Positions 1 to 64,000 of a DNA stretch of 64,000 nt are shown here, piece by piece. Position numbers and translations under genes: made by a program. The notes beneath the pieces are model-generated. The model saw only the letters and a program-made list of their open reading frames with translations. It was not told the origin of the DNA and ran no database searches. Each line of letters begins with the position of its first letter. Within the stretch, counting starts at the first letter, position 1. This DNA is from Penicillus capitatus. Taxonomy: Eukaryota; Plantae; Chlorophyta. The stretch lies in the NCBI GenBank assembly GCA_965649825.1, contig OZ287695.1, positions 806,001 to 870,000 of the forward strand, written 5' to 3'.

Positions 1-681
1 CTCAAGGCGTCGCGGTAGAAGGGTCAGTGCTCGACGCATGATGCGTTTGTCGTTGCACGCCGCGTGGCATGTCAATGGCGCTGACAAAAAGAAACGTCAC
101 GTTTACGTCATAACAAAGATTCGCTGTTCGACAGACCCGACGTTGTGGTCCGTCATTTCGATCATCTGCAGCGAAACGTCCTGTTCGAACGGAAGAAACG
201 CCGACGTTGTCAATGCCCATGGTGCGATGGCCGTCTGCCAAAGAGAGCCGTCGCCGTCACGTTGTCGCCTATGCGAACGTCCGATGTCTCGAGCACAGGT
301 AGCTAGCCGCCTTCTCGCTAGACCATTCGGTATTCTAATATGAAACGCCGAGGGGAGGAGCACCCGAGACGTACAACGATTGCCGTAGATGGACTCGTAC
401 CTTTCATTGTCGGATATTTTTTGAGCAAGGTATGGATAGGTCTTGCACTGCTGTATCAGAATCTGTCCAGTGGACTGCTGTCCTCGCCAAGGCGTGTGCA
501 AGATTTGAGCCACGGCTGGACAGAGTTCGATTGTCGCATTCGATGGCCGACAAGTGAGACATGAGATATTCTGGCGGGGTCATTCACTGGCGATGATTTC
601 CGACGAAGCAACGCATGTGCTGGATGTCTGTACCTTCGGATGACAGCAAGGACAGTACCTTGTGAGCAAAAATGCACCCCC

Positions 682-701
682 TTCGTTCGTTCGTTCGTTC
701 G
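682..701. repeat. (TTCG)5 microsatellite
   Basis: Five perfect TTCG units read directly from the sequence. Confidence 0.9.
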
Positions 702-1775
702 TTTTCCACATCATACCACCCAGCTGCGCCTGATGATCGCCCTCAGTCGATGCCCAGACAAGTGATCATCGTTTCTGGATCGGCAGAGAACGAGATAGAA
801 GTGGAAGAACGCAGAAAGACGTCGGAAGATTCGATAGAGTGCGTGCAGGGATGGATGCTTTTTTGACAAGGAGGACACAAAGTTGGGCACTGATTACTCT
901 TAAAAAATCATGGTCCAGACAGTCAGTGATCACATGTGACACTATGGACAGTTACACCAACCACCTTCCGTTATTGGACCGAATATCGAACCCGTAACGG
1001 ATCGCGTACGTAAAGAGACGACCAAAAGAGATAGATGCATTGAAGCAGCTTTTTTTCTTTTCTGTGACTTACAAGATTCGTGCTTATTTCTGTCATTTCT
1101 GACAGAAAACGACGAAAAACCCTATGCCTTGGTTCAGAAGACAATTTTGATGTAGAAAAAAAGCTGAGAGAATAGACAACAATGAACGGGACTAACAGAA
1201 CCGGTAAGTGTCGGTGTATATGCAGTACCTTAGTCCACAAGACAATACCCCCCACATACAGACCCCATGTAACCCCCACACACAATCCACAGCATGAGGC
1301 GCCTACAGTCATTCAGGCAGTCAAAGACTCGTCGCAGCTGGTCATTAACTTAGATGAATGCGTAGACACAACAGCAGGAAATCTGGAAGACACACATACT
1401 AGAAAAAAGGCTTATCTTCGGACGCTTCGTACAAGAGGCTGGACTGTCCGTCCTCGGCAAAGGATGTTCATCCAAGCCTTCTTGTATGACGATAAGAGAG
1501 AGATACAACAACGACCACATAAACTTTATGCCCTATAGAATGACGAAACGGGCAAACAACACGAAGACAGCATCGAACAATCTTTAGTTTCGAGGAAATA
1601 TCAATCAACTCGTTCTTTGAACCTCAACCCCGACCATTACTACCGCGATGAACTGTAAACTCATGCTTTCCTTGAACTTGATCGGTTATGTGAGATAAAC
1701 GAAATCAGCCAAAATCAGAAACGAGAGCCCTCATCGGTGGCTAAGTTATTACTCGCAACGGTATGGGGTCTTCTT

Positions 1776-2970
1776 TTAGGTTCTTCTAGGCTTCTCGCCT
1801 TCTCTGTAACATCCGAAGTAACGCATAGTCTCTTCACTCAGAGGGCAAGGTGGCCATGGCTTGTCATTAAGGATCTTCTCGAATTCTTTCGTCAGACGGT
1901 AAGGGCCTCTATCGCGTTTAATCAGGTTGTCTATTTCTTCTAATGCACATGAGGTCTTTGTATAGTAATAAATGATACCTGACAGCACAACCAAATGATC
2001 ATCTAGGAAGCATGTATGAGGGATGCTGCCTACCTGGAAGTAACAGCTGGATCTCTAAGGTCTTGCTACTGGCAGATGTCGAATGTGAACAACGATAAAG
2101 CGGAGAATTCTGCGTCCTGCTGTACAATTTCTCGCCCACCAGTTCTCGCAGCAAATTTCGAGCTTCTCTGTTGTTAATGCTACTGTTCATGATCCAACCG
2201 GTTCCGGCGAGTAGTTTTCTGATTAGCGTCCGCAGGGCCATAGTGCCTCCAGTTGTATTTGCCGTGGCCTTCAGTTACACAGCACCTCAGCATGCCATTA
2301 AGATAGTGCTACAGGGTATGACCTTTGAAAGTGCAGGAGGAGGGTTGAGTTTCGGGCGATTCTGCGGTCGCGGATGCCGTGGGCGTCGATGTCTGGAAAC
2401 ACTACCGCGACTAGACTCAAAATTTGGCGACGGTGGAACACGGGGTCTCGCATCCTCGGGTGAAAGCATCTCTGGTGAGGGTACAGCGACAGCTTGGAGA
2501 GGCGAACACGGAAAACTATCCAGCGGATTTAACAGCGGCGACGAATGTTGTTCGGATAGAGCGTGCACAGCGTCACTTTCTTGGTGGTACACAAGTCTGA
2601 GGAAATGCCCAATGTCTTCATTTGTAAAACCAGACGTCTCGCTGACGCATTCGATGTTCCCTGGCCAATGTCCGTCGAAGGAAAGTCCGTCGGAGGGAGC
2701 AAAAAGTGGCGACGCGTTCGATTTGACATCCATAGGGAAACCGCCGCCCGCGTGTCTTTGTGCCGTAACTGGATACACAGCTGCGCCAGAGGGCTTCCCA
2801 GCCAAAGCTTCTTCGGAGTGTGTGGAAAGCAATGCATCTCCACCAGGATTCCCACAGTAAGGCATATAGTGCCAGACAAGGTCGTCTTCATCGCCATCAC
2901 CCCACAGACAGCCGTGGTGAGGCGATGCAGACAACGTTCTAATGCTGTCGGAAAACGTTGTGGAGAACAT
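1776..2970 (-). CDS. Hypothetical protein P1: low-complexity acidic/Ser-Pro N-terminus, basic linker and a conserved orphan C-terminal domain (paralog of 54936-56149)
   Basis: Three exons, 2970-2323, 2268-2034 and 1978-1776, with GT-AG introns of 54 and 55 nt join in frame. The C-terminal ~135 aa align by eye with the gene at 54936 (LRT..RKLLAG.GWIM.SSIN; DN.I.RD.GPY; PWPP; Y.GCY.EG) and both intron phases match. Confidence 0.8.
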
Positions 2971-3132
2971 TTGGGTTCCTGAAGTCAATAGCTTCTAGAG
3001 ACTCTGTCATAGCAAAGGAGGTTACTCACGTGTGAATCCAGATGCAAAGAACCTTAGCAGTTGGAATGAGGTCTGACACAAAGTAGCGTTGAGACACGAG
3101 AGAGCTGATGGCACTGGCATCTCGCCAGCGAT

Positions 3133-5150
3133 TTAAATCACTACTGAGTCGTCTGTAGACACGTGTGTCTTCCGAAACAAAGTGAGAACACCACGCAAAG
3201 GTCCAACTCGGTTCCACAGAACTTCCCAGGGAGGTCCTCGGAAATGCAAGACGTAACGTTCGAGGCAGTAGCGAGGAAACTTTAGCTTCTGTAATTTTCT
3301 ATGAATTTGCTGGTAAGGCGACAGCAAGTGCCGTCGACGGCGGCGGGGTCCAGCTACTTTCCTACTGTCCGTCGACGAAAAAGGGCCAGTACAGCTGCAA
3401 GTCACCTGCCGATGTCCCGAGCCGGGAACGTTGACGGCACCTGGTCGGAGGGAAGCCGATGCCTTGGCGAAGGTGTAAAGAAGTATGCTTTCGAATTATC
3501 TTCCACAATAGCAGCCTCGACGACGGAGTGTCCTCTATCCGACCAAACGAACTGTCTATCTTGCGAAGGCGCTTAAGGGTTTGCGCATGGTGCTGTCTAA
3601 CCGGCTTTTGCATGCTCCAGTCGTTACAGCAACGCCTTGTGCTGAGCCTATTGAGACTTGGCGTGCACGAGAAGCCCCTTTCAAGAGTTGCTGTCAGGAT
3701 TCCCCGTTGAAACATCGAGTTCTCGCTTCATCACACTCATAGATGCACGCCGTTTCGAGAATCGACCATGCATGGTATGCGATGCTGTGGATGGTCGACA
3801 GACGTTCGTCGTCACGCGCGGTCGAGCGCAAGGAGGCCTGGTCAGTCGACAGCCGAAAAAAGGCAACGTGGCCGAGTCGAATCAAGCACGCAGCGATAAT
3901 GAAGAGACGGACGAGTGGAATCATCATGCGCGTGTTCAGCAAGCGCAAGAAGATGTTTTCTGCTGAGCACAAGACAGCTGAAGCGTAGAAGTGTTGGCTA
4001 TTTGTCCGAGGGTATGAAGCATCGGCCTTACGACGGGCGCCGCTACGGATTTCTTTTGGAGAATGGCGATGATCGTCGTCGAGCCTGCTCACGTCGCACC
4101 ATTCTTGCCGAATTCTTACAGCACCGGCGCTCAACGGCGTCGTCGACAGTATGTATTGCGGCGCTTCGCTTGATGGTGTCTTGTTTGGCACCTGGTCGTG
4201 GAAAGTCTGGCAATAACCGGTTTTCGGTTCTATGCAGCATCACGCGGTTGGTAGGTTCATCCACCCTTCACCGCGGCCATCGGTCCGCAAGAACGTGATG
4301 CTGTCGGCGTTTTCCTAACGACAAAAAGAGCGTTGTCTTTAAACACGGCAAGGTTACAGGTGACGCCGAACGACAAGCATTCGCGAAGGATGGGTAACAG
4401 GCATCGGACCTTCTCCCCGTACAACAAGAAGCCGAATCGACGGATGGCTGTCGAATGGAGAAGGGCAATGTTCACCTAGGCAGCAGGATAGACGCAGTTT
4501 TCTTTATGTCACCTCAAGTGCTGCAGCATCGGATTTCTGACAGAGGTATCTATCGGAATCCCAATCCACCGAATGGTGTTCAAGCATGTTGTCCATCGCC
4601 ATGTCCCTTTTGTAGCTAAGGAACAGGGTTTGGTTGCCGTGGCGCATCTGAAGTGGGTCAGAGCATCGGCTTCGAATGGGAGTCATCTCCCAAAGGGAGT
4701 CGAATCTTCGGTCATGAAGGGACGTCGAGCGGTAGCGAAAAGTGTGGTTATGTCACACTTTGGTCATTGAAGTGCCGAATGCCAGCTGTGCATTCCTGTG
4801 AGAAAGAGGAAGAATGGTTTCCACGACGAAGATGAATGCAGCGTGATCGAAAGCTTCTCTCTGGGCTTCGAAAAATGGATGCATCTAATGATGATGGATG
4901 GAATGGCATTTTGGATTCGAGATCGATCCACATACTCTTCTGCAAAGCATCGCTCCTGATGCGGGGGCCGACTCTAGGGACGCGTCGACGAACGACAAAT
5001 AACTTGTCTGCCGACAACAGCATGCATTTGCTGGACACATGGAGGAGTTATGCCATAGACCGTCGATCAGTTCGAATGGCCTGGACGTTTTACCGGAGCC
5101 AAAACGTTCGATTTGCACGTTTGCGCGCTATCCTGCGCAAACGTTAAGAA
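3133..5150 (-). CDS. Probable multi-exon hypothetical gene; exon structure unresolved
   Basis: Chain of protein-like minus-strand ORF segments (3133-3405, 3362-3715, 3694-4191, 4257-4475, 4504-4686, 4748-5038) separated by intron-like GT..AG stretches. No family recognised and no complete model could be closed. Confidence 0.3.
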
Positions 5151-5328
5151 AAAGGTCAGTGCTGACGGCCTTAAGTCGGATGCTTCTCGTCCGGGCTAAG
5201 CCGTGGCCCATGTCTCAATGCCGACGTGACAGCACGTTTTGTATGGCTACGAGTACACCTTCATCTATCTACCTCTGGCGGCACCATGCCGCGGTACGCC
5301 TCATCTCCTCTTGCCTTTTTGTTACTTA

Positions 5329-5790
5329 GGTCTCCAAGGCAGACAGTCGTCCACTTCTCGAAGATCTTGTCTTGCCCGAGGGCTATCCGTTCGAGAGATA
5401 CGTCGTTCGCACGGCCGATGGCTACAATCTCGGTCTCTATCGCATACCGCACGGTCTCTACAATGCCGACGCCTTTCCGAACACGAAACGATCTGTCGTC
5501 TATCTCCAACACGGTCTCCTCGACACCAGCGCCGCCTTCCTCATGAATGGGGCATCCGGCAGTCTGGCCTTCATTCTCGCGGACGCCGGATTCGACGTCT
5601 GGTTGGGGAACTCGAGGGGAAACACTTTCAGCGATATGTCTCTTCAGACGAACATGGACCACGAGGAGTTTTGGAACTACTCCATGGATGAGCTGGTCAA
5701 GTACGACCTCCCGGCGTTGCTGCAGCATGTTCTTGATGTGACGGGAGCTTCAATTTTGGCGTATATGTTGCCCACTCACTCCCAATGGAC
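5329..5790 (+). pseudogene. Truncated inverted copy of the 5' half of the lipase gene at 15992-17239
   Basis: 5329-5747 is colinear (419 nt, no indels, few substitutions) with 17192-16774. An in-frame TAG sits just before the copied segment, so the signal peptide is missing. The GHSQG nucleophile motif is broken by small insertions around 5765-5790, after which homology ends. Confidence 0.85.
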
Positions 5791-6555
5791 GAGGCATGCA
5801 ACGATTTTGAAAACGCCTCTCTTCTAGGATTCTTGCCGGCTACTTTTCGAGACCTGGTATGCACCACTAGTAGATTTGATGCATGGTATGGACACGGATG
5901 AAAGGATTTCCTAGAGGGGCTACTTAGAATAATATTAGGGTGTTGTAACAGACTCAGGCAGTTAATTCCATAACCTAAGGAACACGTTCTCTTCTCGCCT
6001 CTTCAAGTCTGGTGGTTCGTTTCACATGTTGTTTGTAGAGTGGTTGGATATCGGATGCTATCGGGCACGTTGGAGTGCATACCTCGAACGGACCTTTTGT
6101 TGAAAGATCGCTGACTTTTGGAAATTACTACGCTTCTACCTTTCAATTCTCTTCTACTGGAGATTGCAAGGGGATAGCCGATACCTTTGGCTTGCAGTAC
6201 TTAACCAATCACCAAAAAGTGTGACGATTAAGTGCGAATCCGCCATCTGTCAGATCTCTCGTTGTTGCATTCATCAAGGTGTGCGCTGTGTTTGTTACAA
6301 ACTGTTTGACCGCGTCTCAACGGCAACTGAAAACGAACTGGACACTGGTGAAAGGTCATACAACATGGAGAGAATCGTCAAAGGTTTCGTACGAAACACA
6401 CAAATTACAGCCTCCAGAAGTGTGACATCCATTTGCACGATCAAACTTCTCAGATGCATTGACGCCCATCCATCCTTCCATGCGCGATCGTGAAATGCGT
6501 CTCACACCCAGTACGTGTCTTGTACTGTCCGTTCCCTGAAGGAGTCGTGCATGGC

Positions 6556-6743
6556 TTAGCTGTACTTTTTATTGAGATACTTCAGAAGCTGTTTGGCTTT
6601 CTAAACACAGGAACAAGATTTCACCGCGGTGCGTGAGGTAGTGGATCGCATACCTTGAGCATAAAGCTGTGCAGAAACCATCCGACGACAACGCCGGCGG
6701 CAAAAGAGACTCCGGCAACCTTTGCCGTCTGCGAGTTCTCCAT
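6556..6743 (-). CDS. 44-aa single-pass membrane microprotein MENSQTAKVAGVSFAAGVVVGWFLHSFMLKKAKQLLKYLNKKYS
   Basis: Exon 1 is 6743-6654 (ATG, 30 codons), then a 53-nt GTATGC..TTTAG intron, then exon 2 6600-6556 ending in TAA. One hydrophobic helix is followed by a basic tail. Confidence 0.65.
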
Positions 6744-7317
6744 CAGCGTGTGGACAAATGCAAAGTTCTTCAGCGGAAGGGCGACATCATCGGGTCTCCG
6801 CGGCATGTGCTGTCGCTCACAATTGATGTGACATGGATCAGTGGACATCCAGATAATCGCCTCGAGAAGGGCAATAGAACCGAACGCATTTCCACCGGGT
6901 TTCGGATCGCCGACCTTTTTGCGTCTTCTCTTTCTCCTCGTTGAGCAGTCGACAGCGTTCACATGTTCCTTGTCTTCACGACATAGAGTGCCTCGGGGAC
7001 TTATTTACATGAAACGGAATGCGAGGTCGGTCGTCTATTGTTTGTGTCTCTACGTGACACGATGTGTCTCAGTGACGAGCCGTGCTGTCCCTTCTCGAGA
7101 ACTGTGTCTGACATACTCTTTTGTCTGTTACTCGGTCGACAGCTCGGGTGACATAGCAAAGTAGACAGGCATGCTCTCGCGTCTGGCAGATCTGACGAGG
7201 TGCGTTATGTGGCTTTGCTGTGACCTTGTGCGTGTTATTGGACAAGAGACGTCGAACAAGATCGACGCGCTGAAACTGAATCGTCGTATATGGTCCACAC
7301 GGACGCGACCCGTCGTC

Positions 7318-7348
7318 GATGGTTATACCTTTGAACTTAATAACCATC
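7318..7348. promoter_or_regulatory. 9-bp inverted repeat GATGGTTAT-N13-ATAACCATC upstream of gene A
   Basis: Perfect 9-bp arms 77 nt upstream of ATG 7426; the same arms occur upstream of gene B. Function is unproven. Confidence 0.4.
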
Positions 7349-7425
7349 TATCTACCCAGAAAGAATAGTCATTGAGCTCTTCGATTTCCAGGCGGCAATT
7401 GACATTGGCGTAATCGGAGACGGAC

Positions 7426-9940
7426 ATGGGTAAGACAGAAGTGCGTCGAATAATGCTGCGAATACTCGTGTTGGCACTCGTGCTTCATTCACACTCGTCT
7501 CTTGCTAAAAGTAAGCGCTGACAAATCCGGTTGTCCACGCATCTTAACGGTTGGACGCGAGGCAAACGGACACGCGTGTGTTTAGAGACGAAGAGCAAGA
7601 AGAAAGAGTTTATAAAAACAGAAGCCAAAATCAGTGTAAGACACGCCTGTACGTTGTCGACTGGCATTTCACGAATCGCAGGGAGGTGACGAGGCAGAGA
7701 AAGGCCGGTTTCCGTATGCGTGCAGATTGCGGGACCCTGAAAAGGAAGCGGATTTTTGCAGTGGCATTTTGATTCATCCGCTTTGGGTCGTCTCCGCGGC
7801 GCACTGTTTTGAGGAATCAAGACAACCACATCTCAAGGATGATGCAACAGTTCACTGCGGGATTCACAGTATCAAAGACATCAAATCTGAAAATGTGTGA
7901 CAACGGTTCTTTGCTGCTACTAGTGTCGAGACAGTGTCTGTGCCTAGACGTTCAGCATCGTGGATATAAGGATCTATGAAGGTTGGGACGGTGACTATTG
8001 GAACGGTGGCGATATCGTCATGATCAAGCTCGACAGAGAAGCAGAGTTGAGTTTGCCGAAATGGAATGACGATCCTGATAGTCTTGGACAAGGACTCGAA
8101 CTCATCGCCCTCGGTTGGGGGAAAAGGGGCAAATCGGCAGCTCCGCATACACTGCACATGACAAAGACAGTAGATTACGTAGCATTCAAACAATGCTCGA
8201 AGATATGGGACCAATCGTCCAAAGGAGATCCAAGACAGTTGCCTCTTGGAGTGCTTTGCGCTGGCGATGGTAGCTCAGATACGTGCAAAGGTCTGACCCA
8301 TGCCGCTACCAACTTATGATTTGTCGATCTGCCGACATAGGCGATTCTGGCGGTCCACTGATCTTGGCAAACAAACAAGGAGGCGAGATCAAGGATGGAG
8401 AAGCTTCTTTAGACGTCATCTATGGACTGACATCGTTTGGGCAAGAAAAATGCGGAGAGGAAACTGTGCCGAGCATGTACACCGACTTCGTTCCGTATGC
8501 GGAGTAGAAAGACGCATGTTATCAATTGAAGCGGATATCAGATTGTTGTTTCCTTCCAGGTGGATTCGAAACGTCACGGAAGGGCTCCCTACAAGGGAAA
8601 TCGATTTCTCTCCTGGCGAGACGGGCAGGAAGGAAAAACCGCCTTTAACTAACTCACCGTCTTCAGAAACTAAAGAAAGTACTCTGAATCATCGAAGTAC
8701 TCTTTTTAGCCTTATTTCCGCGTTGAAACAGCAAAGGGCGTTGAAGGGCCATGTCTGATCGAATTGCCGCAAAATCAAGCAGATCTCCCAAAGGTGTGTT
8801 CGTTCGCACGCAGCAGAAGAATGCAGAAGTGACTGACTCCCTTGTTGTAGGCAATGGTGGATGTTCTGAGAAAAGACGACGTTGCCTGTGCTCAGGCTAT
8901 CTTGGACGCGGGACTGGATCCAAATACGAAGTACAACTCTGCCAGCTTCAAGGATGCTGAACTGGACGATCCCTTGCTGCACTGGGCAGCGCGGTTCAAC
9001 GCCGCCAAATGCGCCGAGGTGTGACATTGTCATTTCAATGAGACGTCATGTCACACAACTGAGTTTCCTGTTTTCTAGCTGCTGTTGGAGAATGGAAGCG
9101 AAATCGAAGCGGTCAACCAGTGGTTTGAAACGGCGATGTTCTACTGTGCGAAATACGGAGGACCCGAAGTGACACAAGTAAGGCATTCGAGATGGCCTCG
9201 CCTCGCGTCGTCTCCAGCATTCAATTCGATATGAGCGTATAAAGTGGATTGATTCTCTGAAGTTCTCGTTTCCCTGAAGAGCCTTCGGGAACCGTCTTCC
9301 TCACCTTCATCTCCATTGTGTTCAGGTGCTGGTCGACAACGACGCCTTCGTGTCCGCGCGAGACGCGTGGGGAGAAAGCCCATTGATCGAAGCTTCTTGG
9401 AATGGAGAGTTGGAGATTGTCAAGGTAAGACTCGAACGTCCTGTTCTGCAGAAGACAGAGCAGTCATCAGCAGAAAAGCAACACTTTTCTTTTTTCAAAG
9501 ATCCTGCTCGATAACGGAGCCGAAGTGAGTCCGACAGACACATGGTTGGATACGCCTCTGCACGAAGCGGCATGGCAAGGACATGCAGAAATCGCAAAAG
9601 TACGTCTCTGACGGCAGCGATAGTGATGTTCATTGATATCTGATGCGCATCTTTTGTTGTCTTAGGAACTTCTCGACTACGAGGCCGACATCGACGCTGT
9701 CGACGCCACAGGAGAAACGCCTTTGTTCAACGCGTGCGTCAATGGGCATTTGGACGTCGTGGAGGTATGACGCTGGTTCTTCGGCTTTGCAATTGAAACG
9801 TTCTTCAGTTGCTGGTCGCAGCGGGAGCCGACAAAACGATAGCCAACAACAAAGACGAACTGCCATTCACCGTGGCCTGCACGTTACTCAGCTGCTCGCC
9901 GACAAAGAAATCAGAGATTCAGCGACTCGTTTCGCCGTGA
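7426..9940 (+). CDS. Secreted trypsin-like (S1A) serine protease-ankyrin repeat fusion, gene A (13 exons)
   Basis: Signal peptide MGKTEVRRIMLRILVLALVLHSHSSLA; activation site EAK|ISGG; triad motifs VSAAHC, GDIVMIKL and DTCKGDSGGP (Asp189). Four 99-nt ankyrin exons (9079-9177, 9326-9424, 9501-9599, 9666-9764) plus N- and C-cap exons. All introns are GT-AG and in frame to TGA at 9938-9940. Confidence 0.92.
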
Positions 9941-11168
9941 GCGTGCTCTTAGCTTTCTTACCGCAATCTGAGTCGCTAGTCCTATTCATTCCCGTCGCAC
10001 TCAAACGTCCATACTTCCACACGATTCTTCTCTCTAAGGCTACTTTTGTTTTTGTATTTTGTTAAGTAATCAACAGACATTGGAGAACCTACTGCTCTAA
10101 GATGGGCGCGAGATCCTAGCATTGATGGTTCATGAAGGAATCCAGACTTGTGCCTTTGCGCCACAACTGAGTGCTTTGTACTAAGTCTGCGTGTTTCTTC
10201 TGAGCTGAATCATGTTTACATTGCGTCAAATTGTTTACTCATTCCCCAAACAATGGCATTTATCTCTTTCCGTCTTGAAGGATGATCGTTGTTAAGAGAG
10301 TTTCGCGACGGGCAGACACCAAAGACTTACCCCTTATGGACGACGTACCTAACCACTCCTGCCCCTTCGAGAGAACGCTCTGTGCCATGCCTCCGTATCG
10401 CGCATCGAAGTCGTTCGACATACGACCCCTATGAACGGTTTACCGCCTCTTCCCTCCATGACCCTTAACACGACGACAAGGACCCTTCCTTCCCAGAGAA
10501 GCTTGTTGCTTACCTCAGTGCGATGCGTATCGAAGAAAAAGCAAAGAGATGCTACGAAGACTACGCATCTATCGCCGGCGGCGGTAGATGGTGCTTCAGT
10601 TGCTCGCTTGACGGGTCGAGCACCCAGGCAGAGTCACTGTGTGGATGCCATTTCAGTATTGCTCAGCAGACTGCTCGGTTCATGTCCAGTCTTACCCAGC
10701 TTGAAGATGGCAACCGCTGAAAAACCGTTCAGGCACTACAGACAAACGTGGACCTCTCGTTGTTAAGCTTCTATCTTCAGGGACCATTCAGGATGCAAGG
10801 CTGCTCATCGGTCCAAAGATGGGCGGTTGTGTCCGTTCATGAGCTGACAAGACAGGTGACCGAGCCACCAGCCCGCGCCAACCTTTAAAATCTGCTGAGC
10901 TTCCAAATTGGCTTCCACAGCAGAAACCCCCGCCCATGCCTCAGATTCTGCTTCTGAAGACTGCTCTCCGTTCGACCTGATACAGAAAAGCCATTCTTAC
11001 TTACCATCGCGTTGCGGTTTTCTGGTTGTGGATCTTTCTAGATGTCTGACGTCAACAGACGTGACGTTCCAGTCGTTTACGTTATTTAAACCTCAAACGA
11101 CGGCGCGCTCAAACACCTCCGTTGATTTTTGTTCGCCTGCATTTCAGAGAACAACCGTTGTTAGCAAA

Positions 11169-11793
11169 ATGGCCGTTCTTCGTCTCCGCACTGCCCTTTC
11201 CGTTCCGGCGACACTTTTCCTCGTCTTGATCTCTTCCGCCGCGGCGCTCCCGACGCGCCGTTTGCATTACGTCGAGACGGAAGGAGAATATGATGGTAAC
11301 GGTATTCGACTTTTTCTACTGTGTGCGAGGCTTTGTGGCGACAGGCGTCAGCCTCGGTGATTTTGCCGATTCGGCCGCGGACGCTGCCGCCTCTGCTAAT
11401 GGTTTTGCAATGGCGGGCGCGGCCACGTCGACATGGAAGAAGTCCGTACACGTCACAGCACATAACGACATCATTCAGGACAGCGATGAAAAGCCCGTAG
11501 ACTCTTTCGAAGGAGAGTTTGTTAGCACGGGTCCGAGTAAATCAATAAAGTTCAAAAGGGTGGTACCCGACACGGAAGATAAGGGCGATTGCATCGGCAA
11601 ACCGAAGCAGTACTACGCGGAAGAAGCGAAGGATGGACAACATTGCTGGGAATATGTCGAGACTTCGGGAGATGTCAGCACAGGCAACAAGATCGTTCAG
11701 TGTTGGCCCGGGGAAATTTCCAAAGCAAAATGCAACGCCCTGAAGTGTGTCTATCTTGACAAGATAGAAGGAACTTGCTGGGGCCTCCAATGA
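11169..11793 (+). CDS. Secreted protein with an Ala-rich segment and a 6-Cys C-terminal domain, unknown family
   Basis: Signal peptide MAVLRLRTALSVPATLFLVLISSAAA. One phase-1 intron ending at 11344 joins it to the 11290-11793 ORF, which has six Cys in the last ~70 aa. Confidence 0.8.
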
Positions 11794-14700
11794 AGAACAG
11801 AGGTCTTTAAGACACACACAGGCAGTTGCTTGTTGCAACATAACAAACACAACCCAAACCAAACCACAACACAGTGCTTTTTTCTGAATCTTGTTTCGCA
11901 CGTTGCAAGCTTTGTTCGCTGGTGCAGTAAAACCGCCTGGTGACATGGACATGATGATTTCGCATGATTGAATGACAGGTGGTAAGATCTACATGTTTAC
12001 AGACAAAAGAACCTAGCAGACCTAAGCCCTGAACATCTTATCTTAAGTAGTATTGAACCGCACGAATAGCTGAAGAACGTTTGCCATTCATTGAAGCCTT
12101 GACGATCTGTGGTTGTAACGTGTGGAGTAATAGTTTGTTTAGTAAAGATGGTCTGATCAGTTCTCCGCGAGGCGTTGGGGTGATGCCCTCTCTATTGCGC
12201 GCTATGCCGTGTGAGATACAGACAAGTGGCATATCTCGAGTGATGTCTTCCCACTCGGTGTTGTTGCTCAATCGTCATTGCAGCAGGGCGTTGTGATCTT
12301 GAGAAGGCGATCCGTGGGCTACGCAGAGTGCGTGTTGTTTTGCTCATTGACTGCCGAGCTGTTCACAGGAGTCGTGGATCATCATTTCCCAGCAATTGAA
12401 TGATCCACAACATAAGTGCTGCATAGTCTGAATACATAGACTGATTAGCAGACGCTGAGATGGCTTCAAGGCTCAAGTCGATCTCGGAGTGTTTTATGCG
12501 TATGTTGCGATGCGGTGTCTGCAACTATTGCGCTCTCTGTGACGAGGAGGACATCCAAGAGTTCTTTCCTACAGCCAAATGGGCGATTGATCGGCAGACT
12601 CGGTTGAGAGGACGGTTAGGATCGTGTTGGTAATGGTCGCTGATGCATCTGTCGCATCAAATTCGACTTTCGTGACGTGCTTTGTTTTATCGATTTTCTC
12701 CGTTTGGAATCAGAACGCCGCATGCACGACGATGACTTGAGACAACGACAGATCGGATTGGTTGTGTTCTGATCGTTCTCCTCTGTCTTTCTATAGAATA
12801 ATTTCTGTGGGAAGGGTCAAGTCATCAAAGCTTAGTGATATGGTCACAACTGTACATTGCTGGTCGAAAGGACAACAAGAAGGACGATTTCTATTCTTCA
12901 ATAGAAAGGTCGACTGTACATTTTTTGGTTTATACCTCGGCTGCGGTCATCCTCGGTTGAAATCGTAGTCGCCAATTCTTAGGCAGGAAAGGATCCATCT
13001 AAAGCTAAGTGCAAACATACCTCAAAGTATAGGAGAAACCTTTGTCTACATGAAGACGACTGGCAGAAAAGCGTTATAAAACGTACTGTTCGGTGGGAGG
13101 ACTGTGGACGATCTTTGAAAATTAGAAGGAACGTTGATAGGCCGAGGAGATGGCGACACCGTTTTACCAAAGGTGCATCTCGTTGGAACCTCCATTTTCG
13201 CTAACTCGAGATTATAAGAAGGAAGACAGGGTAGGGAAAGATAAGGAACTTCTCGCCCAACTTCGAGCTTCGTCTAGTTTTTTTCCACTGGTCATTTTCC
13301 CGCTCTTCTCAAGTTTTTTTTTGCAAAGTCGTGGTTATTCCTTGAACTCTCGGCCGTTACAACCACACATGAGTACTCTAGTCTGTAAGTGGGAGGTAAA
13401 CACAACTTCGATTCAACCGACTTGCTGTTTCAGAGAATTGTTCGGGCGGCTAATGATACATGTTGTTTTGTCAGAATGACTGTAGCAAGTCACATCGTGA
13501 CTGCCTCGGTTTCTAAGGGTTCCGTCTCTGAAGGGGCGATCATTCGGGGTTAACGTCACCTCAGAGTCCTTTTCCTATGGCTCTGAGAGGCTGGTGACTC
13601 ACCTGTCCTATCACTATTAGCATATAAATCCGCAGACTTGGCCTTGTAGATAACCTTACCTTGCTCTGTAAGAACGTGAAGCCTTCCGCTGACATGTTTA
13701 CATCCATTCAATTGAGATTTGTTTAATTCGATTCAACTAAGTAACGCATCTGTCGCGTCTAGAATCATCTAGATGAAGACAACATCTATGCAGCTTTAGG
13801 ATCACATAATTTTTTTATGAACAATAACATCTGCTTTGTCATATTTCACGCGTTGTAACCCGGTGTTATTTCTGAACATAACTCCAGGTCCCATCTTCTA
13901 AAGTTTTCATACACTACTTGATGAGGCATTGATTGTTATTGCAGATCTCTCTCTCTCTCTTTCCTTTCTACACAATATCCATGGTCCTGTAATTAAGAAG
14001 TTCCCGCGTCGACGTCACTGTGCTCAATGCTTCTTTTCTACCTGGAGGACTCGATTCTTGAACAAAGGACAGACAGATAGTGTTTTATAAGAGACATAGT
14101 GGCGGGATCGTGTAATACTTTGATAATTCGAGTCGGACTTCGACGAAACGACGACGATAGAAGACACTCGGATGCAACACACAAGAACACGAGATAATTA
14201 CATGCGGAATGTCGTGTTAAAATATCCAAGGTGGCTAGGTGTTGCTCACCCGCTAGTTCCAGTAGCTAGGGACTTCGAACCACGTTCAGTAACTATCACC
14301 CCCATGGTCATCAGGAACTTGAATTGGAGGCTAGCACCCGTCGGGCCCCATGATCAGGGCGCCAGGATGGTTGTAGGTGGACCCAACAATTCTCGATGGC
14401 TACGGCACGTGATAACACTGCTACATCTCTTGCACATAACTACCAAAGAACACAGATCTTGCGTCCTACAAGCATTACGCAAACAATGTATATGTCGGAC
14501 GTGTGGCTTTCCCTGTTTATGCATCTTCTGCGTGAGATTAACATTAGACTGCCTTGAGTTGTAGGCTGTAGATCTATTAATTGAGTGTGACGCTAACCAA
14601 CGTTGATTGTTCGGTCGTAATGTCTACTCTTTTTTCTTAAGGACCGTCGTAGTTCTCTACCAAGGGACGACAAAGAGGAAGTCACATCTCGAGTTCTTGT

Positions 14701-15991
14701 TTTGTGTGTGTTCCGACGCCTTCCTCATACGTTCCGTAGCCGAGTCTCTTTTTGGCGAAGGCTAGCATACCGGGTTCCAACTTATGATAGACCACAAGCG
14801 ACTTCGTAGATGACAGGTGTCTCAGAAAGATTCTGTACTTGTTACTCGAGACATTGATTACGCTGCTGCCATTCCTATCACTGTCAGAGTTTTGACTGCT
14901 ATCGCGCCTCAGAGTGGCCTAAGAGAAAAGGAATACTACATCAATTGTGGCCAAAAGCATACGTCACATGGACATGATGAAATAGCGACGACCCTTCGCT
15001 AAGTAGACCATGCATTTGATCACCTACCGGAAGAAGTTGCATCAACGACCAGCGGTCGAAAAATCCCTTCGCTGCGACGCAACCATTGGACGACACTCGC
15101 TCTTTTTCTGTTTCTGTCGAGATTCATTTTACACCGTCAACTAGCTTAGCTATGGATGCACGTGGAGGTAGTGCTTTCAGACTGCTTGAATGAGTCGTGC
15201 CGTCGAACGGTGAGCATCCCATCACAGTTTCATGACCACTTTCACTCTCAACATTGAACGCGACCACACATTGCTACCGGCGGCCTTCAGGTTTACTTTG
15301 ACAACCTTTGATGAAGAATTTATGTCGTCTGGATGCACACCGATTGCTGCAAAAGCGGATAGTAGACGGGACACGTGTTCATGTGTCCTGATTAAGACAT
15401 GTACTGGTCGTCAGTAGTTATCATGTATGCTGTGATTATGTAGTCTCTAGGAGTCTTACGATTCTAGAGCGATCAAAGCGAAGTATTGCGTTTTGCATTA
15501 CAGCGTAAACTCAGAGAGTTTTTCAGTTTGACAATGCTGCTTCACTTTTCAATCTTGAACAAGTATTGCATAGTTGGCGGCCACCACTGATCAATTCCTG
15601 CCAATCGATACCAATCAGAATTCTCCCACGACGCAAATTGTGCGTTCGTACCAAATGACTCTGCCCCATCGAGCCAGAGATTGATACGCGCTAGAAATGT
15701 GTAAAATGAAAAAGAACCCCAGAAAGAAAACTGGCTAAAAGTGCTGTTAGCAGATGTCCCGTTTCGAACTGGGGCGTTTGGATTTCGACTTGATGCCGAA
15801 GATTGGATTGAGAAGTTTGCCAAACGTATAAAAATCATGGAACGTGCCCGATCATGAATCGTTGTCTTTCCAAAACGATTTACCTGTCCTCTTGCGTTTC
15901 CCACAGTGTAAAGACCAAAAATAAAACCTCACTGCAAATAGGCGTTGTGCACCAAAACGCAGGTGTGATGCGAACAGACAAAAAATGTTTC

Positions 15992-17239
15992 CTACACCGT
16001 TGCGATAACCGCCGCTGGACGCTCTTGCCTTTCTTTGAGTATGCGAACGATCTTGCTGTAAATTTTTTCTGGGGCATTAATCCCCCAAATCATATCCGCG
16101 TGTGTGTATTCCAGCTCCAGAAAATTATCGACAAGGATACCAGGAGCAAGGGCCTCTGTCAAATGCAGTACATCTGACATATCAGACAGCGCGTCATGCC
16201 CTCCGGAAAACAACACCAATGGCACTTCAATCTTGCTCAGATCGTATTTTGGCGGTCTACGCGTTTTATACATGTTCTGATTGCACGGATGGCTTCTGAG
16301 GTGCATCCAGCTCCAACACTTCGTACCGTAATCAAACATCTGGAAGCTTTTGTCATTAAAATTGCGCACACCCTGCGCCCAGTGCGCCATCAACTTCACG
16401 CTGGCTCCAGCCGGAACGTAGGTTAAGTAGGTGTCCCATTTTGCAGGATTGATGTTCTCTGGATTGTACCTGCCGAATAACACAGATGAGATATCTGCGC
16501 ACATCGAAGAAGTGCCTCTGCAAAACGGTCCCAAGATCTTGTGCACGTTATCCTGAGTGGGCAGGAATTGATGGTAGCCGAGGGCGGCCACCAAGTCGTC
16601 TGTACCGAACAAAGCCAGTGCCCTCATGAAGTGACTCGTGATGTGCTTCACATAAGCGACCGGCGACATCATAAAGGCAATGGAGACACGTCGAGCGATT
16701 GGGTGTCTCGTGGAAAAGAGAGCATGACCGATGGCCGTCCCTTGGGAGTGGCCAACATACGCCAAGGTTGGAACTCCCGTCACATCAAGGACATGCTGCA
16801 GCAACGCCGGGAGGTCGTACTTGACCAGCTCATCCATGGAGTAGTTCCAAAACTCGTCGTGGTCCATGTTCGTCTGGAGAGACATATCGCTGAACGTGTT
16901 TCCCCTCGAGTTTCCCAACCAGACGTCGAATCCGGCGTCCGCGAGAATGAAGGCCAGACTGCCGGATGCCCCATTCATGAGGAAGGCGGCGCTGGTGTCG
17001 AGGAGACCGTGTTGGAGATAGACGACAGATCGTTTCGTGTTCGGAAAGGCGTCGGCATTGTAGAGACCGTGCGGTATGCGATAGAGACCGAGGTTGTAGC
17101 CATCGGCCGTGCGAACGACGTATCTCTCGAACGGATAGCCCTCGGGCAAGACAAGATCTTCGAGAAGTGGACGACTGTCTGCCTTGGAGACCAGGGCGAC
17201 AAATGAGAAGCCCAAAAGAATAAAGGCAGAAAGTGCCAT
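15992..17239 (-). CDS. Secreted/lysosomal-type triacylglycerol lipase (gastric/acid lipase family, alpha/beta hydrolase), intronless
   Basis: Signal peptide MALSAFILLGFSFVALVSKA; family motifs VYLQHGLL, GFDVWLGNSRGN and YDLPA; nucleophile GHSQG; catalytic Asp (GHDALSD) and His (YTHADMIWG). Confidence 0.95.
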   Translation of the reverse strand: MALSAFILLGFSFVALVSKADSRPLLEDLVLPEGYPFERYVVRTADGYNLGLYRIPHGLYNADAFPNTKRSVVYLQHGLLDTSAAFLMNGASGSLAFILADAGFDVWLGNSRGNTFSDMSLQTNMDHDEFWNYSMDELVKYDLPALLQHVLDVTGVPTLAYVGHSQGTAIGHALFSTRHPIARRVSIAFMMSPVAYVKHITSHFMRALALFGTDDLVAALGYHQFLPTQDNVHKILGPFCRGTSSMCADISSVLFGRYNPENINPAKWDTYLTYVPAGASVKLMAHWAQGVRNFNDKSFQMFDYGTKCWSWMHLRSHPCNQNMYKTRRPPKYDLSKIEVPLVLFSGGHDALSDMSDVLHLTEALAPGILVDNFLELEYTHADMIWGINAPEKIYSKIVRILKERQERPAAVIATV

Positions 17240-18810
17240 GGACACTGGGGCCAGACGGAAGAGATGCCGCAGCCACAAAAAGAAAATGTATCACGTCAAC
17301 ATCAGGAGATCGATATGAAGCGGACACGCGTCTCGCGTAGGGAATGCATGGAATGACGTCTTTGCAGATGTACTTGTTGGATGAACCTTGACGATCACTA
17401 AAGTGCCGGTGGAAGTATCCGTGGACGAAAAGACGAGCCCAATGTAGATATGGCTAGAACAGGCAGTCAGTCGGAGGTGTTCTATTGTCTTGATAACCAA
17501 CCACTGCACTTTGAGAACTAAAGGGTTCTGAGAGTGAAGGCCGTTCCACAATGCCTCAATCAACGGCTTCTGCCCAGTCTCGACGCTTCTCTGCCCACTT
17601 CTCTCTCCCTCGTTCGACAGCATCGGCTATCAATGAAGACGCTGACGACTTGGGTTGCTGTGAACGCTGCGGACCGTTGTGTTGATTTCAGACACTTCGA
17701 CTGGCACTGTTTGGATCTGGAGTCTTGTCCATTATCGCAAGCTTCTCCGCTTCCTTGCCATTCGGTAGGCAGTAGCCGCAAACGGACCTTTTTTGCACGT
17801 AAGAGGAGTCGAACAGGGCGGCCGCTTTACGAATCGCTGCCTTTGGCAGTCTTCGCCCTGTGCAGAAAGAGAGACATCATGCCAAAGCTCGTCCATCTTT
17901 ATTCTCCCTTTCTGGGAAGGCAAACGCTTGTCGATCGCTTGAGTTGGTAGCGACTAGGGTTTGATCAAAAAACAGGCGAGATTACTGCCCATGCTGTTCC
18001 TTCCCTTTCAAAATTACAGTGTTAAGCATAGAATATCGAGACTCGGAAAAATCGAAATATTACTTTTCAGCAGATCCGCCATGTCTGGCTCCCCGTTTAA
18101 GTCCGACAGTTTAATAACTCTGACATATCTGTTTGGGATCGCCGGTCAAATCGACATTGATCTTTTTGTTTTCAAAAGATGAGTTTTTAACATAGGTGAA
18201 TGGGATTGTCGTACTGCCTTCTCCCTCACTTGCAAACTATGACTTGCCTGTATGAATGACTGCGATGACAGCGATCTCTTGTTTTGTACTCGGGCCCGTT
18301 CTGATTATTACTTCATGATGGAGCACTGCACAGATGATTCTCGCCATCTGCACGGTCTATGAGTTTGTTTGTTCACAGTAATCCGTGGGTGAAATCTCAG
18401 TCAACGCTTAGTGACCCTTGTGACATCAAAGTCGTCGACGGTCGCACTATGGATGCAAAAATGGTGCTTGTCTTAAAGGTGCTATGACTCCAGGCCGTCG
18501 CTCAAAAAGAATGACTGTTCTTTAACGGTGCCAAATTCTCTGCACTCGGTTGAAAAAATAAAGGCACCCATTTATTTAGCTCTTCTCGAAGCTTTTCCGA
18601 TGGATTGAATACCGAGTGGCAAGGAGCAATCAAACGTTTGCGCCTATCTGTTCGTTTTACCAGAAAACGAAGCCGCTCGACAAACGCACAGATGATTGAT
18701 TCTCGTAGACCACTCTGTTCAAAACTTGCTGTGTTATGCGTTTGTTGATGACAATGATTCTAGGTCGAAGCAGCAATCGCTGTCACGACAAGACAGTCTC
18801 TCTACTCAAC

Positions 18811-21288
18811 ATGAAACACTCTTTGCTTTTGCATCGCCATCGCCTCTATCTTCTTTCTTTTCTATATCTGCTGCCGTTTCAAGGAGCCGTCAGCAAAACA
18901 ACGCACAGTAAACACTGAGTCAGACGGCATTTGTGGAGTGGGTCGGTTTGCTTAGAGAAAACGAAAACGGCTTCTTACGTTACAACGAAACCTGTTTTCA
19001 TAAACGTCAGTTCGTCCAATTAGCGGGAGAGCGGCTGTGCCGAGTGTCGTCGTCTTGCAGGCAAACGAAGCTCCCAGAGGAAGGTTCCCTTATGTTTGCA
19101 GTCTATCCGTCAGAACAGACGAACTGCACAAATGTGGAGGCGTGCTCATTAAAGAGCAATGGGTTGTTACTGCCGCGCACTGTGTCGATCCAAACCTCCC
19201 CGATTCTCTTGGCCGGAATCCGATCGTCCGATGCGATGTCCACAACCTCGATTCCGACGAAGGCAAAGTGAGTCATGAGTTTGACCTCTCTTTTGCGATC
19301 AGCAGCGGTTCCAGTTTATGAGTGTGGCGGCATCCTTTCTACACGAATCGTGGACGGGAGACCACAAAGACGGTTTTGATATCGCCATGCTCAGGCTGAA
19401 TGAAAAAGCCGACCTGCCGTTGCCGTCCGTGGACGAACAAGGCGGCGATTTTAAATCTGGTCGTCTTTTCACTGGAGTGGGCTGGGGGAAGGACACTGAT
19501 GGAAATCTGCAGAAATCTCTCCAGGTTTCTGATGATATGCTGTACAGGGACCTGGACGACTGTAGACAATACTACATAAATAAAATTTCGTCCCACACCA
19601 TCTGCGCAGGATCCTTGGGCCGGAATGCATGCGATGGTCTGCGTCCTCAGCAATGTGCTCCATTCAAGGCTCTTGATTTTTAAAGGCGATTCTGGTGGCC
19701 CCTTGCTCATTCCAAGCATGCCCAGCGGCAACATTTCGGCTGGAAAACCAGAGAAGGATCTGCTGATTGGCATTGTATCGGCTTCTCCCGAGAACTGCAA
19801 TGACGATGCACCGTCACTTTTCATGAGTATGGGTTATTTTTGGACATGGGTTCAACAGATTACCGAGGGTCGTTCGGTAAGACGTCATTTGCTGTTTCTC
19901 TTCTATGCGGCTTTCTCCGAGTGTAGAACACCGCAGTCCCGTCTTCTATAGACACATCTGTGAATCTTCCTGGCGCAGAGGAATCCGCCGGAAATAAAGA
20001 GGAGAAAGAGCAACAAATTATCGAAAAGAGACGCAAACGATTCGCGCACTTCTCACAGAAGGCTTTATTTTTTGTAACGCAGATAAAGGTGCCGAAACTG
20101 AAGCAATCGTCTCGATCTGTGTAGGAGGCGATCAAAGCTATTACTAAGAACGACACCCTGACATTGAAAGCCGCTCTGATGGAAGGACTGAATCCAAACT
20201 CTACGTTTAATGACGAACCGTCGTCCGGATACCAACTGAACAAAGACTCTACACTGCTACACTGGTCAGCTGCCTTCCATGCACTACAGTCCACAAAGGT
20301 AGGCATTCCTTGATGTCGCAGTTGGATGACTATCTACATACGATTTGGTCCTCATTGTTTCTGCCTCCGATAACTGAGATGTGAAGGTCCTTCTGAAGCA
20401 TAAAGCAGAGGTTGACGCTGTCGACAAGAAGGGTCTAACACCGCTGCACGTGGCAGCGATTAATGGATCTACACATGTGGCAAGGGTGAGAACAACAGAG
20501 CTGAGAAATTGCTCCAGCGTACTGAATCTCAGAACAGGCAACTCAGTTGACTTTAGGTTTTATTAAAATCCAAGGCTGAAGTCGATGCGGCCGATATCTT
20601 CAGAGAGACACCGCTACACAAAACAGCTATGCATGGAAACGTCGCCGTGGCGAAGGTGAAGAAATGATAATTCTGAAAGATGGGCAGATGTATACACATG
20701 AACAGATTCTTATTCTCGAAGGAGCCAACCTCAATGCGTTGGATGCTAACGAATGGAGACCTTTGCACGAAGCTGCTTACCATGGACACGTCGATGTTGC
20801 AGAGGTTCATTCCAAGTATTCTAAACCCGGTCAAAGGAAAAGCCGTTCGGCAGGTTCTCCTCGATAGTGGAATGGATGTCGATGCCGTAGCAGACAAAGG
20901 AAGGGTTGCACTCCATCTGGCGGCGCAAAAAGGGCATGCCAGAATCTTAAAGGTCTTAGGAGGATCATCCTTGCTGTCTGCTTTTCGCGTGATTGCGCCG
21001 TTTCAGTTCCTGATTGATCGCGGAGCTGAAATTGACGTCTCTGACGAACAAAGGAACACGCCACTTCACATCGCGGCAATGTTTGGACGGTCAAAAGCGG
21101 CAAAGGTATGCGTCAGATTAGAATTCTCGTGCAGCGACGGATGCACAATGAAGGTTCTCGTGGACGCTGGATCCTCCATTGCTTTCCGCAATGTAGACCG
21201 CAAAAAACCTGCAGAACTCATCTGCATCCACGACGACGGTTGCACGAGAGAAGTTCGAAATGCGCTCTTAGATCTTTTGCTTCCGTAA
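18811..21288 (+). CDS. Secreted S1A serine protease-ankyrin repeat fusion, gene C (13 exons)
   Basis: Signal-like N-terminus MKHSLLLHRHRLYLLSFLYLLPFQGAVS; motifs VTAAHC, FDIAMLRL and NACDG|DSGGP (Asn189). Five 99-nt ankyrin exons (20387-20485, 20557-20655, 20706-20804, 20854-20952, 21007-21105). The C-cap ends LLLP-TAA. Confidence 0.9.
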
Positions 21289-22289
21289 GCGATAACCCAA
21301 TGATCGTTTCTTTCGTTATCGACGACCTCTGGTCAAGAATTGTTTCTTATTCAACGCAAATGTTTGCTATCAGTATTGGTATAGCTAGATACGGATCATG
21401 AGTCGCGCGTGAGTCTCTACAAAAATGCACAAACGATTGCACTTCTGTATTTGCACGTCATTAGGGAGGGCGCACGTAGAAGGGAAGTTTCTGCTCGAAA
21501 AAATGTATAAGGAGATGGTGTAATGCTGTTAGTTTGCCTTCCATGCAATGGCAAATGAGTTGACGACAAGGTCCAGTAGTGGTACTGGAGACAACGTTGC
21601 CTGCTTGAGACATCGATTACCAATACAGACCTAGCTTTGGTGCGATGATTACCCGATTCCCCAGACTGCGCCTTAGGTCCCACCTCCGTCACGTCAGCCG
21701 ACGATTACGTTCTGGTTGTTACACTAGACGACCGAATCCGAATGCTGTCGAGCGGACAATGTAGGAAAGATGCGTAACACTGTGACGTTTCCTGCACGAG
21801 CCAATCCGATGCTGTGGCATCCACGATGCAACACCATTCTAATGAATCCGGATGAGACCTCTTTGTCCGATGCAACTATTCTGACATAGAGTTGAGCGAT
21901 CTTTGTAATCGACCCAGAAGAGTGTACGACATACATCTCAAGTCCTTATGACATGGAGTGTATCCATAGCCATCCTTCACGCAAAGATGATGAGACTCTT
22001 CCATTGATAGCATCCAAAAGGCACAATGTGCCTTTGCGATAAAAGCCACTGGGCCTTACAAGATTCACACGATGTACACTTCAACTATCCGTCGTTATGT
22101 CGTCGCACGGACAAGAGCGCAAGCGACGCAGAAAAACTCGGTCGAAGTCGCATGTCAGTTAAAAGAATCCCATGAGGCGCGTATTCTATTAGAACTGTAC
22201 GCACGTATTGTCAGTCGACATAGGTTTTCGGCTCTTGTCTGACGTATTAAGATTCGACGATGTGCGGTCAACGCGGACGCACCGTCGTC

Positions 22290-22320
22290 GATGGTTATAC
22301 CTTTGATCTTAATAACCATC
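22290..22320. promoter_or_regulatory. 9-bp inverted repeat GATGGTTAT-N13-ATAACCATC upstream of gene B
   Basis: Arms identical to 7318-7348; the spacer differs at one base. Confidence 0.4.
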
Positions 22321-22397
22321 TATCTACCCAGAAAGAATAGTCATTGAGCTCTTCGATTTCCAGGCGGCAATTGACATTGGCGTAATCGGAGACGGAG

Positions 22398-24932
22398 ATG
22401 GGTGGGACAGAAGTGCGTCGAATAATGCTGCGAATACTCGTGCTGGCACTCGTGCTTCATTCGCACTCGTCTCTTGCTAAAAGTAAGCGCTGACAAATCC
22501 GGTTGTCCACGCATCTTAACGGTTAGACGCGAGGCAAACGGACACGCGTGTGTTTAGAGACGAAGAGCAAGAAGAAAGAGTTTATAAAAACAGAAGCCAA
22601 AATCAGTGTAAGACACGCCTATACGTAGTCGACTGTCATTTCATGAATCGCAGGAAGGTGACGAGACGAAGGAAGACCGCTTTCCGTATGCGTGCAGATT
22701 GCGGGACCCTGAAAAGGAAGCGGATTTTTGCAGTGGCATTTTGATTCATCCGCTTTGGGTCGTCTCCGCGGCGCACTGTTTTGAGGAATCGAGACAACCA
22801 CATCTCAAGGATGATGCAACAGTTCATTGCGGGATTCACAGTATCAAAGACATCAAATCTGAAAATGTGTGACAACGGTTCTTTGCTGCTACTAGTGTCG
22901 AGACAGTGTCTGTGCCTAGACGTTCAGCATCGTGGATATAAGGATCTATGAAGGTTGGGACGGTGACTATTGGAACGGTGGCGATATCGTCATGATCAAG
23001 CTCGACAGAGAAGCAGAGTTGAGTTTTCCAAAATGGAATGACGATCCTGATAGTCTTGAACAAGGACTCGAACTCATCGCCCTCGGTTGGGGGAAAAGGG
23101 GCAAATCGGCAGCTCCGCATACACTGCACATGACAAAGACATTAGATTACGTATCATTCAAACAATGCTCGAAGATATGGGACCAATCGTCCAAAGGAGA
23201 TCCAAGACAGTTGCCTCTCGGTGTGCTTTGCGCTGGAGATGGTACCTCAGATACCTGCAAAGGTCTGATCCATGCCGCTACCAACTTATGATTTGTCGAT
23301 CTGACGACATAGGCGATTCTATGATTGGTCGATCTGACGACATAGGCGATTCTGGCGGTCCACTGATCTTGGCAAACAAACAAGGAGGCGAGATCAAGGA
23401 TGGAGAAGCTTCTTTAGACGTCATCTATGGACTGACATCGTTTGGGCAAGAAAAATGCGGAAAGAAAAGAGTGCCGAGCATGTACACCGACTTCGTTCAG
23501 TATGCGGAGTAGAAAGCCAGATGAAATCGAAGTCCATGTCAGAATGACGTTCCCTTTCAGGTGGATACGGAACGTCACGGAAGGGCTCCCTACAAGGGAA
23601 ATCGATTTCTCTCCTGGCGAGACGGGCGGGAAGGAAAAACCGCCCTTGACTAACTCACCGTCTTCAGAAACTAAAGAAAGTACTCTGAATCATCGAAGTA
23701 CTCTTTTTAGCCTTATTTCCGCGTTGACGCAGCAAAGGGCGTTCAAAAACCATGTCTGATCAAATTGCCGCAGAACCAAACAGATCTCCCAAAGGTGTGC
23801 TCGTTCGCACGCAGCAGAAGAATGCAGAAGCGGACTGGTCAACGTAGGCAATGGTGGATGTCCTGAGAAAAGACGACGTTGCCTGTGCTCAGGCTATCCT
23901 GGACGCAGGACTGGATTCGAATACGAAGTACAACTCTGCCAGCTTCAAAGATGCTGAACTGGACGATCCCTTGCTGCACTGGGCTGCGCGGTTCAACGCC
24001 GCCGAATGCGCCGAGGTGTGACATTGTCATTTCACTGACACGCTTCATGTCACACAACTGAGTTTTCTGTTTTCTAGCTGCTGTTGGAGAATGGAAGCGA
24101 AATCGAAGCGGTCAACCAGTGGTTTGAAACGGCGATGTTCTACTGTGCGAAATACGGAGGACCCGAAGTGACACAGGTAAGACATTCGAACTGAAGTCGC
24201 CTCGCCTCCCCTCCAGCATTCAATTCGATACGAGCGTACTTAACGACATTTCTGGACTTCTCGTTTCCCTGAAGAGCCTTCGGGAACCGTCTTCCTCACC
24301 TTCATCTCCATTGTGTTCAGGTGCTGGTCGACAACGACGCCTTCGTGTCCGCGCGAGACGCGTGGGGAGAAAGCCCATTGATCGAAGCTTCTTGGAATGG
24401 AGAGTTGGAGATTGTCAAGGTAAGACTCGAACGTCCTGTTCTGCAGAAGACAGAGCAGTCATCAGCAGAAAGGCAACACTTTTCTGTTTTCAAAGATCCT
24501 GCTCGATAACGGGGCCGAAGTGAGTCCGACAGACACATGGTTGGATACGCCTCTGCACGGAGCGGCATGGCAAGGACATGCAGAAATCGCAAAAGTACGT
24601 TTCTGGCAGCGATAGTAATGTTCATCGATATCTGATGCACATCTTTTGTTGTCTCAGGAACTTCTCGACTACGAGGCCGACATCGACGCTGTCGACGCCA
24701 CAGGAGAAACGCCTTTGTTCAACGCGTGCGTCAATGGGCATTTGGACGTCGTGGAGGTATGACGCTGGTTCTTCGGCTTTGCAATTGAAACGTTCTTCAG
24801 GTGCTGGTCGCAGCGGGAGCCGACAAAACGATAGCCAACAACAAAGGCGAGCTGCCATTCGACGTGGTATGCACGTTGTCGAACTGTTTGTCAAAGACAG
24901 AATCCGACATTAAGCGACTAGTGGCTCCATGA
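22398..24932 (+). CDS. Secreted trypsin-like protease-ankyrin repeat fusion, gene B (recent duplicate of gene A)
   Basis: Same 13-exon structure as A with an intact frame to TGA at 24930-24932. Activation site EAK|ISEG; triad present; four 99-nt ankyrin exons. Confidence 0.9.
23288..23353 (+). repeat. 33-nt tandem duplication spanning the 3' splice site and the GDS codons of gene B
   Basis: ATGATTTGTCGATCTGACGACATAGGCGATTCT followed by ATGATTGGTCGATCTGACGACATAGGCGATTCT; gene A has a single copy. Confidence 0.95.
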
Positions 24933-26714
24933 ACATATGGCTCACTGAAATTCATGTCACCGGTTCTCTTTATTCCCGTCGTACTTAAACGTTTATGAAG
25001 ACAGACGCTATTCACATGAACGTTCATTAACATACACACGGTTATTCTCTTGGGCTACTTCAGTTGTTCTATTTTCTATCTAATCGACATGCACTTGGTG
25101 TACTTAATCTCCGATGACCAACATCTAGTACCAATTTATCTTTTCAGGAGGATGCTAGGGATCCGTCCCCTTTGACTAGGCACGCTCTCACACACATCAG
25201 TTTTAACAATACCTCGACGCCAAGGCTTCGATGTGTCAGATCAAACCGGTCTTTTTACGCGATATCGCCGGAGATGTGACGTCTTCCTTTCTTTTGAAAT
25301 CCGACGGAGCTGACGCGTACCGACCTGTGAGAGGGTTGTGCGACTACACGACCGACCACAAAGTGACAGTCGCCCCCTATGATTGATTGCCTTTGATACA
25401 GTACAATCTCTCGTATTGCTTGTTCGGAACCCCTCTATTTTTTCAGGGAAGGTACACTTAGAAAAAGTGTCTAATGTGGATGTCTGTGTTAGCAAACACA
25501 AGGAAACGCCTCCACCGTGCCAACTTTCACGGTCAGCTCCTCTTATCGAAACTATGAGGGATGGATTTGATAAGGCCAGCGATCACTGCTCGTGCAAGTC
25601 TTGCACGGATTCGATTTCTTGTGTGGCTGGATCTGAACATTCGGATTTTGGGATGGAGTCTGTAATCACTCCAGTTGCCCAAGAACGGAGGAATCCGCCT
25701 TTCTGCCACTAAAGACACGCATTTCTACATTCACTAACGAGCAAAGATCACCAGATGTCTTATCGAAAGAAGTTGAAGAGCAGTGACCTCTTTCAAATAC
25801 TACCTACCAATCTCTCAAAAAGAGTGAGTACATCTCATAGAGCAGTCACACTCTCACTACGAACATCAAATCTGCACATTTCTAACTGCTTATATCATCT
25901 CTCCTTTAGATGCAGATCTGTTAGCTCAGCTCTGGCAAACACGGCGCCGCCCAGGACGGACGTCGTCATAGAATATCTCTCTCAGCTTTCGACTGAACGC
26001 AGTTATATTAATGAGCAACTGTTCTGCGTTGCATGCTTCGAATCGGTTAGTGCATGCACTGCGAGCGACTCTTAAAGGAAAGTGTCATGGACAAACAGAA
26101 TAATACTCTGCTGTAAACGCCGTAGAGTCTTCCAAATGCATCTCGCTCGCCTCGTTCGATTCGCAGGAGGAATGTGCGTTCCTGTGGCCTCCGACGATCA
26201 GCTCCTCGGTCCGTTGGCTTATGCGATCCTCGCGTAATCGCTGCGGATAGCGCTAACGCGTGCCCCAGGCCGTCGAACCGCAACCGCCGCGGCATTTGAC
26301 AGTCCTGTTTTCACATCCGTCGCGCATTCGCGTTCTGAACCCCTCGGCTGCTTTTTCTGCGCACGTTGTTGCTTTTACTGCGAACGTTGCTGCCGACAAT
26401 GGATTTCACACGGTTCACCTACGAAGACTACACGCTTCCAGGCAAAGAGTAAGTTCTGCAGATCCAGCTCTCGATGCGTCGCGTGCCTTCGAAGTCTCCG
26501 CCGGCTGCATGGACGCTTTTCCCCATGTAGATACATTTCTGCCAATCCGGCTCTTGCGGCTGAACAGACGCGACCTCGGAAACGCTACTATCGATCCTGT
26601 TTTTTTACACCAGTTACCTTTTCCTGTTCTTGTCTCATACATCTCTTGCATCTCGACTGCTCTGTCGTGACACCAGATTCTGTTATTGATACTGACCTGG
26701 TTTGTGTTTTGCAG

Positions 26715-27345
26715 TTTCTTGGAACTTAGAATCAGCGATGTACGGGGGCCCGATGCGCCAAAGGCGTTTCGTCATCTGGTCCTCGACCAGAGAGAGAGAG
26801 AGAGTTTGTACTGGGCCATCAGGGCCAATATAAAATCGAAGAGGAGGCAGGAGCAGCAGCCGGAGCATGAGCCGGAGCAGCCTTCCGCCCACAGTGGTCC
26901 TCCGCCAAGCCAATCTGGACAGCCGCGTCAAATCAGACGTGTGAGGCGCTCGGTCCCCTCCGCTCAGCCTGCGTCATCTGCTCAGCCTGCTCAGCCTCCC
27001 TGTCCCTCTCCGCCTCTACCCCCTTCTCCCTGTCCTCTGCCCTCACCTCCTTCTCCTTCTCCCTGTCTTTTTCCGCCTCGTCCACAGACCTTTTGCATTC
27101 CCTGTAATCCTCCACCCCTTCCCATCCCGCGTTTTTCAATGCTCCATTCCCTGTAATCCTCCCCCCTTCCCAGCCCGCCCACAAGTCTTCTCAATTAATT
27201 GTCCACCCTTCCCACACCGACCACATGTCTTTTCCATCCCCCATGACCAACCCCGTATCCAACCCCGCCCAGACCTCTACTCCATTCCCTCAGCCAAGAA
27301 TCCACCTATCCCCCCTCGCGTATTCGTTTATTGCATTCCCGTCTG
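26715..27345 (+). other. Gln/Pro-rich low-complexity ORF with degenerate RPxVFSIPCNPPP-like repeats, interrupted by a frameshift near 27120-27156
   Basis: ORF 26686-27156 ends in PRPQTFCIPCNPPP. The +1 frame continues with CSIPCNPPPFPARPQVFSINCPPFPHRPHVFSIP. The DNA repeat TTCCCTGTAATCCTCC occurs at ~27098 and ~27147. Confidence 0.45.
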
Positions 27346-27490
27346 ATCTGGGAAAGTGGTAAGTTTTCCTCACTTTGTCATTTTTTGATTTCTGTACTTG
27401 CTTTAGGTGGTTGGCTGGAGGAGTCACACCTTGTGAGTTTTTCGGCTCTGTCTGTGATTTAGTTTTCCTCTTGCCTGGTCACATGAAAAT

Positions 27491-27597
27491 AAAAAAATTC
27501 TCACACATTTTGAAAAAGTGTGAGATTTTTTTAAAAAAAATTAAAAAAAAAAATTAAAAAAACATCCTTTTCTCACACATTTTGCAAAAGTGTCAGA
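27491..27597. repeat. AT-rich tract with two copies of the imperfect palindrome TCTCACACATTTTG(A/C)AAAAGTGT(G/C)AGA
   Basis: Hairpin at 27491-27532 (A7..TCTCACAC..GTGTGAGA..T7) and a second copy at 27571-27597, separated by poly-A runs. Confidence 0.85.
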
Positions 27598-27653
27598 TCG
27601 ACAGAATAAAGAGTTGCTCTGCCATTTCAATTTTCGAGTCTATGTCACCACCA

Positions 27654-27791
27654 TCGCTTTGTTGTGGTTGACTTGTGTTTGTTGAGTTTTTTTTGTCATT
27701 CTCAAAAAACAAAAGGAAAGAAAGAGTGACCGTCTGGCTGTTTCTGCCGTGCCTTCCACCCTCGCTTTGTTGTGGTTGGCCTGTGTTTGCT
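27654..27791. repeat. ~30-nt imperfect direct repeat (TCGCTTTGTTGTGGTTG...TGTGTTTG) at 108-nt spacing
   Basis: Copies at 27654-27683 and 27762-27791. Confidence 0.8.
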
Positions 27792-27899
27792 GTCTTTGAT
27801 CTGGAGCTGTTTTCTTTCTTGGCCGTGGACAATACTGGTTTGCTGTTCTGTCCGAAGCCATTTCTTCTTCTGTTTTAGTGACGAGAACAAAGTCTGCCG

Positions 27900-30800
27900 A
27901 ACCTTGAGATTGATTCCATAAGAGTTGGGCATGGCAGGATATCGCACACGTGGTCAGTCTGCTTGCTTCTTACCCGCCTGATCAGGGACTGCAATGATGA
28001 ACATCACACAAGACATTGGATGACTGCAACAACATATCACACTTCTGCTTGACAGCAAAGCAAATCTCTAGAACTCTTCCTTCAATGCCCATGGTTTGCA
28101 TCTCTATGGATCTCGCTATGATGACACTCTCTTTCTAGGCAGAGAGATGTGGAAAGCACAGTGCCAACGACGTTCGAACGCCTTTCCAGGCTTTCGCAAA
28201 GAGAGTCGAGCAGACGGGACACAATTTGGATCTGGCGTTCTGACAGGCATTCCCCGAGAGAACAGTCTATACTATGATATACAGAGCAAGACCACGAATG
28301 GTGGAGTACTGGCGCAAGATGGGAGCTACGAGTATCCTCTTCTGTGGACAATTGGCCATCTCTGGCTTCGAAGTACTGTCATGTCAAACTCTCTTCTCTG
28401 CTGAGCATTTCATTCCAGGTTTTACCCTCCTTAAGGCGAGCTCAAGAATCAATCAGTGCGAGGACAGCATGCGGGAAATGCTGTTCTGAATCTTCCAACT
28501 GCAGAATCAAGGTTCGTCACACTTCTTGTTTGATTGGACTGTGAACTCCTTCGATGTTCCAGTCCTGATGACGAAAGACAACCGCTTGGCATCAGCAGAG
28601 ATCAAACGGCAGGGAGAGGCCCTTCAATGTTTCACGAGAGTCCATACCTCGTTCTACGCCGTTCATTGAAAAGCAGAGTGATGAATCAGTCATGTCTGGC
28701 AAGTGCAGAAGTGTGATCAAGACAGTACACCGACTCACTCAGCAACACGATGAGATAGTGTCAAGCCTCAGTCTGGACGGCATCAAAGAAAGACAGTGTT
28801 TTGCAACTGACCCCTGTTCTGGAGCAATGCAGCAGTTTGCTGTTGAAGCGATGGATGTGTGGAATCATCCAATGAATCTTTGCAGGAAGACAAGATGTGC
28901 CATGCTTTCCTAACAATCATGGTCTACTCTGTGCAGACAGCATCAAGACAGCGGCAGTTCAAGTCATTGGCAAAGAGAAAGACATTCAGATAACGAGATT
29001 CAGTCAACTCAACTATTAGACCGCAGAGGTAAAAGAGTCAAGATCCCTGGCCAGAATCGTCTGAACGATCCTTTGCTCATCTAGGGCATCGCAAAGAAGA
29101 CCATTCTGCCAGAGATGTGCTGAAGCGAATCTGGAGATCGTTGTCCCAACAGTTCGAGGAATCGACACGATACAAGAAATCGCCCATTCGAGCCATCGAG
29201 CCGTCTTCTTTCAGCGACATGGACACTCTTCTGCCCAGAAAATGTATCCTCTATGAGTGGAAGCGTTTCCGCCCCTTGAAGACGTTTCCGTCCAGCATCA
29301 TTGCGCTCATCGACATGAAGGGCATCTGAGGTGGCTCGAACGCACAACCAAGAAAGTCCGGTCAGAATGGCCACAGGCCTCAATGCAGCCGGTAAGGACA
29401 CTAAACAACTTCTATTGTGAATGCACATCCACAGGCTCTTCTGGAGAGACGGAGGTTGTCAGTAAACAAAGGACGAGATATTCGTGCAGATAAGAGGTCC
29501 ATCCGCCAATCATCGAAGCGAGGAGAAACACGGGGACTTTCCGACACATCCAGGAATCGTCTCTGGAAATCAATTCATAAGGTTCTGGGCTTACCGAAAG
29601 AAGTCGACAGAATTCAAGTCCAGCTAGCCTTCCCAGACACAACCATTAGTGGAAACACTCTGAGCAATTCGATGTCAAACATGTGCTCGTGATGCTTTTG
29701 CGATCACGGTGTGGCAGACAGAAAACGGATGCCTCCTAGTCGACATTGAAGGCCAGTGGACTGGAAGATGAACTCCACCACTCAATTGGAGTAGGGTGTG
29801 GAGAGAATGACGCCTGACAAGCACTCAAGGATTCGTTTCTCCGTACCAGATACCAGGAAAGAGATCAAGGCGAGCAAGGCAACAGAACAAAGAGGAATCG
29901 AGATTCGTGATCTGTGCTGACCACTCCTATCCGATCAGGGATGGATCGCGAAATTGAATCGACGCACGGTTTGGACTCAAGGTGAGACCACATGGATACA
30001 TCGATGGAGCTGACCTGCAGAGATCCCTTCTCGTGTTCGCAGTTCGCATGGCTGTCGATTTCACTGTGGCGACATTTCCCTGCTGGATGAGAGACATGAA
30101 ATCGCCATTCACTCGACGAACACCTGGAAACCTTCCCACTCCAGCAGAGATGATCAAGTGGATGACATGTGGCCTGAACTCGACATCTCGGTAGCTTCTC
30201 TCGGCAAACCACAAACATCAGAGGACCAAACTGGAGAGGGAACTGAGCATTCACTCACTGCCTGAAGAGTTGATCGTTTGAGCATGCTCTTCCATCAGCC
30301 TCGGGTGTTTCTTGCTTCACATGTGTGATCAAAAGAGCCTTTTTTCTCTGTTGAGCATACTGTTCTAGGTGTTGCCTCAACGAGGGAGCCTTGAGACGAC
30401 ACTCTCTGGGGACACACCTAAGATCAGTTCTGGGTTACCAGTGGTTGTTGTATCATGTACACAGTTCGTTCATTCTTGCGCATCTATTTGATTCCTCTTT
30501 CCTGTGTAGTTCTGGAACGGGCAGCAGAAAGAAACCACTCGACATTAGTTCAGCTCAACCAAAGTGAAGATCCATTCCTTCGACGTTCATTGGGAATCTG
30601 GAGCTCATACCGCTCAGTCAATGAACGAGCAGCACGGAAATCGCCTATGCCAAATACAGATGCGTCAACAAGAAGGAGGAGACACGAATGGTGCACAACA
30701 AAGAAGGAGCGGCAATGGCCAGTAACTTTGACGGCGACGAAGAAGCGTGCTTCTAGACCTGATCTTGCTCTGGAGCACAGGCCTTTCGCTGTCCGGGCGA

Positions 30801-32240
30801 TTGAAACAGGGAAGTCGTCATCGGATCTTCTGCAGAAAGTTTTCCTGTTCTGGTTTCCAAACCGACGCGATCCAGTCCATGCAGAGATTGCACTGCAGAC
30901 AAGGCAGATTGAGGATCTGCAGTGGACAAAGTACTCCAAACCGATGCATCCAATCGACTGCCGTGCATTTGTATCGATGTGGACGACCAAGATGTCCGAT
31001 CAGAATGCACATCGTTTCTCTGGAAATAAAGAACATGCCTCTTCAGAACGAAGAAGACTGTACAAGAGCCTCAAGCAGCTAATGAGGTTCATGGAGACGC
31101 CGCCTTCTGATGTCAGTTGATCGATGTCGTCAACGACAAGCGACTCAGTGCCCAGAGACTGGATGGCCTCCTTCAAGACATGACGGCAGCCAAAAGAGGA
31201 AGCCTTTCGTTTTTCAGAAGAAGCTGTAGCTGTTCAGAAACGATCCTGTTGACTGCGGCAGTCCACATCAAAGCGAGGCTGAAAAGTACGTTCAAGGCGA
31301 TCCGACCAGAAAGACCAGATTTCTCCATTTGCAGGAGGGGTCATCGAAGCGATTTCCCTGGTCTTTCGAAGGAATCGCAGATTGTTGTGGCAGGACTGCT
31401 TCCTTGGTCGCCCAGTCCTCTAGAGAAGGAGTGTCGATCCATCACATCAGCTGCGAAGAATACCCACTGCTTTTGGACTACGAAGACGATGTATCATAGT
31501 CTATATGGTTGGTTCCCCTCCCTTGGAACAACAACTTCGGACTGTGGAAAGCAATCACCAGGTTGGTCCATTCATTGATACGCGTTCTGTCTGAACGGTT
31601 TCGTTGTCTGTGCAGATACGAGATCGAGCATGCTCTGCTGATGGCGTGCAGTAGCAGGCAGATGTGGCTGGAGTGATGGACTTGGCTAGGCAGATGGACT
31701 TCCACAGTTTGGAGCACTTATCTCTGGATCCTCTTCAACATGCTCCAAGACTGGATCTCGCACTCCAACGCTGCCGGAGATAGAGATCTGTGGAGAGCAA
31801 CTCGCAGAAGCATATGAGCAGTCGCCACGGACCAAGCAATCTCTTCGACCCCTTCTCGAAGAACATGAGATCGCATCATGGCTCCACTCTCCACTGCTGC
31901 TGCTGACAGAGCCATGACATTACTCTCTCAATCCACGGACGAAGAGTAAGATCACCTTATCTGCTCCAGACGTGAGTTGCGATGGACTTATAGATCGTGG
32001 ATATCAGACCGGCAGAGCGTGCGGACAAGCAAGACGTGTCTCAAGATCCGACGACCGAGATCACTTCGTCAGCACACCGCTGAGATGCCACACCACTTCC
32101 TCGCCCCGCGGCAGCGGTGCCGGCGGCGGCGTCGCACTATCCCTCGCGGCACCAGCGGGTAGGGCCTTGGCGACCTGCCCGCCTTTCCTGGTCGCGCACA
32201 TGAGGCAGGCGGTTGTACACTGCGACGAAAAGGGGTAAGT
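27900..32240 (+). pseudogene. Decayed spliced gene (stops and frameshifts); identity unknown, possibly transposon-derived
   Basis: Typical short GT-AG intron-like segments at 29029-29084, 29392-29434 and 31562-31615. Overlapping protein-like ORFs lie in shifting frames (e.g. 30455-31120 then 31117-31578) with many in-frame stops. Confidence 0.4.
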
Positions 32241-32259
32241 GCGACTCTCGGACACCCAG

Positions 32260-32530
32260 GACCGTTTTTTCTTTCTTTTTTTGCGTCTCTTCTCCCTCCT
32301 GGGTGTCTCTTGTGTCTCTCCCTGCTTGCCTTCTGTCCTTTCTTGCTTCCTTCCTGTCTGCTGCTTACCTGTCTCCTGTGTGTTTGTGTTCATCTTTCAC
32401 TTTCCTTTTCCTCCTCACCTGTCTGCATGTACCTGTTTGACTGTTTTTGTTTGTTTTCCTCATTGCATTTGTCTTTTCCTGTTGTCTCCTGTCGTTTTTT
32501 TTCTGGGTCTTATTTTCCTTCTTTCATGTG
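32260..32530. repeat. CT-rich low-complexity tract following a GTAAGT donor at 32235
   Basis: Almost purine-free pyrimidine tract on the + strand. Confidence 0.8.
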
Positions 32531-33249
32531 ACGGACCCCCTACCTGCATGTCCGCGCAGCGCGCCGCTGTACCGAGAGTCGCACGATACCTCCGAGTAGT
32601 CAACTGCCAGGTGCATCTCGTTCTCCTCGCGCACCTCGATCGGATCTGGTGTCAGTGTTCGTTCGGGGTTACCTCCCGCGCCGCACTGCAAGGCGTCGCC
32701 TGCTGATCGTAACGTAAGTCTCTTTCGCACAAATTCACACTTTCTCACTCTTCCTTTGTAGACCATGTCGCGGGGTGGATATCCTTTCCTCTGTGCATCA
32801 TTATCACACTGTCTGTGTAGACATCACACTTTGTTGACTGCGACATTTGAAAACGCTTTTAACTAACCGATGAATTATGTCCATCACGCATCCTTTTGCG
32901 CGAGGTATCGCTTGAAAGCAGAGAGCTAAGTGGACGATGCCCGACGACTGTCAAGGGTGATGCAAAACGAGCAACGTACGATCGCTCGTGTCATCGAGCA
33001 GCAGCCTCTAAAAACAAGAGGCGCAAATTTCAAAAGAGACGTGCAGCAGCATCCGTTCCTTGTCGATGCCTCGACCTCACAGGCACTCTCACAGTAATCT
33101 GACCTTTTCTGATCCAATCAAAGAACGAAAGGCTCTCTACTCTTGCAGTGGAAAGGTAGATGCCAGCCTGGCACTTCGAGCATTTAAGAGATTTGCAGGA
33201 TTCGTGCGCGACGAGACACGGCACGCGTGGCATTGTGATTGATGGATTG

Positions 33250-33254
33250 TTACA
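33250..33254 (-). promoter_or_regulatory. TGTAA, candidate chlorophyte polyadenylation signal of TRAPPC8
   Basis: TGTAA 3 nt after the stop codon. UGUAA is the established chlorophyte poly(A) signal; its use here is not shown. Confidence 0.3.
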
Positions 33255-33257
33255 TGC

Positions 33258-36200
33258 TCAGCTCTTTGCTACAACAGACCCTTCTTTGGAGGGTCCTGCC
33301 TCAATGACGGTTAAGTACAATGGCTTTCCAGGGATGATTCCCGACAGCATTGGATTTTCCAACGACTTCCACTTGCACGAGTAGTTCGTGACACAAAAGG
33401 AACCCGAAAAGAAACAAAGGATCTCTGTCTGCACGTCCACGGTCTCTCCAGGTGACAGCTGTGCAATGTGACTCTCCGTTTGGCCAGACCAGCTCCACGA
33501 TGCCATCGGCATCAGTCCAGCCTGCTGTTCGTGTTCTTCTTCCTTGTCTTCTTTGACATTTTGCTTCCAACTTCCGCTCTCATCTCCAATCCAGTCATCA
33601 CCAGCTCGGAACAGAACGGACAGGGTCTTGCGCGAGAGGTTGCAAAGGCGGATAGAGATGGGGAAAGAGACAGGAGTGCCGTCGTGCATCGTCTGCACCA
33701 TTCTTCGTTGATCGACATGCAGATCGACCTTTGCAGAGAGAGCTGTCACATCATGGATTGACCGTAAACAGCCAAAACGCGAATCGTGTGCAGATCCCTC
33801 TTCTGACGTGCCCTCTTTGCTGGGCTCGGCTGCCTGCCAACGCAAAGAGATCCCCAAATCGTCATCCGTTGCTGCGCGTCGAGACGCTGAATGGATTTCA
33901 TCTTCTTCAGAAGTGGAGGAGCATTGGCGATCGGCAGAAACGGTGCCATTTGGCAGTAGGGGTGTGGCTTCTGCATCCGTCTCTGTCACGAGAGCATGCT
34001 GCATCATCTTTTGCCCCGGCAGAAGTTTCATCGGACGGTCTTTCTTGATCTGGCCAGCAGAGTGCACACGGTATCGATTCGGTGCAGCTTCGATGGCTGT
34101 CACATCAAAGAGCACATCGGCCGACCGGTTTTCCAGCTCCATGGCCAGAACAAAAGTGCGACTCATCTCAGAAGGCAGCAGCCACGATGCAAAACGCAAA
34201 ACCTCATCGACGTCGACGACAAAGCTATGGCGCAAAAATCGTGCTCGGAGCAATGTCTCAGGCTGAAGAGATTCATAACGGATGACGGTATGCACGGCGA
34301 TTCTGCCTGCTGTCTGAGGATTGAAACAAAGATTCAGTCGCATGTCTTTCGAGACATCGCACTCCACATAGTAAACACCACGCTTTTCGAAGAGCTCTTC
34401 GTTGGACCCAGTCTTTACTGGCGTCGTGAAAATCAGATCCGAACAGCTGCAAGTGATCTGCACATTTCGAATACTAATCTTGCCTATATTCTCAAAAACC
34501 CAACTGCCCGTCCACAGCTGCCCCTTCCAGACTTGGTGCGGTACCGGAGCTGATGCAAGTCGAAAACGCGCCACCGGATCCAGGGCGACGAAGAGGAGAG
34601 TCGGGTAATGGGTCCGAGCTCTGAACGGCAGTCGATCCTTGCCTTGCCAACTGGCCTTGCCAAAGAGCTTGTGGCCAGGTATCCGTCCATTGAGGAACCA
34701 GGACACACCGATGATGCGTAATCGCCCGGGAGTGTTCGGAATGAGCTGCAGCTCCAGTGTCGACCTTTCCGATTCTTTCAGGGAGAAACTTTGCTCCGGT
34801 ACAGAGACGGGACTGGATGTGGGACTGCAACTGTCGTCCGTTCGCTCGAACTCGAAGAGCAGCTGGGCAGAAGTGACGTGTATGGGTGTCTGCAAAGGAT
34901 TCTCAAATTCACACGAGAATCGCACCGCTTCACCACACACGACCCATCCACTCGGCTCGTCCGGCGCACCACTGTTCGTCAGGACCAGTCCAGTGGTGTT
35001 GCTTGCGGATAAGGGATCTCGAAAACGGCTTTCGAGATCCGTCCACAGCGCCGAGTCCATTTCTTCCGCCATCGCTGTGCCATTGACGATTTCCCCATCG
35101 AACTGTACGTCCATGGTCTCCATGTGCAGAATCGGAAGACTGAACTCGGCAATGGAACTGACTTCATGCTGAGGTGCCTCCTTAATATAGCTGCAGATCC
35201 ATTCGATGTACTCCTTCTGGATCTCTGGCGATAGAGCGTGTTGCGTCGTCAGCATGTTGATCGTCCAGGCAAAGGCGTCTGCATGATTGCCTTGTTCTCG
35301 ATGGAACTTGAGCATCATGGAGGCGACATGCTGTTCGATGGCCATCCAACTTTTGTTGGTGTAGATATCGAGGATGAGATTGTAGCACCGCAGGGAGAGT
35401 TTGTGGAAGAGGCAGTTGTAGAAGCGCACGCCTGCCAGTGTCATGTGGAAAGCGAACTTGCGAAGGGACGGCGGTTCTGTTCGAAGGAGTAAACCGGAAG
35501 CCTCTTCGAGCAATAGTGCTCCCCTGAGCATCTCATCGCTTTCGTATCCCTTGAGTAATGTCTGGATCGCCTGAGGAATGTAGCCCTCTGTTAGACAGTA
35601 GGCGGCATGAATCAGCGCCGTCCTCGTGGCAAACATACGCGTCGTCTTGCCCCGAACGCGGACGTAGGAGTCGTACGCCCGGTTGAAGTAGACAGAGGGA
35701 TCCGAGTATCCGACGAGGACAGCCGTGCCCAAGCCCATCATAAACTGAAGCCCCGCGTAGAAAGTGGGGCAAGCTTCTTTGGAGACACTGATGGAACTGT
35801 AGACCTCGAGTGCATCTTCGTAGCGTCCCAGGAGAAAGAGAATGTCACCCAGCTGGCGCATCTGAGCTTCGTCTGAGTAGTACTTGAATCCTATGGTCCC
35901 GTGATGATCGCGGCCGATCGTTGAAAGACTCGTTTTGAGAAGAGTGGACGTGCGTTCCATGAATTTCATGGCAAATCCTCTCCTCTTTGACGCGACGGCC
36001 GCACGCAGGTAGCCGATGCGTATGTCCAGTTTTGGAAAGAAGCATCGCGTCATGTAGTTACGGATGAGATCGTTGATGCGTTCCAGATCAGCCTTGGAGA
36101 GAAAGGAACCCCATCCATCTTTCGGCCGTTCTGTATCGGAATCGTGTTCGCCTGCCCCGCCGCCGGGTACGGCAGAGGGACGCAGATCGTCGAACGCGAT

Positions 36201-36944
36201 CGGCGGCGTGCCTCTCAACTCTGCCTTCCCTCCGGAGGTATTGATCAGCAGCAGGACGCAGTTCTCATGTCCGTACTCCTTCTGCACAATCCGTACCTTC
36301 TCCCGTGCCAGTTCCAGTCCTGTCTGTCCCTCACGACTGCCATCATGCACAATCACGAAGAGCTTCCCGCAGTGATCTTCGCTCACAGGGGCCATCTGTT
36401 CCTGCAGCATGAGGGTGGGGATGTTGGCACTGTCGGTCAGATCTTCAAAAGCTTTGATGGAATCGACTTCGGCCGAAGAAATGGCGTAGATGCATCCCAG
36501 CGGATGATCGTACGTTTCGTTGGCATCGAAGCAGAGCAGTCTCAGAAAATCCTGCCTGTATTTCAGAAACCAGGGCGTCGATGTGAGAGGCCTCGTCTCC
36601 GACAATCGATGAGGGGCCTCTTTGATCGTCTCTTCCGATATCTTCTGGACAGTGTTCTTGAGATGGGCATCGATGATTTCGGCCGTCGGTTGCTCCATTG
36701 TATGGCCATAGCTAAAACGCATACGCGCCTCCGTTACCCGCATGGACTGTCCAGAGACGCGCAGCGGTGCATTGACATCGGTCTGTTCGCTAAAAGGACG
36801 GAGCAGGTCGACAAAACTCAGGCCATTCTTTTCTCGGCAGACGGATTCGACGCTCTCACTCGCGACCACCATCACCAGCGGGGTGAAGCGTTCGCGGACC
36901 CAGGCGCGTAGACTCGTGTGCGTTGGACCAAACGAATACGACAT
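33258..36944 (-). CDS. TRAPPC8: Trafficking protein particle complex subunit 8 (Trs85), ~1228 aa, apparently intronless
   Basis: N-terminus FTPLVMV..E..C.KNGLSFVDLLRPF, FD..ETYDHPLGC, the E.QMRQLGD..F.L..YE motif and RKFAFHMTLAG..F are characteristic of TRAPPC8/Trs85. One long ORF. Confidence 0.93.
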   Translation of the reverse strand: MSYSFGPTHTSLRAWVRERFTPLVMVVASESVESVCREKNGLSFVDLLRPFSEQTDVNAPLRVSGQSMRVTEARMRFSYGHTMEQPTAEIIDAHLKNTVQKISEETIKEAPHRLSETRPLTSTPWFLKYRQDFLRLLCFDANETYDHPLGCIYAISSAEVDSIKAFEDLTDSANIPTLMLQEQMAPVSEDHCGKLFVIVHDGSREGQTGLELAREKVRIVQKEYGHENCVLLLINTSGGKAELRGTPPIAFDDLRPSAVPGGGAGEHDSDTERPKDGWGSFLSKADLERINDLIRNYMTRCFFPKLDIRIGYLRAAVASKRRGFAMKFMERTSTLLKTSLSTIGRDHHGTIGFKYYSDEAQMRQLGDILFLLGRYEDALEVYSSISVSKEACPTFYAGLQFMMGLGTAVLVGYSDPSVYFNRAYDSYVRVRGKTTRMFATRTALIHAAYCLTEGYIPQAIQTLLKGYESDEMLRGALLLEEASGLLLRTEPPSLRKFAFHMTLAGVRFYNCLFHKLSLRCYNLILDIYTNKSWMAIEQHVASMMLKFHREQGNHADAFAWTINMLTTQHALSPEIQKEYIEWICSYIKEAPQHEVSSIAEFSLPILHMETMDVQFDGEIVNGTAMAEEMDSALWTDLESRFRDPLSASNTTGLVLTNSGAPDEPSGWVVCGEAVRFSCEFENPLQTPIHVTSAQLLFEFERTDDSCSPTSSPVSVPEQSFSLKESERSTLELQLIPNTPGRLRIIGVSWFLNGRIPGHKLFGKASWQGKDRLPFRARTHYPTLLFVALDPVARFRLASAPVPHQVWKGQLWTGSWVFENIGKISIRNVQITCSCSDLIFTTPVKTGSNEELFEKRGVYYVECDVSKDMRLNLCFNPQTAGRIAVHTVIRYESLQPETLLRARFLRHSFVVDVDEVLRFASWLLPSEMSRTFVLAMELENRSADVLFDVTAIEAAPNRYRVHSAGQIKKDRPMKLLPGQKMMQHALVTETDAEATPLLPNGTVSADRQCSSTSEEDEIHSASRRAATDDDLGISLRWQAAEPSKEGTSEEGSAHDSRFGCLRSIHDVTALSAKVDLHVDQRRMVQTMHDGTPVSFPISIRLCNLSRKTLSVLFRAGDDWIGDESGSWKQNVKEDKEEEHEQQAGLMPMASWSWSGQTESHIAQLSPGETVDVQTEILCFFSGSFCVTNYSCKWKSLENPMLSGIIPGKPLYLTVIEAGPSKEGSVVAKS

Positions 36945-37083
36945 TTCTGCACAGCACAGTAAGGTCACACGAGACGTTGGCTCTCACACCGTCGGGGGTA
37001 TACTGTATGATGATGACGCTCCGTTGACGGCCGGCCCCCTCGTGGTTGGCAGATTCACGACGCGGTGGCGAACGAAGACGTGT

Positions 37084-38770
37084 TCATTTCAGCGGTGGAA
37101 TGGGTCCATTTATCTGGGCGTATCGTCCCTGAAGGATGCCAAAGCGTAGGATCATAAGAGCGGACTGACTCAGCCAGACACCCATGAGTCCCCATTGATG
37201 TGACTCGACCATCAGCAACGACGACGAAGCAACGAGTGATGACACCACCATTGCCCAGGCCATGAAATCGAAGTCTTTGGCGCCGATAAAGATGCCATCG
37301 AAGACGAAGGCGACGGAATTGAGCGGGAGCATCACGATGGCCAACGGGAGAATGGCGTCGATGGCGTCGATGACGGCGGGGTCTTGGGTGAAGACGTGAG
37401 GGAGGAGAGGATAGCTGAGGGTGTAGACGACGCTCAGACCACAACCGAGATACATCCCGAGCTGCAAGAGACGGTCGGAAACGCGTCGGACGCGTCGCCG
37501 ATGCGACGCCGTCGCGAGTTCGGTGGCGACGATGCTCGTTCCGGCAATGGCCAAGGCGTCGCTCATCAAGGAATGCAGCAGCCAGAGTTGAGCGAGGATT
37601 TGGTGGGCGGCGATCGATACGGCACCGAGATGCGTCGCCACGGAGGACGCGAGCGTCTTGGTGCCGACGAGGACGGACGTTCGCAGGAGAACGGTTCCGC
37701 CGGATTCCAGAAAGGGTAGATAACTGGCTCGGGCTCTCTGGAGAGCTTGAAGCGGCGAGCAGTCGAGTCCAATGACGTGCCGTCGCCTCCAGATCAGAAC
37801 GCAGTACGCCGAGGCACTCGCAATCTCGGCAAAGGCTGTGGCCAGAGCCGCGCCTTTCACACCCATGTGCAGTCCGTAAATCAGCACAGGATCGAGACAG
37901 AAATTCAAGGTATTGGCCGCCACAGTGATGGCGAGAGGCGTCTTTGTGTCCTGCAGACCGCGGAAGACGCCTTGCCCTGATAGACACAGCAGCGCAGCCG
38001 GCGCAGCAATGGACCTATACACGATAGAAGGGTGGGTCCTCTCGCCGAGGCCTCGGACGGATGAGACCTGGTAAGAAGGTACTCTCTGCTTGGAGCCAGC
38101 ATATCGGCCGAGGCACCCATGGCATGAAGAATGGGATCGACGTAGGATTCCAAACTGAGTAGGAGAGGAACACCGAGCAGGATGGCCAGTAGGAACGACT
38201 GTACTGTCGCCTGTCCTGCCTGAAACGCTAACCGTCGCTGGGAGGCGAAACACAGAGAAGCTATGTACCTTCTCTCGATCGTCAGAAGCAACGGCCGAAG
38301 CGACGAGAGGCGTCGTCGTGACGGCCAGGAAATTGAAAATAAAGAACGCCAGCGAAAAGACGCCTGTGTTGACGCCAAGTGCTGCCTAAGAGAGAGCGGC
38401 GCTCGTCTTGTCGACTGTACAGAGCGACAGGCATTACCAGTTCTGTCGATCCGAGTTTTCCAACATAAATGGTATCGACGATCGAGAGGAGCGGATCAGC
38501 GGCGAGTGTCAGCAACGCAGGACCAGTCAGGTCGAAAATCTGGGCATCGTAGTGCGATGCGCGCTTCCACTGAAACCAGCTCAGCCATCGCCGCCGAGGA
38601 ATGCGCCCAGAGCTGTGCCTCGTGTCCTGCTTCTGTGTTTCTTCTGCCTTGAACGGCGGCGGTGGTCGAGTCGAAGGTTTGTCCGTTTTTGGCGTCTTGG
38701 CATGGGTTCGTACAGAGATGGTTGATCGCCGCGTTGGGAGCAGTCGCGGCCTGAGGAATGAAAGCGACAT
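37084..38770 (-). CDS. MATE (DinF-like) efflux transporter with a probable plastid transit peptide (4 exons)
   Basis: Motifs PALLTLAADPLLSIVDTIYVGKLG, GVFRGLQDTKTPL, AAHQILAQLW and FVFDGIFIGAKDF; three GT-AG introns; Ser/Arg/Pro-rich N-terminus. Confidence 0.93.
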
Positions 38771-38847
38771 AGGGAAGAAAGCGTTGGTACGTTCAGAAGT
38801 CAACCTGCTATTTGACGTCACACCTTCAAACAACGCGCTCTTTGAAG

Positions 38848-41800
38848 ATGCCTCCTCATCGAAAGAAAAAAGACGCCGCGACAGATAAAGCGAAGTCACA
38901 GGGACCTGCGATGTCGACGCGAAGTCGTGCGCACCAACAGTCGAGCAGCGACGTAGAGGCCCCGCCCAGTCCACCCGACACAAAACGCAAGAGAAACGCC
39001 GCGAGCGAGACAAGACGTAACAAACCGACCGAAGGCACGCAGCGTATCTCCATGGCACACGACGCGCCGGCGCTAACGTGGCGTTCTCGCAGACGGATTG
39101 CCGAGGGAACCGCCGCCTCTCGATTTCAAAGAGCTTGCAAGTAATGGCACTTGGGGTGTCTTGTGCAATGTCAAAGAAGAGGTGCTCCTTCTTTTCGCTC
39201 GCCCATATCCGAGCTCATCGTGTGGCTCTTCAGTTTCCGGGTATCTTTCTGAGGGGCGACAAGTTTACCATCGGGCGAGAAAACTGTGATTGGAATATCA
39301 AGGAGCTCCCAGAGAACGAAGTGCTGTGCACTCTCAAGGTCTGAGCGATGGAATGGACGCCTAGGGTTGAGCACGGTTGATTGTGTAGATGTCATCTGAG
39401 CATGATTCATGTCAGTACTCTATCCTATCGCACTCGGTCTCACATCTGCTGAAACTCAATGACTTACTGCTGATGCCGGACGAAGAGGTAGGCCAGTAGA
39501 CGGTCCGTTTGGGAATAATATGTGTCTCGGATGCTGTGTAGAAGCCGTTGGTGAACGGAGATGTGATCTGCTGGTCGTTGAAGCCAGCGTGTTTTCACGT
39601 GTTTTTGGGCACGGCGCATTCCAATTGCGCCGATGCTCGCAAGAACTGTGCTACGGAATCGCGATTGGAAGATCCAGCGGGGTGCATTCTTCTGTAGAAG
39701 CCTGTTTGGTAAGAGGGCTGCGTTGGCAGGGTGACGACGGAGACCAAGGGTGAGGAACTGGTGGACATGAGTCAGAATGTGTACTGCGTGAAGAGCGTTC
39801 TGCTGGGGACACCGAGTTCTCAGGACCTGCCAGCCGCCGCCAAGAACGTCTCGCATTCTGTTCCGGTGACCAAATCGACGCTGCCAGCTGCATTGGATGC
39901 CATGGAGATTGACGATGCACCTCCTGAACGTATGCCGGAGATTATGGATCGCCTCAAACGTCTGGGGAAAATTCTGAAGACCACGACAAAAGTACCCTCG
40001 GTGACGTCGGCCCCAGAAAAAGGCATGTCGTGTCCTCTCGTGTTCTGTCTCACCGGGAATGGTGTAGAAGAGAGTAGTCAGGTGTCGATGTATTCTGTTA
40101 TGAAGGCGATCAAAGACAGTATTCAGTCTCCCGATGACATTTCCTTCTCTTTTCGTTCATTTCCTTACTACTTGTCCGAGAGGCTTCAGCATCTGCTCAT
40201 GTGCACGGCGACCGTTTACTTCCGGCACCAGTCGTTCGTTTCGTGCGTGCACAATATTGACTCGCTGAATCGAAGAATTTTGTTGACGGGACCTGGTGGA
40301 ACAAGCCGCTGTATGGCCGCCGTTGTGGCGTCGGTGGCAAAGGACGCCGGCGCGCATCTGATGACGTTTGATTGGGATCTAGTCACGGCAGAGGGAGAAG
40401 ATGACAATGAAGAAGATGGTGGAAACGGCGGCGGGGATGAGATTCTCGACGAGTTTGATTTTTTTGAAGAGTTTGAACGACGCTTTGCCAACACTGGAGA
40501 GGTGACGCCCTTCTCCCACCGTCTACCTAACAGCCACGCCTCTGTTTTCCATACAGAATCTCAATGTGGCATTCGGGAATCCGCGAAAATCGACAAAAAG
40601 AGGCCGAGGCAAAGTGTCGCCTCCGCGCACAGAGCTCGAAAAGCTGATGGCGTCGAAGAAGGCGCAAATTTCCTCGACGCCGAAATCATTCCGCAAAGGC
40701 GATCGGGTCGTGTTCATGGGCAACTCATCAAACGCTAGACAATCGCTGACGACACGACCTGCCGATACACCTGGCGTGACAGCTAACAACAGAGTAGGCG
40801 CTTTGATGTGACTGCGTATCGAGGTACTGAGACGCAGTGGGTGTGGTGTGGTGTGCAGGCACCTAGTGGAGAGACCGAGACAGCAACGGCATCGTCCATC
40901 GACGCTTCCTCTGGTCCACCCTTTGGCTGCTCGGGTCGCGTGGTGCTCACGTTGTCCGAAGAACCGCAACGTGTGGGTGTCTGTTTTGACACGACGGTGC
41001 CGGGAGGCTGGAATTTGGGAGAGCTCTGCGAAGCCGGACGTGGCTACGTCTGTTCTTCTGCAGATCTGAAGCACGAAGTTGTGAACAAACGCAGCGGACA
41101 AGAGAACATGATCATCGATACTTTCTTTGACATTGCTCAACAGACCGCCTCAAAGAAACCGCTCATCATTCATATCAAAGCAATATCGATCTCACTCTTT
41201 GTCACACAATTTATGCTGATGTGTTGGACAGGATGCCGAGTTGAGTGTTTTGGGCAAGGTGGATCGCTTTGGACGGTTTAAACGGCGCCTGGATATGCTT
41301 AACGGTTCGGTGCTGGTGATCGGCACGACGATTCGCGAACAAAAAAAGGACAGCAATCCTTCAGGACTGTTCTCAAAATTCGGTTCCCATCCGTCAGCGA
41401 TGCTGGAGTTTGGATTCTTTGAGAAGCTTGGAAAATCGGACGACAAATCGGCCAACAAGGCAGAGAACACCAAATCTGTCAAACTGCTGTCGCGACTGTT
41501 CCCCAATCATCTCTGTATCGTTCCACCCACGACGGAGCCGGAGCTTTCTGACTGGAAGAAGGCCATCGAGCGCGATACGGAGCTGATGAACGAAGAGAGC
41601 AATCGCCGGCTCATGTCCAGCGCCATTCAGAAATGCAATGCCTACTGTCCCGATCTCGACAAAATCGCCGTACACGATGCGCAGATGCCACCTGAAGACG
41701 TGGAGAAGCTCATTGGACTGTCGATTGCTAACAGACTAACGTGCAGTGGCGATCCCGAAATGCACGAAGGGAAGCTAGTGATTGGTAGGGAGGACATCGA

Positions 41801-42987
41801 AAAAGGCTCCGCCCTGTTCCGAGGCTTTCAGGACGAGCCGTCTTCATCCAAGGGCGATCTGCACGATGTCGTTACGGATAACGAATTCGAGAAGAGACTG
41901 CTGACGGAAGTGGTGCCTCCATCTGAAGTGGGCGTGGGATTCGATGACATCGGGGCGCTGGAGAATGTCAAAAAGACGTTGCACGAGATCGTGATGCTGC
42001 CGTTGCAGCGACCTGAGCTGTTTGCACGTGGTCAGCTATTGAAGCCCACCAAAGGCGTATTGCTTTTTGGACCTCCTGGTACTGGAAAGACGATGCTGGC
42101 GAAGGCGGTGGCGGCGGAATCGGGAGCCAATTTCTTAAACATGAGTGTCTCCTCCATCGCTTCCAAATGGTTCGGAGAGGGAGAGAAATACGTGCGCGCC
42201 CTGTTCTCTCTGGCGCACAAGATCTCGCCGTGCGTTATCTTTGTCGATGAGGTGGATTCTCTGCTGGGAAGACGTGACAAGACCAACGAACACGAAGCCA
42301 TGCGGAAAATTAAGAACGAGTTCATGGCAAACTGGGATGGACTGCGCACGAACGAACATGACCGGTGAGGACGCAGCCGATGTGACGTGTGCCTGTTTGT
42401 GAGATCTGTTTTCTAGTGTACTGGTCCTGGCGGCTACGAATCGTCCAATGGATCTGGACGACGCAGTGATTCGGAGAATGCCTCGTCGTCTGCTGGTGGA
42501 TCTGCCAGACGCTGAGAACAGGATCAAGATTCTGAATACGATCTTGCGTCACGAAGATGTGGATTCAGGATTCAGCTATGAAGAAATCGCTGCCGTGACA
42601 GATGGCTATTCAGGAAGTGATCTAAAGAATTTGTGTTTAGAGGCTGCCCTACATCCTGTGAGAGATTTTCTCAAGCGAGAGAACGAACAGGTTGCCCCTC
42701 TACCTGTCGCTGAGTCGACAGAGGACGCGACTCCCATACGCACAGACGACGAAAAACTTGTCCTTTCCTTGACGCCTAAAAAATCCAGTTCGACAAAGCA
42801 TGCCGACAAGAAGGCCAAAACGGTGCAGCTACGTCCGATCAGTATGGAAGATATGTTGGACGCCGCTCGACAGATTGCCTCGAGTGTATCGAACGATGCC
42901 ATCAGTATGACAGAGATTCGAAATTGGAATCAGATGTACGGCGAAGGCGGCAGTCGTCAGAAGACGCCTCTGTCCTATTTCGTATGA
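38848..42987 (+). CDS. Plant-type FHA-domain AAA+ ATPase (Msp1/ATAD1/spastin-related), multi-exon
   Basis: N-terminal FHA-like WGVL..FTIGRENCDWNIK; degenerate first AAA region (RRILLTGPGG); Walker A GVLLFGPPGTGKTMLAKA; Walker B VIFVDEVDS; second-region motif ATNRPMDLDDAVIRR; C-terminal WNQMYGEGGSR. Confidence 0.92.
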
Positions 42988-43138
42988 ATCTCTTGGTTTT
43001 GTTGCTCTCGGAGTTCCTTCTCTGTGTGGGTCATGCGTAAGCCATTGTCTATCGACGATGCGCTGCTGGTCGGACCATTTCTATCTAACGATCGATTGAT
43101 CTCTATAAATTTCGACCGCGGTCTGTTACGACATCACA

Positions 43139-43143
43139 TGTAA
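43139..43143 (+). promoter_or_regulatory. TGTAA, candidate polyadenylation signal of the AAA ATPase gene
   Basis: TGTAA about 150 nt downstream of the stop codon. Confidence 0.4.
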
Positions 43144-43543
43144 TTGAGGCGGATTGGACGAAGATATAGATTGCTGATAGGCTACAAGAACAGGGTCTAT
43201 TGTACCAGCATTCTCATAATGAAGAACCTCCAGCAATACACATAGATCGATGGGTCACTTGAGCAAGATCCGTCAAGGCACGAATTTCTCTCCTGTCTTC
43301 ATCCATCCATCCATTCACCCATCTCAACGGTTCCATCACATAAGCTTCTCTTTCTTTATTCTTTACCCGGACAGTACAACGTCACAATAGTTAAGGCGAT
43401 GACGCGATTCAACGGTCTGTACAGATCGCCTCGATAAGTTTTGAGTAAACAGTACTGTCCAAAAATATCAAAGATATCAAACTTGACTCAGAATCACTAT
43501 ACTGCCTGCAACAATAATGCTAATACGGTACGAAAAAGGCATC

Positions 43544-44323
43544 TTACGAAGGGATGATAGGATTCTGTTCTTTGGTGAGGGAAATGTCGTCGGGTGCAAA
43601 AGACTGCAAGATGGTTCGCAGGTGAACGATCTCTCTGTCTTTTTCATGAATGATTTTGTGCAAGGTTTGAATCATTTCTTGGGAGGAGCGCAGTTTGGCA
43701 TCCGTTTCTTTCAGTGTCTCATTATTACGTTCGACGGTGCGTGAGATGGCCTTCAACTGAAGTTCCAGTTCAAGATCAGTTCTATGAATTCGGTCAAGCA
43801 GCCTGGCAATACCACACACGATGGATGGCTCATAAAGCCAGGGATCCAACGCTGACACCTTTCTTGGGAATGCTTAAGTTCTCTGCATTCGTGTTGCAAA
43901 CGCTTGTAGTCATCACAAGAGTAACCCACGTCATCCACACGTGTTGGCGGCACAAGTGTCGTCGTCGAAAGCATCCGCGTCGTACTAAGCATTCGAAAAC
44001 GGACACCCCTGATTCCGCTGTTCGGTCGTGGCGTAAGTGCCTGCAGCAAAGAAGTTGAGTATGGGCAGAGGGCATGGTAGGACTTAGGTAACAGGTGCGT
44101 CATGTTTGTCGGTTATCCCATGTCGAACACTCGGTGTGTTGAGGTTGGCTGGCATGCGAAGCCAACCGCGAATGAACCCCCGTGTCCACGCAAAATTGTT
44201 CTCCGCGTCGTCGCCAGATTCGTTGTCCTCAATTGCGTCACTGACATAGTGCAATACTGGACGACGACTCCTGGCGTTTCGACTAAGCGAGACGCGAACC
44301 TCTTGACGCGCGCCATCCGGCAT
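43544..44323 (-). CDS. Hypothetical coiled-coil protein (3 exons, ~225 aa)
   Basis: Two GT-AG introns join ORFs 44084-44332, 43753-44103 and 43544-43858 in frame. The C-terminal half is heptad-rich (YKRLQHECRELKHSQERLLDRIHRTDLELELQLKAI...). Confidence 0.6.
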
Positions 44324-45778
44324 TTTCTCCACTGCCTCCGACTCTAACCTATAGCGCGCCTTTGAATGGAAGCATGAATCGTGCGTTTGTTATGTTGCGT
44401 TCTTAACGGTAGACAGGCCGCGTGTATTTGCGCGAAAATGATGATGCCGACAGTCAGCTGAGATATCGACCAATACAAAGGTGGCATGCCACTGTGCTGG
44501 TCCAATACTTAAAGTACTGCATTCGAGATGCGTCGAAGTTAATGGAGAGCATGAGAATGGATGTCTCTTTGATGTCGAACGGACGGTACGTCTCATCGAG
44601 AGCCTCTCGTCCGACGGATGGAACCGAGCTTTCCGGTAAACTTCATGTTTTTTGGACACTAGGCGATAACCGACGGCCACGCGCGGAGAGTTTTTTGGAG
44701 GTCATGGAACCGACAAGGCAGCTTCCCAATCGCCGCCTCTGTGCAGCAGTCGAATGACGGCGGGGCGACGAAGCACACGATGTGTGGTCGAGCCATTGGA
44801 CGAAGGCCGGATCTCTGTGCTGTCGGAAACGCCTTCGAGTGTTTCGTGCACTTCTGTTATGATAGCGATGGTCTGTACACAGGTTCTGTTTTTATGTATG
44901 TACTGTTGTCGTGCGATTCTGCTCTGCCTCGTACGGCGACGACCGTTGCGTCATCCCATGGCACCTGAATCTTCGCCAGGCGGCGCGGTTCTCTAAGGAC
45001 TGCCCGCTGTCGCACAGGGCTTTCCTGATGCGGTCGCCTGCGCTGCGTATAGGGAGGTGCATGAGCGAATCCTGCTCGAGTGAGATGGCATCCTTTTCGC
45101 CCTGTGCAGAGGATGGCACAGCAAAGAGCGCGTTGGAAAGAGCGGCTCGTGTTTGTCGGGGACTTCCGAGACTGTGCCAACAGTCGGTTCAGACAGAGCG
45201 TTCGTCGATGGTGGCGCAGAGCTGTTGATTATGTAAGGATTCGAAGGTTAGGTTAAAAAACACGGCAACTGATAACCGTCAGGTACCGACGCATGGAAGC
45301 CCTCCGAAGGCCATTCGGCCGACGGACGTCGCGCATCTCCCTCCACGTCTGCACACGGACCAGATGGATGCGGGACAGAAACACGTCGTCTCTCGTTGCG
45401 GACGACAGGCATAGGGCCGACCTGCATTTCCCATTGCAGCCTATCTATCCATAGAAAATGGTGCCGTGCCGTCAATCGTTGGTCTTTTCTCTGTTGTTCG
45501 ATGGCGGCGCATATGTGTGCCAGTAAAGGAGAGCTCGGCCTGCGTAGCTGTCGCTATAGAACAGATAGACGCAGTTTTGATGCCCACCTATACCCTGGAC
45601 AGGACATGTCTGTGCCCTCGCACATAAAGACAACGGTAGACTGCGGCAGACAGACAACGAAAGACCTGACCACACTTTGAGGACCTCTCAGTGTACGTTC
45701 TGACGAAGAAGAGCAGCGAGAGGCGCTTTAGGACCGTATCTTTGCTTAAGGTATGCAAACATGAAGCGTGATAAAGTA

Positions 45779-46897
45779 CTAGGGTTCGTTGAACATTTGA
45801 ATCTGGATTCTCTCTTCGCGAAGTTTGACACCATACAAACGCGAAATCTCGAGAAAAGCAAAAAACCAGACTGGGAGCACGACAATAAGCGCATCGATTC
45901 CTCCCCATATAAGAACCCCGGATAACCATGCAAGACAGGATACAATGACTGCCTTGAGGAATTTACCATACGGAAAGTAATCGGCGGAATCTTGACATCC
46001 AAAGTGAGAGGCGAGACGCGAAAACCAACGACTGTTCAAAACAGAGTCACCGCAGGTAATGCAGGAAAGGACTTCGGTGCTTTCTTCTGCACACTCTCCA
46101 TTGTGCAGGCAGCGTCCGTACAGTAAGATGAAAACGAGACCCAGGCCGCCGGCAAGTCCGATGCCGAGCTCGATGCTACACCATCCGCCAAAATGGGCAG
46201 CACAGCGCGTGAGAGATCTCTCACGGCATGCCCAGTGATGGCAGTAGCGATCCTCTCTTTGACGGCACTGGCAGAAGGACGATTCGATTTCGTAACTGGA
46301 TGAGATATTGCCCTTCCAGCTGTAACAGTACTCCCCTGTCACATCCTCCTCGAGGCAACGATAGTCTTCCGCCTCGGAGTATCCATCCGAACTGACATCG
46401 CTGCATGACCACTGGGCACAGTAGTTCTCATTGGCCGCCGGCAGGTCACACGCACATGTCAGACTGTTGCTAAGGTAGACATCCTCACAAGAGCTCGAGC
46501 CGCCGTCTATTCCGCCGCCGCCTGTGCAATGGGCCTTCTTTTTGACATGCGTTGTCTCGCACGTCCATCTCGTGCAGTAGGAGAGCCTCGCTGTCGCATC
46601 GATGCATGTACAAGTACCGTGTTCCCTTGTATGCTTGCTTTCTTCTTCAGTTGTCCAGTGACGACAGTAATTGATCCTGTTGTCTAAGCAGGAATAGACT
46701 TCTGAATCCGTCGCCTTAGCATCTCTCCACAGGCCTCCTCGGTACACTCCCGACTCGGTAAAATATCCGGCGTCGCGTTTCAGTCGGTGCCACGAGGACA
46801 GATTTTTATCCAAGTCCACGAACTCTTCGTTAGAAATCTTACGAGCGGCCACAGAGAACCAGCTCATGGCGAAAAAGAGAACACTGTACGCGTTCAT
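45779..46897 (-). CDS. Cys/Trp-repeat cell-surface membrane protein 1 (signal peptide, 3 predicted TM helices), intronless
   Basis: 372-aa ORF; hydrophobic N-terminus; RLKR|DAGY; five C-x(6-8)-YC-xx-W units; hydrophobic segments GIGLAGGLGLVFILLY and AVIVSCLAWLSGVLIWGGIDALIVVLPVWFFAF. Confidence 0.88.
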   Translation of the reverse strand: MNAYSVLFFAMSWFSVAARKISNEEFVDLDKNLSSWHRLKRDAGYFTESGVYRGGLWRDAKATDSEVYSCLDNRINYCRHWTTEEESKHTREHGTCTCIDATARLSYCTRWTCETTHVKKKAHCTGGGGIDGGSSSCEDVYLSNSLTCACDLPAANENYCAQWSCSDVSSDGYSEAEDYRCLEEDVTGEYCYSWKGNISSSYEIESSFCQCRQREDRYCHHWACRERSLTRCAAHFGGWCSIELGIGLAGGLGLVFILLYGRCLHNGECAEESTEVLSCITCGDSVLNSRWFSRLASHFGCQDSADYFPYGKFLKAVIVSCLAWLSGVLIWGGIDALIVVLPVWFFAFLEISRLYGVKLREERIQIQMFNEP

Positions 46898-47389
46898 CCT
46901 GTAAAGCGTGTTGTTTACTGCTCAGTAGAAACGATTAAATACTGAGGTCACACGATCTTCATGTTGAAAGTGTGTCTGCATATCATTTCTTCTCAGCGAA
47001 CAAGAAGATAGCTAAAATGGTCACAACCGTCGCCTTCAAAAAGCAGAACGGTCGACACGCACGACCCTCATCGCAACGCACAGGCGATTCGCACCAACAG
47101 GACGCGTTTACAAAGAAACGATCACACACACGGCGGCGGTCCTTATCTGTCGCAGTGCCCCACCATCCCCTGCCTCGAAGCAGATTCTCGTCGTGATCGA
47201 GTCACAAAGACGCCATCCATCGCGCAGAATTCTCTAAAGTATGCGCACCTTGTCGTGATCCTTTGCGTCACACTTTTAAGATGTCATTGTTGGCCGAAAA
47301 TGCTCTTCGATGCTATACGTCATCACTCTTTTTTGGTCATCCGTCCGACAGTAGACAGCATCAGGAATCACTTCCTTGAGCCCACGTCA

Positions 47390-48505
47390 TTACACGTTTG
47401 ATATCTCAACAGTCGAACCTGTTTGCCGAGTCCTGTTTCGGCGTTTCGTTGCACAGTCCAAACGTAAAAACTCAAAGGTAACAAAAAACCAGATCGGTAG
47501 AACAATGATCAGCGCATCGACGCCTCCCCATATGAGCACCCCGGACAGCCATGGAAGACAGAGCAATACAATAGCAATACAAAACCTCCAGACGCGAAAA
47601 CAATCAAACGCGCCAGGACGACGCAAAGAAGAGACAGAGTCCTCGCACTCGTCGATGTGCAGCATAACACTGAGGCATCGAACGAAGGGCAGCCAATTGA
47701 AGCATCGCGTGTTCGGTTCGTATCGGAAAGCGCAGCCACACAACAACAGAAAGAGGAGACCAAAGCCGCCACCCACAAACACACCGACCTCCAGTCGGCA
47801 CCACCCACCGAAATGCGCTCGACAGCGAATCACTGTTCTCTCGCGACATTCCCAGTACTTACAGAAACGTTCCCCTCGATCGAAGCATTGACAGAAGGAC
47901 GATTCGATGGCATACCTCGACGAGGCGTTTCCTCTCCACTGGTAGCAATACTGTCCGCCAACATCTTCGGTGAGGCACTGATAATCCTCCTCCTCCGAAT
48001 ACCCATCGGAGGTGCGTTCGCTGCATTTCCACTGTGAACAGTACATTCGATTCTCGGCAGGTATCTCGCAGCTGCACGAAAGTGCATCGTCCTGTTGGCG
48101 TTCATAGCACGCCCTGCTGTGGCCTTCCGTTCGACAGTTTGTTCTCTTGCTGATATGCGACGTCAAGCAATTCCATTGTTGGCAATAGGGCTGTTCGGTT
48201 TCGGCGCACAGACATGTGCCATACTCAATCTTCCGTCGGTTCTCTTCTCTGAGTGACCATTGCCCACATCCCGTTTGTGTGATATTCATGCAGTGATAGA
48301 CCTCTCGCTCAGTGTAGCTTGCGAGGCGCCACAGGCCTCCTTTCCAAACGCCGTTTTCCGTATAGTAGCCGGCATCTCTCTTCATGCGGTTCCACGAACG
48401 CAGACCCTCTCTGAAATCGCGAGACAGTTCTTCCTCTGACAGTGCTGTCGCTGAGAACGAGACCATTATCGAGACGAAAAGAAGACAACGGCGTTCTGCT
48501 AGCAT
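47390..48505 (-). CDS. Cys/Trp-repeat cell-surface membrane protein 2 (tandem paralog of 45779-46897)
   Basis: 371-aa ORF with the same architecture; shares KRDAGY.TE.GV..GGLWR, SDGYSE.EDY.CL.EDV.G.YCY.W, IESSFCQC, RC.AHFGGWC and WLSGVLIWGG.DALI.VLP.WFF. Confidence 0.88.
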   Translation of the reverse strand: MLAERRCLLFVSIMVSFSATALSEEELSRDFREGLRSWNRMKRDAGYYTENGVWKGGLWRLASYTEREVYHCMNITQTGCGQWSLREENRRKIEYGTCLCAETEQPYCQQWNCLTSHISKRTNCRTEGHSRACYERQQDDALSCSCEIPAENRMYCSQWKCSERTSDGYSEEEDYQCLTEDVGGQYCYQWRGNASSRYAIESSFCQCFDRGERFCKYWECRERTVIRCRAHFGGWCRLEVGVFVGGGFGLLFLLLCGCAFRYEPNTRCFNWLPFVRCLSVMLHIDECEDSVSSLRRPGAFDCFRVWRFCIAIVLLCLPWLSGVLIWGGVDALIIVLPIWFFVTFEFLRLDCATKRRNRTRQTGSTVEISNV

Positions 48506-49020
48506 CTTATGGAGGCACTGAGGCCGACTCCGTTATGCAGACACGCAAAGACTTGGATAAAATCCGATTGTGCGGCGACCTGCGTTGAAGGTACTGCAAC
48601 ATTCCGACTGTTGCAGTGCATCGAGGTGTACAGCATCGATCCGTGCACGATCGATCGATCGTAACCGTTTCAACCATCTATCCACATGAAAGGACGACCC
48701 TCCATCGAGGGCCCTTCACTAGCGCATGCATAGACGGTGCAGATCCACATCATCATTTGAAAAACATAACACTCCACAGCTGGCGAAGTGGAGGAGAACG
48801 CGATCGGTGTGCTTAGGCGTCGATGATGGGACGTTTACAATGGAAGGGCCTGGCTGGTTTAAAGAACGTCTATCGCACTTCCTTTTGGGCACCAATCAAA
48901 TAACAACGAACATACCAGCGCGTGTTGGTTGTCAATCGAGCCCGCTAGCTGCTGGCCATTCAAATCTAGATCCAAGTGAATATCGCATAGAGATCATCAA
49001 TAGAATCGACGAAAAGCTCT

Positions 49021-50194
49021 TCAGCTTTTCTGCTTGTCCCACCAATCCATTCCCAATCTCCACAGCACCGTGAACATAATCCCCTGCATTCCATTGGTGA
49101 GAATTTTTGTCTTCAGTCCACGAAACATCAGTCCAGATACGCCATCCTTCTGCAGGACATGCTGTGCCATACCCATCCGTCAGTACGCGATCCATCGAGG
49201 CGATGTCTCACTCTAACGACTTGTGGATAGGTCATGGGCGTCGTGGCTGTCTGTCTTGTGGTCTTGATGACTCGAATGGAATTGGAACATGTGTCCGATA
49301 CGAAAGAACTGGAGAATCCCAAAACGGCGCTGCGCATGAGCTTCTTCGCAAATTCGTCGTATTGTGGAAGATATGCATTCAAGTAATTGTACTGCATCAC
49401 AGGGCACGTGATGAAGGGGTGGTTGAGTGAGGGAGTGGTCACTCACTGTAGCAAACCATGGATAATGGCCCACCGCCGTGGCCGTCGCTGCGGCCAGTGC
49501 TCCATGGAAAAGAACAGGCGGTCCGTTTGTCGAGAGCTTTCCGCCCAAAATCCGCAACCCATTCTTCCCCTCGACCTGAATCGACACAGCTCTATGCAAC
49601 GACGCATACAGGTCGCCTTCTTGCTTGGAGGATCGTCTTGCACGTGTCCACAGGCATCAGCAATATGCGAAAGGATGCCGCCGCCAACGAAGCGCTGCCT
49701 GTTTTGACGCCGAGTGGCAGAGTCGTTGTTGCCTCATAGCTGTCCAGCAATGCCAGCATGCCAGTATTCGAAGCCGTGTCTCCAAACCGACTCAGTGGCC
49801 CCTGGATGAGAGCGGGTCCCACGCCTCTGTAGAATCGCCGAACGCCTCCTTGGGCATAGAGCGTCTGCAGAGCGTGCAGCGTGCCGGTGCCATAACGGTA
49901 CTGATAGTTGACCGTGGTGCGCAGCCACATGAGAGAAAGCACCTGAATACCCATGGCCACCATTCCTGGGACCCCTCCACTCAAGGCACGCGACCCAGCG
50001 GAGGATACAATGTCGCGAAACGACTTCTCCGCCTTGGAGTACACGGAGACTGGGGCCAGTCCTTTTCCGAGGGACCCCCTGTCAAACGCCGTCGTCTTCC
50101 GGACGATGTCATGAGTGGTCGGTCGTGGTGTCGCGAGACGTTCAAGTGTCTTGGAGCCTTTGATGACGTCCCAGAAAGGCGAGACGGAATGCAT
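49021..50194 (-). CDS. Mitochondrial carrier family (SLC25) protein (4 exons)
   Basis: Motifs [47 protein letters not shown]|[12 protein letters not shown] and [17 protein letters not shown]; spliced frame ends at TGA 49021-49023. Confidence 0.9.
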
Positions 50195-50283
50195 TCACGT
50201 AACGCTGAGGGTGGCGGCGGGGACGTAGACACGACACGGGAGAGAACGAGAGGAAGAACGACACGTCTTACACGTCAGTCACA

Positions 50284-53200
50284 TCATTGCCACAGCGTCA
50301 CCACCGTGCAGCCTTCCTCCACGTCTGCCTCTTTGGCGAAGTGGCGCACCTAAAGAGAAAAACGCCCATCGGTGTGCGTGGAGATAAAAAACGCAACAAC
50401 TCGGTAGCACTGCAGAAGGTAATCCCGGATGGCGGCTATGACGTCATCGGTGCATCCATGGTGTAAGACGTAGAGAACAGCCACATCTGAACGCGTCTCC
50501 ATCGCATGGTCTAGTCGTTCCAGGGCATCCTCCATGCTCTCGAACACCACACGGATGCTGTCGTTGCCGACGGCCGTCCATACCTTACCATGCCTTTGAT
50601 GTCCAAGGTGTTGGCCAATGTCCGTTCCCCGGTCGAAGGTGCTGTGGGCTGTGGTGTCTGCCGAGGCGGCACTTTGGTTGTCGTTGTCTCGCCATCTGCG
50701 TCCTGGGCGTCGATGGACTCGATGTACCAGATGGGCATATCCAGGCGCATGGTGCCGCATTCGACTCGGACAGTTTTTCCCCTTTTCTTCGACAGGACTG
50801 TCCCCAGTCGCCCGCCCAAATGCTTCAACCTTACTGTCTCGCCATACTGAGGGTACCAAGCGGCATCTGTCCCTGGAGTTCGACATCGGCGGCAAGTTCA
50901 GAGAACGAAGCACCTGGAGCGTCCGTTTCTGGATGGGGAATATGATCGAGGAGTTCCTGAAAACAGGACTCCGCTTCTTCAAAGGTCAGCTCGCCGCGCT
51001 TGACCTCTTCCAGAATCCAGTCCACCTCAGCCTCGGCTGCGCTCGGCGGTGCTGTCTGGTATGCCTCCAGCTTACCCTGGTGATGCACAGAAGGTTCAGA
51101 GAAGCTGAATGGAATGCGTCCACTTGGAGCTTCTTCTCTTTTGTCTTCATCTTCTGAAACTCCTTCTCGAGTTGACTCAGCTTCCTTTTGGCTTCCTTTT
51201 GCGTCTTGAGCAGCTCGTCGCGCATCGAAAACGTCTCTTGCAGCTTCTCCTTTAGCGATTCCTCGACATTCGCTTTCTTTTCTGCCTGCAAGATGCCAGT
51301 CTCTAACGTTTGCCTGGCTTCTTGAACGACAGCGGGGTCAAAATTCAAGGCAGCACAGACATCCAGTGCATTGGACTGCCCAGTGCTTTCCCAAATCAGC
51401 CGATACGTTGGCTTCAGTGTCGCGGCATTGAATTCCATGCTTGCATTCATAAACAGAGGGTGCGTATCTGCCAGCTCCTTGATCTCTGCATGGTGCGTCG
51501 TCGCAACAGTCAGTCCTGCGATTTGACTCAGTTCCGTCATTATGGCAGCGGCCAGAGCAGCGCCTTCTGTCGGATCCGTCCCCGTGCCGATCTCATCCAA
51601 AAGGACCAACGAATTGCTGCAGACTCTGTCGAGAATCTATGGCCGTCGATATCGCAACGGCCCGCTGCAGAGAGGGGGACATACGTGTGTCAGGCGGCGG
51701 ACGTGTCCACTGAAGGTGGAGAGACTCTGTTGGAGACTCTGGCTGTCGCCAATGTCCGCGAAGACTTTATCAAACCACTTCATATGGACTTCGATGCTGA
51801 CACGTGTCGGATCTGCCTCAACGGGAACGTAGAGTCCAGACTTGGCCATCAGGACGCAGAGTCCCAGGGTCTTCATCGTTCCTGTTTTACCGCCAGTATT
51901 GGGACCTGCCAATAACGCAACGTGTCCGGTGCATGGCTCTGGCACCGGATGGCGAGGAACCTGTCAAGGCAACGACCGCCTTTGAACGGGGAATCATGAG
52001 TTCTAGCGGCTGCGGGCGGGGATGCTGGACAGCCGTGGGTGTTTTGGCGGCTCTCTCTTTTGCCTGACCGAGCGGCAGCACAACGGTCTCGATGCGCGGT
52101 TGGAAATCGTTTGCGAATGGCCTGTCCCCTTTCTACGCCATCCGAAGGCATGAAAGTCGGAAGCTGCGGGGATCTCACCGATGGCGGTTTGGGAAGAGGT
52201 TCCAGTGCGCGTTCCAATAGCAATGGATGCACAGCGCCAGGAATGCACACCTGCCAATCTTCGGATCCCGCATCTGCCGCCGTCCAGAAACGTGGGCGAA
52301 CACCTCCAATCCACCGTGCATACTTGGCGCGTGCATACACAATGTCCAACACCTTCACGGTTTCCATCACCTCCTTCACAGCATCGAGCTCGTCCAAAAT
52401 CTGCACCATCCGCCATCGTTAACGGCTTCCCTGGCAACGCGGCACACACATGCTTCGACAGGCGAACCAGAACACGCCGTTCATGATGCCGGATTTGACT
52501 GTGCAGCAAAGCATCGCGGTTGTTGAGCTGGACGATCGGTTCCGGTTCCATGTAGACGGTCATCCCACTTGAGCTCTGAGCCAGACGAATGCTTCCCCTG
52601 ACAGCAGCGACGCATGGCTGTAGGGAGCTGCGTTGACCAGAAGGATGCATCACTTGGGCAGCTGTCCCTGACGACCGTTCTTGATTGGAAGACACCGACG
52701 GCCTCGACGAAAGACCACGATGGGCCGCTCACAGACGCCTTCCTTGAACAGTCTCTGCGCCCATGCCTCTGTCTCTCTCTGCAGTTCCTCTGCATTCTTA
52801 TGTCTCTCCATTCGGCGCTGTGCCAAGTCAGTGCTTGCTGCATCGAGTATGCTCCCATCCATCGCCTACAGCATTCGTTATCTTTCAGTCGTTCCAAGAT
52901 ACGGTTTCGACTCGAATGCTGTGTTCCAGTGTGTCCACGAGCTTTGATGTGACAGCTGTCAGGGACCGTGCCATCTCATACAACAAAGAAGCTTGTGCGG
53001 CATTCTCTTCAAGTCGCGTCTGCATTCGAATGGCATTGCGCAGCGTGATGCCAATGATGCTCAGCTGCAACGGCGAAAACACAAAGTGTGTATTCTCGGT
53101 CAACATAGCGAGTCCGGGTGTGATATCATAGACACCGTCGAAACTGCACACGTCAATGTAACGATGGATGAATTCTGAGTGTCGCGCGTACGAGAGATCC

Positions 53201-53668
53201 ACCGATAGCGCCTGTGATGTCTGTTCAAGGAGCAATTCCGATTCCTGTCGACATGATGGAAGGTGCAGTCCGTGTGCTGCCAGTGCTTCCGCACCCATCG
53301 GTGTCGATGCAAAGCAAGAAACCTAATCGACACGACTCCACGAGGGATGCGATTCGCTGGATGCCAGATGCCTGACGACAGATTTCATTCCATTCCAGAA
53401 CTCGCCGAGACGCCTCTTCTGTCGTCTCTTGTTGCCGTTGCGTCTCTTCTGCGACTCTTGTCGAGGAGGAATGCACGCCGATGCCGTTATTCCTCTGCGA
53501 AGCGGCGTGACAGACGGGCGTTGTGTTCGTTCGTTCAGATCGCCGTCGTTCGCGAGGTGGACGCAACACCTGACGACGTTGGCGACAAGATGCGGCGGCG
53601 CACGATGCCTTGAACGGAGCAGACACGCGATGGCCGACCCTACCCGAGACGAAGGCGGAAGGCGCCAT
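50284..53668 (-). CDS. mutS2: Plastid-type MutS2 (MutS ATPase, coiled coil, KOW and Smr domains), multi-exon
   Basis: Transit-like N-terminus; LEW..IC.Q|VS.FASTPMG; VYMEP; HPLL; Walker A ALTG|PNTGGKT; ADIGDSQSLQQSLSTFSGH; LLDEIGTGTDPTEG; ATTH; KPTYRL; C-terminal Smr-like LDIKGM..LYVLHHG..GCTVVTL. Confidence 0.95.
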
Positions 53669-54229
53669 GATGCTTGGGACGCGTATGACAAGACAGGTCT
53701 GCATCGAGCACGCGTCCCGAACCAAGACACAGGCAACCGACCCCCCTACGTCTGCGCAGAGGAGGGGAAGACGGCGAAACTAAGCAGTCTGGTGTTCCCT
53801 ATCGTTGTCTACGGACCACTGAGGCGGTGTAGGAGATGCTTTCGCATTTGTGTCGGACGACGTCCGTTCTTACCGACCATTTCCCCTTCCATCGCTCAGG
53901 GGCTGTAGAGAACGCCAACACAGCTATTGATGACGCACAAAGGTTCTCGCTGTCACCACCTGTCTGCCAACCCGCGATGGACGTGGCAGAAATGAAATCT
54001 GATGGGAGATGAACACAGGTGGCGTACGTCGTACGCCCTCACAACACGTCTGGCCATACAATAAGCGCAAGCTGGCAAAAAAACAACGTGTCCACCGTCC
54101 AACTGTTGCCGGACGCGGCTCGACGACGTTTTCCAACCGGACCGTTTTCTGTCTGTGTGACACAGACGACGCTGGCGGACAGACGTCGCAGTCGTCTTTG
54201 TCTTAGTGGAGCGTCAGATACTCCCCATC

Positions 54230-54790
54230 TCACCGGCGACTGAACCTACCGTTCCTGCAGACTGAAGAGAAAAGGCACGACGGCAGTGTTTGACACAAAT
54301 ATTGGCGGCACGTCTTGTTGCCTAGGTCAGACTTGACGAAAGAACTGTGAACGAAGGTGCGAAGTGCTGTCGCCAGGTCGGCAGCGCAGACAATTGCCGT
54401 CGGAAACACCTTCGACGAAGATTCCTGGAGTCCAGGCACAGCAGAATTGCTGTGCGATCGGTTTATGCTGACGCGCGTTTTTCTTTTCCTGGGTCTCGCG
54501 AACCTACCGTGCATCTTCTATGTTGCTTAAGTCCTTCTGCCGAAGGCACATCTGAACGTGTCACGCTGTGGTGCTGCTGCATCTCGACCATGAATTTGTC
54601 ATCGTACGTCATCTCTTGTAATGACAGCATTCTGTCGCGTTCTGCAGCATGATTTTCCAGCATACATATTTAAGGATGACGCATCCTTACCACAACAAGT
54701 CGAACGTCTTTGCAGGATTTGTGCAAATCTGTTCTGTGGACGGTTATTCTGAGGGTCCGAGTCATATAAAAGCGCTGTTCTCTTGAACAC
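54230..54790 (-). CDS. Possible small multi-exon hypothetical gene
   Basis: A GTAAGG..TGCAG intron joins ORF 54599-54790 to 54463-54663 in frame. Start and last exon are unresolved. Confidence 0.25.
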
Positions 54791-54935
54791 CTTCCATCGA
54801 CGTGCTCAAAGCCCGACCGGTCGGACAACAACATCAGCCCAAGAACTCGTTCTACTTTGACAACGTATGCTCTGCAATGTGTCGTGTGGTGTATACTGAT
54901 GCAGTGTGCATCATTCGCAGAAGGATAGTAATCTC

Positions 54936-56149
54936 ATGAATTATCGAAGAAGCATTGCTACATCAGGTGCATCGCGTCGCTCAGGTCCAGCGAGCGATGC
55001 ACTGGGTAACAATGAAGGGCTTCTGCGGTACTGTCTACCCTTCTTCGTAAATCCTGGGTGCGCTGCCTTGAACGTTACCGCGGAGCGAAATGCGGCGACC
55101 GGCGAATTCGAGTTACTGAACGACCGAAATGCTTCCTACGAACCAGCCGACGGGCTTGACTCTTCGTATGAGGCGAGTCTTGAAGACGACGGTTCTCTTG
55201 GAGCTGAATGGTCGGCAGTGAACGAATTCACGTCCCCAAAGCTCAACAACGCGGATTCGAATGTTGACGAAGGCGGTTATGGATTCGGCCAGCAAGGACT
55301 CGCACAAGAGCTCCCTTTCCAGTCAATGCTGAGTGATGAACCAGACTTTGCTGCAATGCCAGACGCAGCAGAACACCAGCCTTTCAGATCCTTTGACCAA
55401 TCCTTTGACCCAGAACAGATGGCGAACCTCGCAGCACTACTCTCTGTCGACGAGTCGCAGCACTGCGCAGCAATGCAAGGTGCAGGTCATACGAGACCAC
55501 GGAGGTCGAACAGGAGCAGTGCTGTGAGCGTGGGACGCCTTGCTGCACGACGCCAAAGGAACCGGGGTAATTGCAGACGCCGTCTATCACCTCGGTTATC
55601 CAACGTAACATCACATCTCATGTCATTTCGCCACGTCGCTCATGTTCTCTTGTAGCGGAGGTCGGCGGGAGGCGTGACTGGGGTGACGATGCGCCTGCGC
55701 ACCGTCGCTCGAAAATTGCTAGCCGGGTCGGGCTGGATAATGGACAGTAGTATCAACAAAGAAATGGCAAAGAGGCTTATCTGCGAGCTCGTCGGTGACT
55801 TACTTCCCAGACTAGCATATGAATTCCCCGTCTTGCGTGACGTAACGCTCTCGGTGGGGCATGAGCGAGAAGGCAGTATTGAAGAGATACTGCCAGGTAA
55901 TATCCATCCTGTCCTGACGTCGTCGTTCTGACTTCTTCTCTGTGCTTAGCTGTCATCGCTGCGTACACAGGCAAGAACGTTACGCTGCAAGACGTGGATA
56001 ACTTCATTCACAGGGACAAAGGTCCCTACCATATGACAAGCGCTTTTCTTTCACTTCTTGATCAGAGACCGTGGCCCCCTCGTTTGCCATGCGCCGCCGA
56101 ACTTGGCTATTATGGATGCTATCTGGAAGGGGGTAGGAGAAACAGTTAG
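54936..56149 (+). CDS. Hypothetical protein P2, paralog of P1 (3 exons)
   Basis: Acidic low-complexity N-terminus and Arg-rich linker. A phase-0 intron precedes the conserved domain and a phase-1 intron follows ILP, as in P1. The last exon reads ...DNFIHRDKGPYHMTSAFLSLLDQRPWPP...YYGCYLEGGRRNS to TAG 56147-56149. Confidence 0.8.
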
Positions 56150-57046
56150 TCAAGAGATGAAACCGTTTACGCATAGAAAGCGATTCTTCATCATGTGTGA
56201 TGGTCTTTTGTCTGGAGTCTCTATGTCTTCCTAGGATGACCATATGCAGACGTGAGCAGTGGGTTATAGTCTATAGATGATTCTGTCTTGCTTGTCTGAA
56301 CAAATGGGGAGTGTGAAAGCTTTTCTCTTTCTCTACGTATAGCATCGTTTCTCTGTTACCTATGTCGATAGAGTCCGTCTCTCGAATCAAGCGAGACATT
56401 CTTTTGAATTCTTGTTGCCATCATGCATATCGAGGTAGATACAGAAACCGGTTGTGAAACCAGTTATTTATCGATTGGTATACAACAAATCTCAGCTCAA
56501 GGCTTGCGTCGCAGGACGTCAGATTTTCTTTTATACTCTCCTAACCCGTCTCCTAGGATGTGAGTCATCCATAGATGTATGCTGTGCCAGATTGCTTAGG
56601 TCCATAGTCAGCCAAAGTGGGTCGGTTGCCTTTCTTCTTGTGATGTGTCAGTAGGATACGATAGCGTGGTTGATGAACTGCACAAGGCATCTCAGGCGAT
56701 TTTGCTGACGCGAACGCTTGCCACGATACGTCTCCTTTACATTCATTTCTTTTTTCGCTGAACTGTCTTGTCTGTATCCCTATTTCGTGTGCTTCCCCCT
56801 GTTTTGTCTCCGTTTCTCTCCTAACAGCAGATACTTAGATGATATATGACCTCTAGTAGCATCTCTTTGTAGTCTTTCGAATAAAGCAATTAAAAAAATT
56901 AAAAAAATGATAAAATTCTTAGACGATATGTACGGCATATGGAAGAATGCCAGTTGGTATGGTTAGACAATGCAATTTAAAAAATCGAAAGATCCATCAA
57001 AGCTGTCTCTTCCCACGAACGCATCTTCGTTATACGACAAAAGCGA

Positions 57047-57502
57047 ATGGGGTGTCTGCCTTCGAAATCGCAAACGCGTGTGGGTCGAAGCAAACGGCGA
57101 CAGAAACCGCGTATCGCTATCAAAGAATGGTCCTCCAACAGTCCCATCACCAAACAGCAGCTCGAAGCACAGAGGGAAGAATTCTGGGACACACAGCCAT
57201 ACTACGGAGGAAACAAAGGCATCTCACGCCACTCACTCACCGCCAACCATGTCTATGTTCAACATCGTAGTGGTATGGGAGACGCTCAAGGCAGTGGTCG
57301 AAGCAGACATGGATATGAAACCGGTCATCATTGATTCTGCTGGACTGATCATCGGTTCCAGCGATTTAACGGTCTTCTATGACGAGAAAGGTAAACAGCT
57401 AGATGTCCTCACGGTGCTCAGATGTGGGAGGATGATGGTGCAGGGTGGAAGTATGACCTGCCCAGATATGTCATTAGCGACCCGACAAACCTCAGCCAAT
57501 AA
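57047..57502 (+). CDS. UBTD1/2-like (DC-UbP) ubiquitin-binding-domain protein with an N-terminal MGC lipidation motif (3 exons)
   Basis: MGCLPSK; W.S..PIT..QL..QREEFWDTQPYYGGNK|VVWETLKA; IIDSAG; FYDEK|GWKYDLPRYVISDPTNL. Intron 1 (57219-57270) is GC-AG. Confidence 0.88.
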
Positions 57503-57662
57503 TAATAGCCCGTGGTCATAAGACTGTGTACGGTTCTGTAAAACACATACTGACCATTGCAAAGCACCTATCGTCGGCCACTCGATGGAGTTGAGAGGGG
57601 GAGCGTACAAACGATGTCATCAATAAAGGAGAGTCCGTCGCCGTTTGAGGCACACATGTGGG

Positions 57663-58390
57663 TTATAGATCATAGTTTTGTTTAAAAGCGTCCTTAGCTT
57701 CTGGAGAAAACCCAGCTAGCATTGATTTCATCAGGGCTTCGTTTAGGGGATTCATATTGGACTGTTCTTCAAAGACTATCGTCCACGCTTCGTTCTCATC
57801 GGAACCGATCTGTAAACGAGCGCCTGAAGGGGCGAGGTAGGCAACGCCCGATCTCAGTGGGTTGTTGTTCATCTCTGTGTATGTTTCGGATGCGATGTCG
57901 TCAGGGTTGCCGCCTAAAGCGGTGACGCGGACTTGAGCATTCTTGACATCGATGCGGATATGCTCGTCCAGTACTAGATAACAGAAACACCGATCGAAAG
58001 CTCTTTATTCAGAAGAGTGAGATCCTAACCGTTGGTCCCTTGGACGATGAGGTCGGCATTGGATGAGGTCCCAATCAGGAACGGACTCTGTGTCATGCTT
58101 TGTGTGGATGAGAGGCTGTGTGTGTTTGGGGATACCTTCGCAATTTGTGTTTTCTGACCCGATGGGGACAGCAGATGAACGTCTTTAGATACAGCGTCCT
58201 GACCGGATGGCGTCGCTTGTAGGTAAGTCGGCTGTTGCGTCGTGCGTAGAGAGTCGCTACGGCTTGGCAAGAGAGAAGAAGGCAGATGGTGAGAGCGGAC
58301 AGAGGCTCGATGCGGAGAGAGATGTCCCCGTCGCGGCAGCGACGGCACAGGAAGACATAGGCGTGTATGAATGCAAGCTGTCATTTCCAT
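57663..58390 (-). CDS. Probable plastid-targeted FHA-like domain protein (3 exons)
   Basis: Ser/Arg/Pro-rich N-terminus. The spliced segment SPFLIGTSSNADLIVQGTN|VLDEHIRIDVKNAQVRVTALG...NNNPLRSGVAYLAPSGARLQIG fits the FHA beta-strand pattern. Confidence 0.7.
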
Positions 58391-58840
58391 GTTCTGCTTC
58401 TTCGGAACGAGTGAAATGACTTCTGCATTCTCATGATGGGATGTTCATAGGAGAACTAGGCGGTTGATATTGCGACAGAAACGAAAGAAAGTGCCTCCAG
58501 CGGATAGAGCAAACATCGGGTAGTGGATATTCTTACCTAGGCTCCTAACGTGGTAAGTGCGAATGCGCTATCACAAGTTTGTTTCGCGCTAGTTGTGGCG
58601 ACAGCGAGTCGAAAACACAAGGCGTTCGTGATTAATCAACGTTCTGAATTGGACGCAACAGTCTTAGTGACGTCTCTAGTTCTTTTTGGCGTGTAAAAAA
58701 CCAGTCGCCTGGTTTTCCATTCGATGCAAATGACAAACAAGAATTCGTCAGATCATCGAAGAATCGTGAAAAAAAAAACTACTCAAAGTTAGGCGTTTTT
58801 ATAGATGGAATGTGTAGCGGTGGGGTCTTGTTGGTATTCC

Positions 58841-61800
58841 TCATGGACGCAGGAGTTTCTCCAGATAGGTTTTAGTCGAGTGCGGACATTCAAAAAAAGT
58901 TTCAGTGCAAATAACATCGAAAGGCGTTTCTCCGTTATCGTTGGTTGCCGTCTTCGAGGCTCCGGCATCTACCAGAACCTGAAAATACGCTATTAAACTA
59001 TAAGATGCTATATCTGACTCGCCTCTGCTGCTTCGTCCTCTCCGTCTTTTGCTGCATTATGAAGCGGAGTGTCTCCGTCCGTATCTTCCCTATCGAGAGA
59101 GGCATCTTCTTCAACTAACAACTGCAGCAGGCCAAGTGAAATAAAAAACCGTACCAAATGTGGGCGATCCACCTTCACAACCTCAGGATTCCCTCCTACC
59201 GCGGCGAGATGAAGTGGCGTCTGTCCTAGGTGTGTCTCGTCGCTAACCTTCGCTCCGTTGTCGAGGAGGATCTGGCAGTCGACAGTTTTTGTCAACGAGC
59301 TAAGAACGTAGATGCGCAACTGACCTCGACCATCTCGGTGTCTGCGTAACGTGCTGCCAAATGCAGAGGAGTCCATCCATCGTCCTTGGCCTGGCTAGCG
59401 TCCGCTCCGTACTCGAGGAGGACCTGGCACTCGACAGTTTTGTCAATGAGCCAACGACGTCGATGCGCGACTGACCTCGACTATCTCGGTGTCTGCGTAA
59501 CGGACTGCCAAATGCAGAGGAGTCCATTCTTCGTGACAGACCTGGTTGACGTCAGCTCCGTACTCGAGGAGGACCTGACAGTCGACAGTTTTGTCGATGA
59601 GCTAACGACGTAGATGCGCGACTGACCTCGACTATCTCGGTGTCTGCGTTATAACGTGTTGCCAAATGCAGAGGGGTCCATCCATCGTCATCATGGTTGG
59701 CGTCAGCTCCGTTCTCGAGGAGGACCTGGCAGTCGACAGTTTCTGTCAATGATGTATCGACGTAGTACGTCACCGACCTCGACCACTTCAGCATCTGCGT
59801 AACGTGCTGCTATATGCAGAGTACTCCATCCATCGTCCTTGGCCTGGCTAGCGTCCGCTCCGTACTCGAGGAGGACCTGGCACTCGACAGTTTTGTCAAT
59901 GAGCCAACGACGTAGATGCTCAACTGACCTCGACCATCTCGGCGTCTGCGTAACGGACTGCCACATCCAGAGGAGTCCATTGACTTTCAGTGGCCGCGTC
60001 GATATTAGCTCCTTCTCCCAGAAGCATCTGCACATAACACAATAATTAGCGAACAGACGCCAAAAAGTATACTACCTTCACGATATTGGGATATCCGTAC
60101 TCGGAAGCCACATGCAAAGCTGTCCGTCCGGTTTTAGAAACGGCCTCGATATCTGCTTTGTAATCGAGAAGAATCTGTGAATCACATAAGATGCAGGAGA
60201 TTAAAATGTGCTATTAGATGCAGACTTCAAATATCTCAGAGTGTCCGTAGCGTGCTGCGTAATGCAATGGAGTCCATCCATCGACGTCAGTGGCGTTCAC
60301 TGCAGCGTCTTCCTCAAGAAGAATCTGTGAATGGACATTTGAGCGGATGATTTGGATCATATTGAAATTACCTTTGTCACTCTTGCGTGTCCGAATTCTG
60401 CTGCCACATGCAAAGGGGTCACTTTATAAGTACCGTTGTCTTTGTTGTCCACGCCTGCTTCGTACGACAGAAGAACCTTCATTTACGCAAAGCACTCGTG
60501 CTTGATTGAAAAATGAGTTGTCCTCTATCTGTTATCCAGAGTCGATGCTGAATGCTTTACCTTAGTGCATTCTGACGCATTGTAATACGCCGACCAGTGC
60601 AACAGAGTAAATGGTTCCCCTGGCGGATAACCTGACATTTGAGATGCATTGTAGAAAGAATCTGGATACACTCCAATCAAAAGTGCGGCCTCCAAAGTCA
60701 GGACAGTGTCATTTCTTATAGCGTCAATTGCTTCCTATGAGACCATTTGCATATGTACAATGAGATTTGATTCATCATCGATGTTACATTCAGCAGTTCT
60801 GTATCGGAGAATTCCTTCAGCCGTTCGCACTCTTCATCAAGTTCCTGTTGTTCCAACTTCTCTTTCAGTTTACCATCTGCAGGTTCATCTACCTTTGGAA
60901 ATGGTGGAACACTTGGCGAAGGTTCTTCTGATGGTTCTGGCACCTGCACAAAGCGATCAGGACAGAAGAAGAGATTTGGAGAACAGTTTACTTCTGGACC
61001 TTCACCAATTGTTTCCTGAATCCAATCCCAGAATGCGCCAATGCTGGTGTAAATACTTGGTGCAGGGTCATGGCAATCATCAAACCCCATAGAGGTTATG
61101 CCGACAATCATATCAAGTTCTGGATCCCCAGCCTTTATCTTCTTCGAGTTATGGGGGATCAATAGTGGACCACCAGAATCACCTTCCACACGGAAGACTA
61201 ATCAGAAAGCGGTACTCTCGTATTCCAAACCTTTGCATGTGTTAGACTCCTCCAATCCAACACAAATCGAGTGATTCTTGACCGAGTTTTCGAGGAACTC
61301 TATGCAGTCGTGTTCATTCACATACTGTAGCTTGCTCGTCATCTGTAAAATATTTGGACGATTTCCACTTCCATCGTCTCCCCAACCCAGAGCGGTGAAC
61401 AATGTGCCCTCTGGAAATTCTCCTTCCTGTTGGCTAAACAATGGCTCTATGAGATTCGCTTCTTTGTTCAGTTTGACGACGGCGATGTCGTAACCATCGT
61501 TCACGTCACCGTTCCAAGACTCGGGCCAGTGGCTTTGTACTCCGCTGAGTACCTAGCAACATCCATTTCGGGAACAAAGTGAATAAACGTGAACAGTTCA
61601 CTTCGCCGCTGTCGTTTGCGTCAAGAGTGTGAATACCACAGCGGATAAGCGGATGTCTGCCGAGACTTTGCGAAGAGGCTGAGTCGACGCAGTGCGCTGC
61701 AGTGATGACCCACTGCTGTCGAAAAAGCACTCCGCCGCAGCGGTGGAGTCCATCTTCTCGTGCCGAGAGACTACACATATAAGGGAACCGTCCCCTAGGC

Positions 61801-62055
61801 GCATCTACGCCATCCTACAAGATACAATGGTCACGACGCAGCGAAAGGAACGTGCGAGATTACGACAATGTAGGGCCCTTTTCCCCCTTTGGAGCTTGGC
61901 TCTCTTGTTTTATCTAAACAATCACCCGTGTCGGAGTGACAACCGACAGAAGACTCACTCTGGACTTGAGGACTGGCGTCGGCATAGAAGTGCAGCAGGG
62001 ATGCTAACAGGAGCAGAACTGCGATGGCTCTTTTTGGCAACGAGGGAAACGACAT
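58841..62055 (-). CDS. Secreted S1A serine protease-ankyrin repeat fusion, gene D (17 exons, 10 internal ankyrin exons)
   Basis: Signal peptide MSFPSLPKRAIAVLLLLASLLHFYADA; activation site GPY|IVDG; motifs ITAAHC, YDIAVVKL and NTCKG|DSGGP (Asn189). Ankyrin exons 60476-60372 (105 nt) and nine of 99 nt from 60324-60226 to 59121-59023. The last intron is GC-AG; the C-cap exon is 58978-58841. Confidence 0.92.
59272..60027 (-). repeat. Five-unit tandem repeat with 151-nt period (52-nt intron + 99-nt ankyrin exon) inside gene D
   Basis: The exon/donor junction sequence recurs at 59321, 59472, 59623, 59774 and 59925. The introns are mutually homologous (GTCAGT..ACAAAACTGTCGA(C/G)TG(C/T)CAG). Confidence 0.97.
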
Positions 62056-62765
62056 GTTTGAGGAATGAGAGAAGACGGTGGCTACTGAAACGCCAACAGC
62101 TGTTTAAATAGACTCAGCGCTATCCATTCGTCACATCGCATTGCAGTAACCACCACGATGACTTCTGGACACCGCACAACGAGAATAACTACCACGTGTC
62201 TATTACGGTTCTGCATCAATTCACTCCAGTCTTTTCAATCATCTTTCAAATAGAGTATTGTTAGAGCAAGCTGTTCCTTCGCGTGAGAATGAGTGAGCTC
62301 ATACAAGAGCATTCCTAAGTACGTTTACGGTTTGCTTTCTCCACAAATTGTCCGCTTTCCGTCTATAACATTCACTTCCCAATCCCGATGTTTCCCACTG
62401 TGATCAAACGCAGAGGAGGAGGTTAAGAATGTGAACGCACAGCACTGCACTCATCTAAACAGGCTGCGGTTCGCCAGACAGCCATCAAAAAGAAAATATG
62501 TCTCCATAATTTCACTGCCTGAAACAAAAATCTAAAAGCCTGAAGACTAAGAGACGTGATCACTGTAACACGTCTCAACAGAACGTATAGCAGAGGGAAC
62601 AAGAGAAGAGAAACAAGGCTCGACCAGAAGAACCAGCCAGCTCAATCGAAATCAAATCGTCCAATCGGATATTCTCAAAACTGAGTGACAGGCAATGAAT
62701 GCCACAACGAAATCCCAAGCGGCTCTCATCAGGTTGAGCGCATCTGTCTGTCTGTTGCGTCGGGC

Positions 62766-64000
62766 TCAGCAGATTTCCACAAAACAGCCCGCAGAATCGA
62801 TGCGATGCAGCAGAGGCATTTCCCTCTTCTGTTGTCCCTGATGCACCGAACAGAGACAGTACTCGTAGTCCAGTCTCTCCAGACGATGCCCGATGGACAT
62901 CGAGACCAGATCTGACAGCTGCAGGTTGTGGCATCCCTTGATCGAGAGCTCCTTCACCTCGTGACACGCCTTTTGAAGACTGTGCAGTCCGGCAGCGGTC
63001 ACCGAACTACACCAATTAAGAATCAGACGCTGCAGCTTGGTCAGCTGCGTCAAGCACGCGAGTCCTGCGTCGGTGATGTGACAGAGGAAGCTCAGATCGA
63101 TGTCCTCCAGGAGTGGTGATTCGCCGAGGCAGTTGAGTCCCGCGTCCGTGATCCGAGTGCATCCTCTGAGATGGGCGGAACGCAGGAGAGGAAGACGGCA
63201 GAGCATTTTCAAACCGTTGTCCGTTATCTGATGGCAGTTGCGAAGACAGACGGACTGCAGCGTCTTGCACTGGGCAAGGTCTTCCAGCGTCTCGTCCTTG
63301 ACCCATCCACAGTCTCGCAGGCTGACAGATGCCAGTCGCTTCATCTTGGTCAGAGAAGAGCACCCGAGTGGCTTCATTCCTTGCATGTAGAGATGCGTGA
63401 GGTCTGGCAAGTTCGACAGCTGCTCGATTCCGGCGGACGAGATCGCGTGACAGCTGCTGATGTCCACTCTCTTCAGACTACGGATGTGCTGCAGCCAAAA
63501 CATACCGTCATCCGTCACCCCATCGCACCTACTCAGGTTGAGCACTTCTAGTTCGAGTTCGTTCAACGACATCAGTCCGTCGTCCGTGACGTCTGTGCCG
63601 GAGAGGTTCAGGACACGCAGTGTCGGGACGGAGATCAGACATTCCACAGCTTCGTCGTCGACATCCACGCAGTTTTTCAGATTCAGCACCTCCAAGTGGG
63701 AAAGCGAGGCGATGGAGCAGAAGGCTGATGGGGTAAGGGCATTCCATGACAAATCGAGGCTGGTCAGTTGCGGAAAGACTTCAAACCTGTCGAATGTTGT
63801 GTACGGACGCACGGCACAGGATGCATCGCATCCTGGATGCATAGGCAGCAGACGGAGGAACTGCAGCTGGGGTAGAACTCCTTCCAGCATCTCCCATCCG
63901 TTTTCGCTGACTCCGGGGCCACATCGCAGTGTGACGTCACGCAGTGTGGGGATCTCTGCCAATCTCTGGCCGATCTGCTTCAGTTCCGCATCGTCGGCGA
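62766..64000 (-). CDS. RNI-like/AMN1-type cysteine-containing LRR protein (FBXL-like); 5' end beyond the window
   Basis: Repeated L..L.L..C..ITD.GL..L units; the frame stays open to the window edge (ADDAELKQIGQRLAEIP...). Confidence 0.88.
   Translation of the reverse strand, partial: ADDAELKQIGQRLAEIPTLRDVTLRCGPGVSENGWEMLEGVLPQLQFLRLLPMHPGCDASCAVRPYTTFDRFEVFPQLTSLDLSWNALTPSAFCSIASLSHLEVLNLKNCVDVDDEAVECLISVPTLRVLNLSGTDVTDDGLMSLNELELEVLNLSRCDGVTDDGMFWLQHIRSLKRVDISSCHAISSAGIEQLSNLPDLTHLYMQGMKPLGCSSLTKMKRLASVSLRDCGWVKDETLEDLAQCKTLQSVCLRNCHQITDNGLKMLCRLPLLRSAHLRGCTRITDAGLNCLGESPLLEDIDLSFLCHITDAGLACLTQLTKLQRLILNWCSSVTAAGLHSLQKACHEVKELSIKGCHNLQLSDLVSMSIGHRLERLDYEYCLCSVHQGQQKREMPLLHRIDSAGCFVEIC

What the first reader, a model, noticed from the sequence alone, without database searches (positions are those of the whole stretch)
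7426..62055. A family of secreted trypsin-fold proteases fused to variable ankyrin arrays (candidate programmable protease system)
Seen: four genes (7426-9940, 18811-21288, 22398-24932, 62055-58841) encode signal peptide + propeptide + complete S1A protease (His/Asp/Ser and the six canonical Cys) + Pro/Glu-rich linker + capped ankyrin array with 4, 5, 4 and 10 internal repeats. Repeat surfaces differ strongly between A/B, C and D. Established: S1A zymogens are secretory, whereas ankyrin repeats are overwhelmingly cytosolic or nuclear binding scaffolds, with rare secreted exceptions such as latrotoxins and bacterial effectors. Inference: the array acts as an exchangeable substrate-recognition module aiming an extracellular protease, i.e. 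an immune-like or wound-response repertoire. I know of no characterised protein with this architecture, but I could not search.
Basis: partly seen in the sequence, partly recalled or inferred. Interest (0 to 1): 0.88.

Follow-up and report, generated by a model that had tools for sequence, protein, structure and literature searches.

The report
Secreted trypsin-like proteases with ankyrin tails
Four genes of a giant single-celled (siphonous) green seaweed encode trypsin-type proteases, apparently sent into the secretory pathway, each tethered to an ankyrin-repeat binding array of different length; they belong to an undescribed, fast-duplicating family found across this algal order, and its role (wound response, defence or feeding) is unknown.

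Summary
Four intron-rich genes splice into uninterrupted ORFs of 577, 609, 577 and 793 aa. Each has a hydrophobic signal-like N-terminus, a complete S1A protease, a linker of about 50 residues, and a capped ankyrin array with 4, 5, 4 and 10 internal repeats. Every internal repeat is one phase-0 exon.

The window comes from a bryopsidalean green alga closer to Caulerpa than to Bryopsis. The architecture is not unique. At least 30 database proteins share it, from Bryopsis, Ostreobium, Caulerpa and assembled transcripts, all unnamed. I found no paper that mentions the fusion; only a Peptidase S1 expansion in Ostreobium has been reported.

The family turns over quickly:
- a gene-sized duplication produced A and C;
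- a chimeric pseudogene sits at the related locus;
- gene D contains a 151-bp exon-plus-intron tandem array;
- repeat number runs from 4 to 10 across 12 sampled genes.

A/C and an allelic copy of C are under purifying selection (dN/dS about 0.3). An AF2 model of a homologue shows two independent modules on a disordered tether.

My best reading is a set of secretory-pathway proteases carrying a tethered protein-binding exosite. The "programmable immune or wound repertoire" idea is plausible but untested.

The parts
7426..9940 (+). Gene A: S1A protease-ANK, 577 aa, 11 exons (7426-7510, 7641-7894, 7948-8290, 8341-8503, 8560-8752, 8851-9018, 9079-9177, 9326-9424, 9501-9599, 9666-9764, 9809-9940)
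   Evidence: Spliced model has no internal stop and all introns are GT-AG. Pfam Trypsin 3.4e-33 plus Ank families. His 7802-7804, Asp 8011-8013, Ser 8346-8348; residue 189 is Asp.
7426..7510 (+). Gene A exon 1: signal-peptide-like N-terminus MGKTEVRRIMLRILVLALVLHSHSSLAK
   Evidence: Read directly from the sequence. Charged n-region, hydrophobic core and SLA|K; this is a by-eye judgement, no predictor was run.
7641..8752 (+). Gene A exons 2-5: short pro-region, S1A protease domain (aa 50-290) and linker (aa 291-346)
   Evidence: A phase-1 intron splits CK|GDSGGP at the same position in all four genes.
8851..9940 (+). Gene A ankyrin array: N-cap exon, four 99-nt phase-0 repeat exons, C-cap exon
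18811..21288 (+). Gene B: S1A protease-ANK, 609 aa, 12 exons (18811-18907, 19011-19267, 19303-19636, 19686-19876, 19927-20073, 20125-20298, 20387-20485, 20557-20655, 20706-20804, 20854-20952, 21007-21105, 21154-21288)
   Evidence: Pfam Trypsin 1e-35 plus Ank. His 19178-19180, Asp 19378-19380, Ser 19691-19693; residue 189 is Asn.
20125..21288 (+). Gene B ankyrin array: N-cap, five 99-nt phase-0 repeat exons, C-cap with Cys pair (ELICIHDDGC)
22398..24932 (+). Gene C: recent duplicate of A, 577 aa, 11 exons (22398-22482, 22613-22866, 22920-23262, 23346-23508, 23561-23753, 23848-24015, 24078-24176, 24321-24419, 24496-24594, 24658-24756, 24801-24932)
   Evidence: The duplicated block 22266-24922 matches 7292-9930 at 92.8% nt. 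dN/dS against A is 0.30. The allelic or homeologous copy in L008 keeps all shared exon boundaries, with dN/dS 0.26.
23848..24932 (+). Gene C ankyrin array: N-cap, four repeat exons, C-cap
   Evidence: Only one substitution against A lies in the four internal repeats; the differences cluster in the C-cap tail.
58841..62055 (-). Gene D: S1A protease-ANK, 793 aa, 17 exons (62055-61864, 61814-61602, 61552-61231, 61182-60992, 60943-60788, 60734-60561, 60476-60372, 60324-60226, 60174-60076, 60027-59929, 59876-59778, 59725-59627, 59574-59476, 59423-59325, 59271-59173, 59121-59023, 58978-58841)
   Evidence: Pfam Trypsin 3e-39, Ank 1.4e-91. His 61694-61692, Asp 61489-61487, Ser 61177-61175. Canonical IVDG mature N-terminus after the exon 1/2 junction. 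The last intron is GC-AG.
58841..60734 (-). Gene D ankyrin array: N-cap, ten single-exon repeats (one of 105 nt, nine of 99 nt), C-cap with Cys pair (DVICTETFFEC)
59251..59980 (-). Tandem array inside gene D: unit of 151 bp (99-nt repeat exon plus 52-nt intron), 4.8 copies, covering repeats R4-R8
   Evidence: TRF period 151, 82% matches. The self-BLAST offset of three units is 89% identical. The nearest relatives of R4-R8 are within the same gene.
7292..9930 (+). Gene-sized segmental duplication, partner 22266-24922
   Evidence: blastn gives 92.8% over 2,678 bp. Exons are 95.2% identical and introns 87%.

Best explanation
These are four intact nuclear genes of a siphonous green alga of the order Bryopsidales. 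They belong to a lineage-specific family of modular S1A (chymotrypsin-fold) serine proteases.

Proposed mechanism:
1. The protein enters the ER through an N-terminal signal peptide and leaves the cytosol, to the cell exterior, the wall or an endomembrane lumen.
2. The catalytic unit is an ordinary trypsin-fold domain. A and C have Asp189, which predicts cleavage after Arg/Lys; B and D have Asn189.
3. A disordered linker of about 50 residues tethers the protease to a C-terminal capped ankyrin solenoid whose C-cap carries a conserved Cys pair.
4. The solenoid acts as a protein-binding exosite. It brings the protease to a partner, which could be a substrate, an anchor or a regulator, so that array sequence and length, not the active site alone, decide where the enzyme cuts.
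5. The family diversifies by whole-gene duplication, by unequal crossing-over between neighbouring copies, and by duplication or loss of repeat exons. Each repeat is one 99-nt phase-0 exon, so these changes never break the reading frame.

Shown here: the gene structures, the domains, the catalytic residues, the family distribution, the duplication history, purifying selection on A/C, and independent folding of the two modules in a homologue.

Inferred: secretion, enzymatic activity, the binding role of the array, and any physiological role.
For: Gene models and domains.

S1A membership: the profile hits plasma kallikrein, chymotrypsin and elastase at about 1e-40. The AF2 model of homologue P0002 superposes on chymotrypsin(ogen) with target TM-scores of 0.81-0.87 and on ANK domains and DARPins with up to 0.89.

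One transcript: P0002 and P0001 are uninterrupted protease-plus-ANK ORFs on 2.0- and 2.6-kb contigs. The true start of P0002 adds MTNKLLPALFLILLLGPS and is followed by a canonical R|ITGG activation site.

Secretory features across the family: hydrophobic N-termini, a C-cap Cys pair in most listed members, sequons, and PPPP/TP-rich linkers in some.

Tethered modules: AF2 gives pLDDT above 90 for both domains, below 40 for residues 267-321, and pTM 0.50.

Binding-type array: the highest entropy falls at the positions randomised in DARPins (2, 3, 5, 13, 14, 33), and the framework is conserved.

The genes appear functional: dN/dS is 0.30 for A against C and 0.26 for C against its L008 copy.

Turnover:
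- gene-sized A/C duplication;
- a chimera of B's 5' end and a C-like 3' part, decayed to a pseudogene, at the 88%-identical related locus;
- the 151-bp tandem unit in D;
- 4-10 repeats in 12 sampled genes, with 70 of 75 repeats bounded by splice sites.

Family distribution: Bryopsis sp. KO-2023 (at least 18 members), Ostreobium and Caulerpa.
Against: - No signal-peptide predictor, expression data or proteomics exist for the window genes themselves.
- A, B and C lack a canonical Ile16-type activation site, so their activation, or even their activity, is uncertain.
- The binding role of the array rests on analogy with other ANK proteins.
- AF2 gives no interdomain contact, but neither does it exclude one.
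- Within the window the protease and ANK halves diverge in parallel. The array is therefore not obviously the sole specificity determinant.
Confidence: 0.6

Rival explanations
1. The family is a diversified recognition-and-cleavage repertoire, an immune-like or wound-clotting system. Array variation generates new target specificities, and members are deployed after wounding or infection of the giant cell.
For: - The family is large and clustered (at least 18 members in Bryopsis, most on one 7.4-Mb contig; further clusters in L002-L004).
- Repeat number varies from 4 to 10.
- The one-repeat-per-exon structure matches what was proposed to diversify candidate immune receptors in the brown alga Ectocarpus (PMC3341825).
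- Binding-surface against framework dN/dS is 2.84 against 0.40 in D repeats R4, R5, R7 and R8, and 0.88 against 0.45 in a paralogue.
- Bryopsis paralogues have a 92-95% identical protease but arrays whose nearest relatives are other genes.
- Neighbours elsewhere in these genomes include VWA/C-type-lectin genes and an EF-hand NADPH-oxidase gene.
Against: - A/C and the allelic copy of C show purifying selection on the array (0.25-0.26).
- The dN/dS excess in D rests on about 35 synonymous sites and on non-independent pairs. R5 and R8 have identical surfaces, which suggests gene conversion.
- The Bryopsis mosaics could be gene-model chimeras.
- The window neighbours are housekeeping genes.
- There are no expression or functional data.
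Confidence: 0.2
2. These are nutritional or wall-remodelling extracellular peptidases. The ANK array merely anchors the enzyme to a wall or matrix component, or stabilises it. This extends the feeding hypothesis made for the Ostreobium S1 expansion.
For: - Iha et al. report 189 Peptidase S1 genes in Ostreobium, about 40% with signal peptides, and propose external protein degradation.
- ANK-less close relatives exist in the same genomes.
- Some linkers resemble those of wall glycoproteins.
Against: - The family is also present in free-living, non-boring Bryopsis and Caulerpa.
- Bulk digestive enzymes rarely need long, variable binding arrays.
- ANK domains are not known wall-binding modules (my own knowledge).
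Confidence: 0.12
3. The proteins are not exported. They are stored in an endomembrane compartment (vacuole or ER-derived bodies). The ANK array recognises cytosolic targets only when wounding mixes the compartments.
For: - ANK repeats normally bind cytosolic proteins (established knowledge).
- The family has a conserved C-terminal motif, LL.P-COOH in the Halimedineae-type members, which could be a sorting signal.
- Siphonous algae have one huge vacuole and respond to injury by rapid mixing reactions (background in the papers).
Against: - No KDEL/HDEL motif and no known vacuolar signal is present.
- The idea is pure inference, and nothing here tests localisation.
Confidence: 0.1
4. The ANK array is an intramolecular regulator, an inhibitor or folding chaperone of the protease, rather than a targeting module.
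For: A, B and C lack a canonical zymogen activation site, so another control mechanism would be needed.
Against: - AF2 predicts no docked arrangement: pTM 0.50 with a disordered tether.
- Array length varies from 1 to more than 10 repeats across the family, which is hard to reconcile with one fixed inhibitory interface.
Confidence: 0.06
5. Annotation artefact: the protease and ANK parts are separate neighbouring genes, or the copies are pseudogenes.
For: The models are hand-built without RNA data from this species. A decayed copy does exist at the related locus.
Against: - All four genes splice in frame with no stop.
- The ANK N-cap exons lack their own start and upstream signal.
- The same order occurs in more than 30 proteins and in intronless transcript contigs.
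- dN/dS is about 0.3.
Confidence: 0.03

Closest known systems
Unnamed Trypsin+ANK proteins of other Bryopsidales (Bryopsis sp. KO-2023 BSKO_04685-04837 and others; Ostreobium quekettii CAD7703444/CAD7695175, 'Peptidase S1 domain-containing protein'; Caulerpa lentillifera g4201/g8885)
   Same: Same order of parts: signal-like N-terminus, S1A domain with the GRFPY...AAHC...GDSGGP motifs, linker, N-cap, ANK repeats and a Cys-containing C-cap. They are 28-36% identical over 75-92% of gene B.
   Different: They come from different genera. Bryopsis and Ostreobium C-caps have 4-5 Cys rather than 2. Many have a canonical (R/L)|IVGG site that A, B and C lack. Some carry an extra Cys-rich domain before a short array. 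None has been studied. The literature mentions only an S1 expansion in Ostreobium.
Animal modular S1A proteases of clotting, complement and CLIP cascades (plasma kallikrein/factor XI, C1r/C1s/MASP, factor B, arthropod CLIP proteases)
   Same: The catalytic fold is the same, and these are the best PDB sequence matches (about 1e-40). They are secreted zymogens in which non-catalytic protein-binding modules (exosites) set the partner and substrate (established knowledge). This is the closest analogue in how the algal proteins may work.
   Different: The accessory modules are N-terminal and of other kinds (apple, CUB, EGF, CCP, VWA, clip), never ANK. No cascade is known in algae. The algal proteins are not orthologues of any of them.
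[quoted passage not shown] 2012, PMC3341825; also PMC11378527)
   Same: One repeat per exon, intense exon duplication and shuffling, high birth-and-death rates, and variability concentrated in the ligand-binding repeats. These genes were proposed as an algal immune repertoire.
   Different: They are cytosolic signalling proteins (GTPase or NB-ARC) with LRR or TPR repeats, in a brown alga. There is no protease, no signal peptide and a different repeat type. Exon shuffling between genes is not shown for the window genes; only intragenic duplication is.
HtrA/Deg proteases (S1C protease plus C-terminal PDZ domains)
   Same: A PA-clan serine protease with a C-terminal protein-binding module that recruits or gates substrates. 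This is the only trypsin-fold family generally found in plants (my own knowledge).
   Different: They belong to a different subfamily (S1C, oligomeric cage) and use PDZ rather than ANK. The window proteins score with Pfam Trypsin PF00089 and match S1A structures.
Secreted ankyrin-repeat proteins (spider latrotoxins; bacterial ANK effectors)
   Same: They show that ANK arrays can function outside the producer's cytosol. Latrotoxin chains appear among the PDB hits for the array.
   Different: They have no protease domain and an unrelated N-terminal part, and they act on other organisms' cells. Only the repeat fold is shared.
Independent ANK+S1A fusions: gall midge Contarinia nasturtii proteins (P0024, P0029) and a probably bacterial protein (P0030)
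   Same: Signal peptide, ANK array and trypsin domain lie in one polypeptide.
   Different: In the midge the array is N-terminal. The protease domains are ordinary insect or bacterial S1A, not the algal GRFPY clade. These are convergent fusions and are also uncharacterised.

Membership tests
Peptidase family S1A (chymotrypsin fold, PA clan) | Significant match to the Trypsin profile over the whole domain | tested here: met
   PF00089 scores 116-136 bits against a cut-off of 20.6, covering profile positions 1-5 to 220 of 220. The PDB profile search hits kallikrein, chymotrypsin and elastase at about 1e-40.
Peptidase family S1A (chymotrypsin fold, PA clan) | Catalytic triad in the order His-Asp-Ser, with the GDSGGP oxyanion motif and Asp194 | tested here: met
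   These columns are invariant in an alignment of 8 family members. Coordinates are given for all four genes.
Peptidase family S1A (chymotrypsin fold, PA clan) | Conserved disulfide Cys pairs 42-58, 168-182 and 191-220 | tested here: met
   All six Cys align, and there is one extra family-specific pair. Disulfide formation itself is inferred.
Peptidase family S1A (chymotrypsin fold, PA clan) | Zymogen activation that exposes an Ile/Val16 N-terminus | tested here: inconclusive
   D has PY|IVDG, and relatives have R|ITGG or L|IVGG. A/C have HE-SQGG and B has VVLQAN at this position.
Peptidase family S1A (chymotrypsin fold, PA clan) | Proteolytic activity | not testable with these tools
   This needs recombinant enzyme.
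Ankyrin-repeat proteins | Tandem 33-residue repeats with the TPLH/helix-turn-helix signature, above the Pfam thresholds | tested here: met
   Ank, Ank_2, Ank_3, Ank_4 and Ank_5 all score above their cut-offs. Of the 23 internal repeats, 22 have 33 aa and one has 35 aa. The AF2 model of the homologue shows paired helices with pLDDT 93-98, and it superposes on ANK domains and DARPins with target TM-scores up to 0.89.
Ankyrin-repeat proteins | Variable concave binding surface on a conserved framework | tested here: met
   Entropy is highest at DARPin positions 2, 3, 13, 10, 16, 17, 33 and 5, and lowest at positions 23, 28, 8, 11, 15 and 24.
Secreted / secretory-pathway proteins | Cleavable N-terminal signal peptide | tested here: inconclusive
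   All four genes, and most relatives whose N-terminus looks complete, have an N-terminal hydrophobic stretch with n/h/c-like regions. No SignalP-type predictor or experiment was available.
Secreted / secretory-pathway proteins | Features typical of oxidising or glycosylating compartments | tested here: met
   There is a conserved Cys pair in the ANK C-cap of most listed members, 2-7 NxS/T sequons per protein, and Pro-rich extensin-like linkers in some relatives. This is indirect evidence.
Diversified recognition repertoire (as proposed for Ectocarpus ROCO/NB-ARC-TPR, PMC3341825) | Large family with rapid birth and death | tested here: met
   Evidence comes from the A/C duplication, the chimeric pseudogene in L001, eight further genes in L002-L004, and at least 18 members in Bryopsis.
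Diversified recognition repertoire (as proposed for Ectocarpus ROCO/NB-ARC-TPR, PMC3341825) | One repeat per symmetric exon, with exon duplication or shuffling | tested here: met
   70 of 75 repeats in the window and L002-L004 are bounded by splice sites, all in phase 0. D has a 151-bp exon-plus-intron tandem array. Shuffling between genes is suggested only for Bryopsis gene models.
Diversified recognition repertoire (as proposed for Ectocarpus ROCO/NB-ARC-TPR, PMC3341825) | Diversifying selection on ligand-binding positions | tested here: inconclusive
   Surface dN/dS is 2.84 in four D repeats and 0.88 in a paralogue, against 0.40-0.45 for the framework. Whole-array values are 0.25-0.26 for A/C and for C/L008. 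Counts are small, the pairs are not independent, and no site-model test was run.
Diversified recognition repertoire (as proposed for Ectocarpus ROCO/NB-ARC-TPR, PMC3341825) | Response to wounding or pathogens | not testable with these tools
   No expression data are available.

The most novel reading that the evidence does not exclude
Giant single-celled siphonous algae use a diversified set of secreted proteases, each aimed by its own ankyrin array, as an extracellular recognition-and-cleavage system for wound sealing or defence. It would be a clotting/complement-like system evolved independently in green algae. New specificities would arise through duplication, loss, skipping or exchange of single-repeat exons.
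Probability: 0.15. Interest if true: 0.85.

Novelty: new variant of a known kind. Interest (0 to 1): 0.6.

Why it matters
- S1A trypsin-fold proteases are, to my knowledge, essentially absent from land plants. Here they are expanded in an order of algae whose whole body is one cell and must survive wounding.
- A secreted protease carrying an ankyrin array is a combination with no solved structure, and I found no paper on it.
- If the array aims the protease, the family would be a natural counterpart of engineered DARPin-directed enzymes.
- It would also give a concrete set of candidates for the unexplained wound-plug and regeneration biology of Bryopsis, Caulerpa and Halimeda-type algae.
- The one-repeat-per-exon structure gives a second, independent algal example of the exon-based repeat diversification first described in Ectocarpus.
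- Even on the modest reading, the Peptidase S1 expansion reported for Ostreobium should be re-read: part of it consists of ANK fusions shared by the whole order, so it is not simply an adaptation to boring into limestone.

Tried and rejected
- **Automatic splice chaining.** A naive dynamic-programming chainer gave wrong models with 36-46-nt introns and wrong frames. I replaced it with hand curation against the trypsin and ANK consensus.
- **Exact look-up of spliced gene B.** Look-up of the TRAPPC8 ORF from its first ATG found nothing because the recorded gene call starts one residue later.
- **Profile search of 1.84 billion representative proteins.** The full-length alignment was swamped by giant ANK proteins, so it gave no usable census.
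- **Protease-only profile search.** It listed none of the ANK-fused proteins already found with gene B. It showed only ANK-less algal relatives, followed by animal S1A proteases.
- **Intron divergence as a neutral yardstick for repeat exons in D.** This is confounded because the duplication unit is out of register with the exons. I kept only the comparison of surface against framework codons within exons.
- **Other family members and linked genes in the window.** I found no further family member, no VWA/lectin homologue, and only housekeeping or unannotated ORFs.
- **D-like contig L004.** It holds paralogues at 70-75% nt identity, not an orthologue, so no orthologous test of D was possible.
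- **Literature.** Six searches and five papers read yielded no description of the fusion.
- **Species identity.** The source matches ENA assembly ERZ25074695, contig ctg340449, but I could not name the species. The polyploid-like pattern of copies at 100%, 99.6% and 91% identity and the affinity to Caulerpa fit a Halimeda-type alga. That is only a guess.

Full report
**What is in the sequence**

The window is eukaryotic. Long ORFs are scarce, and the trypsin and ankyrin motifs sit in short open segments separated by 35-150-nt introns. I read the four regions in three frames and assembled spliced models by hand.
- A, 7426-9940 (+): 11 exons, 577 aa.
- B, 18811-21288 (+): 12 exons, 609 aa.
- C, 22398-24932 (+): 11 exons, 577 aa.
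- D, 62055-58841 (-): 17 exons, 793 aa.

All introns are GT-AG except the last intron of D, which is GC-AG. GC donors recur in paralogues elsewhere.

Pfam finds Trypsin (E 3e-33 to 3e-39) and the Ank families (down to 1e-91) in A, B and D, the three models I scanned. C is 96%/93% identical to A. tblastn with the four proteins finds no further copy in the window.

**Anatomy**

Each protein has these parts in order:
- a hydrophobic, signal-peptide-like N-terminus (for example MSFPSLPKRAIAVLLLLASLLHFYADA in D);
- a short pro-region;
- a complete S1A domain with His57, Asp102, Asp194 and Ser195, the six canonical Cys and one extra conserved pair;
- a linker of 51-56 residues;
- an ANK array made of a 56-58-residue N-cap exon, then 4, 5, 4 or 10 internal repeats, then a C-cap exon with a Cys pair.

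Residue 189 is Asp in A and C, which predicts trypsin-like specificity, and Asn in B and D.

A phase-1 intron splits C-K/D-|-G-D-S-G-G-P at the same place in all four genes.

Every internal repeat is a single exon: 22 of 99 nt and one of 105 nt. Every intron from the linker onward is phase 0. An independent HMM scan of the six-frame translation recovered 23 of 23 repeats with AG and GT/GC exactly at the repeat boundaries.

Only D has a canonical mature N-terminus (GPY|IVDG). A/C (HE-SQGG) and B do not. Only D's linker is truly Pro/Glu-rich.

**Relations among the four genes**

A and C result from a gene-sized duplication: 7292-9930 matches 22266-24922 at 92.8% nt. Exons are 95% identical and introns 87%. 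Between A and C, dS is 0.11 and dN/dS is 0.30, with 0.25 for the ANK part alone. Their four internal repeats differ by one residue. The differences cluster in the pro-region and in the C-cap tail.

B is closest to D (49% protease, 44% ANK identity). A/C against B is about 30% in both halves. Within the window the protease diverges as fast as the array.

D contains a tandem array of 151-bp units, each a 99-nt exon plus a 52-nt intron, in 4.8 copies at 59251-59980. The youngest event was a three-unit block, 89% identical. The nearest relatives of repeats R4-R8 are inside D itself.

**Whose genome this is**

The single-exon TRAPPC8 homologue at 33258-36947 (-) gave these matches:

| Match | Identity |
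|---|---|
| Gene call on ENA ERZ25074695, contig ctg340449 (792 kb) | 100% |
| Second contig of the same assembly | 99.6% |
| Contigs of ERZ26696514 | 91% |
| Caulerpa lentillifera | 46% |
| Bryopsis sp. KO-2023 | 39% |
| Ostreobium quekettii | 32% |

The source is thus a bryopsidalean alga closer to Caulerpa than to Bryopsis, with several diverged genome copies. A Halimeda-type polyploid would fit (background), but I could not verify the species.

The other window genes are two lipase copies, a MATE transporter, an AAA ATPase, a MutS-like gene, a UBD protein and an LRR protein. Nothing links them functionally to the proteases.

**The family outside the window**

A search with B returned many proteins with the same order of parts, at 28-36% identity over 75-92% of the query:
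- at least 18 'hypothetical proteins' of Bryopsis sp. KO-2023, most with locus tags BSKO_04685-04837 on one 7.4-Mb contig;
- Ostreobium 'Peptidase S1 domain-containing' proteins;
- Caulerpa models g4201 and g8885;
- several metagenome or read-archive contigs.

Shared family features include GRFPY.C, AAHC and GDSGGP. Most members whose N-terminus looks complete have a hydrophobic N-terminus, and many have a canonical (R/L)|I-V/T-G-G activation site. The N-cap carries an LLHW motif. The C-cap always contains Cys: two in the window-like group and four or five in Bryopsis and Ostreobium. HMM-detected repeat numbers run from 1 to 10 or more.

P0002 and P0001 are uninterrupted 562- and 757-aa ORFs on 2.0- and 2.6-kb contigs. 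The P0002 contig ends in sequencing adapter. Its ORF extends 18 codons upstream to MTNKLLPALFLILLLGPS, a textbook signal peptide, and is followed by AAR|ITGG. These are most simply transcripts.

A protease-only profile finds ANK-less relatives in the same algae and then animal S1A enzymes. The best solved relatives are plasma kallikrein, chymotrypsin, elastase and factor XIa, at about 1e-40.

Convergent ANK-trypsin fusions exist in the gall midge Contarinia nasturtii, where the array is N-terminal, and in a probably bacterial protein.

**Turnover**

- *Related locus L001.* It is 88% identical over 12.4 kb across the TRAPPC8-AAA block. It has a single copy between TRAPPC8 and the lipase, where the window has B and C. 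That copy has B's signal-peptide exon and an A/C-like body. It has decayed: SVARC replaces SAAHC, the GDSGG exon is gone, and only the N-cap, one repeat and the C-cap remain. This is what unequal crossing-over between neighbours followed by decay would leave.
- *Locus L008.* The 96.4%-identical second copy of the window region keeps the same eight 3' exons of C, with the same boundaries. dS is 0.039 and dN/dS is 0.26.
- *Loci L002-L004.* Three further loci of these assemblies hold eight more family genes with at least 4 to 8 splice-bounded repeats. Of their repeats, 47 of 52 are bounded by splice sites at the repeat boundary.

**Are the arrays diversifying?**

Positional entropy across the window repeats peaks at the positions that form the ANK binding surface (DARPin positions 2, 3, 5, 13, 14, 33). 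The framework is conserved. This is expected of any binding-competent ANK protein.

Among D's recently duplicated repeats (R4, R5, R7, R8), surface codons give dN/dS 2.84 and framework codons 0.40. In six repeats of a D-like paralogue the values are 0.88 and 0.45. This is suggestive only, for three reasons: there are about 35 synonymous sites, the pairs are not independent, and R5 and R8 have identical surfaces but diverged frameworks, which points to gene conversion.

In Bryopsis, P0003 and P0004 share a 95%-identical protease, but their C-terminal 100 residues are each closest to a different paralogue. P0025 combines a P0016-like protease (92%) with a P0035-like array (72-79%). That fits array exchange between paralogues. 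It rests on automatic gene models in tandem clusters, so it needs curation.

**Structure**

Mean pLDDT was 80.7, with values above 90 through most of the protease core and 93-98 through the array. Residues 267-321 scored below 40, and pTM was 0.50.

The model therefore shows two well-folded modules joined by a disordered tether, with no confident docking. Each PDB match covers only one module: chymotrypsin(ogen) with target TM-scores of 0.81-0.87, and ANK domains or DARPins up to 0.89. No chain matches both modules.

**Mechanism, and what is shown against inferred**

Shown:
- intact genes;
- S1A and ANK membership;
- conserved catalytic residues;
- a family-wide signal-like N-terminus and C-cap Cys;
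- a single transcript in relatives;
- purifying selection;
- independent modules in the homologue model;
- a gene structure that lets repeats be gained or lost in frame.

Inferred:
- the proteins leave the cytosol;
- they are active;
- the array is a tethered exosite that brings the protease to a partner.

This works like the exosite modules of animal clotting and complement proteases, or the PDZ domains of HtrA. It is not a member of those families.

The stronger idea, a diversified immune- or wound-type repertoire, parallels the one-repeat-per-exon LRR/TPR genes of Ectocarpus (PMC3341825). It is compatible with the data but untested.

Alternatives are wall or nutritional peptidases with an anchoring array (following Iha et al.), storage in an endomembrane compartment with action after wounding, or an autoregulatory array. 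They are ranked in the rival list.

**Novelty**

The proteins are visible in public databases but unnamed. Six full-text searches and five papers read turned up no description of a trypsin-ankyrin fusion in algae. The Ostreobium genome paper reports only the Peptidase S1 count.

I rate this a new variant of a known kind: a modular secreted S1A protease with an accessory module never seen in that role. It is of real but still hypothetical biological interest.

Noticed in passing
window 23263-23345 (intron 3 of gene C): A 33-nt tandem duplication repeats the 3' splice site together with the first 8 nt of the GDSGG exon. Use of the upstream AG would insert 11 residues (GDSMIGRSDDI) in frame, just before the catalytic-serine motif. 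Gene A lacks this duplication.
   Followed up: partly
window 5329-5791 (+) and 16736-17192 (-): An inverted 463-bp duplicate, 96% identical, of the 5' part of an alpha/beta-hydrolase lipase gene (Pfam Abhydro_lipase). Lipase sequence therefore lies upstream of both gene A and gene B.
   Followed up: partly
L001 15328-17100 (ENA ERZ26696514 ctg303811; related locus, 88% identical in the TRAPPC8-AAA block): A single decayed family copy lies where the window has genes B and C. It has a B-like signal-peptide exon and an A/C-like body. His57 is replaced (SVARC), the GDSGG exon is missing, and only the N-cap, one repeat and the C-cap remain. It looks like an unequal-crossover product that became a pseudogene.
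   Followed up: yes
L002 2500-15500 (same 1.67-Mb contig, about 90 kb from L001): A two-gene cassette occurs twice: a Trypsin-ANK gene next to a gene with VWA and C-type-lectin domains. The two VWA genes are 71% identical. No homologue of the VWA gene is in the window.
   Followed up: partly
L003 16000-20687 (ENA ERZ25074695 ctg340412): A Trypsin-ANK gene sits beside an EF-hand gene and an NADPH-oxidase-type gene (FAD_binding_8/NAD_binding_6). Together these would resemble a respiratory-burst oxidase. This is adjacency only.
   Followed up: no
window 58979-59022 (last intron of gene D); L003 and L004 repeat exons: This intron is GC-AG, with donor GCGAGT. GC donors recur at several ANK-exon boundaries in paralogues, so they seem unusually common in this gene family.
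   Followed up: partly
window 33258-36947 (-): The TRAPPC8/Trs85 homologue is a single 3.7-kb exon, in contrast to the 11-17-exon protease genes nearby. It served as the taxonomic marker: 100%, 99.6% and 91% copies in ENA assemblies, 46% to Caulerpa.
   Followed up: yes
proteins P0024, P0029 (Contarinia nasturtii) and P0030 (ENA contig, probably bacterial): Independent fusions of a signal peptide, an ANK array and a trypsin domain. In the gall midge the array is N-terminal. All are unnamed or misnamed in the databases.
   Followed up: no
proteins P0093, P0101, P0113, P0116-P0118 (read-archive contigs): A sub-family has an extra Cys-rich domain (C.CS.DG.S....TG..GC...) between the protease and a very short ANK array in which the repeat HMM detects a single repeat.
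   Followed up: no
L004 8985-9085: One repeat of a D-like paralogue is split between two reading frames. This is either a frameshift (decaying copy) or an assembly error in a 16x-coverage contig.
   Followed up: no
window 62766-63962 (-): A 398-aa ORF made of RNI-type leucine-rich repeats (Pfam LRR_6) lies immediately upstream of gene D. I did not examine its relation to D, if any.
   Followed up: no

Follow-up and report, generated by a model that had tools for sequence, protein, structure and literature searches.

In the 64,000-nucleotide stretch of Penicillus capitatus DNA analysed here (the window), two intact single-exon open reading frames (ORFs), genes A and B, lie head-to-tail on the minus strand, each with an ATG start and a stop codon. 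The encoded proteins align with 45% identity across 360 residues (E 7e-101); at the DNA level, 75% identity is kept in one stretch only (45829-45938 versus 47452-47561, in the TM2-TM3 region), and no DNA repeat was found in the spacer between the genes. An allele of gene A, 99% identical, is present on a 792-kb ENA contig. A and B are tandem paralogs of a eukaryotic family that has not been described before and whose products are predicted membrane glycoproteins of the secretory pathway, in agreement with the original prediction of a tandem pair of novel proteins, for which neither Pfam nor the PDB nor Foldseek yielded a relevant match (see below). Neither the window nor 147 kb of sequence from related loci contained a tRNA or Rfam match. 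The features of the pair are as follows.

45779..46897, minus strand: gene A, single-exon ORF of 372 amino acids, family member (ORF list)
46841..46897, minus strand: putative signal peptide of A, residues 1-19 (MNAYSVLFFAMSWFSVAAR), an N-terminal hydrophobic segment in the sequence
46715..46807, minus strand: N-motif of A, L.SW..LKR.AGY[YF]T.sG.YRGGLWR, residues 31-61 (alignment, AlphaFold2)
46775-46786, minus strand: proposed site RLKR of A, inside the N-motif
46208..46714, minus strand: five predicted disulfide-stapled beta-hairpin units of A, residues 62-230 (hhalign, AlphaFold2)
46112..46207, minus strand: juxtamembrane RC-x7-C loop (RCAAHFGGWC) and glycine-zipper TM1 of A, residues 231-262
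45971..46111, minus strand: hypervariable Cys-containing loop of A, residues 263-309, probably cytosolic
45827..45970, minus strand: TM2, invariant I-W-G-G turn and TM3 of A, residues 310-357
45779..45826, minus strand: short basic tail of A, residues 358-372 with three K/R, and stop codon
46898..47389: 492-bp spacer between A and B (from the ORF coordinates)
47390..48505, minus strand: gene B, single-exon ORF of 371 amino acids, paralog of A (ORF list, alignment)
48440..48505, minus strand: putative signal peptide of B, residues 1-22 (read from the sequence)
48317..48409, minus strand: N-motif of B with RMKR|DAGYY, residues 33-63 (alignments)
47828..48316, minus strand: predicted five-hairpin array of B, residues 64-226 (motifs, alignment)
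47732..47827, minus strand: RCRAHFGGWC loop and glycine-zipper TM1 of B, residues 227-258
47591..47731, minus strand: variable loop of B, residues 259-305
47390..47590, minus strand: TM2-WGG-TM3 and basic tail of B ending in ISNV, residues 306-371, and stop codon
43953..49001: segment of about 5 kb that holds A and B, absent from the syntenic site in a related genome (tblastx)

The signal peptide that had been read in both proteins is matched by an N-terminal hydrophobic segment in A and B alike, and by a crude hydropathy rule a signal-peptide-like N-terminus is present in 51 of the 62 long family members. It is followed by the motif AG[YH][YF]..G.[YW].GG (residues 43-55 of A and 45-57 of B), which was detected in 57 of the 144 family proteins examined, many of the remaining ones being fragments, and which recurs in distant members as AG[YH]...[YF]Y.GG; across 11 paralogs, the N-motif has a mean pairwise identity of 67%, the second highest of all segments of the protein. 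The most conserved segment, with 78% identity, is the juxtamembrane loop, where the RC.AHFGGWC motif described earlier is present at residues 231-240 of A and at the equivalent position of B. Residues R231, C232, G238, W239, C240 and, within TM1, G253 are invariant in the paralog alignment, and the glycine zipper of TM1 has the family consensus G-x-G-x-G-G-G-x-G.

The hydropathy profiles of both A and B consist of TM1 (with a peak at residues 248-255 in A) and a subsequent double hydrophobic segment of roughly 46 residues, and the commonest pattern in the family, as counted by a crude hydropathy rule, is that of three such spans downstream of the final hairpin (37 of the 62 long members). The intervening Cys-containing loop is variable, as proposed, with a mean pairwise identity of 8% and a length of 18 to 55 residues among the paralogs. 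The claim of a highly conserved TM2-TM3 hairpin survives in part: residues G327, I330, W331, G332 and G333 are invariant in the paralog alignment and TM2 shows 50% mean pairwise identity in the 11 paralogs, but TM3 shows only 29%, and AlphaFold2, in both runs, drew a single uninterrupted helix over residues 304-370, at odds with a hairpin. The tail motif VHPS[ST]QV is conserved in six paralogs, and many tails in the family end in S/T-x-V.

Hydropathy and charge counts support a topology in which the Cys-rich domain is located outside the cell or in the lumen, and the receptor-like layout that was originally suggested is upheld in this respect. This prediction follows from the signal peptide, an ectodomain in which the cysteines are even in number (20 in A and 20 in B, all 20 conserved), the presence of N-x-S/T sequons, the K/R-rich loop and tail (0-8 and mostly 2-9 K/R, respectively, among the paralogs, with the almost tail-less P0013 at the extreme) and the uncharged WGG turn (0-1 K/R). 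The ectodomain is acidic, with a pI of 5.4-5.9.

Hairpin repeats and the predicted fold

The ectodomain was initially described as five C-x(6-8)-[YF]C-xx-W units. All five are present in A and B; the spacing between the cysteines, however, is x7 to x9, the first unit of B has G in place of the aromatic residue before the second cysteine, and the units fall into two types, namely, the A-type, C-x7-9-C-xx-W, and the B-type, CxC-x7-9-C-xx-W-x-C, in each of which the conserved tryptophan is the third residue after the second cysteine. The units follow one another in the order A-B-[insert]-B-A-B, that is, in protein A, A-type 62-87, B-type 88-118, a variable Cys-pair insert at 119-139, B-type 140-170, A-type 171-201 and B-type 202-230. 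The motifs are located at C70, C96/98, C148/150, C181 and C209/211 in protein A and at C72, C98/100, C144/146, C177 and C205/207 in protein B, and the arrangement of five units, three of them B-type, is found in both proteins and in most full-length members. At the sequence level, the hairpin units are true internal repeats, with a similarity beyond chance, because profile-profile comparison among them yields E-values of 1e-9 to 1e-14 as opposed to 0.01-0.08 for reversed-column controls; in particular, hhalign matches residues 62-120 to residues 173-231 with 98.3% probability (E 1.3e-14) and B-type units to one another at about 1e-10.

The AlphaFold2 model of protein A, built on a 46-sequence alignment that replaced a 12-sequence run with a pLDDT of 58, has a pLDDT of 88.1 and a pTM of 0.80. 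In this model, ten long antiparallel strands form five hairpins in strict meander order, with a pLDDT of 90-98; the N-motif (residues 31-60, pLDDT about 97) includes a helix at 36-42, the beta-strands lead directly into the TM1 helix at 242-266, and the variable loop is modelled with a pLDDT of 57-65. The prediction strongly indicates that the ectodomain is a rigid ten-strand beta meander composed of five hairpins, each closed by one or two putative disulfides of its own. From the strand limits of the model combined with the positions of the cysteines, we infer that the B-type spacing is compatible with two nested cross-strand disulfides, one inner and one outer. By analogy, such a unit would resemble hairpin peptides of the protegrin/tachyplesin type (C1-C4, C2-C3), with the CxC...C-x4-C cysteines placed on the two arms of a single hairpin, although protegrin and tachyplesin occur as free peptides, about 18 residues long, whereas the A/B ectodomain joins five units in a single sheet, and there is no sequence relationship between the two. 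The hairpin unit is a simple and probably very stable building block, which may make it attractive both to structural biologists and to protein designers.

A Foldseek search of the model against the PDB and BFVD produced no significant match (none at E<=1e-3), so that the architecture is as unfamiliar at the level of predicted structure as had been surmised from the sequence. The top alignments are to up-and-down meander beta-barrels, namely, nitrobindin, lipocalins and designed 10-stranded barrels, all of which are antiparallel meanders of 8-11 strands. These similarities are weak (E 1e-3 or worse, query TM-score <=0.21, rmsd 12-17 A), the best being 8uzl_C, with a probability of 0.96 and a target TM-score of 0.45, compared with a target TM-score of 0.31-0.38 for nitrobindin; unlike the A/B family, the barrels contain neither disulfide stapling nor repeats nor a fusion to three TM helices.

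With the Cys-rich receptors that contain TNFR CRDs, EGF/laminin-EGF modules or TSRs, and with Shisa, the family has in common the general logic of a signal peptide, repeated disulfide-rich modules and membrane anchorage, and the conserved tryptophan in each module is reminiscent of the Trp ladder of TSRs. Even with a cut-off as lax as E<=10, not one of the corresponding Pfam families was matched. The A/B proteins differ, however, in having three conserved TM helices instead of a single pass, and two-stranded hairpins instead of knotted mini-domains. Several known families were considered and rejected. There was no Pfam match to EGF, TSP_1, TNFR_c6, Furin-like, GCC2_GCC3, WSC or PAN repeats in A, B or 15 other family members. 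The nuclear-fusion proteins KAR5, GEX1 and Brambleberry combine a Cys-rich lumenal domain, a coiled coil and C-terminal TM helices; there is no Pfam Kar5 or Tht1 match, and the AlphaFold2 model contains no coiled coil before TM1. Pentameric Cys-loop channels are characterized by the Neur_chan_LBD beta-sandwich, a 13-residue Cys loop and four TM helices; no corresponding Pfam match was obtained, and the A/B proteins have three spans, not four.

Family extent and evolution

An exhaustive profile search with a threshold of E<=1e-3 retrieved 135 clusters, of which 30 reach E<=1e-30. The family is patchily distributed across algae, dinoflagellates and a choanoflagellate and occurs in at least three eukaryotic supergroups; its named members, which come from brown algae, a raphidophyte, a dinoflagellate and a choanoflagellate, are all devoid of annotation (either 'unnamed protein product' or nameless). 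The brown-algal homologs (Ectocarpus fasciculatus CAM9858132.1 and CAM9719478.1, Discosporangium mesarthrocarpum CAM9835215.1 and Undaria pinnatifida EP00904_P003204) are recovered with profile E-values of 1e-38 to 1e-33, followed by those of the choanoflagellate Salpingoeca kvevrii (EP00050_P012059; 3e-16), the raphidophyte Chattonella subsalsa (MMETSP0947; 7e-9) and the dinoflagellate Amphidinium massartii (MMETSP0689; 6e-5). Some members originate from MMETSP transcriptome assemblies and, therefore, are expressed.

The named homologs are 22-32% identical to A. The brown-algal members share with A and B the AG[YH]..Y.GG motif, the hairpin array and the three-TM end with a WGG-type turn. The choanoflagellate-type homologs, by contrast, possess an additional N-terminal Cys knot and lack the juxtamembrane C-loop, those of dinoflagellates carry an additional N-terminal Cys domain and long inserts, and the Chattonella protein contains two Laminin_G_3 domains in addition.

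In Pfam, nothing matched protein A at E<=10, the two matches of protein B were irrelevant ones in the TM region (E 0.19 and 0.36), and 15 other family members gave nothing relevant. Searches of the PDB by sequence, with the single protein or the 46-sequence profile, produced no match either, the best E-value being 0.033, to the GABA-B transmembrane region, and no description of the family was found in the literature. By these sequence comparisons the family is new, with no Pfam family, solved relative or annotation across the 135 clusters; a confident match to a known family, which would have contradicted the impression of an unrecognised repeat, was found in none of Pfam, the PDB sequences and Foldseek. 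The family thereby extends the known repertoire of surface proteins in protists by what appear to be two new modules, one extracellular and the other small and transmembrane; few receptors are known from algae, dinoflagellates and choanoflagellates. A scan of IMG/VR, which addressed whether giant viruses might account for the patchy distribution, yielded 43 pattern matches, 0 of which were confirmed. A scan of JGI metagenomes yielded two short loci only.

Genomes that carry the family typically encode several dispersed paralogs with 30-50% identity. The orthologs of A and B in a second species show that both genes are under purifying selection: the A ortholog is 69-72% identical, with a dN/dS of 0.27-0.38 and a frameshift at an A6 run, and the B ortholog is 85% identical, with a dN/dS of 0.16. 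Along B, dN/dS is the lowest in TM2-3 (0.03) and, among the longer segments of the gene, the highest in the variable loop (0.31). Between alleles, dN/dS is 0.06-0.08.

One sister species retains the pair; in another, it is missing at the syntenic position. When positions 36-52 kb of the window were compared by tblastx with the latter locus (L005, SRR33785046; the AAA protein is 84% identical), colinearity extended to position 43953 and resumed at 49001, with only about 0.7 kb between the colinear flanks in L005; tblastn with A and B detected no match in that intervening sequence. Neither flanking repeats nor transposon or mobile-element genes were found around the 5-kb segment. The best named matches of the neighbouring AAA ATPase are to land plants only, with about 53% identity.

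The dibasic pair in the N-motif

RLKR|DAGY at residues 38-45 of A and RMKR|DAGY at residues 40-47 of B had been interpreted as a conserved dibasic site, R(L/M)KR|DAGY, at which the proteins are proteolytically matured. The site is indeed present in A and B, but the full R-x-K-R is found in only 5 of the 11 close paralogs. The KR pair alone is present in nine of these paralogs, with RQ or ER in the other two, and in 19 of the 57 cluster representatives that carry the N-motif; it is absent from all named members, those of brown algae having KV, KT, KI or ET at this position. Cleavage by a kexin/furin-type convertase after R-x-K-R would remove a pro-segment of roughly 20 residues and expose DAGY as the new N-terminus. 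The canonical form of the motif in A and B, the frequency of KR among close paralogs and cluster representatives, and the retention of the site in the A and B orthologs of the second species are what would be expected under this scenario. Nevertheless, we consider it unlikely, given that, beyond the two deviating close paralogs, brown-algal, raphidophyte, choanoflagellate and many metagenomic members have no dibasic pair at the site.

Moreover, conservation spans both sides of the site, with AGYY..G.Y.GG downstream and L33, S35 and W36 upstream, and the near invariance of the latter three residues is unexpected in a discarded pro-segment. In the AlphaFold2 model, the site lies within the ordered helix 36-42 (pLDDT about 97) and not in an exposed, poorly conserved linker. 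The choanoflagellate-type members contain conserved cysteines upstream of the N-motif, and the upstream region is therefore part of the fold. Most likely, the KR dipeptide serves a structural role within the N-terminal motif rather than marking a site of maturation. The associated suggestion of a link to secreted proteases finds little in the gene neighbourhoods to sustain it: a trypsin gene adjoins a family member in one of the seven loci examined, and the nearest trypsin gene in the window is about 12.5 kb away from the pair.

Possible functions

Uncharacterised Cys-rich membrane families are numerous and the function of the A/B proteins is putative, and for these reasons we regard the finding as a solid lead rather than a solved mechanism. 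Our favoured interpretation, held tentatively, is that these proteins are candidate surface recognition receptors in which the TM bundle is more than an anchor. The signal peptide would direct the N-terminal domain of 220 residues outside the cell or into the lumen, where the hairpin array, flanked by the N-terminal Gly/aromatic motif and the juxtamembrane C-x7-C loop, might present a surface for the recognition of a ligand or partner, as part of a cell-surface receptor or adhesin. The chain would then cross the membrane three times, via the glycine-zipper TM1, the hypervariable cytosolic loop and the tight TM2-WGG-TM3 hairpin, leaving the short basic tail in the cytosol. The TM bundle probably associates with itself by way of the glycine zipper, or else docks to a partner in the membrane, and would thereby relay the binding event, with the variable loop and the tail providing paralog-specific cytosolic contacts.

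A role of the bundle beyond anchoring is suggested by the dN/dS of 0.03 in TM2-3, by the invariance of WGG, G327, I330 and G253, and by the fact that this region contains the sole DNA similarity between A and B; the extreme constraint on TM2-WGG-TM3 points to a candidate membrane-embedded activity. The presence of several dispersed, substantially diverged paralogs per genome, together with the presence or absence of the pair in sister species, is the behaviour expected of a recognition family.

A role akin to that of a channel or transporter would account for the very strong constraint on the TM region at least as well as a passive receptor would, if not better. There is some chance, well below that of the recognition receptor, that TM1, through its glycine zipper, and the TM2-TM3 hairpin form an oligomeric channel or ligand-gated pore, with the ectodomain serving for gating or ligand binding. 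Glycine zippers are common in channel-forming helices, and a channel would be consistent with the TM1 consensus, with the invariant WGG turn and with TM2-3 being the most constrained part of the gene. Foldseek also aligns the model to whole pentameric receptors over about 400 columns, but these matches (probability 0.1-0.2, TM-score 0.16-0.18) are not significant; furthermore, no Pfam channel family was matched, and, a few Ser and Asp close to the turn aside, conserved charged or polar residues that could line a pore are lacking. The comparison of such a pore with P2X, ASIC and Cys-loop receptors is one of analogy, not homology.

The layout of A and B would suit an internal compartment (ER, Golgi or vacuole) as well as the cell surface. 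It is conceivable, if somewhat less probable than a channel, that the family functions in the lumen of the ER, Golgi or secretory vesicles, where it might, for example, act as a receptor for cargo or in the assembly of cell coverings. The acidic ectodomain is compatible with such a role, and the VHPS[ST]QV tail motif of six paralogs could be a sorting signal. However, the carriers of the family differ widely in their coverings, and some have none (the raphidophyte is naked, the dinoflagellate athecate and the choanoflagellate thecate); in addition, several diverged paralogs and presence or absence in sister species are atypical of housekeeping trafficking factors.

A bolder interpretation, which we put forward as a long shot, is that the family represents a new class of eukaryotic chemoreceptors, in which a disulfide-stapled ten-strand barrel with a novel fold would bind a small ligand (for example, a hydrophobic pheromone, a lipid or a metal ion) and would be coupled to an oligomerising glycine-zipper bundle acting as a pore or signalling unit. 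Under this scenario, the family would be ancient enough for stramenopile algae, dinoflagellates and choanoflagellates to have it in common, with losses in other lineages. No receptor for the gamete pheromones of brown algae is known to have been identified; should the chemoreceptor scenario be correct, the brown-algal members would become candidates for that role.

Finally, it is highly improbable that A and B are non-functional ORFs that arose by chance or are decaying copies of mobile or viral genes: despite the frameshift in the A ortholog of the second species and the lack of the 5-kb segment in a relative, neither a relative in IMG/VR nor flanking repeats or transposon genes were found, both ORFs in the window are intact, all 20 ectodomain cysteines are conserved, and dN/dS is well below 1.

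The tandem gene pair and its neighbourhood

The window is eukaryotic in gene content, encoding TRAPPC8, a MatE protein, an AAA ATPase, a mitochondrial-carrier protein, an LRR protein and a lipase, with no tRNA or Rfam match within the 64 kb; introns are few in the genome, whose GC content is about 50% and which contains Ty3/gypsy elements. The two paralogous genes, A and B, lie exactly where they were originally predicted, and every motif quoted for them was found in the sequence:

45779-46897, minus strand: gene A, intact ATG-to-stop ORF, 372 aa
47390-48505, minus strand: gene B, intact ATG-to-stop ORF, 371 aa

The genes are separated by 492 bp, and their products share 45% identity over 360 residues (E 7e-101). 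DNA similarity survives solely between 45829-45938 and 47452-47561 (110 nt, 75% identity), a stretch that encodes the second and third membrane spans with the WGG turn between them (TM2-WGG-TM3), in agreement with the very low dN/dS of this segment.

Serine proteases of the trypsin-like (S1) type are encoded by four further genes of the window, each split by short introns; they represent a local expansion of those secreted proteases with which a speculative link had been proposed:

7706-8480, plus strand: S1 protease gene
19073-19894, plus strand: S1 protease gene
22672-23458, plus strand: S1 protease gene
60983-61808, minus strand: S1 protease gene

This link finds no support, given that the nearest trypsin gene is about 12.5 kb away from the pair and that such a gene immediately precedes a family member at only one of the seven loci examined.

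Repeats, predicted fold and topology

The ectodomains of A and B, each with 20 cysteines, are indeed built of five hairpin-like units; these units, however, are of two kinds rather than one, namely, A-type (C-x7-9-C-xx-W) and B-type (CxC-x7-9-C-xx-W-x-C), the predicted cysteine spacing of x6-8 has to be corrected to x7-x9, and the Tyr/Phe thought to mark every unit is replaced by Gly in unit 1 of B. When a 46-sequence family alignment was cut into the five units and the resulting profiles were compared using hhalign, the B-type units (A residues 88-118, 140-170 and 202-230) matched each other with E about 1e-10 and the A-type units (62-87 and 171-201) with E 3e-9, against 0.01-0.08 for reversed-column controls, which yields the order A-B-[variable Cys-pair insert]-B-A-B. 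Moreover, the double unit 62-120 aligned end to end with 173-231 (98.3% probability, E 1.3e-14), and the ectodomain originated by duplication of a two-hairpin module.

AlphaFold2 modelling with 12 sequences was poor (pLDDT 58) but became confident with 46 sequences, giving a mean pLDDT of 88.1 and pTM of 0.80, with pLDDT >=90 at 247 residues. In this model, ten long strands follow one another as a strict meander through residues 61-230, making up five hairpins that coincide with the five repeat units, and strand 2 of every hairpin has a more hydrophobic face bearing the Trp and Cys residues. From the strand limits and cysteine positions, we infer that the inner disulfide (C-x7-9-C) would close each hairpin, and that the outer disulfide of B-type units would join the first Cys of CxC to the Cys past the Trp; the two insert cysteines are probably paired together because both are lost together in three paralogs. 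A Foldseek search of PDB and BFVD yielded nothing at E<=1e-3, suggesting a fold without a detectable solved relative in these databases; the best weak alignments were with 8-11-stranded meander barrels (a designed 10-stranded barrel, nitrobindin, lipocalins, OprH and PagP).

An extracellular or lumenal location of the Cys-rich domain follows from the presence of a signal peptide and N-x-S/T sequons and from its cysteines being even in number. Three hydrophobic spans past the last hairpin are the modal pattern (37 of the 62 long members), with a polar break dividing the last two in many of them, and the invariant I-W-G-G turn region is followed by Asp, Glu, Lys or Arg in many homologs. In 11 paralogs, Lys and Arg number 0-8 in the loop past TM1, mostly 2-9 in the C-terminal tail (P0013 is almost tail-less) and 0-1 around the turn. 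These charge counts and spans fit an outside N-terminus, TM1, a cytosolic loop, TM2, a short outer turn, TM3 and a cytosolic tail. In A and B, the predicted membrane layout is borne out by hydropathy as far as the single TM segment past RC.AHFGGWC and a hydrophobic segment of double length near the C-terminus are concerned; the TM2-TM3 hairpin, however, is contradicted by both AlphaFold2 models, in which residues 304-370 form a single unbroken helix.

Possible roles and the proposed convertase site

Taken together, the evidence shows or strongly indicates that A and B are real, selected secretory-pathway membrane proteins that combine an outward-facing, repeat-built, disulfide-stapled beta domain with a highly constrained three-span membrane part. 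Tentatively, we read them as surface recognition receptors or adhesins: binding by the ectodomain might be relayed by the TM bundle, either self-associating via a glycine zipper or docking a partner, whereas the hypervariable loop and tail could provide each paralog with cytosolic contacts of its own. The C-terminal heptapeptide VHPS[ST]QV is conserved in six paralogs (P0003 and P0005-P0009), gene B ends with ISNV (window 47390-47410) and A with FNEP; the first two ends, but not FNEP, fit the pattern of class I PDZ ligands (S/T-x-V-COOH).

The same constrained three-span part could, instead, belong to an oligomeric channel, which we consider unlikely. Equally doubtful, albeit compatible with a receptor or adhesin, is a pro-protein matured by a convertase. 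The R(L/M)KR sequence on which this proposal hinges is present in A and B as described but is unevenly kept among homologs: R-x-K-R occurs in only 5 of the 11 close paralogs, with RQ or ER in two, and KR in 19 of the 57 cluster representatives with a recognisable N-motif (the N-terminal segment containing the site) and in none of the named members. Furthermore, the segment is the second most conserved in the protein (67% mean pairwise identity, exceeded by the juxtamembrane loop alone, 78%), nearly invariant residues flank the proposed site on both sides, and AlphaFold2 predicts an ordered helix there (pLDDT about 97), so KR as part of a structural motif is the simpler reading, although the members of this subfamily may still be cleaved. 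A factor of the endomembrane lumen, the other location that the topology allows for the Cys-rich domain, seems rather improbable.

Distribution and evolution of the family

Among 5.8 billion proteins, word-indexed searching retrieved no more than 14 relatives, each of them from an ENA metagenome assembly. When 1.84 billion cluster representatives were searched exhaustively with the family profile using HMMER, 135 clusters matched at E<=1e-3 (64 at E<=1e-10, 30 at E<=1e-30). The named members, all unannotated, come from the brown algae Ectocarpus fasciculatus, Discosporangium mesarthrocarpum and Undaria pinnatifida, the raphidophyte Chattonella subsalsa, the dinoflagellate Amphidinium massartii and the choanoflagellate Salpingoeca kvevrii; several members derive from MMETSP transcriptome assemblies and so are expressed. 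In accord with the original prediction, which recognised neither repeat nor architecture, no member tested matched a Pfam family, save for two Laminin_G_3 domains appended in the Chattonella protein; no PDB chain was matched by a single sequence or the 46-sequence profile; no relatives were found in IMG/VR; and no description was found in the literature, including the Phaeoexplorer brown-alga genome paper (10.1101/2024.02.19.579948). None of the membership tests run placed the family in a known one, no relative is annotated, and we regard the protein family and, as compared with PDB and BFVD, its predicted fold as new. The Laminin_G_3 (ConA-like lectin) domains occupy residues about 400-870 of the 871-aa Chattonella protein (P0082), past the membrane region; in members of the dinoflagellate type (P0077, P0086, P0104 and P0126), the family domain is preceded by an additional Cys-rich domain at the N-terminus and by a hydrophobic segment.

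The window is ~99.3% identical to a 792-kb contig (L001, 36x) of sample ERZ25074695, which encodes a 99.7% identical B; an exact B is found on a 51-kb, 20x contig (L012) of the same sample. With a synonymous divergence of 0.02-0.04, these two versions of the locus are haplotypes or strains of one species, whose genome contains several more dispersed paralogs (30-50% identity). In a second species (ERZ26696514), the position of the A-B pair is conserved, with the mitochondrial-carrier gene on one side and the AAA gene on the other. The B ortholog is 85% identical, with dN/dS of 0.16 (ectodomain 0.13, TM1 0.12, loop 0.31, TM2-3 0.03), and the A ortholog 69-72% identical, with dN/dS of 0.27-0.38, so that non-functional ORFs are hardly credible. 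The A ortholog at L011 9798-10897 (ctg302562) changes frame at an A6 run (GTCGAAAAAAGG), next to an intact B ortholog, which reflects either recent pseudogenization or an assembly error in the homopolymer. At the MatE-AAA-Mito_carr locus of a third relative (SRR33785046, locus L005), whose AAA protein shows 84% identity, both flanks are colinear with the window, but window 43953-49001 (5 kb, both genes) corresponds to ~0.7 kb (L005 5467-6153) with no family gene. No flanking repeats or mobile-element genes were found around this 5-kb segment, which is a lineage-specific gain or loss; thus, the family is constrained yet gained or lost among close species.

The DUF7751-AAA ATPase gene of the window, with best named matches in land plants at only 53% identity, contains a 52-nt GT..AG intron (42365-42416), whereas its L005 ortholog reads through as one 553-aa ORF, which implies intron gain or loss among close relatives. 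In the second species, the family member P0007 has a Ty3/gypsy-type retroelement 7 kb away (L003 18093-21113), with aspartic protease, RT, RNase H and integrase. Plastid-type proteins at two compared loci (Trigger_N, L007 1458-2228; DUF3611, L004 19718-20936) have, their start codons being uncertain, S/T/R-rich N-termini with no hydrophobic signal peptide; these ends, resembling simple transit peptides, hint at an alga with a plastid, which may be a primary one.
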